In this document: positions 1 through 22,046 of the stretch, one piece after another | How positions within the stretch are numbered: position 1 is the stretch's first letter | How the letters are laid out: the number at the start of each line of letters is the position of its first letter | Source: a virus | Lineage: Duplodnaviria > Heunggongvirae > Uroviricota > Caudoviricetes | DNA: 22,046 nt | Strand: one strand, 5' to 3' | IMG/VR virus record: IMGVR_UViG_3300023707_000001 | Notes under the pieces: generated by a model | What the model saw: the letters and a program-made list of their open reading frames with translations, nothing else | Databases searched by the model: none | Told to the model about the DNA's origin: nothing | Program-made: the position numbers and the translations under genes

Positions 1-892
1 CTGCGCTAAATACGATTCTTCCCTGCAATTCTCTATATCGATACAATGGCTTTTCCTGAAATTCCTTACTATTTGTCACTTTTACTTTAAGTGGTATTTC
101 TTCTCTCATGATAAAAGAAACCGTTTTCGAGCCATCTTCCATACTGAACACAGTTGCGTTAACAGGGTAAATATTAGGTCTGCTTCCTGTCATATGCTTT
201 GCAAGCCCTTGTGCTCCACAGGAAGGACACTTAAAATAGTTCCCGTTCCACCAGAAGCGATTTGAGACCTTTGGGGTGTTCACCGCATTTTTGTCAGCAT
301 AATAGCGAATTATCTTTTGCAATGCCGGGACTACCTGGCTGTAAAAATGATTCTTGGGCACCTCAGACTCCATCGGTTCACTAAATGAATCATAGGCATA
401 AGGATCGAATGCATCAGTCATTGATGATACCGATATGCATGCAACATAATCATTCAGTAAGGTGGTTATCCAATGATTTTGTTTTGGGTAACCATCAAAA
501 ACCTCTTCGAGAGTCAAAGGAGGGAAACAAGTATCTGTTCTTTCTCCAGGCTTAAGGTCCGGCTCCTTTATATTTAAAAGCTTTTTGAGAACTTTACCAT
601 ACTTATTGAGGATATCTTGCATTGTTGGGAAATCCTCTCTATGTTCAAGGATATCCCATGCAATCCTACAACACTGTATGCGGTCATTGCAGTATTTCCT
701 GCCTTTAAACCTGCGAATGTCTTCTATTTCTTTTATATAATAAAATTTGTGCCATGTATGGCATTTTTCACAATAAATGTAATAAAATTCTCCGTCTCTG
801 CCTTTATTGCGGCCGCCCTGGTTGTAAACAAAGGCTGGCTGTTTGTGAAAAGTATGGTGTTCTTTTTTCAGCAATGGCGCATACTTTTTCAT
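1..892 (-). CDS. Partial (runs off left edge) hypothetical protein, >=297 aa, with two CxxC Zn-ribbon-like motifs (YCEKCH, FKCPSCG); possibly PcfJ-like
   Basis: Not in ORF track. Hand translation from ATG at 892 (RBS AGGAG) is open to the window edge: MKKYAPLLKKEHH...FKCPSCGAQG...GRIVFSA. PcfJ resemblance is only from the motif pattern. Confidence 0.8.
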   Translation of the reverse strand, partial: MKKYAPLLKKEHHTFHKQPAFVYNQGGRNKGRDGEFYYIYCEKCHTWHKFYYIKEIEDIRRFKGRKYCNDRIQCCRIAWDILEHREDFPTMQDILNKYGKVLKKLLNIKEPDLKPGERTDTCFPPLTLEEVFDGYPKQNHWITTLLNDYVACISVSSMTDAFDPYAYDSFSEPMESEVPKNHFYSQVVPALQKIIRYYADKNAVNTPKVSNRFWWNGNYFKCPSCGAQGLAKHMTGSRPNIYPVNATVFSMEDGSKTVSFIMREEIPLKVKVTNSKEFQEKPLYRYRELQGRIVFSA

Positions 893-920
893 ATTTTTCT
901 ATCTCCTATCTTGTTTTTTA

Positions 921-1115
921 TTAATGTGTCATCATGTAGAAAAAGCCGATAAAGCTGGCGACAAACACGAAAACTATAATGTAGCATCCCCATACATCGT
1001 CGCCGCCTTTTGCTGCATCGTCTTTTACCCACTGCTTTGCATCCTCATTGCCAAATAGGGCAAGAACGTTTACAATAACGAAAAATGCGATTAACACTCC
1101 AAAAGCTCCAACCAT
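921..1115 (-). CDS. Small membrane protein, 64 aa, two hydrophobic helices
   Basis: ORF track 921..1124; AGGAGG is correctly spaced to the second ATG (1115). Hydrophobic stretches MVGAFGVLIAFFVIVNVLALF and WGCYIIVFVFVASFIGFFY. Confidence 0.8.
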   Translation of the reverse strand: MVGAFGVLIAFFVIVNVLALFGNEDAKQWVKDDAAKGGDDVWGCYIIVFVFVASFIGFFYMMTH

Positions 1116-1142
1116 ACTTCTCATCCTCCTACTTTATTCACA

Positions 1143-1364
1143 CTAAGCTGCGGCTTCGTGTTTGCAGTCGTCATCGAAGCTCATAATGGATGAATGCCTC
1201 GTCTCCCTTTGCATTTTTGCTGTCCGCCGGATTTCTTCCAGCCTTGCTTCGCATCGACGAAGCTTTGTCCCCTGAACAACAATGTAGGTCGAAAGGCAAA
1301 TTATCAAGAGCAACAATGAAACATTGAGCATTACTTCGAACTGTAAAACATTATCTGTAATCAC
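1143..1364 (-). CDS. Small single-pass membrane protein, 73 aa, ends -EAAA
   Basis: GTG start overlaps the upstream TGA; hydrophobic segment VMLNVSLLLLIICLSTYIVV followed by a basic tail. Confidence 0.75.
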   Translation of the reverse strand: MITDNVLQFEVMLNVSLLLLIICLSTYIVVQGTKLRRCEARLEEIRRTAKMQRETRHSSIMSFDDDCKHEAAA

Positions 1365-2242
1365 GCAGCTAACCTCCGTTTTCTGTTTGTCAAATCCCAG
1401 GCTTCGTCAACCAAACCGTAACATCTGTCGATGTTATAGCTGTAACTCCTTGCCGGATAAATGCGGAAAATCTTGTCATACGGCAGTGTGACCGGTTTTT
1501 CCAGCTCGATTTCGAGCGGGCCGCCACCACCACTCCAGCTATCATAGAGCCCGCACATTGTCATGGTCGGGATGTAAATGTCCTTTTTATTCTGGACAAT
1601 GTCGATAAGCTGGCCAAGCGTAAAGGTCTTTAGGAATACCAGTGCCGGCATATGAGTCGACATATTTACCAGCTCCTGGAATACGCTATTTAAGAACCCG
1701 TTTTTCTTGTAAGTAGAGTTATCCGTATTTGCACACAAGAACTGCAAAAAGTCTTCTTTGCTATATCCCTGAGTTTCTGCCAGCCACAGAAGAGAAGCCT
1801 TCTCTGTCTCTTCAGGTATGTCGTCCGGGTCGTTAATCCATTCCACTCTGCCGTTGTAGTGGGGATACATTGCATTGCTGACAAAATCATAGTCGCTGTC
1901 GCCCGTATCCACATAAATGTCCACGCGTACTCTCTGCTGGAGGAAGTGCTCGGTTGGATAAATAACATCGAGATTATCCCGAATGCAATCTTCGACATCG
2001 TCCAGGTCTTCACCTGCCAATGCAGGAATTTCCTCCATGGCATTTTCAGCAATTTCTTTATACTCAATGCCATCGTAGAGGCCGTACGCATAATACATCT
2101 TTTCATTGAAGGCCGTTCTCGGGTCTTTATCTTCCAGAATTTCACGAATTGTGTTATCCTGCAGACAATCGTTACGGTCTGCGTACAATTCGTAGCCATG
2201 CGGATATTTAAGCTTCAGCCAATTTTTAATCAGCTCTTCCAT
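1361..2242 (-). CDS. Conserved-type hypothetical protein, 293 aa, acidic, ends -RLAA
   Basis: RBS AAGGAG; motifs VDTGDSDYDF, LLWLAETQGY and CGLYDSWSGGGGPLEIELEK recall an uncharacterised family from Clostridia/Bacillota mobile elements (recognition from memory, not searched). Confidence 0.85.
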   Translation of the reverse strand: MEELIKNWLKLKYPHGYELYADRNDCLQDNTIREILEDKDPRTAFNEKMYYAYGLYDGIEYKEIAENAMEEIPALAGEDLDDVEDCIRDNLDVIYPTEHFLQQRVRVDIYVDTGDSDYDFVSNAMYPHYNGRVEWINDPDDIPEETEKASLLWLAETQGYSKEDFLQFLCANTDNSTYKKNGFLNSVFQELVNMSTHMPALVFLKTFTLGQLIDIVQNKKDIYIPTMTMCGLYDSWSGGGGPLEIELEKPVTLPYDKIFRIYPARSYSYNIDRCYGLVDEAWDLTNRKRRLAA

Positions 2243-2269
2243 TGCCGTCTCCTTTCTTTTACCGGGATG

Positions 2270-2623
2270 TTACCAGTTCACATATTCTGTCCGCTCAGGA
2301 CTACTTTTTTCAAAATTGGCTCCTTGGATATCGGCGTGTCCAATAACGCGGATAATGGCATATTTTTTGTCATGCTCTTTGGCCTCATCTGCCAATTTTC
2401 TGTTACTGACAAAATGTACGAGGGGCCAGAAGCATAAATTGCTTTTTGCATAACTTATTTTTCCGCGCTTACTTACCTTTATAAGACTGTGGTCACTGCC
2501 TGTCCAATTTTCGTCTCCGGGCGAATTTTGTACCACCCAATAACCATTATGACGCTTAAAATATGCGCCGGATATTTCCACGATATCGCCCGATACAATT
2601 TTTCTGCCGGTTACGTCAATCAT
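2270..2623 (-). CDS. Hypothetical phage/MGE protein, 117 aa, with DxxGxxIxxGDIV N-terminal motif
   Basis: ATG overlaps the upstream TGA; IDVTGRKIVSGDIVEISGAYFK...SPGDENW...CFWP pattern typical of Bacillota phage proteins. Confidence 0.8.
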   Translation of the reverse strand: MIDVTGRKIVSGDIVEISGAYFKRHNGYWVVQNSPGDENWTGSDHSLIKVSKRGKISYAKSNLCFWPLVHFVSNRKLADEAKEHDKKYAIIRVIGHADIQGANFEKSSPERTEYVNW

Positions 2624-2991
2624 GCTGCCGCTTCCTCTCTGCCGTATGCACAGTTTTTCAGCTCATAAGTTCTTCTCAGGATTTCTTCAAAGGTCTTATC
2701 TGCGTACTTCGTTTCTTCGTTGCCATACTGATAGACCAGCTGATTATCCTGTTCAATGGACATCACTCGGCAAGCCGTATGACGCAGGCTGCTGTTAAAT
2801 GTCATGCCGTACTGCATAAAGACCGGGTTGCCCTTATCGTCCAGAATTGTTTCCGAATATTCCGGTGTGATATGAAAACCTCTCATATCCACCATTTCGT
2901 TAAATTTTTCCTCGCTCATCTGGCGTGTGTACAGTTTAAAATCACCACTGCCGTACGGGCGTTCCAAAGTTCTTACTACATATTTTCTCAT
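2620..2991 (-). CDS. Hypothetical protein, 123 aa, ends -EEAAA
   Basis: ORF track; RBS GGAAG; ATGA overlap with next gene. Confidence 0.8.
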   Translation of the reverse strand: MRKYVVRTLERPYGSGDFKLYTRQMSEEKFNEMVDMRGFHITPEYSETILDDKGNPVFMQYGMTFNSSLRHTACRVMSIEQDNQLVYQYGNEETKYADKTFEEILRRTYELKNCAYGREEAAA

Positions 2992-3040
2992 CTTGCATCA
3001 ACTTCCCTTCCAAAACATGCGTACCTCTTTCCTTTTAAAG

Positions 3041-3745
3041 TTACGCTACATACTTCTTGCGGCCTTTTGTAATTAACCCGCAAGCCTTAGCCAAAGCGTC
3101 ATATTTTCCCTTAATCGCAAGATATTTGCGTTTCCATTCCTTACGTGCATAATCTTCGCTGCCGACTTTGCACTTAAGCCCGCAATTTTCTGCGTAAAGC
3201 TCCTCGGCTTTTTTCTTGAGCTGTTCGTTTTCTGCCTTGAGCTGGTTTACTTCTTTCACCCGCTCAATTAACTTATTCGCATTGCTCTGAAAGCTTTCGC
3301 TCATTCGGTCGTTTGATTCCTGGAGCTCTCTGTGCTTAATCTGTAAAAGCCCCAAATCCTTCTGCGCATCCTTCAACCGTTCTTTATCACCATGTCCGGA
3401 GGCGATTACTCTATCTTTGGATGCAATCTCGCATTCCAAGTCATGAATCCTGCTCCAAAGGTTTTCTGCACCTTCACTGCTCATGGCAACCATATCATCA
3501 AAGATTTTTAGCACCTGTGTAGCTTCACTGCTAAGTTCACCAATCTGGGTGTTGAGTTCAGTCATCTGCTTAATCAAAGACCGACTCTTCTCATCCGTGT
3601 TTCTTACCTGGCCGGCAACCATCATTGCCCGCCGCACACTGTTACTCAACTCACGCTTATTGTCATTAAAACATTCACTGTAAACCGTACCAACTGCTGC
3701 GGTTATCAATGCAATCGCTTCGCTGCGAGTAATTTCCTTTGGCAT
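3041..3745 (-). CDS. Coiled-coil hypothetical protein, 234 aa
   Basis: RBS GGGGAG; long heptad-like E/K/L-rich stretches; ends -YVA. Confidence 0.85.
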   Translation of the reverse strand: MPKEITRSEAIALITAAVGTVYSECFNDNKRELSNSVRRAMMVAGQVRNTDEKSRSLIKQMTELNTQIGELSSEATQVLKIFDDMVAMSSEGAENLWSRIHDLECEIASKDRVIASGHGDKERLKDAQKDLGLLQIKHRELQESNDRMSESFQSNANKLIERVKEVNQLKAENEQLKKKAEELYAENCGLKCKVGSEDYARKEWKRKYLAIKGKYDALAKACGLITKGRKKYVA

Positions 3746-3774
3746 TTCAATCTCCCCTATTTTTTATTCACTTT

Positions 3775-3960
3775 TTATGCCTGCCATTCCTGGCCTTCGC
3801 CATATCCCAGGTCTTTCCTGACCTTGCTGATATAGTTGTTGATTTCGTGGTATACCTGTCTGCTTTCTCGTTCCTTTTTCCGCTTACCACGTTTCTGAAT
3901 ATGTGATACCGGCTGAATGCGGTAAGTAAGCCGCTTTAAATTCTTAACGATATCAAGCAT
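3775..3960 (-). CDS. Small basic hypothetical protein, 61 aa
   Basis: ORF track 3775..3981; AGGAAGGT precedes the ATG at 3960 (MLDIVK); ends -WQA. Confidence 0.7.
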   Translation of the reverse strand: MLDIVKNLKRLTYRIQPVSHIQKRGKRKKERESRQVYHEINNYISKVRKDLGYGEGQEWQA

Positions 3961-3977
3961 TTTTACCTTCCTTTCTA

Positions 3978-4736
3978 TCAATCTTCAAGCTGGATAACGC
4001 CTTTTCCATGAATCCAGTCTTTTGTTTCTTTGAATCTCTGCACAATCTCTCTGAGTTCTTTTCTGTGCTTACGCACGATGTCCAGTCTATTTTCCTTTAA
4101 GACCTCTTCAATATGCCGAATGGTTGTTCTATATGCCCACGTCAGCGTTTTTCCTGTTTTAAGCATCTGCGGAATAAAGTCTGTCTCATCATACCAGTCA
4201 ATTGAGTTTCTAATAACATCAATGGGATAACTCTTTTTCTTGTAGCTTGCTTTCGTGCACTGCTTCAAAGTGCGGCCGATAACGGCATGCTTATTCCAAA
4301 AGATGAAACATCCTTGGTCATCCAGACGTTTTGGTTCATCCTTCGTTAGGATATCTTCATCCTTCACCTGTTCCTGCAACAGCTTAATTGCTGTACACAT
4401 TACGTCCGCGATATGAACGCGTTTTGTGTAAGCAAAGTCTTTTACCCACTTCCACTGCTCTTCGTCTGCCCAGAAAGTCTGTCGTTTTGCACTCTCCGGA
4501 CCACAAATCTTAATCTCCGTTTTTTCTTTTTTGAGCTTTTCGTTTTCCTTTTTCAGTTCACAATATTCTTGGGCGCTTTTAAAAACCATTTCATTTAGGA
4601 TATCAATTTCCGCCTGATAAGCACTTTTTACGGTTGTATAGGCTTCCAGATCCAAGCTGTCTGCCATCTCCATAATCGCTTTGTCAAGTTCTAAAATTTC
4701 ATTCGGAAGTTTACCCTGAACTATACAATAATCCAT
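3978..4736 (-). CDS. 252-aa protein with central ribbon-helix-helix-like DNA-binding motif
   Basis: Start reassigned to ATG 4736 (RBS GAGG, 1 nt after upstream TGA). KRQTFWADEEQWKWVKDFAYTKRVHIADVMCTAIKLL fits the beta-alpha-alpha RHH pattern. Confidence 0.75.
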   Translation of the reverse strand: MDYCIVQGKLPNEILELDKAIMEMADSLDLEAYTTVKSAYQAEIDILNEMVFKSAQEYCELKKENEKLKKEKTEIKICGPESAKRQTFWADEEQWKWVKDFAYTKRVHIADVMCTAIKLLQEQVKDEDILTKDEPKRLDDQGCFIFWNKHAVIGRTLKQCTKASYKKKSYPIDVIRNSIDWYDETDFIPQMLKTGKTLTWAYRTTIRHIEEVLKENRLDIVRKHRKELREIVQRFKETKDWIHGKGVIQLED

Positions 4737-4737
4737 T

Positions 4738-5175
4738 TCATTTTCCTCTTTTATGTCTCCAGTATCTTTTTTCACAAACGGTACTGCAAAATTTTCTACG
4801 TTTATCAAACTTGTTAGTAACACTAACGGTTTTTCTGCATTGAGCACATGTAAACTCACGCAGCACGACACCTTCTTCACACAGATATTTATTCTTGCGA
4901 TAGAAGTCGATGCTGCGCGGTTTCTGTATTAAAATGTCAATCTCTTTCCATTTGAACTTTCGTTCTCGGAGTTCTTTTATTTTTTCTACCAATGCGCGAA
5001 CCTTTTTGGCCTGTGCATCGGCTTCACGGCTGCGCCTATTCGCTGCGCGGACAGCTTTAGCCTGAATATTTCTTTGTCTTTTGGCGGTCTTTGCCGCCTG
5101 CTCTCTTCTTTTATCTTCTTTTTCTTTTGCGCTACTCCAATATACGGATGGAGTGGTGATTTTCCATGTGGCCAA
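4738..5175 (-). CDS. Basic protein, 145 aa, with HTH-like segment and C-terminal CxxC...CSxxC zinc finger
   Basis: CAQCRKTVSVTNKFDKRRKFCSTVCEKRYWRH preceded by KIKELRERKFKWKEI; arrangement common in Bacillota phage regulators. TTG start abuts the upstream TAA. Confidence 0.75.
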   Translation of the reverse strand: MATWKITTPSVYWSSAKEKEDKRREQAAKTAKRQRNIQAKAVRAANRRSREADAQAKKVRALVEKIKELRERKFKWKEIDILIQKPRSIDFYRKNKYLCEEGVVLREFTCAQCRKTVSVTNKFDKRRKFCSTVCEKRYWRHKRGK

Positions 5176-5373
5176 TTAACTTACCCACCCATTTATTTCG
5201 CCCATTTCATCTGTTACGGCTTTGATTTTATGGTAAATCTTATGCAGCTTTCGGCTCTGCTCCTTTAACTCCTCCAACTGGCAAAGTTTGAGGTATAGGT
5301 GCCATGCTTCATGGCCGGTAAGCGTCATATCTTTTGCCTCCATAAGCCTGTCCGTTAAATCTTCATATCTCAT
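5176..5373 (-). CDS. Small helical hypothetical protein, 65 aa
   Basis: ORF track 5176..5478; perfect GGAGGT RBS precedes the ATG at 5373 (MRYEDL). Confidence 0.75.
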   Translation of the reverse strand: MRYEDLTDRLMEAKDMTLTGHEAWHLYLKLCQLEELKEQSRKLHKIYHKIKAVTDEMGEINGWVS

Positions 5374-5392
5374 GCCTACCTCCATTTTTCCA

Positions 5393-6689
5393 TCAAGATG
5401 TTTTCTTGGCTTTACATCCTCTTTTGCGTAAAGCCCCCATTGCACCTTCAACACTATCTCCTTTTTTGAGCCTTGCATATAGCGCTGGCATGCTTACCTG
5501 ACATTCAGGCATAGCAGCCAATTCGGTGACTGTGTAGCTGGCACCGTTATACCGATACACTTTATTGCCCTTTGGACCACTACGGTCAGGGAGGCGACTA
5601 ATAGCTTCTTCTGCACATTCAGTTTTTAGTCTCTTATACAACACTTGTTGCTGTACTTTGCATTCTGGCAATTCTGCAAGTTCTTTGATTGAATAATACC
5701 GCCCTTTGTATTCGTATGTTTTTCCTTCTCGTGGCAGTGTAAGCGCTTTTTCTACCGCCATTCCATTCCGGAGTCTGTCTCTTAAGGTCTTTACGCATAC
5801 TTTACACTCAGGTAATTTGGCAAGCTCACTTACAGTCAACAGTTTTCCATGATATCTATACTTTTCTCCGCGCTTTACTTTTAATGCTTCTTCGACGCTT
5901 AATCCCCTTTGGTTGATTCTACTACAAAGAGTGTTGTATTGCTGTACTTCACATTCCGGCAAGGCCAATAGCTCTCTTAATGTGTATTCCTTACCTTTAT
6001 ATGTGTATTTTTTTGCAGTACGTCCTAATAACATTCCTTTTTCTCGTGCCATTTGCATACGCTCTGCCCCTGACAAAGGTTTGGTTGTGATAGCTTTTTC
6101 TACATCCCATCCTCCATTTTTAATCCTGGAGGTAAGTAGGTCTGCACTCACTACACATTCTGGTAACTGGGAAAGTTCCTTCATTGTGTAGTCTTTTCCC
6201 TTGTACATTACACGGAATCGCATTTCCCGGCGTACGCCGGGAAGAACCGGCGTATTCAAAGCTTCTTCAATACTCCAGCCATCAAACAAGCGCTTACCGA
6301 TTGTGTTATAGCTTAATGAGCTATCCTTGGCCATCTGATTAATTTCGTGACGGGTACAAAGTCCTTTTTTTATTTCATACACTTTTGTGTTAGTATATGG
6401 TTTTTCTATAATCTCCTCTACAGTCTTTCCTTCATCAATCCGTTTCCATATAAGGTGTGTGCTAATTCCAGTCTCTTTTGATAGCTGTGATACAGAAACC
6501 ATTTTTCCGTTATACTCAAGCTTAAAACCGCGCCTTTTAACATCTCTGAGTTGAGGCGTGTTAATAGCTTTTTTCAACGTCCCAGCCTTTTTTTAAACGG
6601 GATTCGAGTGCTTTCTTACTGCATTTAGCAAGCTTCGCTAATTCACCAAAACGGTATTCCTTACCTTTATACAAATACTTCTTTGCCAC
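5393..6689 (-). CDS. Tandem-repeat HTH-like DNA-binding protein (8 repeats, about 431 aa if restored), split by one extra A in an A6 run at 6569-6574
   Basis: Track ORF 5393..6577 has 7 repeats YxGKxYTxxELxxLPEC..V...L..R...G..VEEA. An upstream 42-aa ORF 6561..6689 (GTG, RBS GAAAGGTG) encodes an eighth, KKYLYKGKEYRFGELAKLAKCSKKALESRLKKGWDVEK, that joins AINTP in the +1 frame. The unit resembles the DNA-binding tail of phage HNH endonucleases; no nuclease domain is present. Confidence 0.8.
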
Positions 6690-6723
6690 TTTTACTTACA
6701 CCTTTCTCAGAAGCTGTATACTC

Positions 6724-7506
6724 TCACAGTGATACACTTACTATATCCTGACTATCAAAGATGCTCTTTTCATGTTCTTCCTTGTCTGTTTTTACGGCTG
6801 TAATAGGAATCGTGGCCTCATCTTTAACACAAACGCTACGAATCCAATCCAAAGAACTTAGCGCATCATGAATTTCTGTTGCGTCAGCATCTTCATCCAC
6901 TACAATGGACAAAGTTACAACTTTATCTTTCCGCCCCGTAAAAGCTTTCTCGCAGCATTCCATAAACTCCGCTGCATTAACATGGAAATCGCTCAAATTA
7001 TTCACAAGCTCATCGATTTCAGCTTCCGGGTACTCGGTAAGGACGCTTTCTTCTCTTAGCTTCGCCTCATGATATTTCCTATGGATAAACCCTTTGAGTA
7101 AAGAAATGTTTGTTTTGTAGATGTAAGTATAGGTATACAGAACTAAAGATAATACATCTCTCATCATGTTATCCAGTTGCGTACCGTTTTCCTCATCTTC
7201 ATCGGGGGCATGGTATGCCATATTTAATGCAGTATACCCGCCTTTTTCTTCCAAAAGGACTGGAATTCCTACTGTCATAAGGATTTTTATCAAAGTTTTG
7301 TTGCCGATGAGCTTATCATACGCAGCCTCATCCCAAAGGAGTTTTTCGGCTGTATAATTGGCGGCTTCTTGAAGTATATCGTCAATTTCCATGTCATCTT
7401 TCAGTTCTACATCGTAGAGAACTGCGTCTCGAAGAGCTTGGTAAGCGCGGTCTCTTCCAATATAGGGCATGGCCGTAATGCATAATTTTCTCTGCGCCTC
7501 TGTCAT
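6724..7506 (-). CDS. Acidic hypothetical protein, 260 aa
   Basis: RBS GGAGGGAG; ORF track. Confidence 0.85.
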   Translation of the reverse strand: MTEAQRKLCITAMPYIGRDRAYQALRDAVLYDVELKDDMEIDDILQEAANYTAEKLLWDEAAYDKLIGNKTLIKILMTVGIPVLLEEKGGYTALNMAYHAPDEDEENGTQLDNMMRDVLSLVLYTYTYIYKTNISLLKGFIHRKYHEAKLREESVLTEYPEAEIDELVNNLSDFHVNAAEFMECCEKAFTGRKDKVVTLSIVVDEDADATEIHDALSSLDWIRSVCVKDEATIPITAVKTDKEEHEKSIFDSQDIVSVSL

Positions 7507-7521
7507 TGTCTTTCTCCCTCC

Positions 7522-7878
7522 TTATTTACATTTTTTCCAGTAGTACACGACAATTTCTTCGCCGGCGTCTACCATAATCTGGCCGCGCGCATTTTCACGG
7601 TCGTAAAGCCACGGATTTGCCTCCATGATACCTTCCTTGAATTCATTGTGTTCGCGGATGCTGTAGGTATTCTTCTGCATGTAGTATTCTACAATATCAT
7701 CCAGAGACTCTGCGTGGAAAATATTAGCTCGGTAGGTTTCCACACAGTAGATAAAATCTGCATGATTCGCCTTAATGACACCACGCATTTCTGCATGGGA
7801 TATAACTTCTCCTGCGCTCGCTACGCTCGCGCTTGCAAGAACGATTGCGCCTAAAATGCCTAAAATCTTTTTCTTCAA
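7522..7878 (-). CDS. Secreted or membrane-anchored LysM-like protein, 118 aa
   Basis: TTG start with AGGAG RBS; signal-peptide-like MKKKILGILGAIVLASASVASA; AESLDDIVEYY...MEANPWL...VDAGEEIVV matches the LysM beta-alpha-alpha-beta spacing. Confidence 0.65.
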   Translation of the reverse strand: MKKKILGILGAIVLASASVASAGEVISHAEMRGVIKANHADFIYCVETYRANIFHAESLDDIVEYYMQKNTYSIREHNEFKEGIMEANPWLYDRENARGQIMVDAGEEIVVYYWKKCK

Positions 7879-7905
7879 GGTTATTGACTCCTATTCTCTA
7901 TTTGC

Positions 7906-8082
7906 TTATGCTGCCGTATCCTTTTCGATAACGATTGCATTCTCGTCATCCAGGAACACTACGCAGCCTGTACGCTTACTGCCATCTTTTTTGTACCAGC
8001 CATATGCATTCTCTTTGGACACCGAGATGACATATTCATCCGGCATATGTTCCAGAATCTCACGTAAGTCTCTTACTTTCAT
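7906..8082 (-). CDS. Small phage-type protein, 58 aa, MKVRDLREILEHMPD..., ends -DTAA
   Basis: Not in ORF track; hand-translated; RBS AAGGTG; fills the gap between neighbours. Confidence 0.8.
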   Translation of the reverse strand: MKVRDLREILEHMPDEYVISVSKENAYGWYKKDGSKRTGCVVFLDDENAIVIEKDTAA

Positions 8083-8102
8083 ATTCTATCACCTTTTTCG
8101 CC

Positions 8103-8699
8103 TTAATACCAGATATTTTTATATTTCTGGTATTCTTCCTTACGTTTTTTCTCTTCCTCTTCCGCCATTCTTACAGCCTTTCGGCTTTCTTCCATCATAG
8201 TTATCTTATGAATTGCCTGAACGTCACGATAAGCATCGTAATATCTGTCCATCGGCGTTTCTCTAAGCTCCCGCCCACAGAACTCTCTTTCCACATAACT
8301 GTTTATGGCGTCCAGCTGTTCCTGTGGCGTGCCGTATGAATCAGAAGTGTTGTGGTTCTCCCGCAGACCAGCTAACTTGCATTTTCTTATGATAAAATTC
8401 CTGAAGCCATCAAGAGTTTCTTTATACATACGCTCACCATAGAAAGAGACGCAAGTGTCAACCATTGCATTTGCAAGGACTGTCTCCTCACTCCGCGTGA
8501 ACATTCTTCCGTATGGTACAGCAACATATTTCGGGGTGCATCTTCCGTACAGTCTGTCCTCAAAGAAATCAATCTTTACTGGAGCGTCAGGAAAAGGACG
8601 GATAATACCTTCTTTGAGTTCATTCTTTGTTGGCTTTTTTGGTCTATTGATTCTTTCCGGGTCTATGCCAAGCAGCATACTCAAAATCGTATCAAGCAT
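8103..8699 (-). CDS. Hypothetical protein, 198 aa
   Basis: ORF track; RBS GAAGGGAAG. Confidence 0.8.
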   Translation of the reverse strand: MLDTILSMLLGIDPERINRPKKPTKNELKEGIIRPFPDAPVKIDFFEDRLYGRCTPKYVAVPYGRMFTRSEETVLANAMVDTCVSFYGERMYKETLDGFRNFIIRKCKLAGLRENHNTSDSYGTPQEQLDAINSYVEREFCGRELRETPMDRYYDAYRDVQAIHKITMMEESRKAVRMAEEEEKKRKEEYQKYKNIWY

Positions 8700-8717
8700 C
8701 TATTGACTTCCCTTCAC

Positions 8718-8948
8718 TTACAGATTTTTGAATTCTTCTTTGTCTTTCGCAACTTGCTCGCTGAACACGCCTGCGATAGTCTTTCTCATCTCAGGGGCAA
8801 GTTCCATCTGTGTATCTCTGGAGAACCCTACACCCTTAACGATTATCTCTGCCGGGGTGTTTCCATTATTAAGCCCTTTGATAAGTTTTTCCATTTCACA
8901 AATGCGCATCATAAGCGTCTTTGCTGTTTCAAATTTTTCCTCTGTCAC
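8718..8948 (-). CDS. Small phage-type protein, 76 aa (MTEEKFETAK...EEFKNL)
   Basis: GTG start with AAGGA RBS; helix-strands-helix pattern common in phage early regions. Confidence 0.75.
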   Translation of the reverse strand: MTEEKFETAKTLMMRICEMEKLIKGLNNGNTPAEIIVKGVGFSRDTQMELAPEMRKTIAGVFSEQVAKDKEEFKNL

Positions 8949-9492
8949 GTTCCTTTTTCCCCTTCCGCATGATTTTCATCTGCTTCCACATTTCTTTAAG
9001 TGTTATGCCCCAATGGCCTTCGTAGTCATAACCACAAATATTTAACTTGGTGATAATACAGGTCATAACACTGTCGCCCATCTTGGGCAGGCGCATTAAT
9101 TCCGCCGGCGGCGTGTCGTAAATGTCTTTTATATCGAGAAAGCCATTTCTTTCCAGGACATTTCTGGCCCGCGTATTCATCCGGCCACCAAACATCTTCT
9201 CCACAGAGAAGTTTAAGCGCGCAGGAGTTCTCACGCGCAAAGGGGTACTCTTTTCTTTTGACTTCTCTGCAGCAATTTCGAGCCGGCCAGTCAACAAATG
9301 GGTCAATGCATAAGGAGCATCTATCCATTTTTCATTCGGCACATCATAGATTTGAAGGCCGGAATCTAAGAACCTGCTCTTTACATAGCTGTCTCTTTCT
9401 GTGTCGAACAGAATTACGTCTTCACCAAGCTCCTTGCCGTATATAGCGGCAATTGTAGCCATCTTATTTTCTGCCATGCTAATCGTCCTCAT
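8929..9492 (-). CDS. Protein with C-terminal RNA polymerase alpha-subunit CTD-like domain, 187 aa
   Basis: SVEKMFGGRMNTRARNVLERNGFLDIKDIYDTPPAELMRLPKMGDSVMTCIITKL follows the alpha-CTD pattern (S.RA.N.L...GI..I.DL......L......G......I...L). Confidence 0.75.
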   Translation of the reverse strand: MRTISMAENKMATIAAIYGKELGEDVILFDTERDSYVKSRFLDSGLQIYDVPNEKWIDAPYALTHLLTGRLEIAAEKSKEKSTPLRVRTPARLNFSVEKMFGGRMNTRARNVLERNGFLDIKDIYDTPPAELMRLPKMGDSVMTCIITKLNICGYDYEGHWGITLKEMWKQMKIMRKGKKERDRGKI

Positions 9493-9493
9493 C

Positions 9494-10369
9494 TTAAATC
9501 AGCTTGTAACAACTCTCCAAACTGCCGGCGCCTCCCAGGAAGCCATTGGCATGTACAAAGATACCATCACTGATACCGGCAGCTTCATTGAGTTCTTCAT
9601 CGCGAAGTCCGCAGAAGCGCAAAGACTGAATAACCTCCATCTTACCAGGCTTATTGATACCACGGATTTTGTATCCGCCACCTTTTTCGTCGGGGAACGT
9701 AATGAACAGAATTCTTTCTTCCGGCGTATGTTTTTCATTCCAGCGCTGACATTCTTTTACGCCGTTGGTCATATAGTGTGGGAAGTTTACGATACCGTCT
9801 TTTGCATTCTGCAGCGCCTCAATACATTCCTCATGCTCCTTTACCACCTTGCGGGCATCAAGAATCATACGGTGTACAACAACCTGCGTAATATCCACGG
9901 CGCCCAGGAAAAATTCGTCCTGGTCCTCACTGTAAATATCATCGCAGTTGAGCCAGGCAATGTATTCAAAAGGACTATCCGTGAGACTGTCCTTCTTTAC
10001 ATCCTGGCCGTTATCTTTTGCCTGCAGGGTATACAACCCTTTGTCGAGAAGAAACTTTACTTCTTCGGCCAGAAGCTTGCCATCCGCAACGCACTGGTCC
10101 AAAACCAGACCCAGCGCGCTCTTCAGGATGCCGTTATCTGCATATTTGTATTCATCTGTTTTGTGCTCTGGCTGGTGATGGTCAAATTCTCCGCAGCCGA
10201 CATCGATAAGCGTATATCCGCGGGCGGCAAGTCTTCCCTGCGTTTCCGCATCCCGCTGGCTCACTCGCTCAATCCGGATATTCTCTCCGTAGAGTTCCTT
10301 AATAAAGGCCACACTTACTACATCGTCCGCGTGAAATACTCCGCTATGAACAGCAATCTTTTCAAACAT
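9494..10369 (-). CDS. myg1: MYG1 (UPF0160) family metal-dependent nuclease, 291 aa
   Basis: Signature motifs AVHSGVFHADDV, IDVGCGEFDHHQ, QAKDNG and GLRDEELNEAAGISDGIFVHANGF. Confidence 0.9.
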   Translation of the reverse strand: MFEKIAVHSGVFHADDVVSVAFIKELYGENIRIERVSQRDAETQGRLAARGYTLIDVGCGEFDHHQPEHKTDEYKYADNGILKSALGLVLDQCVADGKLLAEEVKFLLDKGLYTLQAKDNGQDVKKDSLTDSPFEYIAWLNCDDIYSEDQDEFFLGAVDITQVVVHRMILDARKVVKEHEECIEALQNAKDGIVNFPHYMTNGVKECQRWNEKHTPEERILFITFPDEKGGGYKIRGINKPGKMEVIQSLRFCGLRDEELNEAAGISDGIFVHANGFLGGAGSLESCYKLI

Positions 10370-10396
10370 ATTCTCGTTTCTCCTCTTCTTGTTTTA

Positions 10397-11062
10397 TTAT
10401 ACATACATTTTGCCAAGATTCCAATAGTGCTCTTTATCCCAGTTCTCAACTGCCTTTACTGATGCTTTCCATTCGGCTTCATACTCTTTTGCCTTTTCCC
10501 AGACGTCCTCCTGTAAAGACTTATATCCTTTTACAATATTGAACTCATCCATGATAAAGTCCAGTTTGTTTTCACTCCACCACATATCGCAGCACAGGCA
10601 AAAGCGTTCCTCGGGCATAACTGTATTTTCCATCCCGAGTTCTCTGTAAAGCGAGACAGTTTCCTGAACAACTTCGAGAAACCCAGTATAAGGAGACCTG
10701 TATAAGGTATCCTTGTATTCATTCAGGAGGGTGTCATACCGTAATGGGTCTTCATTGTACTCATTCTTAAGAGTATCCAATATGTCTGTAAATATCTTTG
10801 CGTGCTGCAGTAAGTCATAACTAAAGCAGAGCCTAGCAACAACATCCCATAACGTTTCATATCCTATTTTCTGTAGATAGGTCTTTGTTTCTTCAAACTG
10901 AAAAGGAATGTCACAGACTCTTACCTCTTGCATTTCCAGAGGGTACAACTTTCCTCTTAATGGAAGACATGATAGAAGAAACACATCAAAATGTTTCCGC
11001 GCCTGTGCATGAATAAACGCCTTAATCTTTTGCCACAAACTAAGTTCTTTGATTTTTACCAT
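10397..11062 (-). CDS. Hypothetical protein, 221 aa
   Basis: RBS AGGAG; ORF track. Confidence 0.8.
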   Translation of the reverse strand: MVKIKELSLWQKIKAFIHAQARKHFDVFLLSCLPLRGKLYPLEMQEVRVCDIPFQFEETKTYLQKIGYETLWDVVARLCFSYDLLQHAKIFTDILDTLKNEYNEDPLRYDTLLNEYKDTLYRSPYTGFLEVVQETVSLYRELGMENTVMPEERFCLCCDMWWSENKLDFIMDEFNIVKGYKSLQEDVWEKAKEYEAEWKASVKAVENWDKEHYWNLGKMYV

Positions 11063-11079
11063 GACTACTCCTTTTGCTA

Positions 11080-11658
11080 TTAAGCTGCCTGCTTTTCTTT
11101 GAGAAGGTTCTTGACGATACGGCCGGCTTTTAAGATATAATGCGCAACCAGGTCGTTTTCGCAGATTTCTTTTACCTCGAACTCGGTATCGGGGAATCTG
11201 TAAGAAACCGCAAAGTCAACCGTTTCATTGATGTGGTAATTGCCACACCACCACATTTCATTGTGGTCACCAAAGTGTACTTCCTCCTGATAGTAGGTAT
11301 CAAGCACTTCTTTATAAAACGGATGCGAGAAGGTCGTCCAGGTTTCGTCTTTCTTCAAAACCTTGAAGCCAAAGCGCAGATACTTTTCCTCTGCGTCAAA
11401 ATGACCATTCATATCATGGATAAGGAAGCCTTCTTCCATATCCTTCTTTTTATCGAACAGGTGTGGGGCAATTTCATACAGGTCGATTGCCAAATGATTG
11501 TAGCGCACCATCCCAAAGACATATTCGTACTTTCCGGAAATATATTCCTGGGTGTGTTTGTAGCTAACCTTTTCCATTGGGCGCGCAACATCACCCAGCA
11601 CTTCCTTAATATCACGGCCGTCTACACAAGTCATCATCTTCTGTATAAAAACGCTCAT
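11080..11658 (-). CDS. Hypothetical protein, 192 aa, ends -KQAA
   Basis: RBS AGGAAG; ORF track. Confidence 0.85.
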   Translation of the reverse strand: MSVFIQKMMTCVDGRDIKEVLGDVARPMEKVSYKHTQEYISGKYEYVFGMVRYNHLAIDLYEIAPHLFDKKKDMEEGFLIHDMNGHFDAEEKYLRFGFKVLKKDETWTTFSHPFYKEVLDTYYQEEVHFGDHNEMWWCGNYHINETVDFAVSYRFPDTEFEVKEICENDLVAHYILKAGRIVKNLLKEKQAA

Positions 11659-11661
11659 GCT

Positions 11662-11826
11662 TTACGACTTCCTTTCTTCTTCAGTGTTATTGTGCTTACT
11701 TTTATAGAACCTTACACATACCTCACCAACTGCCCAGAGCAAGACTTTTAACAGGTCGTTATCCGAGCAATCCCAAAGGAAGTGCTCCACATCTCTTTTG
11801 GTTATCGGGCGCTCATTTTTCATCAT
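11662..11826 (-). CDS. Small hypothetical protein, 54 aa (MMKNERPITKRDVEHFLWDC...)
   Basis: Not in ORF track; overlaps the end of the upstream gene and fills the gap to the next; RBS weak. Confidence 0.6.
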   Translation of the reverse strand: MMKNERPITKRDVEHFLWDCSDNDLLKVLLWAVGEVCVRFYKSKHNNTEEERKS

Positions 11827-12088
11827 TTTTCAGCGACTGCTCACGGAATACGCAGGTTTTTGCAAATGCTTTCATTTTCTGTTTCTTTAAGAACTTAATG
11901 AAGTCCTGTTTATCAACAGAGAATCCGAACGTGCCGTTTTCAATGAGTGCAATTACGATATCATCGCCCGCCACTTCTTCTGCATTCTTTATAGCGGTAT
12001 TACAGTTGACTGCTCTTTGCAGCTGGTATCTTATATCCCTTGCTGCACTTAAGGAGTCTGCATTCTGTTTCTGCTCAATATTTTCCAT
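11813..12088 (-). CDS. Hypothetical protein, 91 aa
   Basis: RBS AGGAG; shares GFSVDKQDFIKFLKKQK motif with 12125..12448. Confidence 0.8.
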   Translation of the reverse strand: MENIEQKQNADSLSAARDIRYQLQRAVNCNTAIKNAEEVAGDDIVIALIENGTFGFSVDKQDFIKFLKKQKMKAFAKTCVFREQSLKNDEK

Positions 12089-12124
12089 AACAATTTTCTC
12101 TCCTTTTTACATGTACTGTAAACG

Positions 12125-12448
12125 TTACCTAATGAATTCCTCTGTGATTTCGGCTGCCTCTTTCAGGTAGTCCTCTTTCTGAGCTTTTAAGAACTCAATC
12201 AATTTCTTCCGTTCAACCGTCACTCCGATCATTTTCCAATCGCCGGTTGCAGTAAACTTGCCGTGTTTCTCTGTATAGAGCGTTGCATCAGTAGACCAGT
12301 CTTTATTGGCGTCAATGGCTATTGTCAGTTCCCGGACCCTTTTCATAATATTCCTGAGGCGTTCCTGCTTTCTTTTTGCGTCCAGAAGTGTCACATCCAT
12401 CTCAGTGACCACCCTGTCAACAGCTTCCATCTTTTCTTCAAGTGTCAC
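12125..12448 (-). CDS. Hypothetical protein, 107 aa
   Basis: GTG start, RBS GGAGGTG; motif GVTVERKKLIEFLKAQK. Confidence 0.8.
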   Translation of the reverse strand: MTLEEKMEAVDRVVTEMDVTLLDAKRKQERLRNIMKRVRELTIAIDANKDWSTDATLYTEKHGKFTATGDWKMIGVTVERKKLIEFLKAQKEDYLKEAAEITEEFIR

Positions 12449-12454
12449 GTTACT

Positions 12455-12820
12455 TCACCTCCGCGCGCATAAATTATAATCACAATATTCTGACGGCTTT
12501 CTATTCTTAGGCCGCTCTTCCTGTAGTATATATATATACTTAACTCCTGTATCATTCTTTTCTACTGCCTCTTTAACATACTGTACAATATAAGAAGCAA
12601 GTTTATCTGCATGGAAGTACATCCAGTATTCAAAGGTTAATTCTTCTTCGAGAACCATGTTTCTCTTACTGTATTCTTCCTGCAGTCTCTTAATGATATA
12701 GTCCTCATCCACAAAAGTGTGCGCATGCTTTAATCCGACGACCGTCACACCTTCTGTTGTCAGCTCAAAGGCCACGATGCCGTCTTCTCTGAAATCTTCC
12801 CAATCAAATTCATACATCAT
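12455..12820 (-). CDS. Hypothetical protein, 121 aa, paralog of 13291..13722
   Basis: Shared FDWxDF, YIxxRL and WMYxHADKLAS motifs. Confidence 0.85.
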   Translation of the reverse strand: MMYEFDWEDFREDGIVAFELTTEGVTVVGLKHAHTFVDEDYIIKRLQEEYSKRNMVLEEELTFEYWMYFHADKLASYIVQYVKEAVEKNDTGVKYIYILQEERPKNRKPSEYCDYNLCARR

Positions 12821-12836
12821 ATAGTCTCTTCCTCTT

Positions 12837-13253
12837 TTAAGCTACTGAAAATCTGCCGTCCTTCTTCTCTTTCTTAATCTGCCGGAGCTTATCCTTCATC
12901 TCATTTACAGTGGTAATCCAGCGCATTTCGTAATCGTACCCATGGGCTTTTAATACATACAGGGTATGGTCAATGCTTGACAGGGTAAGTTTTTCCAGCC
13001 AGACCATCTTTTCGGGCGGATAGTTATATATGTCTTCCAGGTTTTTACAGCCTACTGCATAAAACCTTTTGCTGAGCTCTGGAGCAAGCGTTGGGTTGTT
13101 CTGCATTTTTTGCTTCAGGCTGCCACTTAACTTCGGCAGGTTACTGGCAAGCTGTTTCTTTGCGAGCAGCTTATCAATTTCGGCGCGCAGATTTTTAAGC
13201 GATTCTATATCCATACTCTCCAGATTGATATTAACAGTTAATGTATAAGACAT
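12837..13253 (-). CDS. Second alpha-CTD-like protein, 138 aa, with N-terminal coiled helix
   Basis: GCKNLEDIYNYPPEKMVWLEKL...LKAHGYDYEMRW aligns by eye with GFLDIKDIYDTPPAELMRLPKM...LNICGYDYEGHW of 8929..9492; RBS AGGAG. Confidence 0.65.
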   Translation of the reverse strand: MSYTLTVNINLESMDIESLKNLRAEIDKLLAKKQLASNLPKLSGSLKQKMQNNPTLAPELSKRFYAVGCKNLEDIYNYPPEKMVWLEKLTLSSIDHTLYVLKAHGYDYEMRWITTVNEMKDKLRQIKKEKKDGRFSVA

Positions 13254-13290
13254 AGCTCTATATATTCTCCTTCTTATTCTTCTTACTTAC

Positions 13291-13722
13291 TTAATGCATG
13301 ATAAGCTTTATATTCTCATTCTCTTTCCGCACCTTAAAGCCCTTGGGCATTCTCGGCCACGGAATTTTGCTCGCGGGTGTATAGAGACATACCTTATCTG
13401 CATACCATACATCTTCTTTCGAGTCCAAGTACAGGCCCTCGTTAATGTATCTCCAGATAAGAGAAGCGAGCTTGTCTGCATGCTTATACATCCACTTCTC
13501 AAGGCTCAGGTCACTTTCTCCTTCTCTCTCGGCATAGTCATAGCTCAAGCGCTCAAGAATATACTCTTCGCCTCCATAGGTTCCCATACCTTTTGCGCAG
13601 ATGCCGAGTACAGGTTTATCTTCATCCTCTACATTGCAGAGAACAACCGCCTCTACTCCGTACTTTTCAAAGTCTCTCCAGTCAAATGCCATATTCTCTG
13701 CCATAGTCTTAACTTCTGCCAT
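13291..13722 (-). CDS. Hypothetical protein, 143 aa, paralog of 12455..12820
   Basis: RBS AGGAG; shared motifs as above. Confidence 0.85.
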   Translation of the reverse strand: MAEVKTMAENMAFDWRDFEKYGVEAVVLCNVEDEDKPVLGICAKGMGTYGGEEYILERLSYDYAEREGESDLSLEKWMYKHADKLASLIWRYINEGLYLDSKEDVWYADKVCLYTPASKIPWPRMPKGFKVRKENENIKLIMH

Positions 13723-13747
13723 TTTATATCTCTCCTGTCTTATTCAA

Positions 13748-14512
13748 TCATTCATCTGTCTCGATAAGCAATGGCTCTGATTTTACCGCGATGTAACACC
13801 AGCACCAACTGCTGTACCGGAACTCAAGGCCATTTCTATATTTGCGCGGCGGCTCGTTTTCATAGTGTCCGCTGCAACATTTCCATACGTTCTTAACAAT
13901 CTCTTTTACAGTCTTATCTTCCGTACTATCAATATAATAGTCCGAGATAAACTTCTGTTCCGTAATGTGGTCATCACTCGGCGCCTCCGTATTATGCCAC
14001 TTGAACATAACCGTAACCAGATACTTAGCGCTCTTATTGTAGTTATCTTCGTTGATGCAGCTTAACTGATGCCGATGAGGTTCACTAAGCTGGTGAAAAG
14101 AACCTTCGTACTCTGCCATGTGTTCAATATAATATATCTGTTCCTTATCGGACAGCTTCGAGAACGCTTCCAGGAATATATCTACATCAGCAAGTACATA
14201 GTATGGCATTCTTCCACAGACATGCCGGGCTACGCCCTGGAACTCTTCATTCCAGTTGTCTCTAACCATCCGATAGAAGAACTGCTTTCTCGTCATCTTC
14301 TCCGGCGCAGTCTTACTGCTATTCTTTACCGCGCGCTGCTTTTTGTATGCGTGTGGCTCAAACTCAACCCAGACTGTATCTAATAAACCTGAGTCTCTTA
14401 CACGCTTAACACTATAGCTTTCAGGGATGTTATCCTTATTCTTCATGCTACCTTCCACATCTTTGTTGGGGTCGCACTTGGCCAGTTCGCGTATCAGTTC
14501 ATATACCTTCAT
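13748..14512 (-). CDS. Modular hypothetical protein, 254 aa, N-terminal MKVYELIRELAKCDP phage module; first gene of the left operon
   Basis: RBS AAGGAAGGTG; directly downstream of the sigmaA-like promoter. Confidence 0.85.
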   Translation of the reverse strand: MKVYELIRELAKCDPNKDVEGSMKNKDNIPESYSVKRVRDSGLLDTVWVEFEPHAYKKQRAVKNSSKTAPEKMTRKQFFYRMVRDNWNEEFQGVARHVCGRMPYYVLADVDIFLEAFSKLSDKEQIYYIEHMAEYEGSFHQLSEPHRHQLSCINEDNYNKSAKYLVTVMFKWHNTEAPSDDHITEQKFISDYYIDSTEDKTVKEIVKNVWKCCSGHYENEPPRKYRNGLEFRYSSWCWCYIAVKSEPLLIETDE

Positions 14513-14596
14513 CAGTATACACCTTCCTTGCTTATCTCTCTATCTCTTTATTCAATCTCTCTAATCTTACTAACGTATTCTTAATCTACCTAACAT

Positions 14597-14626
14597 AATA
14601 TACACGGATAACCACCTCATTGTCAA
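14597..14626 (-). promoter_or_regulatory. sigma70/sigmaA-type promoter driving the left gene block
   Basis: Minus strand TTGACA (14626-14621), 18-nt spacer, TATATT (14602-14597); AT-rich upstream; about 85 nt before the ATG at 14512. Confidence 0.75.
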
Positions 14627-14746
14627 GTAAGGGGTGTATAAAAATCTCAAGAACTTGTAATTAAGGAAAAATAAATCGGTATTAGGGTACTTCTCCTTAC
14701 CGTTCAGAACAATCTTTTACATGCCTCGGTGCAACCTCGCTCCAAA

Positions 14747-15314
14747 AAATTTGTCAAAAACTTACCTCTTTTTCTTTACGCTCTAACTCGTCTACCTCCA
14801 GCATTATCAAGGGGATAACTCGGATACTTGCCTGCGGCAACGGACTCTACATAGCATGCTACAACAAGGGGAAGGATAGAGGAACAAGGAACACGATAGA
14901 GGGGTAAAAGACACTATAATAATGGGGCGGACTAGGTACATCAATAGAATTAAAGCGATAATATAACGCTTTTTGAAAAACGGAGCTTGAATCGTACCTC
15001 ATCGAATCTCCCCTGTATGGGCCAAATTAGCCTCATATGAAGCTCCAATTTCCTTGTGGCACTTTTTAAAAATTATCCTGCTATCGTCGCGCTACGTTAA
15101 AGATAACGGGTGTAGCGGGCGTTTTGGAACTAACTTTTTACAAATGCCACTTCGAAAATCTGTATTTCAGATGTGTCTGGCGTTTTTGGTTTGCCTTCCG
15201 CAAATTTGTCCGCAAAATCCAGTTCAGAAATTTTGCTGGTGGACTGCAGTAAAAAATTTGTCCCGGAGTTTTCAAAAATCTGCACCGCGAAAAATTTGTC
15301 TTGCAAAATTTGTC
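14747..15314 (+). repeat. AAATTTGTC 9-mer x5 (14747, 15202, 15254, 15292, 15306), all same orientation
   Basis: Read directly; related AAAATCTG variants lie between them. Confidence 0.8.
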
Positions 15315-15517
15315 CAAAGTGTAAACCTGTCTTTCAAAAAGTATTATTTTCCCTATAGGGGAGAATATATCTTTTTCTTGAATTTCGTTCACTTGTATTT
15401 TTATTGTAATACTTGTGTACTCTTTCTATGGACTTGGTTTACAGATTTATATTTTATTAATTTTGCGCTTCGCGTTTTGGTTTTTGCTCCTGGGTATGTC
15501 AGGCAAAGATACGTGTG

Positions 15518-16346
15518 CTGCGCTCACAAGGTTCAAGTAACCGTTCTTAGCACACTTGTTGTATTGCGGGCTCGCTTACGCTCGCCCGCCTGAAGCCCTA
15601 AATTATATGGCTCTTTATGTGTATATTGGTATATATATATCGAACAGCACTCCTATATATGGGGAGTGTGTAGTATATATATGTATATCCTGTTAGAGGT
15701 GTGTGTGAATGATATAATTAATATATGCATAAAGAACGATACAATTTGCGCGCCGGAGGTCGCGCGCGGGTAGTAGCGGGCGGAGTATGTGAATACTCTT
15801 TCTCCCCTTGCGGTATAAAGAGGGGAATATATATGGGGATATATATTTGTATATACACGAGAAGGGAGAAATGGGATAATTCTGTATCCAGTAGATAGGG
15901 AATTTACTTGGGACAGAATGATGTAACGCCCTTTTGTAGTGTTTAACGGGGCTCGCTTCGCTCGCCCCTTGATAAGGACATGACTTAATATCTTTTATTT
16001 TATTTAAGATATTGTCATTGTCTTATCTTTTTTGATTTAATATACTTTGAACTACTTTTACTGTTCCTGTAAAAGTTTGTATCTTAAATCTTTTTTCTTT
16101 CTTGTTTTCTTTTTTGTCTTATTTTATATACGCTCGCTACGCTCGCTTTTTTAAACAAGCTCTATTTATTTCTTTTTTTTAGCTTGTTATTATGCTCGCT
16201 CGCTTCGCTCGCTCGCTTGTATATATAAATAAGCTCTTTATGTTCTTTATCTTAACCTTTATGTTTGTCTTATCTTTGTTTTGCTGATAAGACTGCGCTC
16301 ATAAGGTTTTGCTAACCGAATACAGTCTATCTGCGCTCATAAGGTT
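15518..16346 (+). repeat. 16-bp direct repeat CTGCGCTCAYAAGGTT x3 (15518-15533, 16293-16308, 16331-16346)
   Basis: Two identical copies 38 bp apart and one with a single mismatch. Confidence 0.9.
15566..16216 (-). repeat. Four GCGAGC-GNA/GNNA-GCGAGC ssDNA hairpins (15566-15589, 15948-15968, 16132-16146, 16194-16216)
   Basis: Plus strand shows GCTCGC direct repeats; the minus strand can fold each with tandem G.A pairs and loops GTAA, GAA, GTA, GAA. Confidence 0.8.
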
Positions 16347-16349
16347 AAG

Positions 16350-16628
16350 CTAAATCCCTGGAGCCAATTTAGCGGGCGGTGCCTTAATCCCTCCCGAGGG
16401 GTAGGTATGGGGACGGCCATGGATAAGTCCTGGGCGGAAATCCTTCGGGCACTTATCAGCCTTTTTACCCATGAGATAAGTAAGTGGTCTTTCTTCTTGT
16501 TTATGGGTGGGGAAGGGGCTGGTATTTTTACAGGCGTTTGTGACATAAGCTATGTTTCTTGAATATGTCATATTTCTGGAAGCGTTTGTTTTGTATAGCT
16601 TGCTTAAATATGTCACAATAGTTACCAT
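16350..16628 (-). CDS. Possible hypothetical protein, 92 aa (doubtful)
   Basis: AAGGAGTGAG upstream but spacing is long; sequence is not protein-family-like. Confidence 0.35.
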   Translation of the reverse strand: MVTIVTYLSKLYKTNASRNMTYSRNIAYVTNACKNTSPFPTHKQEERPLTYLMGKKADKCPKDFRPGLIHGRPHTYPSGGIKAPPAKLAPGI

Positions 16629-16667
16629 GGTGCTTATCTCACTCCTTTCGTAAGCATGAATTTCGGA

Positions 16668-16805
16668 TTAGGATTTACGGGCGCGCGCTTTTTGCTGTTC
16701 GCCTTTTAGTCTTCTGATTTCGCGCTCGTCCTTTTCAACTTCTATTTCGATAAACTGGTTCACTTCAGAACCTAACTCGAATAAGGCAAACAATAAAGCA
16801 AATAT
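16668..16805 (-). CDS. Possible 45-aa peptide with non-canonical ATA start (hydrophobic N-terminus, charged tail)
   Basis: AAGGAGG (16820-16814) lies 8 nt before an in-frame ATA; the track's 16901 start crosses a terminator. Confidence 0.45.
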   Translation of the reverse strand: MFALLFALFELGSEVNQFIEIEVEKDEREIRRLKGEQQKARARKS

Positions 16806-16830
16806 AACGGTATCCTCCTTTGAGTAACTT

Positions 16831-16868
16831 ATAAAAACAATCCGCCCGCCAAAAAAATAGCGGACGGA
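16831..16868 (-). terminator. Intrinsic terminator closing the right gene block
   Basis: Minus strand UCCGUCCGCU/GGCGGGCGGA 10-bp stem (two G.U) followed by UUGUUUUUAU, just after the 16883 stop. Confidence 0.8.
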
Positions 16869-16882
16869 CGTTTCTTTACTTA

Positions 16883-17617
16883 TCAGGCACAAGCAGTCCA
16901 ATCAGACTTGGAACTGCCTTTGGAGCCGAAGAGCAGACCGCCAATGTCGGAGCCCAGACCCTTTACTTCATTCCAGGCATCCTGAACATCCTTGTTGCGG
17001 GAAAGCTCACGGGCGGCGGCACGGCCATTGCGGATAGTCGTTGCAAGCGTTGCGGCGCCAACAGAAACTGCGGCGGTGGCCACAACACGGCCCGTGGTCA
17101 TACCAGCATTTACGACTGCACCAGCCGTCGGTGCAAGTGCGCCATTCAGGGCATAGTCAGCAACATCCGTTGCAAACGTGGTGACGGCTTTTGCTACCGC
17201 CTGCGTACGGTCAGACCAGAGCTTGATGTTCGCTTTGCGCTGGATAAGCTGTAAATCCTCTGCGGAAACACCCGAGAGGATAACCGTCTTACCGCCATCG
17301 CTGGTTTCATAGCTGTCTTCATAGCCGAGGCTGTCGAGCAAATCCAGCAGGTTGTTCGCTTCCTGACGGGATTCAAACTTCTTGCTGAACTTATCCTGCA
17401 GAACCTCTCCCGTTTCATTGTCAATCGTCGTCACATTCTCTTTACTCATCTTTTCTTCCTCCTGTACGTCTTTTGTAATCTCTGCGTCCTCGATTTTTTC
17501 CTGTGGCGGTTCTTCTTTCAGGTCTGGACCAAGCATTGCTTCCAGAGTACCGCCCAGGAAATCGAGAACAGGGTCATTTGCCCCCTGGGCAGTTGTTTTG
17601 TCTTTTTCGGTTGCCAT
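16883..17617 (-). CDS. 244-aa protein, acidic N-terminal half and Ala/Gly/Thr/Val-rich C-terminal helices, ends -ACA
   Basis: RBS GAGGAGGG; strongly biased codon use. Confidence 0.9.
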   Translation of the reverse strand: MATEKDKTTAQGANDPVLDFLGGTLEAMLGPDLKEEPPQEKIEDAEITKDVQEEEKMSKENVTTIDNETGEVLQDKFSKKFESRQEANNLLDLLDSLGYEDSYETSDGGKTVILSGVSAEDLQLIQRKANIKLWSDRTQAVAKAVTTFATDVADYALNGALAPTAGAVVNAGMTTGRVVATAAVSVGAATLATTIRNGRAAARELSRNKDVQDAWNEVKGLGSDIGGLLFGSKGSSKSDWTACA

Positions 17618-17649
17618 ACAAAATCCCTCCTCAAGGGGCTGTTACCTTA

Positions 17650-17943
17650 TCAAGCGGCAATCGGCATAACCGCGTCTTCGATAAGGTGGTAATCATAACT
17701 GACCTCTACCCTGTACAGGGAACGGAGAGCGAAACGGCTCTTTGTGCACGGTGTACGAAGCAGGTGCATAACCTCGGGGTCAATCAGACCATATGCGTCA
17801 ATGCAGGTCTGCGGAATTTTGGCGGAAATATTTACCCAGCCATTCGTAAGGTTCTTACGAAGCGTCCAGGTTACTTTGGAATTGGCGCGGTTGTTGGATT
17901 TCGGGAATACGATATATTTCGGGCATACTTTATTCATAATCAT
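17650..17943 (-). CDS. Hypothetical protein, about 97 aa, ends -PIAA
   Basis: Track 17650..18015; AAGGA/GGAAAG precede ATGs at 17943 and 17937. Confidence 0.7.
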   Translation of the reverse strand: MIMNKVCPKYIVFPKSNNRANSKVTWTLRKNLTNGWVNISAKIPQTCIDAYGLIDPEVMHLLRTPCTKSRFALRSLYRVEVSYDYHLIEDAVMPIAA

Positions 17944-18015
17944 TTTTCTTTCCGTCCTTTCTTGACGACAAAAACTGGACTGCCCGCCTTGAGCAGTCCA
18001 GCCTGTTTCATTCAC

Positions 18016-18960
18016 TTATGCGGCAAAGTCGAAACCTGCGGATTCTTCCTGCGGTTCTGCAACAGCCTCCATGTCGCCGACGAATTCTTCATTGCGGTTC
18101 TTGGCGTCCTCAATGATAATCGTCTGGTTGGCGATGGACAAGAGGTCACGGGCGGTTTCCTGTTCGGAGCCTGCCTTGATTTCCCGCTCTACCACGAGGT
18201 TGCCGTTAGCCTTAACCAGCTTATGCTTGCCATTGAGCTTGAAGCCCGAAGCAAGCGTGATGCGGTAGTTGCGCCCTTTGTGCATGGTGGAAGCCAAACC
18301 TTTCACGAAGGTCAGTTCCATGTTTTCCATGTCGAGCGGAAGGTTGTAGCGGGTTTCCCAGCCAAAGATGGAGCTGTGGCCCATAACGCGTACGGACTTA
18401 AACTTCTGTTTTGCGTCCTGGAGCATTTTGAATACCGTGCCTGCCGTTGCCATGTAGGCCTGACCATATTTCGCGCTGTTGCGTTCATCGTTGATATGTT
18501 CCTTTTCTGCAGGCGTCAGCACGGTGTTGTCACCCTTGTTGATGCGGGAGAGCATACCACTAAGACGGCGGGCCTCAAAGTCGTTGACATAAAGAACCAG
18601 ATGTTCCTTGCCATAGGTTTCGGCCTTGGCAATAGCCTTGCTGGCGCCGATAAGCGTAGCAACGGGAGCCGACAGACGCTCACCAGATTTGGTATTTACT
18701 GCAGGGCAAACCAGCGCGGGTTCTACGATGTTCTCTGCGATATCGCCTGCTACGAAGCCAACATAACCACGGGAGGAAACAACCGACATGATGACGGTGT
18801 TGTTCTTGAGCTCTTCTTCGCGTTTTGCGCGGGCCTTGTCAGTCAGGATATTTACTGCTTCCATCTGCTTGGAAAGACCTGCGAGCATTGCGGCGCGACG
18901 GGATACCGGTGCCTGAGCCTGTTCTTTTACGATTGCGTTTACATTTACATTGGTTGCCAT
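18016..18960 (-). CDS. 314-aa protein, possible catalytically degenerate RNase H-like fold, ends -DFAA
   Basis: Start reassigned to ATG 18960 (RBS AAGGAG). CDS itself is well supported; the fold call rests on ATLIGASKAIAKAETYGKEHLVLYVND and KFKSVRVMGHS only. Confidence 0.85.
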   Translation of the reverse strand: MATNVNVNAIVKEQAQAPVSRRAAMLAGLSKQMEAVNILTDKARAKREEELKNNTVIMSVVSSRGYVGFVAGDIAENIVEPALVCPAVNTKSGERLSAPVATLIGASKAIAKAETYGKEHLVLYVNDFEARRLSGMLSRINKGDNTVLTPAEKEHINDERNSAKYGQAYMATAGTVFKMLQDAKQKFKSVRVMGHSSIFGWETRYNLPLDMENMELTFVKGLASTMHKGRNYRITLASGFKLNGKHKLVKANGNLVVEREIKAGSEQETARDLLSIANQTIIIEDAKNRNEEFVGDMEAVAEPQEESAGFDFAA

Positions 18961-19124
18961 AATTATCATTCTCCTTTTCTTGCCCCGCTCATTTATTAGC
19001 ATTTCGCTTTGGCGGGATACATGTTAACATTTCTGGACGCGCTGTCCTTCTGGGTAGGGTATACGATGAAAGGATAATCCAGCTGTAGCTGTAGGACGGG
19101 ACAGGTTGACAGGCATGAATTATT

Positions 19125-19153
19125 AGTATATAGCCTGTATGTCCGAGGTCCAA
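19125..19153 (-). promoter_or_regulatory. sigmaA-like promoter upstream of the 18960 gene
   Basis: TTGGAC (19153-19148), 17-nt spacer, TATACT (19130-19125); A/T tract at UP-element distance (19163-19177). Confidence 0.55.
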
Positions 19154-19162
19154 ATCCCTCAT

Positions 19163-19193
19163 AAAAAACAAGACAATCGTCTGCGGAGCAGAC
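19163..19193 (+). promoter_or_regulatory. Hairpin element A: AAAAAACAAGACAATC-GTCTGC-GGA-GCAGAC
   Basis: One of three intergenic copies with conserved flank and covarying 6-bp stem; function inferred. Confidence 0.7.
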
Positions 19194-19321
19194 AAGCTCT
19201 TGATGAGAGGGTAGCCGTGGCTGTAAGATTTAAGCCTTTCGTTGTATGCTGAAAAGTGATAGGGGGCACTCTTTAGCACACAACGAAGAGCTTAATGCTC
19301 CTCGTTTGCCAAGGTGGGGAT

Positions 19322-19585
19322 TTATGCGGCGACTTTAGCCTCCTCGCTAAGAGCCACGAGGTCGTTGAAAGTCGTGTTATCGGTAAAGAAGATGGTTTCA
19401 CCATAGTCGGTTTTCAGGCGGGCGGCGATAACCAGCTCGCCATCACGGGTATCCTTGCGGATGGTATCCAGCTTGTCATGGCTGACACTGTGGAAGCTGT
19501 CGCACAAAGTAGTCAGTCTGTGCGCATTGATGTGACGGTGATACGTACCAGGAAATAACGTTTCGATATCACTGCAAAATAACAT
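19322..19585 (-). CDS. Hypothetical protein, 87 aa, ends -KVAA
   Basis: RBS AAGGAG with 9-nt spacer. Confidence 0.85.
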   Translation of the reverse strand: MLFCSDIETLFPGTYHRHINAHRLTTLCDSFHSVSHDKLDTIRKDTRDGELVIAARLKTDYGETIFFTDNTTFNDLVALSEEAKVAA

Positions 19586-19611
19586 GATGATTAACTCCTT
19601 TACTGTTCAAT

Positions 19612-19683
19612 CAATAAAAAATAGGCTTCCCAGCGAGAAAGTGAAAAGCATGGGGGATGTTTTCAGGGGATTACCGGGAAGCC
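19612..19683 (-). terminator. Long stem-loop plus U-tract in the leader of the 19585 gene (attenuator or small-RNA terminator candidate)
   Basis: GGCUUCCC/GGGAAGCC outer stem, inner UGAAAACAU/AUGCUUUUCA hairpin, then UAUUUUUUAUU. Confidence 0.5.
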
Positions 19684-19684
19684 C

Positions 19685-19717
19685 AAAATAAACAAGACAA
19701 TATCGCCCGAAGGGCGA
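19685..19717 (+). promoter_or_regulatory. Hairpin element B: AAAATAAACAAGACAATA-TCGCCC-GAA-GGGCGA
   Basis: Same flank and register as A and C. Confidence 0.75.
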
Positions 19718-19791
19718 AGAGGGTGTATCGACGGAGACGGCACTATCCAGACAAGAGGATATTATCCTGCGGCGTCTCTATCGAGAATTTA

Positions 19792-19959
19792 TCACGCGGC
19801 GATTTTGTAGCCGGCGTATTCTTTTTCTTCCGCAAGCCGTTCGTAATCACGGCGGGTCATTTTCCGCTTTGCGCGGTCACGGATACGACGCTCCTGCCCC
19901 TCGCTGTGCATACGATTGTGTTTGCGGATTTTTTCAATATTTGCATTGGTATTCAACAT
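19792..19959 (-). CDS. Small very basic protein, 55 aa, ends -KIAA
   Basis: Track 19792..20031; AAGGCAGG precedes the ATG at 19959 (MLNTNANIEK). Confidence 0.75.
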   Translation of the reverse strand: MLNTNANIEKIRKHNRMHSEGQERRIRDRAKRKMTRRDYERLAEEKEYAGYKIAA

Positions 19960-19981
19960 GATTAACAACCTGCCTTTCTTA

Positions 19982-20155
19982 TCAGCGCATATTCTTAGCC
20001 ACGGCATAGAATACGACTGCACCGGTTGCAATCACGTCTACTGCCTGGCCCATTACGTTTCTGGCTTCCTGGCTTATCTTCTGCCTTCGCGCCAGAATAC
20101 TTTTATCGTCTGCCGCAATACCATTTCCAAAATACCAGTTCAACAGTTTCTTCAT
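19982..20155 (-). CDS. Small protein, 57 aa (MKKLLNWYFGNG...VVFYAVAKNMR), hydrophobic C-terminal helix
   Basis: Not in ORF track; RBS AAGGGAG; hand-translated. Confidence 0.7.
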   Translation of the reverse strand: MKKLLNWYFGNGIAADDKSILARRQKISQEARNVMGQAVDVIATGAVVFYAVAKNMR

Positions 20156-20214
20156 ATTCCCAATCTCCCTTTATCATTTATCTTGTTATTCCGTAAGGCG
20201 ACAGACTGCTCGGG

Positions 20215-20631
20215 TCAGGCCGCCTTGTTATTCATTTCATCGATGTCTTCTTTGGAAACGAAACTTCCAAAGGGCTTTTTCTCGCTTGTCTCCTGTGCCT
20301 TCGGCTTCTCCTTGTACTTGGCACATACCGACTTGAGCTCGCCTTCCAGGATGTTGAGCGTGCTCTTGCCCAGCTCGAACAGTGCTTTTGCCGTTGCACC
20401 CAGACTCTTGACGAGGTGGCTGTTGCGGATTGCGATATCCATGATGTCGCAAGTGGAGAACTCATTGAAGGCCAGCGTAACCGTAGCTTCGCCGCGCATA
20501 TGGTTTACGGAGAAGCGGACAGGGCCTGTTACCTCGTAGTGGTCATCGCGGCCGAAGGCCTGGTTGTAGGCCTTGTGCAGTTTCTCTATGGTTGCCATTT
20601 CGTTTTTCGTGAAGTTCATTTTAATTTCCAT
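20215..20631 (-). CDS. Hypothetical protein, 138 aa, ends -NKAA
   Basis: Start reassigned to ATG 20631 (RBS AAGGAG). Confidence 0.85.
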   Translation of the reverse strand: MEIKMNFTKNEMATIEKLHKAYNQAFGRDDHYEVTGPVRFSVNHMRGEATVTLAFNEFSTCDIMDIAIRNSHLVKSLGATAKALFELGKSTLNILEGELKSVCAKYKEKPKAQETSEKKPFGSFVSKEDIDEMNNKAA

Positions 20632-20678
20632 GGTTTTCAATCTCCTTTTTTCAACAAACAACAAACAAAACAAAAAAA

Positions 20679-20822
20679 TTAAGCCGCTTTGCGGGCGGCT
20701 TCTTCCTGGGTATTCGGTTTTGCCTTGCGGGCTACAAGCTCCAAGGCTTTCTTGATTGCTTCGGCCCGTTCAAACCGGGTACGAGTGTCGCCCCATTCAA
20801 TCGAGATGTACGTCTTTTTCAT
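20679..20822 (-). CDS. Small basic protein, 47 aa (MKKTYISIEWGD...EEAARKAA)
   Basis: Not in ORF track; RBS AAGGAG with 8-nt spacer; hand-translated. Confidence 0.75.
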   Translation of the reverse strand: MKKTYISIEWGDTRTRFERAEAIKKALELVARKAKPNTQEEAARKAA

Positions 20823-20861
20823 AATAAACGCTCCTTTCACAATGCGTCCTTAAACCATCTC

Positions 20862-20894
20862 AAAATAAACAAGACAATATCGCGCGAAGCGCGA
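20862..20894 (+). promoter_or_regulatory. Hairpin element C: AAAATAAACAAGACAATA-TCGCGC-GAA-GCGCGA
   Basis: Same flank and register as A and B; contains GCGAAGC. Confidence 0.75.
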
Positions 20895-20901
20895 AATGGC
20901 A

Positions 20902-21054
20902 TTACCTTCTATAGCCGTAGGGTTTCTTCTTGGGCTCACTGCTCGTGAACAGGCCCTTAATGCAATCTATCACAAGGGAAATGATTCCCCATGCGATGAG
21001 CGCGGCAACAGAACAAAAGGCGGCAAAGAACATGCCAACAATGATAATTTCCAT
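20902..21054 (-). CDS. Small membrane protein, 50 aa (MEIIIVGMFFAAFCSVAALIAWGIISLVIDC...KKKPYGYRR)
   Basis: Not in ORF track; GGAGG with 7-nt spacer; long hydrophobic helix plus basic tail. Confidence 0.8.
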   Translation of the reverse strand: MEIIIVGMFFAAFCSVAALIAWGIISLVIDCIKGLFTSSEPKKKPYGYRR

Positions 21055-21068
21055 TTGATAACCTCCTC

Positions 21069-21461
21069 TTATGAAGCACGGCGTGCAGTGGGCCGGCGAA
21101 GGGATTCGAAGATGGCATGAACAGTCATGCGGGCGGCCATGCGCGCGTCATCACACGGTACAGCCTTACCGCCGGCAAATACAGTAAGCGGACTCCCCTG
21201 CGGTTTATCTTCCGCATCGAAGTCCGTTACCATGCGGCCGTTTTTCATCAGCCAGCAGTATGCAGTTTCTCCCGTAAGCACATCTTTATACTTAACGGAA
21301 CAGCCATGTTGGGATACCACCTTCCAGCGGTCAAAGGAACCGGGCAGGTATTTATGGATAACCATTTCAAACGCCAGCGTTGCAAACTTAACGGGCGTTA
21401 CTTCCCAGTTTGGGACTACCACAACGTTGTCACGGATGATTTTGAGTGCATACTTTTTCAT
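21069..21461 (-). CDS. Hypothetical protein, 130 aa
   Basis: RBS AAGGAAG; ORF track. Confidence 0.8.
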   Translation of the reverse strand: MKKYALKIIRDNVVVVPNWEVTPVKFATLAFEMVIHKYLPGSFDRWKVVSQHGCSVKYKDVLTGETAYCWLMKNGRMVTDFDAEDKPQGSPLTVFAGGKAVPCDDARMAARMTVHAIFESLRRPTARRAS

Positions 21462-21480
21462 AGCAAATCTTCCTTTCTGA

Positions 21481-21912
21481 TTACGCTACACTCGTTTCCT
21501 CTGGATAAATAGGCTCTCCGCTCCATGTTTTCCAGAGGTACGGATATTCCTTGCGGATTTTGGACATAGGCAGACTGATATGCCGGAAGTCCTTTTGGCG
21601 GACTCCCTTATAGGCAGACCATACCGTGTGGTTGATACCAAAGTATTCCAGTAGCCGGCTCATCCTTTCTGTCATGTAAAATGACATGTCCGTAGCGACG
21701 TATTCACGGAGCCAGCCACTAAATTCCCTTGCGTCGAAACTTATGGCAAAGTGACCCACTTCAGTTTCTGCAATACTGTTTCCTGCAAACGTAGGCGCGC
21801 TACATTCATCCATCACTATATTGCATACTTCCAAAGCAAGTTCGGTGGAGCAGAGTCCTGTCATCGAGCCACGCTCTTCATTGAGTTTGTTTCTTAATTC
21901 ATCTTTTGTCAT
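21481..21912 (-). CDS. Hypothetical protein, 143 aa, ends -TSVA
   Basis: Start reassigned to ATG 21912 (RBS AAGGAG). Confidence 0.8.
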   Translation of the reverse strand: MTKDELRNKLNEERGSMTGLCSTELALEVCNIVMDECSAPTFAGNSIAETEVGHFAISFDAREFSGWLREYVATDMSFYMTERMSRLLEYFGINHTVWSAYKGVRQKDFRHISLPMSKIRKEYPYLWKTWSGEPIYPEETSVA

Positions 21913-22045
21913 TGTGCATACTCCTTTGCTCTTCACACTGGGCAAGCGCCATTTCAATCAGTTCGTTTTGGGACATACTCTCCTGATAGGGGAACACACC
22001 ATACCAGCTGGCGGCGTAATTCATACAGTTCAGCTCTTCTTTTCG
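21899..22045 (-). CDS. 3' end of a gene entering from the right edge (...YAASWYGVFPYQES...MHNDKR)
   Basis: Only this minus frame stays open from the edge and overlaps the next start. Confidence 0.6.
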   Translation of the reverse strand, partial: RKEELNCMNYAASWYGVFPYQESMSQNELIEMALAQCEEQRSMHNDKR

Positions 22046-22046
22046 C

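Follow-up and report, generated by a model that had tools for sequence, protein, structure and literature searches.

Why should so many unrelated proteins encoded in one stretch of a phage genome end in the same two residues? The C-terminal Ala-Ala carboxylate is the end of ssrA tags that ClpX recognises, and the initial annotation of this locus had proposed that proteins ending in Ala-Ala (hereafter -AA) make up an element-wide degron programme. The window analysed here is a stretch of 22,046 nt from the 235,547-bp record of an uncultured gut jumbo phage (Caudoviricetes; IMGVR_UViG_3300023707_000001; G000), which we compared with two relatives, G001 and G002. The -AA phages, all of them uncultured jumbo phages of animal-gut origin, make up a narrow clade. 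Because the host uses Shine–Dalgarno sites and distant homologues are found in Bacillus phages, the host is probably a Firmicute.

All eleven open reading frames (ORFs) listed by the initial annotation do end in Ala-Ala, and all lie on the minus strand (stops at 1143, 1361, 2620, 7906, 11080, 17650, 18016, 19322, 19792, 20215 and 20679); the five reported x-Ala ends are equally real (YVA at 3041, WQA at 3775, SVA at 12837, ACA at 16883 and SVA at 21481). A twelfth -AA gene, PcfJ-like and 742 codons long, crosses the left edge of the window, so that 12 of the 41 window genes carry the ending (binomial P = 6e-18; Table 1). For one of the eleven, a 58-residue ORF (7906–8082, minus strand) ending KDTAA, a search for an orthologue found none. 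Between 16883 and 22046, 6 of 12 called genes end in -AA, as claimed, and the run of four consecutive -AA genes described there holds only if the unconserved ORF at 18989–19279 is not a gene. The chance expectation, given as about 1% per gene for an alanine content near 10%, needs correcting to about 0.5%, because the alanine content is 7.2% and the AA dipeptide has an internal frequency of 0.56%.

Table 1. Genes and other elements of the window that bear on the C-terminal endings
Feature	Position	Strand	Ending and remarks
5′ part of 742-aa PcfJ-like gene	1–892	-	Stop outside window (genome 180,488); ends YKEAA; PF14284 PcfJ, 3.6e-12
73-aa ORF	1143–1364	-	Ends HEAAA; G001 orthologue SIAA
293-aa protein, phrog_23767 (no assigned function)	1361–2242	-	Ends RRLAA; G001 orthologue RRVA; BSP38 homologue KGNE
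123-aa ORFan	2620–2991	-	Ends EEAAA; G001 orthologue QETAA
234-aa coiled-coil-like protein	3041–3745	-	Ends KYVA; G001 orthologue RKAA (VA/AA swap)
68-aa ORF	3775–3981	-	Ends WQA
192-aa ORFan	11080–11658	-	Ends EKQAA
138-aa ORF	12837–13253	-	Ends FSVA
Strong sigma70-like promoter match	14597–14626	-	TTGACA-18-TATATT, 11/12; upstream of left gene block
Intrinsic-terminator-like hairpin	16840–16869	-	12 pairs and T run; closes right block
244-aa protein	16883–17617	-	Ends WTACA; orthologues WTTCA (-CA kept)
121-aa ORFan	17650–18015	-	Ends MPIAA; orthologues MPVAA
328-aa protein, weakly RNase H-like core	18016–19002	-	Acidic variable tail of ~30 residues, predicted disordered; ends F-A-A
87-aa ORFan	19322–19585	-	Ends AKVAA; orthologues AEAAA
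79-aa ORFan	19792–20031	-	Ends YKIAA; orthologues identical ending
152-aa ORFan	20215–20673	-	Ends NNKAA; orthologues (49% identical) DKEAA
53-aa ORFan	20679–20840	-	Ends ARKAA; orthologues identical ending
158-aa protein	21481–21957	-	Ends TSVA; orthologues NGVA (-VA kept)

Tabulation of terminal dipeptides places -AA first both in the whole genome (18 of 310 genes; binomial P = 2e-13) and in the two relatives (20 of 266 and 25 of 221). Internal AA frequencies in the three genomes are 0.56–0.69%, the enrichment P values run from 2e-13 to 4e-23, and -AA genes make up roughly 6–11% of the phage proteome. The ending is not element-wide, as had been supposed, being found in the genome block 153–196 kb and in three replication or regulatory genes; within 153–180.5 kb, 14 of 49 genes carry it, against 4 of 261 elsewhere (Fisher P = 2e-9). 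None of the ~90 structural genes in the module at ~37–140 kb has it, nor has any of the ~75 small ORFs that fill the 25-kb block at 210–235 kb. Of the early and DNA-handling proteins of the phage and its relatives, about one in four ends in -AA; of the structural proteins, none does. In the control sets such ends are rare, occurring in 1 of 648 genes in bacterial loci, 3 of 218 in unrelated phage helicase neighbourhoods, 0 of 72 in the annotated early block of Bacillus phage BSP38 and 0.34% of the ORFs not called as genes.

Paralogy does not account for the -AA proteins, between which BLAST finds no matches; all four alanine codons are used at their ends, and the gene ends share no DNA motif beyond GCN GCN stop. 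The initial annotation had taken the differing codons as a sign of selection on the protein rather than of a DNA repeat, an argument now backed by orthologue conservation, synonymous turnover, the independence of the families and the clean controls. The conservation was gauged over limited divergence, because the clade is shallow (the orthologues compared share 49–90% identity): at a mean identity of 69%, 13 of 15 orthologue pairs retain -AA, and only 5 of the same 15 retain the residue at position -3. The 28 terminal alanine codons show 11 synonymous changes and a single non-synonymous one (Ala to Val), and the only exchanges between orthologues are of AA with VA, seen three times, and one MIA. 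In the 328-residue protein, FAA is invariant in all seven known sequences, after an indel-rich acidic tail; this was the one protein modelled, and in the moderate model obtained (mean pLDDT 61) residues 302–328 fall below pLDDT 50 and are predicted to be disordered. These comparisons make a well-supported case that purifying selection keeps the terminal Ala-Ala on tails that otherwise vary between relatives. Outside the clade the ending disappears: the helicase ending WKD[IM]AA is found only in kin of at least 72% identity, one of which ends MIA, none of 111 distant helicase homologues ends in alanine, and the BSP38 homologue of the 293-residue protein lacks -AA. The installation of -AA thus appears, from these homologues, to be specific to the clade.

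Around 36 unrelated non-structural protein families carry -AA or sometimes Val-Ala. They include small early-type ORFans, a Dda-like helicase, DNA polymerase III alpha (pol III alpha), PhoH, Ant-like and Mor-like regulators and NrdG, and in one relative gyrase, RecA-like and Rad52-like proteins, ClpX and ClpP end in the same way. The Pfam domains of the helicase, pol III alpha and NrdG stop 16–34 residues short of the C terminus. The initial description of the carriers as ‘first-wave’ proteins holds only in part: the early-type ORFans are there, but the implied timing was not borne out, a strong sigma70-like promoter having been found at the left block only and none in the right block, and the set also contains pol III alpha, the Dda-like helicase and PhoH.

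What has to be explained is an ending that is enriched, independent of any DNA motif or paralogy, conserved, and restricted to non-structural modules and to one clade. Our preferred reading, to which we give a probability of roughly 55%, is that the -AA tails are built-in ssrA-like degrons on non-structural proteins, read by ClpXP and kept by selection. The clade would have placed a two-residue signal, Ala-Ala-COOH or sometimes Val-Ala, on its ~36 unrelated families, where the tails would act as ssrA-like (ClpX C-motif-1) degrons. The reader would be host ClpXP for the present phage, and either host or phage-encoded ClpXP for the relative that carries these genes; the -AA proteins would gain a limited lifetime set by the protease, and virion proteins, lacking the tag, would stay stable.

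The tails agree in part with what is known of ClpX recognition. An unbiased pentapeptide screen in E. coli found terminal Ala-Ala in 91% of the top 100 degrons, with Arg favoured at -4, Leu favoured at -3 and recognition poorer when a polar or small residue stands at -3; LAA and LVA are both strong ClpXP degrons, and 39% of the tags ending in Ala-Ala are weak (PMC10862746). In the clade, the free C terminus is Ala-Ala with Val-Ala tolerated, as in C-motif-1, swaps among orthologues being limited to VA and IA, and Lys or Arg stands at -4 in 14 of 36 tail families against a background of 12.5%. A C-motif-1 degron would have a hydrophobic residue at -3, Leu in ssrA, with Gly, Pro, His and short polar residues excluded from that position. 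Among the tails, position -3 is hydrophobic (I, F, L, V, M or Y) in 13 of 36 families, Leu in only 2, and Ala in 6; the remaining families show K, Q, E, D, S, T or H there. Clp-dependent degradation in B. subtilis follows from ssrA tags and from RqcH poly-alanine tails alike (PMC8373112).

The clade also carries parts of the corresponding machinery. Outside the window, the phage encodes a transfer-messenger RNA (tmRNA; full-length match to Rfam RF00023 over model positions 1–374, scoring 90.7 bits where the gathering score is 47), whose tag ARAGORN reads as DEVEYRLAA. G000 and G001 both have a tmRNA, and the tags in the clade, DEVEYRLAA and DEAEYRLAA, both end YRLAA, with R at -4. Because the phage tmRNA puts this ending on stalled products, the lineage would seem to work in cells in which a terminal YRLAA is meaningful. 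The tails themselves do not originate as tmRNA-added tags: they are encoded immediately before ordinary stop codons, are not the product of the tmRNA reading frame, and resemble DEVEYRLAA just in the last two residues and in K/R at -4. Neither G000 nor G001 encodes ClpX or ClpP; in G002 the two genes are adjacent, in a block where 9 of ~14 genes end in -AA. The G002 ClpX keeps the GYVG pore-1 loop and the RKH loop, through which ClpX touches the ssrA end, as well as the CxxC..CxxC N terminus, with FGY in place of IGF.

Several observations count against a degron role. Pol III alpha, helicase and gyrase are essential and long-acting, and a fast degron on them would be odd. Many tails have a polar or charged residue rather than Leu at -3, and other sampled ClpX-bearing huge phages show no -AA enrichment. 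ClpX and ClpP themselves end in -AA in G002, and the G000 record is without ClpXP.

A broader and less probable proposal is that the clade runs a proteome-wide ‘lifetime code’, in which a templated x-[K/R]-x-Ala-Ala end would destine early proteins, regulators and replication proteins for ClpXP. The matching machinery would then be modular, with tmRNA in some members and a possibly orthogonal, self-limiting ClpX–ClpP in others, and turnover would form a programmed layer of infection beside transcriptional timing.

Conserved carboxyl ends need not be read by a protease. The x-A-A carboxylate could be a short linear docking motif that one shared partner recognises, be it a hub protein of phage or host or an unfoldase serving as remodeller or translocase, for localisation, assembly or delivery. 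The layout of the 328-residue protein, a tail predicted to be disordered with an invariant terminal tripeptide, resembles other C-terminal docking peptides, stable enzymes and ClpX/ClpP carry the ending, and a role as translocase or assembly chaperone has been suggested for the ClpX/ClpA of jumbo phages (PMC7824862). We nevertheless regard docking as unlikely: the phage encodes neither PDZ domains nor S41 peptidases, the usual readers of a free C terminus, and a search for alternative readers in it found no Lon either; no candidate receptor was found, and the best-documented bacterial reader of AA-COOH is ClpX. Also unlikely is protease jamming, in which -AA proteins made in bulk would compete for host ClpXP, or act as decoys for it, and so shield other phage proteins or blunt ClpXP-dependent host responses. 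The degron-like features would be the same, many carriers are small ORFans in one block and the phage tmRNA would supply further -LAA substrates, but jamming calls for a single abundant decoy rather than ~36 selected families that include replication enzymes and regulators, and the relative adds ClpXP capacity rather than blocking it. That -AA signals nothing, and arose from a lineage-specific preference in the context of translation termination or by neutral accident in the history of the clade, would suit a trait confined to a shallow clade with heterogeneous upstream residues, but is very improbable given the almost wholly synonymous turnover of the terminal codons, the variation at -3 and not at -1 and -2, the absence of -AA from the structural genes and small ORFs that use the same termination machinery, and the unbiased non-gene ORFs.

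Natural ClpXP substrates have so far become known one by one, although degrons are well understood, and full-text literature searches found no published account of a proteome-scale pattern of -AA tails. Should the degron reading prove right, the ssrA ending would serve a phage as a common, selectable tag, placed on dozens of unrelated proteins and withheld from those of the virion, and post-translational timing would be a general means by which phages regulate their genes. The ~36 tails would also form a natural library of graded strength for working out degron rules in Firmicute-type hosts, and the scattered occurrence of tmRNA, ClpX and ClpP genes in huge phages would have a reason.

Phage substrates of ClpXP include lambda O, MuA transposase, Mu repressor variants and P1 Phd, replication and regulatory proteins whose level or activity host ClpXP controls through motifs at their termini. 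Each of these is a lone protein whose motif is a different one (N-terminal, or C-motif-2 RRKKAI), and we know of none that is part of a tag spread over many families. Like the ssrA tag and natural C-motif-1 degrons (LAA, with LVA and AAV variants), the proteins described here end in a free Ala-Ala or Val-Ala, on a tail predicted to be disordered in the one protein modelled. Arg or Lys at -4 is tolerated or favoured, as in the E. coli screen (PMC10862746), and the phage tmRNA tag itself ends YRLAA. Unlike the ssrA tag, they are encoded by the genes rather than added by trans-translation, and only the last two residues are common; unlike the scattered, single C-motif-1 substrates known so far, the putative degrons would cover ~6–11% of a phage proteome. 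The clpX–clpP pair of G002 and the tmRNAs of G000 and G001 recall the tmRNA, ClpP and ClpX genes surveyed in jumbo phages by Iyer et al. (2021), a survey that drew no link from these genes to phage protein C termini (PMC7824862). The RqcH/RqcP poly-alanine tails of B. subtilis likewise make an alanine end a Clp-dependent degron in Firmicutes (PMC8373112), but those alanines are added without a template, to products that have failed, whereas the two alanines described here are templated and close conserved, full-length proteins.

Terminal Ala-Ala is strongly enriched among the window's proteins. In a gene set called from codon usage, with conservation added later, 12 of the 41 window genes end in Ala-Ala (binomial P 6e-18): the 11 named in the initial annotation, whose five further x-Ala ends also stand as given, and a 742-aa PcfJ-like protein overlapping the window's left edge. 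With alanine at 7.2% of residues and AA dipeptides at a frequency of 0.56% within proteins, the chance rate is about 0.5% per gene, half of what had first been estimated. The window corresponds, in reverse complement, to bases 157,106–179,151 of G000, an IMG/VR phage contig of 235,547 bp (44.5% G+C, CheckV 96% complete), in which 18 of 310 genes end in Ala-Ala (P 2e-13); no terminal dipeptide of this genome is more frequent than AA, and VA comes second. ORFs outside the called set end in Ala-Ala at 0.34%. With a cruder ORF caller, the ending was found in 1 of 648 ORFs in bacterial loci and 3 of 218 in helicase neighbourhoods of unrelated phages, and it occurs in none of the 72 annotated genes in the early-type block of Bacillus phage BSP38. 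This simple length-greedy caller undercounts small genes (10 of 296 with Ala-Ala in G000) and was therefore used for control loci only.

The earlier view that the pattern lies at the protein level and is not a DNA repeat is borne out: all four alanine codons are used, and around the stop codon only GCN GCN is common. The Ala-Ala proteins have no similarity to one another by BLAST, and Pfam and PHROGs searches with ten of those in the window gave a single match, to a family of unknown function.

The ending is confined to certain modules, so that the description of an element-wide programme does not hold. In G000, 14 of 49 genes in the block at 153–180.5 kb carry it, against 4 of 261 elsewhere (Fisher 2e-9); the carriers outside the window are the C-terminal part of pol III alpha, an Ant/KilAC protein, PhoH, a Dda-like helicase and a Mor/HTH-like protein. 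None was found among the roughly 90 genes of the structural region, nor, unlike in the neighbouring Ala-Ala-rich block, among some 75 small plus-strand ORFs at 210,000–235,547, which are private to G000, with no orthologues in two related IMG/VR contigs, G001 (211 kb) and G002 (224 kb).

Most orthologues in these relatives are 49–90% identical in protein to those of G000, and both share the excess (20 of 266 genes in G001 and 25 of 221 in G002). A 20-kb block of G002, absent from the other two contigs, has 9 of about 14 genes ending in Ala-Ala, among them GyrA, both pieces of a split GyrB, a RecA-like protein, ClpX and ClpP, and the Rad52-like gene adjoining it at 203.4 kb ends likewise. Outside this block G002 is about 98% identical to G001, and G002 is thus either a mosaic or a chimeric assembly.

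Coordinates of features in the window and in the phage contigs
Feature	Sequence	Coordinates	Remarks
Strong sigma70-like promoter	window	14597–14626	heads left block; one strong match in promoter scan
Terminator	window	16840–16869	predicted, terminator-like hairpin; closes right block
G+C-rich hairpins (three)	window, minus strand	19177–19195, 19703–19717, 20880–20894	intergenic; 3-nt loops; each then (T/G)ATTGTCTTG
tmRNA	G000	202,719–203,119 (L001:5720–6120)	outside the window; Rfam RF00023, 90.7 bits
HEARO RNA	G000	208,163–208,426 (L001:11164–11427)	RF02033, 83.7 bits
422-aa ORF	G000	208,467–209,735	adjoins HEARO RNA
422-aa ORF, second copy	G000	70,722–71,990	84% identical
Rad52-like/RecA-like/GyrA/split GyrB/ClpX/ClpP block	G002 (loci L028, L031)	203,415–219,476	most genes end in Ala-Ala

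Comparison of orthologues reveals protein-level selection on the ends. Where the G000 protein ends in Ala-Ala, the pair is retained in 13 of 15 orthologue pairs at a mean identity of 69%, with position -3, counted back from the C terminus, retained in just 5 of the 15; among genes that end otherwise, the terminal dipeptide is conserved in 66 of 128 pairs, although their mean identity is higher (76%). Comparison of 28 terminal alanine codons gave 11 synonymous differences and a single non-synonymous one (Ala to Val). All exchanges seen are between AA and VA (RLAA/RRVA, KYVA/RKAA, GVA/MAA), plus one MIA; NrdG ends in Val-Ala in G000 and in Ala-Ala in G001.

Two proteins illustrate how the tail is made up. 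In the Dda-like helicase, encoded just beyond the window, the C terminus reads WKD[IM]AA among kin at least 72% identical (one ends in MIA), homologues at 55–61% identity have different ends, and none of 111 more distant homologues has an alanine end; the two alanines were therefore gained within this clade and do not belong to the family as a whole. The 328-aa protein (window 18016–19002) has only five metagenomic homologues, and all seven sequences close with an invariant F-A-A, preceded by a tail of about 30 residues that is variable, acidic and rich in indels; AlphaFold (model mean pLDDT 61) gives residues 302–328 a pLDDT below 50 and no secondary structure. Its predicted core has a weak RNase H-like match (Foldseek E 3.5e-4, TM-score on target 0.56), and we therefore make no functional claim from it. 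As with the distant helicases, the Bacillus-phage homologue of the protein at 1361–2242 lacks the alanines, ending in KGNE.

Several features fit a link to the ssrA/ClpXP pathway. G000 encodes a genuine tmRNA with the tag DEVEYRLAA, and G001 one with the tag DEAEYRLAA, but G002 yielded none. Among 36 independent Ala-Ala tail families, 14 have Lys or Arg at position -4 (background 12.5%), a feature shared with the phage tag, and 13 have a hydrophobic residue at -3. In an unbiased screen of C-terminal pentapeptides in E. coli, 91% of the top 100 degrons, every one dependent on ClpXP, ended in Ala-Ala; FKLVA was the strongest tag, and there was a preference for Arg at -4 (PMC10862746). In B. subtilis, both ssrA tags and the poly-Ala tails added by RqcH lead to Clp-dependent degradation (PMC8373112). 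The ClpX of G002 retains the GYVG pore-1 loop, the RKH loop and a CxxC..CxxC N terminus, with FGY in place of the E. coli IGF.

The best-supported reading, to which we give a probability of roughly 0.55, is that the Ala-Ala ends are built-in ssrA-like degrons. The data show the enrichment, selection at the protein level, installation specific to the clade and confinement to certain modules; that ClpX would recognise the ends and the proteins be degraded, we infer. Such degrons would make the lifetime of early, regulatory and replication proteins depend on ClpXP, with virion proteins left untagged. Several points weigh against this reading. Judged by the E. coli screen, in which 39% of AA-ending tags were weak and a small or polar residue at -3 was unfavourable (PMC10862746), many tails are sub-optimal; long-acting enzymes carry the end, as do ClpX and ClpP themselves; other huge phages that encode ClpX show no enrichment beside clpX; and the divergence within the clade is shallow. 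That the end is instead a non-proteolytic docking signal seems unlikely; none of the three genomes encodes a potential alternative reader of free C termini (S41 peptidase, PDZ domain or Lon). No ClpXP was detected in the G000 record by PF00574, TIGR00382, PF07724 or tblastn with the ClpX and ClpP of G002, and a six-frame search for the motif TSADPG gave no match, which would leave only the protease of the host to read the tag there; the 4% of the genome that is missing may contain ClpXP. The proposal that the proteins act as decoys jamming host ClpXP is slightly less probable again than docking. An end without any signalling function is very improbable, set beside the selection that preserves it.

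Returning to the degron reading, the timing once attached to it, a first-wave pulse, is not established: we find one strong promoter match heading the left of the window's two minus-strand gene blocks, one terminator-like hairpin closing the right block and no temporal class from the scans, in which sigma70-like promoter counts overall were no higher than in shuffled sequence. The motif TATTGTCTTG has three occurrences, no more than chance would give. Between the blocks lies a low-G+C stretch of about 1.8 kb (14513–16350) that is almost free of genes and contains the promoter match. Contigs from two public runs part from the window exactly at 19176, at one of the three hairpins, which suggests a strain breakpoint there. 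At 5393–6689 (minus strand), a 394-aa protein has about four internal repeats of some 42 aa, and the adjoining 42-aa ORF (6561–6689) is one further copy (45–49% identity).

In G000, replication genes share the minus-strand half with structural genes of very large size, and the plus-strand half contains small genes, 13 tRNAs and the tmRNA. The HEARO RNA and its 422-aa ORF form a putative IscB/OMEGA-type mobile element, present in two copies. Loci from unrelated IMG/VR phages of about 36% G+C (L119, L120, L122, L125–L133) have just 3–11 ORFs of at least 60 aa in 13–21 kb under table 11, suggesting a reassigned stop codon in those phages.

Shine-Dalgarno cores precede 219 of the 310 genes and AGGAG is fourfold commoner on the coding strand, so the host relies on Shine-Dalgarno sites; taken with the homologues in Bacillus phages, this makes a Firmicute the probable host. 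Host assignment through the ClpX of G002 failed: its best bacterial matches share just 42–45% identity and are scattered across Bacteroidales, Thermotogota and Bacilli. The phage DNA is present in animal faeces metagenomes. Contigs from a metatranscriptome library cover the Ala-Ala block at 99–100% identity; since contigs cannot show transcription, this is not counted as evidence of expression.

A DNA search with the whole window against 50,697 phage records gave no match, cultured phages included, and tblastn with the 328-aa protein gave none either; for one window protein, homologues with about 31% identity occur in SPO1-like phages of Bacillus. Full-text literature searches turned up no account of a phage whose non-structural proteins systematically carry an Ala-Ala end across the proteome. 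The elements already known are C-motif-1 degrons, the ssrA-type ClpX ends, together with phage tmRNAs and the occasional clpX and clpP genes of jumbo phages (PMC7824862).

Follow-up and report, generated by a model that had tools for sequence, protein, structure and literature searches.

The gene-free spacer behind a block of small genes in this phage carries a series of four hairpins, H1 to H4, whose stems are built around tandem G·A/A·G mismatches and which are conserved in related phages. All four lie on the minus strand between positions 15566 and 16216 of the window (the whole 22,046-nucleotide stretch of DNA analyzed here, IMG/VR record IMGVR_UViG_3300023707_000001), and they share the core GCGAGC-GNA(N)-GCGAGC. 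Judged from its sequence, the family is a strand-asymmetric, sequence-specific hairpin. We read it provisionally as a set of orientation-specific operon and cassette boundary elements that may act in the sense transcript, in the manner of the PeSL elements of T4-type phages, an explanation that we favor while holding it as a tentative one. The mini-hairpin at the center of the core is already known; the new finding is its G·A-extended, conserved, multi-copy form. Ordinary palindromes fold on both strands and in both transcripts, and a fixed G·A stem with a G-N-A loop would be a simple directional signal. The design is found at the borders of a gene block and of at least one mobile gene, and it recurs in unrelated viruses. 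Inverted-repeat finders and nearest-neighbor folding under-call such a design, and similar phage signals have probably been missed.

The hairpin family in the window and the genome

H1 (15566..15589, minus strand) reads GCGG-GCGAGC-GTAA-GCGAGC-CCGC, with an outer stem of 4 bp, and H2 (15948..15968, minus strand) reads GGG-GCGAGC-GAA-GCGAGC-CCC. H3 (16132..16146, minus strand) is the bare core, GCGAGC-GTA-GCGAGC, and H4 (16194..16216, minus strand) is a double-tandem form, GCGAGCGAGC-GAA-GCGAGCGAGC. The first-pass annotation had proposed four minus-strand hairpins here that escape ordinary inverted-repeat logic, and all four are indeed present with tandem G·A cores, as real one-strand hairpins. 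The pattern GCGAGC-G-N(1-2)-A-GCGAGC matched the window five times, always on the minus strand, against 0.00 matches expected from 100 dinucleotide-preserving shuffles, and exact copies of the core in the whole 235.5-kb genome are confined to the window. The fifth match, at 7816-7830, lies within a real ORF, where it encodes the end of a signal peptide (..ASASVASA), as it does in a relative's orthologue, and was left out of the family because it is coding. A looser pattern added one copy on the opposite strand, 1.5 kb past the window end, and a generic genome-wide search for any Y-GA-R tandem hairpin returned only chance-level background apart from the family. The exact 15-16-mers did not occur in the literature searched, the region had no match in a phage DNA collection, and a tRNA search of it returned none.

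Each window copy contains a mini-hairpin motif (GCGAAGC twice, GCGTAGC, and GCGTAAGC), and 37 of the 42 aligned family copies fit GCGNAGC or GCGNNAGC. The five exceptions have the loops GTAT (two copies), GTAC, and GTAG, or ATAA on a GC stem; where the A-T variant pair occurs, the motif becomes ACGNAGT. The central 7-8 bases and the C-G closure are thus, with these exceptions, those of the DNA mini-hairpins d(GCGNAGC) and d(GCGNNAGC) described by Hirao and co-workers (PMC13037366). Unlike d(GCGNAGC), the core here continues outward into between one and three tandem G·A/A·G steps set in CGAG context and into variable Watson-Crick stems, and it forms a conserved multi-copy phage family, whereas the published stability figures belong to the short form only.

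Conservation and covariation

The hairpin family was kept in every relative retrieved, in a clade of gut and rumen jumbo phages of roughly 170-285 kb, down to 42% identity in the neighboring protein. About 50 sense-strand copies were found across 11 related loci; the opposite strand of these loci held chance-level background, with the exception of two copies of the exact core found in L129 and L132, both distant relatives. The hairpins form conserved islands amid diverged non-coding DNA. H1 is unchanged in L001 and L002 although its flanks have diverged, the H2 orthologue in the same two relatives reads GGGGCGAAC-GAA-GTGAGCCCC through a compensatory change from G-C to A-T, and the H3 orthologue in L001 has an added 5-bp outer stem, TATAT/ATATA. 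The H4-type (GCGA)n form is present in every relative, with a triple form in L132. Two further searches, a metagenome scan with an alignment of the neighbor protein and a comparison of the left-flank protein with IMG/VR, found no relatives.

The alignment of 42 copies gave a covariation score of 0.344, compared with 0.134 after shuffling, and none of 500 shuffles reached it. Compensatory changes affect the four Watson-Crick core pairs, with G-C replaced by A-T in 8 copies and C-G by T-A in 3; pair 11-18 is GC in 34 copies and AU in 8, with no mismatch, and pair 8-21 is CG in 38, UA in 3, and UG in 1. The outer stems vary freely between copies while pairing is retained. The G·A/A·G tandem was constant in all 42 copies, in Y-GA-R context throughout, a context that favors sheared tandem G·A pairs in DNA. 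It had been predicted that homologous regions would preserve the pairing, and they do so, with compensatory changes flanking the constant tandem. The accompanying claim that the loop is always GNA or GNNA was accurate for the window and too strict for the relatives, in which GTAT, GTAC, GTAG, ATAA, and AAA also occur; the part treated as constant is G-N-A at loop positions 1-3, with an optional fourth base. The fixed mismatches together with the G-N-A loop point to a putative sequence-specific factor or special fold. A kink-turn or K-loop, which would have a 3-nt bulge beside the tandem, was considered and rejected: in 42 of 42 copies the tandem is a symmetric 2x2 loop with Watson-Crick pairs on both sides. 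Counts of G·T versus A·C wobbles in the outer stems comprised too few cases to serve as strand evidence.

Covariation also bears on the suggestion that no hairpin forms and that GCTCGC, present twice 9-10 bp apart, is a double-stranded direct-repeat site for a dimeric protein. The arms are direct repeats, and their primary sequence is unusually conserved, as such a site would have it. This explanation is nonetheless barely credible, because the variants GCGAAC/GTGAGC, GTGAGC/GCGAAC, and CCGAAC/GTGAGG break the repeat while keeping the pairing, and the outer flanks are complementary rather than repeated.

Strand asymmetry and folding energies

Nearest-neighbor folding, with models that hold no terms for sheared G·A pairs or GNA loops, gave the minus strand an advantage of about 0.5-1 kcal/mol in the DNA calculation and 2-4 kcal/mol in the RNA one. 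The view that the complementary strand cannot fold likewise goes further than these computed margins allow. The related view that the design occupies one strand only does not hold strictly: a conserved outlier and the two copies in distant relatives stand on the other strand. As RNA, H1 reached -18.0 kcal/mol (z -3.9) and H2 -13.4 kcal/mol (z -2.8), each beating its opposite strand, and H3 (-3.7 kcal/mol) and H4 (-7.7 kcal/mol) were no better than shuffles. As DNA, H3 and H4 came to -1 to -1.6 kcal/mol, again no better than shuffles.

These energies, and the identity of the core, bear on whether RNA or DNA would be the acting form. A possible, though doubtful, alternative to a role in the transcript is a single-stranded DNA signal, in which the G·A strand would extrude in opened or supercoiled duplex, with the T·C strand left unstructured, and serve as a replication origin, as a site of priming, or, for a phage polymerase, as a hairpin promoter or landing site. 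The mini-hairpin GCGNAGC/GCGNNAGC melts at about 76 C as DNA and 39 C as RNA (PMC13037366), and apart from the five exceptions every copy has this DNA mini-hairpin as its core, always flanked by Y-GA-R context. A loop of G-N-A with an optional fourth base suits a DNA triloop better than GNRA, and five tetraloops in relatives break the RNA GNRA rule, with G-N-A reported as kept. Against an RNA role stand also the marginal energies of H3 and H4 as RNA and the core itself, which as RNA has a melting point about 37 degrees below that of the DNA; against the DNA signal stand the low energies of H3 and H4 in standard DNA folding, from a model without the special terms.

Gene context and a proposed boundary role in the sense transcript

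The spacer is limited on the right by a canonical intrinsic terminator (16840..16869, minus strand) behind the gene at 16883-17617, and on the left by a strong sigma-A-type promoter, TTGACA-18-TATATT (14597..14626, minus strand), which starts the next operon and is homologous in L118. Copies occur in series in this gene-free spacer after the small-gene block and singly just behind genes, and in the window and the 11 related loci they occupy the strand that is sense for the genes beside them. Copies stand directly behind ORFs in L122, L131, L129, and L001: in L122 a 470-aa gene uses the TAA of the hairpin loop as its stop codon, in L131 a hairpin lies 16 nt past a stop codon, and in L001 one lies 96 nt past the Bro-N stop. 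Gene content between hairpins varies among relatives. The order in L118 is H1, a Bro-N gene, and a second hairpin with a different yet paired outer stem (GCCG/CGGC), past which homology to the window resumes; the window carries H1 alone. On this comparison of loci, the Bro-N gene is gained or lost together with its own hairpin copy, in the only clear cassette indel seen. A decayed Bro gene at 14.5-15.5 kb of the window was considered and rejected, tblastn giving no match. The conserved neighbors, including the relatives' 1336-aa protein, had no Pfam match, and an ESM look-up of the 328-aa neighbor gave only sub-threshold RNase H hints.

This arrangement resembles the PeSL elements (Arbiol et al. 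2010, PMC2839356), which likewise are repeated intergenic stem-loops in plastic regions, bordering variable genes, just as a Bro-N cassette lies here between two copies. PeSLs serve as stops that separate small genes, and through being repeated they drive modular shuffling (PMC2839356). Their stems, however, form ordinary palindromes rich in G/C, and these are fused to sigma-70 promoters, whereas the core described here is a one-sided purine-purine one with no promoter fused at a fixed distance, and its stop function is putative. In the boundary model that we prefer, the series lies in the spacer between a block of small, early-type genes and the next host-promoter operon. The purine-purine core would fold in the sense transcript and poorly in the antisense one, the folded hairpin could block read-through and/or 3' exonucleases, and the shared hairpin sequence may provide junctions for cassette gain and loss, like the T4-type elements. 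We infer that RNA may be the active form, that stopping or protection would be its function, and that a factor would recognize it. H1-H4 are not canonical intrinsic terminators because no U-run follows them; a T-run was absent after H1-H4 and their orthologues and present only after the opposite-strand outlier. If they act as RNA, they would represent a U-tract-free, one-way stop or protection element.

Copies on the opposite strand are placed in a way that would suit the same boundary role. The outlier (G000:155549) is conserved and lies at the far end of the small-gene block, followed by a T-run and a sigma-A promoter, and the opposite-strand copies in L129 and L132 adjoin canonical terminators. 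Copies so placed would meet transcription coming from the opposite direction. When the outlier and the two antisense copies were folded locally, the G·A hairpin did not stand out. In L034, an unrelated virus of 35% GC, 6 of 8 loci are found where a gene on their own strand has its 3' end; they occur on both strands and include a convergent gene pair, and three tandem copies carry a G·T wobble tolerable only on the G·A strand. A gene-orientation test over all 148 IMG/VR matches gave too much noise to be of use, as frames stay open on either strand of high-GC contigs.

Two small ORFs with strong ribosome-binding sites come after the terminator at 16840..16869, so the spacer probably receives some minus-strand transcription. 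In the window and L001, H1 is preceded at 3-15 nt by a TATAAT box, and another box stands right before one L131 copy; most copies lack one, and a -35 partner was found for none of these boxes. Two faecal runs labeled metatranscriptomic match the region, both as Logan contigs that carry no strand or end information: run X1 covers the whole stretch, including silent parts, in contigs of up to 35 kb and may hold DNA, and run X2 covers the left block only.

The gain or loss of a gene with its hairpin also raises the question of recombination sites. Integron attC sites are one-strand imperfect hairpins at cassette 3' ends that keep their structure and a few unpaired bases, and their logic is one of fixed unpaired bases with variable stems. 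An attC-like reading, in which the copies would be recombination sites at cassette 3' ends and the spacer an array of empty cassettes, agrees with the insertion of a gene and its own 3' hairpin beside a resident hairpin, both still internally paired, and with the differing gene content between hairpins. It is quite improbable in our judgment. Unlike attC, the locus has no integrase and no R/L box sequence, and it shows a single cassette indel, which homologous recombination between repeats, as with PeSLs, explains equally well. The 96%-complete genome had no match to the tyrosine recombinase family PF00589, for which the control matched all 14 genomes, or to the Y1 (RAYT) transposase family PF01797, for which the control matched 6 genomes, and neither a tyrosine recombinase nor a Y1/HUH transposase was found in it. 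A REP/RAYT element was rejected on the same PF01797 result and for want of a GTAG tag.

Comparison with single-stranded DNA signals

The first-pass annotation had assigned the hairpins to priming, nicking, or entry arrest, with single-stranded DNA as the active form. Neither proposal gained support from the tests run: no primase, nickase, or HUH enzyme, and no replication gene, is linked to the locus, and the copies follow gene direction. Given this orientation, the copies behind ORFs, and the gene-plus-hairpin indel, a transcript-level or cassette-boundary role fits at least as well. Known single-stranded signals nevertheless share the core, the mini-hairpin motif occurring at the G4 primase site, RSF1010 ssiA, and the N4 early promoters. 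The G4 complementary-strand origin and RSF1010 ssiA/ssiB are strand-specific hairpins with this motif, those of RSF1010 lying beside iterons and an AT-rich stretch, on opposite strands. They function, however, in phages with ssDNA genomes and in plasmids that replicate by strand displacement, where the primase is known, whereas the present family shows neither a primase link nor homology.

The spacer itself has origin-like repeats. Two iteron-like 16-mers, AACCTTATGAGCGCAG, lie just upstream of H4 (16293..16356, minus strand), and a third copy, GAACCTTGTGAGCGCAG, lies 23 nt downstream of H1 (15518..15543, minus strand); the three are the only copies of the motif in the genome. In relatives, the H4-type hairpin is preceded by a related motif, ..GAGCGC(A), in 2-6 copies. 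The direct repeat GACAAATTT occurs five times at the locus, with a spacing of exactly 52 bp between three of the copies, and the locus also has AT-rich tracts. These genome-unique repeats look more like a DNA site and count against the RNA reading. The cluster and the outlier are moreover inverted about the block, so that outgoing forks would in each case have the G·A strand as their lagging-strand template. Against an origin, the main GC-skew minimum and the gene-strand switch lie about 18 kb away, and the copies behind ORFs and the two orientations at the convergent pair in L034 follow transcription, not forks.

The early promoters P1-P3 of the N4 virion RNA polymerase (PMC4496689) are likewise small GC-rich hairpins with a G-R-A triloop (GCGGAGC type) that function on one strand only; the opposite-strand hairpin is melted by SSB (PMC4496689). 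N4 hairpins sit in the template strand ahead of the genes transcribed from them, and their +1 is a fixed C, 11 nt away from the centre of the loop. The hairpins described here differ in lying on the sense strand and in having T at the loop centre in about half of the copies (GTA, GTAA). An N4-type start would here yield RNA antisense to the neighboring genes, and at the predicted +1, 11 nt to the 5' side of the loop centre, H1-H4 carry different bases. The same phage does carry, on the template strand of the adjacent block, six perfect C-GRA-G hairpins with a fixed tail, and it probably has its own YonO-like polymerase, which we regard as a lead. The candidate, a 1089-aa protein, matched nothing in PDB, NCBIfam, or PHROGs, and an HMM search with PF05183 gave no match. 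The T7/N4-like polymerase family PF00940 also gave no match, a weak result, as the control likewise matched no genome.

The same 15-mer with paired outer stems recurs in unrelated viral contigs, 12 times against about 2 expected. Three other unrelated viral contigs have G·A-core hairpins on the template strand upstream of genes, in an N4-like geometry. One could imagine, as a speculative and somewhat unlikely generalization, that the G·A-core mini-hairpin is a general DNA device of large DNA viruses, extruded or persisting on one strand opposite an unstructured pyrimidine strand and read by viral replication or transcription machinery, here perhaps by the YonO-like polymerase, which seems to use the opposite-strand GNA hairpins. 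It would set the outer borders of the early block and travel with mobile cassettes, the same core having arisen or spread in unrelated phages and giant viruses through its physical properties. If the hairpins act as DNA, they would lengthen the short list of natural roles of the mini-hairpin (G4, ssiA, N4), and they might shed light on the signals used by YonO-type polymerases, which are poorly understood.

Other features of the spacer

Conservation of the spacer is patchy, in islands over about 2 kb that include other conserved stems, which is consistent with one or more structured non-coding RNAs in which the hairpins would be protein-binding modules and the tandem G·A helix a tertiary or protein-recognition motif. 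A conserved 330-nt element past the window, whose strand was not settled by folding, has an MFE fold that pairs two distant GCGAGCGAGC-like strands in a helix of GC pairs and G·A tandems. We consider a non-coding RNA of this kind improbable: the region had no Rfam match at the gathering threshold or at E up to 5, no sigma-A-type site better than 9/12 was found in the spacer between the terminator and the next operon's promoter, and the relatives' copies behind ORFs stand outside larger conserved structures.

The locus further recalls the iss region of T5 (bioRxiv 10.1101/866236), a conserved untranslated stretch of 1-2 kb with repeats and palindromes beside tiny early genes and with inverted motif sets flanking a variable coding stretch. 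An injection stop or genome-entry boundary, at which an untranslated region rich in repeats and palindromes beside pre-early genes would arrest entry, would agree with the conserved, repeat-rich spacer of about 2 kb beside tiny genes, with the inverted motif sets on both sides, as in T5 IRC/IRD, and with 3 of 8 long related contigs ending less than 7 kb from the locus. We rate it as very unlikely, since the locus is internal in three near-complete contigs, for which no terminal repeats were reported; in contrast to T5 iss, it lies outside a terminal repeat and shows no sequence similarity, and neither a DnaA-box array nor T5 A1/A2-like genes were found.

Smaller structures accompany the family. 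An inverted repeat, AACAAGCT/AGCTTGTT (16154..16188, minus strand), lies between H4 and H3 and recurs in L001 and L002 with another loop; a "cloverleaf" closure around H3-H4 by TATATAC/GTATATA was rejected, being absent in the same two relatives. Two plain minus-strand hairpins that had also been pointed out are both present: TTGCC-GCA-GGCAA (14828..14840), a single copy without family support, and a 3-bp mini-hairpin seen in the sequence, CGC-GAA-GCG (15466..15474).

Results and Discussion

A covarying hairpin family on one strand

Four minus-strand hairpins, H1 (15566-15589; GCGG-GCGAGC-GTAA-GCGAGC-CCGC), H2 (15948-15968; GGG-GCGAGC-GAA-GCGAGC-CCC), H3 (16132-16146; GCGAGC-GTA-GCGAGC), and H4 (16194-16216; GCGAGCGAGC-GAA-GCGAGCGAGC), sit within approximately 2.2 kb without genes. 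One 235,547-bp viral contig (44.5% GC; 96% complete by CheckV) contains the window as positions 157106-179151 in reverse orientation, and family searches of the window's ORFs left most without a match. The core pattern was matched five times in the window, all on a single strand, against 0.00 expected from 100 shuffles, and a genome-wide pattern search found it absent from the rest of the source genome. These counts, together with covariation across 42 copies, confirm and strengthen the hairpin observation of the first-pass annotation. The fifth match (7816-7830, within 7814-7832, minus) was rejected as a family member because it is a coding coincidence: it lies inside ORF 7878..7522, at a signal-peptide end (..LASASVASA), where it codes for Ala-Ser-Val-Ala-Ser (GCG AGC = Ala-Ser), and the orthologue in the related genome G002 (..MSASVASAQ) carries an identical 13-mer. 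Such a coding copy is a caution for pattern scans. A literature search returned no paper with these hairpin sequences.

Relatives were retrieved via a neighboring 244-aa protein, down to 42% protein identity, and comprised two IMG/VR genomes (L001 and L002) and nine more loci from public assemblies. In the alignment of the window with L001 and L002, the hairpins formed invariant islands in diverged DNA, and H2 showed a compensated double change in both relatives (GGGGCGAAC-GAA-GTGAGCCCC) that kept the pairing. In a generic scan of the related loci, the sense strand had about 50 copies, and the opposite strand showed only a chance-level background, except for two exact-core copies in the distant loci L129 and L132. 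Alignment of 42 copies gave GC 40 and CG 2 at pair 7-22, CG 38, UA 3, and UG 1 at pair 8-21, GC 34 and AU 8 at pair 11-18, and CG 42 at pair 12-17; no core cell was unpaired, with a search pattern that permitted mismatched combinations. Outer-stem pair types were diverse (e.g., CG 14, GC 11, AU 3, and UA 2 at one position). The covariation score was 0.344 versus 0.134 in shuffles (0/500 as high) and reached at most 0.18 when partner columns were slid. Pairing is thus preserved in homologous regions, and a double-stranded direct-repeat site is ruled out, since the arm variants break direct-repeat identity while keeping the pairing. All 42 copies keep the G·A/A·G tandem, the C-G pair that closes the loop, and the loop G-N-A, to which a fourth base (A, T, C, or G) may be added; in every relative, an H4-type helix repeats the G·A tandem two or three times in succession. 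Primary sequence is conserved well beyond the needs of a stem, which suggests that the element adopts a specific fold or is read by a sequence-specific factor. The one-strand structural code proposed in the first-pass annotation is supported; its suggested roles in priming, nicking, or entry arrest are not, and a T5-like boundary stopping injection receives a smaller share of our confidence than the readings discussed below.

Hairpins at gene and cassette boundaries

Our leading, still tentative reading is that the H1-H4 family is an orientation-specific boundary hairpin, which would work in the sense transcript at the edges of operons and cassettes. At all loci, it is the sense strand of the flanking genes that carries the copies, and several stand directly behind ORFs: a 470-aa gene in the related locus L122 uses the loop TAA as its stop codon, one copy in L131 lies 16 nt past a stop and 30 nt ahead of the next start, and one in L001 lies 96 nt downstream of a Bro-N gene. 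The order in L118 and L001 is H1, the Bro-N gene, and a second hairpin with a compensated outer stem (GCCG/CGGC versus GCGG/CCGC in H1), after which homology to the window resumes; the window has H1 alone at this insertion point, indicating that this gene moves together with a hairpin of its own at the 3' end. The cassette indel and the copies behind genes point to a likeness with the promoter-early stem-loop (PeSL) cassettes of T4-type phages. We place the G·A-core element among the known intergenic stem-loops, as a further form that uses a known mini-hairpin motif. A reading as integron attC-like sites ranks lower. The hairpin-bearing region of the distant relative L129 has acquired an IS21-type transposase pair (rve/Mu-transposase C and IstB; L129:10156-12326).

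The spacer starts after a canonical terminator (16869-16840, minus) behind a gene at 16883-17617 and ends at a strong promoter (14626-14597, minus; TTGACA-18-TATATT) at the start of the next operon. Directly after the terminator lie two small minus-strand ORFs (~16630-16815 and 16350-16628), both kept in L001 and L002, and the product of the first resembles a small membrane protein. These ORFs, both with strong ribosome-binding sites, imply read-through of the terminator, and some minus-strand transcription probably continues towards H4-H1, a stretch in which no further terminator-like site was found. Counting against a link to transcription units, no U-run follows the hairpin copies; the candidate transcription data consist of contigs without strand or end information.

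Two repeats in the spacer may concern DNA binding. Three minus-strand copies of the iteron-like 16-mer AACCTT-N-TGAGCGCAG (15518-15543, 16293-16318, and 16331-16356), absent elsewhere in the 235-kb genome, share a ..GAGCGC(A) core that occurs in 2-6 copies before the H4-type hairpin in every relative, taking the forms GACCTACCGAGCGC, CCTTGCGAGCGCACC, or (T/C)GAGCGCA just ahead of it. The spacer also holds, on the minus strand only, five of the six genome copies of GACAAATTT (14747-14755, 15202-15210, 15254-15262, 15292-15300, and 15306-15314), three of them spaced exactly 52 bp; these were not conserved in the relatives examined. Both repeats resemble DNA-binding sites, and for that reason the spacer might be origin-like, although the main GC-skew minimum and the gene-strand switch lie ~18 kb away. 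A GC-only near-palindrome, GCGCGCCGGAGGTCGCGCGC, at 15748-15767 and ~25 following bases are conserved with L001 and L002 amid the diverged spacer.

H1-H4 form one border of a ~7-kb small-gene block. Its interior carries five opposite-strand elements, on the template strand of the block, in each of which AACAAGACAAY precedes a 6-7-bp stem that covaries and is capped by a C-G(G/A)A-G loop; a sixth copy lies elsewhere in the genome. Copies occur at 19179-19193, 19703-19717, and 20880-20894 (plus) in the window and at 155858, 156440, and 195567 of the whole viral genome (G000:C1) outside it, and seven copies each occur in the related genomes G001 and G002 in identical layout. On the sense strand, these elements read as terminator-like, a hairpin with a T-rich tail. 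Some 300 nt past the last of them, ~1.2-1.6 kb beyond the right end of the window, is a GC-rich element of 330 nt (G000:C1:155530-155881; L124:5530-5881), bounded by a type-P hairpin and a sigma-A promoter. It is near-invariant in three genomes whose flanking proteins are ~74% identical, contains GCCC-GAA-GGGC and two GAAGACAAG motifs, and terminates in a G·A hairpin on the strand that carries the AACAAGACAAY elements, after which come a T-run and a TTGACT-17-TATACT promoter. Its predicted fold joins two distant GCGAGCGAGC-like strands in a G·A-type long-range helix with three purine-purine tandems. The element had no Rfam match. Among the readings of the hairpin family, ncRNA modules take a smaller share. 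With H1-H4 on the other side, G·A strands face outwards on both sides of the block, which fits either stops for transcripts leaving it or hairpins on the lagging-strand templates of departing forks.

Approximately 5 kb from the 330-nt element, a 1089-aa protein with a DRDGD motif (G000:C1:147735-151004; L133:236-3505) resembled Bacillota single-chain RNA polymerases of the PF05183/YonO type in its ESM features (score 0.92; 185-189 shared). It had no HMM, PDB, or PHROG match, so this candidate YonO-like polymerase is a lead only. The adjacent gene encodes 622 aa with a ComEA-like helix-hairpin-helix stretch.

Active strand and molecule

The active strand must be the purine strand, because a fold of the other strand would contain T·C/C·T mismatches and T-N-C loops. 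Nearest-neighbor folding gave this mild support, favoring the minus over the plus strand by ~0.5-1 kcal/mol in the DNA model and 2-4 kcal/mol in the RNA model. The RNA folds of H1 (-18.0 kcal/mol, z -3.9) and H2 (-13.4 kcal/mol, z -2.8) were clearly stable, and H3 and H4 folded no better than shuffles in these models, which omit the measured special stability of the mini-hairpin core. Although they have only three pairs, the DNA oligomers d(GCGAAGC) and d(GCGAAAGC) show a melting temperature of 76.5 C, against 39 C for r(GCGAAAGC) (PMC13037366). A core of this type is present in every copy, and a loop that always has G-N-A but accepts one more base (GTAT, GTAC, and GTAG are found among relatives) agrees more with a DNA triloop than with an RNA GNRA loop; this pattern favors DNA as the active molecule. 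These features argue for signaling through single-stranded DNA, the main rival to a boundary hairpin acting in the transcript, as does the template-strand geometry in three unrelated contigs, where G·A-core hairpins and arrays of perfect GNA hairpins lie upstream of genes. We consider this rival less likely than the boundary reading.

Occurrence in other viruses

The exact core was found in more than 115 IMG/VR contigs, at least, many of them chance or coding matches. Among the matches listed, at least 12 unrelated ones had outer stems paired over at least 3 bp versus ~2 expected, and several AT-rich contigs carried multi-copy arrays. In 40 whole IMG/VR contigs (L004-L082), the core lay nearer the contig end than chance (KS p = 0.0013), with 16 versus 8.5 expected within 600 nt, and three of eight long contigs of the window's phage clade end less than 7 kb from the locus. 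This bias may reflect repeat-rich regions, sequencing or assembly trouble at hairpins, or real ends. Also in favor of a link to transcription units, in one unrelated viral contig (L034; 35% GC) with copies on both strands, six of the eight loci coincide with the 3' end of a gene on the same strand, including both sides of a convergent gene pair, and three tandem copies carry a G·T wobble.

Follow-up and report, generated by a model that had tools for sequence, protein, structure and literature searches.

The locus

The window (22,046 nt, the whole stretch of DNA analysed here) belongs to an uncultivated jumbo gut phage with a genome of 235,547 bp (IMG/VR record IMGVR_UViG_3300023707_000001). 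The part of it that concerns us contains three copies of a hairpin-containing motif, called sites A, B and C, together with the following genes and structures:

18016 to 18960, minus strand: 314-aa gene downstream of site A, with 24–34% identity to homologues beside the polymerase gene
19158 to 19193, minus strand: site A, whole motif; stem GTCTGC, loop TCC and stem GCAGAC (19193–19179), spacer GA, box TTGTCTTGTTTTTTATGAG (19176–19158)
19322 to 19585, minus strand: 87-aa gene, the first downstream of site B
19613 to 19683, minus strand: long hairpin with T-run after site B; 10-bp stem GGCTTCCCGG/CTGGGAAGCC and loop of about 40 nt, read off the sequence, and recovered in part by computed folding
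19682 to 19717, minus strand: site B, whole motif; stem TCGCCC, loop TTC and stem GGGCGA (19717–19703), spacer TA, box TTGTCTTGTTTATTTTGGG (19700–19682)
20672 to 20701, minus strand: canonical intrinsic terminator after the 47-aa gene, found by terminator scan; 7-bp stem, 7-nt loop, long T-run
20679 to 20822, minus strand: 47-aa gene, the first downstream of site C, without Pfam or PHROG family
20859 to 20894, minus strand: site C, whole motif; sense stem TCGCGC, loop TTC and stem GCGCGA (20894–20880), spacer TA, 19-nt box TTGTCTTGTTTATTTTGAG (20877–20859)

All three sites lie between minus-strand genes. From site A to the conserved 314-aa gene downstream the distance is about 200 nt. Site C begins 7 nt past the stop codon of a 50-aa gene, and its box ends about 22 nt from the ribosome binding site and 36 nt from the ATG of the 47-aa gene. 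The long hairpin at 19613–19683 starts at the second base past the T-rich box of site B and may be either the 5'-terminal structure or attenuator of the predicted transcript, or a second terminator. The structure at 20672–20701 is an example of the ordinary terminator form in this phage. The window contains the sequence AAACAAGACAAT at exactly three positions, all on the plus strand, against about 0.003 exact copies expected by chance (an arithmetic estimate). Database searches gave little: Pfam and PHROG returned almost nothing for the genes tested across the window, Rfam found no family in a 12-kb region, and GenBank phages contained no match to similar DNA or to the 314-aa protein.

Anatomy of the hairpin–box module

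Read on the sense strand, the module consists of a perfect 6-bp GC-rich stem with a triloop, a spacer of 1–4 nt and a rigid 19-nt box, TTGTCTTGTTT-N4-TGAG. The triloop is invariant as C-T(T/C)C-G, which reads C-G(A/G)A-G on the template strand. The 235,547-bp genome contains six copies, all on the gene (sense) strand. Five are clustered within 4 kb where the rightward gene arm begins. Each of these sits between genes, a short way ahead of a gene or a non-coding RNA, and the sixth lies 36 kb further on. Two related phages carry 7–8 copies each (eight when the one outside the syntenic block is added to the seven within it), and additional ones are present on three metagenome contigs. Hairpin and box are coupled over the 235 kb, in that the six best box matches all have the hairpin, and GC-rich 6-bp hairpins with a TYC triloop number exactly six, all with the box.

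All 22 sites in the three phages contain inverted 6-nt arms that match perfectly across a 3-nt spacer, which gives each of them the potential to fold. Seven distinct stems occur; all of their pairs are Watson–Crick, with two or three pair types at each of pairs 1–5, and only 2 of 10,000 partner shuffles matched this covariation. The orthologues of site C read TCGCCC-TCC-GGGCGA (L005) and TCGCGC-TCC-GCGCGA (L156), which amounts to a compensated stem change and a T/C toggle in the loop. To judge from these 22 sites, seven stems and orthologous compensated changes, the stem–loop structure is under selection. Conservation of the hairpin is limited to pairing, 6-bp length and loop. Among 16 tabulated site variants, the template loop is either GAA or GGA (8 and 8) with a central base that is always a purine, the closing C-G pair is invariant, and 13 variants have a spacer of 2 nt between stem and box, two have one of 4 nt and a single variant has one of 1 nt. 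Nearest-neighbour DNA folding favours the template-strand hairpin no more than the sense-strand hairpin, the special stability of GNA triloops being a literature value that forms no part of this computation.

The conserved box is 19 nt long and kept in rigid register, with TGAG at 16–19 nt past the stem. Since the stems have drifted and the box has remained unchanged, the box sequence itself appears to be under selection, and this comparison indicates that the flank is conserved far beyond the need of a U-tract. Exact 19-mer scans recovered two relatives in IMG/VR. In metagenomes they gave 21 matches, among them three small contigs that belong to this clade and whose stems are all of types already seen. 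A looser scan of viral contigs for box plus loop returned about 110 single chance matches and found multiple copies only in a known relative. We also considered the box as a sigma-70 −35 element and rejected this assignment: there is no consistent −10 element at 16–18 nt, and TTGAGA-17-TATAAT occurs at site 1 of one relative only. Several nearby GC hairpins can also be folded as C-TTC-G triloops, and so a contrast between RNA UUCG tetraloops and DNA-type triloops was dropped.

The first-pass annotation of this DNA had described three hairpins, with the above stems and with plus-strand loops GGA, GAA and GAA closed by C-G, placed in intergenic gaps of the strand that templates the minus-strand genes. 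Re-reading the sequence bears this out at all three sites. We agree with its statement that B and C have no sigmaA promoter downstream, as no sigma-70-type promoter was found there, and the search for more copies that it proposed for the complete genome yielded the six described above. Its fixed register, with the C of GACAAT 12 nt from the loop centre, holds at the three sites of the window (3/3) and gives way to the 1–4 nt spacer across the 16 site variants. The conserved flank that it noted is real and longer than it stated, at 19 nt in rigid register with the end TG(A/G)(G/A).

The phage-encoded RNA polymerase

About 5 kb upstream of the module block, an RNA polymerase is encoded by two ORFs, a catalytic chain of 1100 aa and a 622-aa protein with a helix-hairpin-helix domain. 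The motif AGxDxDGDK is invariant across 35 homologues of the 1100-aa ORF. When the AlphaFold model of this ORF (pLDDT 78) was submitted to Foldseek, the top 16 matches were all QDE-1 or RDR2. Alignment of the model by VIA-align gave Z 17.8 over 448 residues with RDR2 and Z 13.4 over 441 residues with QDE-1, followed by beta-prime subunits at about Z 8. Judged by features, the Atlas clusters closest to the ORF are Bacillota clusters of PF05183, and the 622-aa neighbour resembles the N-terminal module of fused homologues (hhalign probability 99.95). These models indicate that the phage encodes a two-barrel RNA polymerase of the QDE-1/RDR2/YonO fold, split in two ORFs. The PF05183 (RdRP) profile gave 0 matches at E ≤ 10 in the whole genome, a search in which the Bacillus control itself fell below the cut-off, and the proposed kinship of the 1100-aa ORF to YonO and PF05183 is one of modelled fold and motif only.

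An N4/T7-type polymerase was not detected by Pfam; PF00940 had no match, yet its control also gave none. Three giant ORFs (2907, 3081 and 2234 aa) produced no polymerase match by phmmer against the PDB (including N4 mini-vRNAP), Pfam or PHROG, which is a weak test. These ORFs carry DKDGD. They may at most be counted as candidate virion polymerases, as the motif comes without profile similarity to the polymerase family and without PDB matches.

A linear motif in distant relatives

Four distant lineages with a fused polymerase (L147, L148, L150 and L151) contain a lineage-specific linear motif in the syntenic small-gene block. Three of them have 7–10 co-oriented copies of a motif of 16–21 nt, and three copies were seen in L151; no such motif was found in 9.6 kb of L149. 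In each of the four distant lineages a homologue of the 314-aa gene adjoins the polymerase gene and is preceded by the linear motif; L147, L150 and L151 are among those with a copy ahead of this homologue of about 315 aa. The motif of L147 and L148 aligns with the 19-nt box without gaps and with 11 of 19 positions identical (G8, T9, T10 and TTTTGAG), a likeness that is mostly T-rich and, since a U-rich stretch after RNA hairpins in L147 also shows a 13-nt identity with the box, does not lead to a unique assignment of homology. The relatives' motif has no upstream hairpin, and these sequences indicate that a hairpin upstream of the box is specific to the clade of the window phage.

In 55-nt folds that begin at the G after the relatives' motif, the first base is paired in about 20 of 27 cases (−11 to −24 kcal/mol). 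With upstream context added, 7 of 22 helices begin within 1 nt of this G, as compared with 6.7% at random positions. Helices that begin at this position are what one would expect at the 5' end of a transcript. The same 5'-hairpin signature after TGAG is weak in the clade of the window phage (5 of 12 sites).

A candidate promoter for the phage polymerase

Our best explanation, to which we assign a probability of about 0.45, is that the module serves as a promoter for the phage's own polymerase, with a clade-specific hairpin upstream; we infer both the promoter function and the enzyme that would use it. The 19-nt T-rich box would be the sequence-specific part, and transcription would start at or beside the G of TGAG, some 26 nt away from the centre of the loop. 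From the five modules at the head of the rightward arm and the one 36 kb further on, the polymerase would transcribe small genes and non-coding RNAs as well as the conserved 314-aa gene. Factor-independent phage polymerases use a contiguous box of about 20 nt. The comparison supports the view that the box behaves like such a polymerase-specific promoter box, as it is rigid in register, co-oriented with genes and intergenic, and has in-register counterparts in relatives with the same polymerase family.

The hairpin could contribute in two ways. As DNA, the C-G(A/G)A-G mini-hairpin of the template strand, a structure like that by which N4 promoters are extruded from supercoiled DNA, might mark or open the adjoining AT-rich box. 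As RNA, hairpin and U-rich box might act as a leaky terminator that shields each promoter from incoming transcription. These roles are compatible with each other, and we hold them at about even odds. Against the promoter reading, the link between motif and polymerase is, as far as these sequences go, one of co-occurrence across lineages only, and a hairpin gained in one clade implies a changed mode of recognition, which is not parsimonious.

A serious rival, though in our view a less probable one, is that the sites are plain intrinsic (factor-independent) terminators, in which the sense RNA forms the 6-bp hairpin and the U-rich box provides the U-tract, punctuating small genes and non-coding RNAs, and in which the conserved tail reflects the mere spread of one terminator cassette by duplication. 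All five clustered sites pass a generic scan on the gene strand (GC stem, then at least 5 T in 8 within 0–2 nt), and the GC-rich RNA stem–loops are stable. Sites start 7, 24 and 26 nt past stop codons, and site 1 stands at the end of a GC-rich non-coding stretch of about 300 nt. Two stem families reach 8 bp on the sense strand only, by way of U·G wobble, and G-interspersed T-runs also occur at other terminators of these phages. However, intrinsic terminators release RNA 7–9 nt past the stem, whereas conservation of the module extends in rigid register to 19 nt past it, and a stem that diverges by compensated changes beside an unchanged tail is the reverse of what termination would demand. The loop, the closing pair and the length of the stem do not vary, in contrast to the canonical terminators at 300 nt and 200 nt distance, whose loops measure 6 and 7 nt, whose stems are longer and whose T-runs are long. 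Copies of the site-2 type place AAG or AGG between stem and U-tract (spacer TAAG/TAGG), where the U-tract is weaker, the genes downstream of B and C would be left with no recognisable promoter, and the counterpart in relatives, lacking a hairpin ahead of it, cannot there be a terminator of the hairpin type. One metatranscriptome run holds 84% of the region. In one metatranscriptome library, assembled contigs bridge 5 of 5 clustered sites, which is weak evidence that these are not efficient stops. None of the RNA contigs starts at a predicted start, a position that assembled contigs cannot show, and since none starts or ends at a site the contigs give no verdict on either starts or stops. If the sites are terminators after all, they form a terminator family that easily mimics an N4 promoter on the opposite strand.

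It is improbable that the module is an RNA processing or stability signal, at which a host or phage endoribonuclease would cut polycistronic RNA in or beside the U-rich box. The hairpin would then protect the upstream 3' end; in the relatives, the downstream 5' end would be shielded by the hairpin that follows the motif. Conserved intergenic processing sites are present in early RNAs of phages T7 and SP82, and the sites discussed here are likewise intergenic, on the sense strand, and offer a conserved single-stranded U-rich stretch flanked by hairpins. The relatives' hairpins that begin at the G after the motif fit a cleavage product as well as a primary start. On the other hand, a sequence-specific site of 19–21 nt far exceeds the known preferences of RNases Y, E and J, the 6-bp stems are below RNase III length, the invariant loop would have no role, and no candidate nuclease is tied to the motif.

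The first-pass annotation favoured hairpin promoters for an element-encoded or injected polymerase on account of their likeness to N4. The phage does encode its own RNA polymerase, as this proposal required, although the predicted enzyme is of the split two-barrel type and not N4/T7-like. In its exact form, where an injected polymerase binds the extruded template hairpin and starts some 11–12 nt from the loop centre inside TTGTC, we regard the N4 model as very improbable. The likeness is genuine for the 6-bp stem and the template loop, which in all 22 sites reads G-R-A within a C:G closing pair and has a purine as its middle base, as in the N4 promoters (PMC4496689). It does not extend to the −8G of N4, since this position is C in the stems TCGCCC and CACCCC and G in the others. 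The grouping of copies at the head of a gene arm rich in small unknown genes, and the presence of giant ORFs without assigned function, would also suit the model, but the searches described above detected no T7/N4-like polymerase, weak as this test is. A start measured from the hairpin inside the conserved box is a misfit with a spacer that varies from 1 to 4 nt, and 16 conserved nucleotides would be left as transcribed sequence without a stated role. The starts predicted by the annotation about 12 nt from the loop centre (19174–5, 19698–9 and 20875–6) find no support in the relatives, where both the motif and the RNA hairpins behind it would place the start at the G of TGAG.

Least probable of all is a DNA-level site outside transcription (primase or replication initiation, a signal for nicking or packaging, or a site bound by a structure-specific DNA-binding protein): strand-specific GNA-type hairpins occur where initiation takes place on single strands (review PMC13037366) and every copy lies on one strand, but 5 of 6 copies fall within 4 kb, each intergenic and just upstream of a gene or non-coding RNA, the relatives' counterpart is linear and gene-proximal, and nothing comparable is found elsewhere in the 235 kb.

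Returning to the promoter reading, promoter recognition by single-chain two-barrel phage polymerases (YonO, crAss gp66 and relatives) is largely unknown. The present comparison yields a candidate promoter family, defined in sequence, whose versions vary along with the lineage of the polymerase and which, in one clade, includes a structure-only hairpin whose template form matches the N4 promoter loop. A stronger claim, which we think rather unlikely, is that a two-barrel phage polymerase of the cell-type fold evolved, independently of N4, promoters that combine an extruded template-strand G-R-A mini-hairpin with a single-stranded recognition box. If so, DNA-hairpin promoters would be a convergent solution for factor-less polymerases unable to melt DNA, and the split enzyme of 1100 aa and 622 aa would be a tractable model in which to examine promoter finding by such polymerases.

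Comparison with known systems

With intrinsic terminators the module shares a sense-strand GC stem–loop followed by a U-rich stretch, often soon after a stop codon. It differs from them by its invariant triloop and stem length, a sequence-conserved 19-nt tail, some non-U spacers and read-through in one RNA library.

The early promoters P1–P3 of phage N4, used by the virion RNA polymerase, consist of a GC-rich inverted repeat of 5–7 bp with a 3-nt loop whose centre is position −11; conservation ends at +1, and the −8G in the stem is contacted by the specificity loop (PMC4496689). Both systems show a template G-R-A loop closed by C:G with a central purine, accept any stem sequence as long as it is paired, and place several copies at the head of a small-gene block in a phage that brings its own polymerase. 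The N4 enzyme has a T7-like fold, whereas that of the window phage is predicted to have the two-barrel fold. In N4, conservation stops at +1, 4–5 nt past the stem, whereas the window phage adds the 19-nt box; the −8G is conserved in N4 and not in the window phage, where the spacer is variable. The start lies 11 nt from the loop centre in N4 as opposed to a predicted 26 nt or so, and dependence on extrusion and SSB is known for the N4 side only.

YonO of the Bacillus prophage SPbeta has a single mapped start site and an undefined promoter sequence (PMC5467207), and for gp66 of crAss-like phages no motif common to the early transcripts was found (bioRxiv 10.1101/2020.03.07.982082). Both enzymes belong to the same broad polymerase class as the 1100-aa ORF, and the YonO promoter is similarly located just downstream of the polymerase gene and ahead of a non-coding RNA. 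The enzyme of the window phage differs in being split in two ORFs with the order swapped, and in giving no match to the Pfam RdRP model. An ATGGAGG hairpin that we considered as the SPbeta P_YonO start was rejected, as published primers place the start elsewhere. The SPbeta start interval does contain TCATTTATGAGGG, but a weight matrix of the relatives' motif neither ranks this sequence nor picks out the region, and the argument was dropped.

For Thermus phage P23-45, promoter motifs have been mapped for both two-barrel polymerases, gp96 and gp64, with no hairpin component reported (bioRxiv 10.1101/2022.12.01.518664). These polymerases are only distantly related to that of the window phage, and their motifs lie directly upstream of experimentally mapped starts, whereas ours precede predicted ones. 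The two systems have in common single-chain two-barrel phage polymerases and contiguous, strongly conserved, phage-specific motifs, present in many copies that are co-oriented with the genes.

Six Copies of a Hairpin with an Adjoining T-Rich Box

The window covers positions 157,106-179,151, read on the reverse strand, of a single 235,547-bp virus record (44.5% G+C; CheckV completeness 96%) that encodes 13 tRNA genes and a tmRNA. Direct reading of the window bore out the three hairpin sites of the first-pass annotation exactly as described (A, B and C at 19158-19193, 19682-19717 and 20859-20894), and all genes surrounding the motif lie on the window minus strand. On this gene strand each of the three sites has a GC-rich stem of 6 perfectly paired bp, which encloses a T(T/C)C loop with C-G as the closing pair; after two spacer bases comes a 19-nt box composed of TTGTCTTGTTT, four mostly-T bases and TG(A/G)(G/A). 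A search of the complete genome for further copies raised the total to six, three of them inside the window and the others at:

Genome 155,853 and 156,435: motif copies (sites 1 and 2) beyond the window's high-coordinate end
Genome 195,562: sixth motif copy (site 6), 36 kb downstream

In a genome scan with a weight matrix built from the 22-nt flank, the six copies score 25-31 bits and the next best match 16.8 bits. Conversely, a search for GC-rich 6-bp hairpins with a TTC or TCC triloop returned these six alone from the entire genome, and none in the opposite orientation. G+C content is 0.48-0.52 in the motif-bearing block (window 17000-22046) as compared with 0.39-0.46 in window 1-17000. Two related IMG/VR phages (211 and 224 kb), with 68% identity in the 314-aa protein encoded downstream of site A, each carry eight copies, seven of which lie in the syntenic block; three short metagenomic contigs from this clade supply more orthologues.

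Clade-wide comparison revealed seven distinct stem sequences with Watson-Crick pairing at every position. Stem pairs 1-5 occur as two or three pair types each, the closing C-G is invariant, and TTC and TCC loops are equally frequent. Shuffling the 3' arms among the stems preserved all pairs in only 2 of 10,000 trials. The site C position exists in three versions (TCGCGC-TTC, TCGCGC-TCC and TCGCCC-TCC) with a matching 3' arm in each, which indicates that the hairpin is maintained by compensated change and that the middle loop base toggles between T and C only. On the template strand this base is A or G, a purine throughout. The fixed register between hairpin and flank proposed earlier holds in the window but not for the family, since the stem-box spacer is mostly 2 nt but also 1 or 4 nt.

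A Putative Two-Barrel RNA Polymerase

Pfam models of T7-like polymerase, sigma-70 region 2 and beta-subunit domain 6 found no match in this phage, and the T7-like model matched no control genome either, which makes its negative result a weak one. By searching for DxDGD we located, on the strand of the sites and some 5 kb upstream of the first of them, an ORF that is directly followed by a second ORF of interest:

Genome 147,702-151,004 (+), position 7702-11004 of genome excerpt L145: 1100-aa ORF, predicted polymerase part
Genome 151,099-152,967 (+), L145:11099-12967: 622-aa ORF, predicted helix-hairpin-helix part
Genome 76,624-101,417 (-): tandem array of three giant ORFs (2907, 3081 and 2234 aa)

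In protein-language-model features the 1100-aa ORF adjoins Bacillota clusters with Pfam RdRP. Exhaustive searching returned 38 homologues, and AGxDxDGDK together with about 20 further positions is invariant in a 35-sequence alignment. The AlphaFold model (pLDDT 78, pTM 0.77) found QDE-1 and plant RDR2 as its best 16 Foldseek matches; VIA-align gave Z 17.8 with maize RDR2 (448 residues) and Z 13.4 with QDE-1 (441 residues), followed by RNA polymerase beta-prime subunits at about Z 8. The remaining homologues (1236-2164 aa) all contain an N-terminal helix-hairpin-helix region, which here forms the separate 622-aa ORF (hhalign probability 99.95, E 1.6e-38; Pfam HHH_3). A PIF1-type helicase gene comes next, as in the distant relative L147. 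The modeled fold, the motif and the match of the 622-aa module together indicate that the phage encodes a YonO/QDE-1-type two-barrel RNA polymerase whose two parts lie in separate genes with swapped order. The suggestion that the hairpins serve an element-encoded polymerase therefore stands insofar as such an enzyme is encoded, but its fold is not that of an N4-type enzyme.

The 2907- and 3081-aa giant ORFs also contain DKDGD, yet similarity to the polymerase family was not detectable. The former matches a giant PHROG annotated "endolysin", and the 2234-aa ORF has an HNH domain.

Counterparts of the Box in Distant Relatives

Contigs of distant relatives encode five polymerase homologues (26-36% identity). 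Three of the contigs are long enough to show what lies downstream of the polymerase gene: a block of small genes in the same orientation, among them one for a homologue of the 314-aa protein (24-34% identity). This block contains a repeated, lineage-specific linear motif of 16-21 nt on the gene strand:

L147:16566-23280: AACTAATCGTTCYTTKTGAG, ten copies
L148:8544-11500: AACTAATNGTT-N6-TGAG-like, seven copies
L150:14668-19200: GACTAGCGCTTCTATG, nine copies, G+C-rich genome
L151:700-5620: GACAAACGGTTnTTTT, three copies seen

In L147, L150 and L151 the motif occurs upstream of the ~315-aa gene, parallel to site A. The L147/L148 motif aligns without gaps to the 19-nt box, with 11 of 19 bases the same (G8, T9, T10 and the terminal TTTTGAG). 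None of these motifs is preceded by a hairpin. In most cases a strong RNA hairpin begins, with its 5' arm, at the G that comes after the T-rich part. Folding of the 55 nt downstream paired this first base in about 20 of 27 cases; with 25 upstream bases added, 7 of 22 helices still began no more than 1 nt from the G, as against 6.7% for 450 random positions. A helix that begins at a constant position behind a conserved box of 20 nt looks like a transcription start with a 5' stabilizing hairpin; a processing site would look similar. We regard the linear motifs as candidate promoters for the fused polymerases.

Repeats of the GAGCGTAGCG/GCTCGC type, present at window 15566-16216, recur at the distal end of this gene block in two of the distant relatives (L147:22955-23418; L151:9140-9630) and are thus conserved within this group of phages.

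Structures Near the Sites

Several features accompany the motif copies:

Genome 155,534-155,850 (excerpt L003:5534-5850): ~300-nt GC-rich ORF-free stretch with many short GC hairpins
Genome 156,460-156,770 (L003:6460-6770): second ORF-free structured stretch, after site 2
Window 19613-19683 (-): 10-bp-stem hairpin with a ~40-nt loop, then a T-run
Window 20168 (L003:8984): Illumina adapter junction in a metatranscriptome contig
Genome 194,731-195,537 (excerpt L004:4731-5537): 268-aa protein, a short way upstream of site 6

The first stretch sits between a divergent AT-rich promoter region and site 1; an RNA-library contig begins exactly at its edge (155,534), and no Rfam family matched it. The second closes with a canonical terminator (11-bp stem, long T-run) and would, were site 2 a promoter, form a ~290-nt non-coding RNA unit. 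The window hairpin directly follows the site B box upstream of an 87-aa gene and looks like an attenuator or small RNA. The adapter junction, 13 nt before the ATG of a 57-aa gene, may mark a frequent RNA end. The 268-aa protein ends in Ala-Ala, and its C-terminus weakly matches Mor transcription-activator/HTH_7 families.

Promoter Module or Terminator

We favor, with a probability of roughly 45%, the reading that hairpin and box form a promoter module. That the sites are plain terminators is less likely, though it is the strongest rival reading. They satisfy a generic terminator scan, and three closely follow stop codons; however, the stems have drifted while the box has kept its sequence and register out to 19 nt, the loop, the closing pair and the length of the stem never vary, AAG or AGG separates stem and U-tract in some copies, and ordinary terminators 200-300 nt away are of quite different form. 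Since the relatives' motifs lack the upstream hairpin, termination that depends on a hairpin cannot be what the signal does there. All five clustered sites are spanned by contigs of one metatranscriptome library; being assembled, these cannot show RNA ends, and none begins at a predicted start. The same contigs break in the AT-rich divergent promoter gap, which DNA runs cover, suggesting that the library contains real RNA.

RNA processing, with which the flush helices of the relatives would also agree, is improbable. Still more doubtful is an exact N4-type promoter. N4 promoters have a 5-7 bp stem, a loop of G(-10), purine(-11) and A(-12), and a closing C(-9):G(-13) (PMC4496689), a description that the template-strand hairpin matches well. 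However, the contact base -8G varies among the stems, the stem-box spacer is not constant and the polymerase found has a different fold; moreover, judging by the relatives, transcription would start some 26 nt away from the loop centre rather than the 11-12 nt predicted at first. A non-transcriptional DNA site is the least probable of all, and a small share of the probability is assigned to none of these readings.

As a promoter module, the 19-nt box would be this clade's version of the promoter for the phage's own polymerase, and the hairpin a clade-specific addition. It may act at the DNA level as an N4-like structural mark next to the AT-rich box, which would account for both the constant stem length of 6 bp and the G-R-A loop, or at the RNA level as a leaky terminator that, with the U-rich box, insulates each promoter. 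This architecture opens promoter recognition by the two-barrel enzyme class to direct testing. Contiguous promoter motifs are known for other two-barrel phage polymerases, as in P23-45 (bioRxiv 10.1101/2022.12.01.518664). A phage-polymerase promoter is a known kind of element; a composite of hairpin and box that goes with a split two-barrel enzyme would be new.
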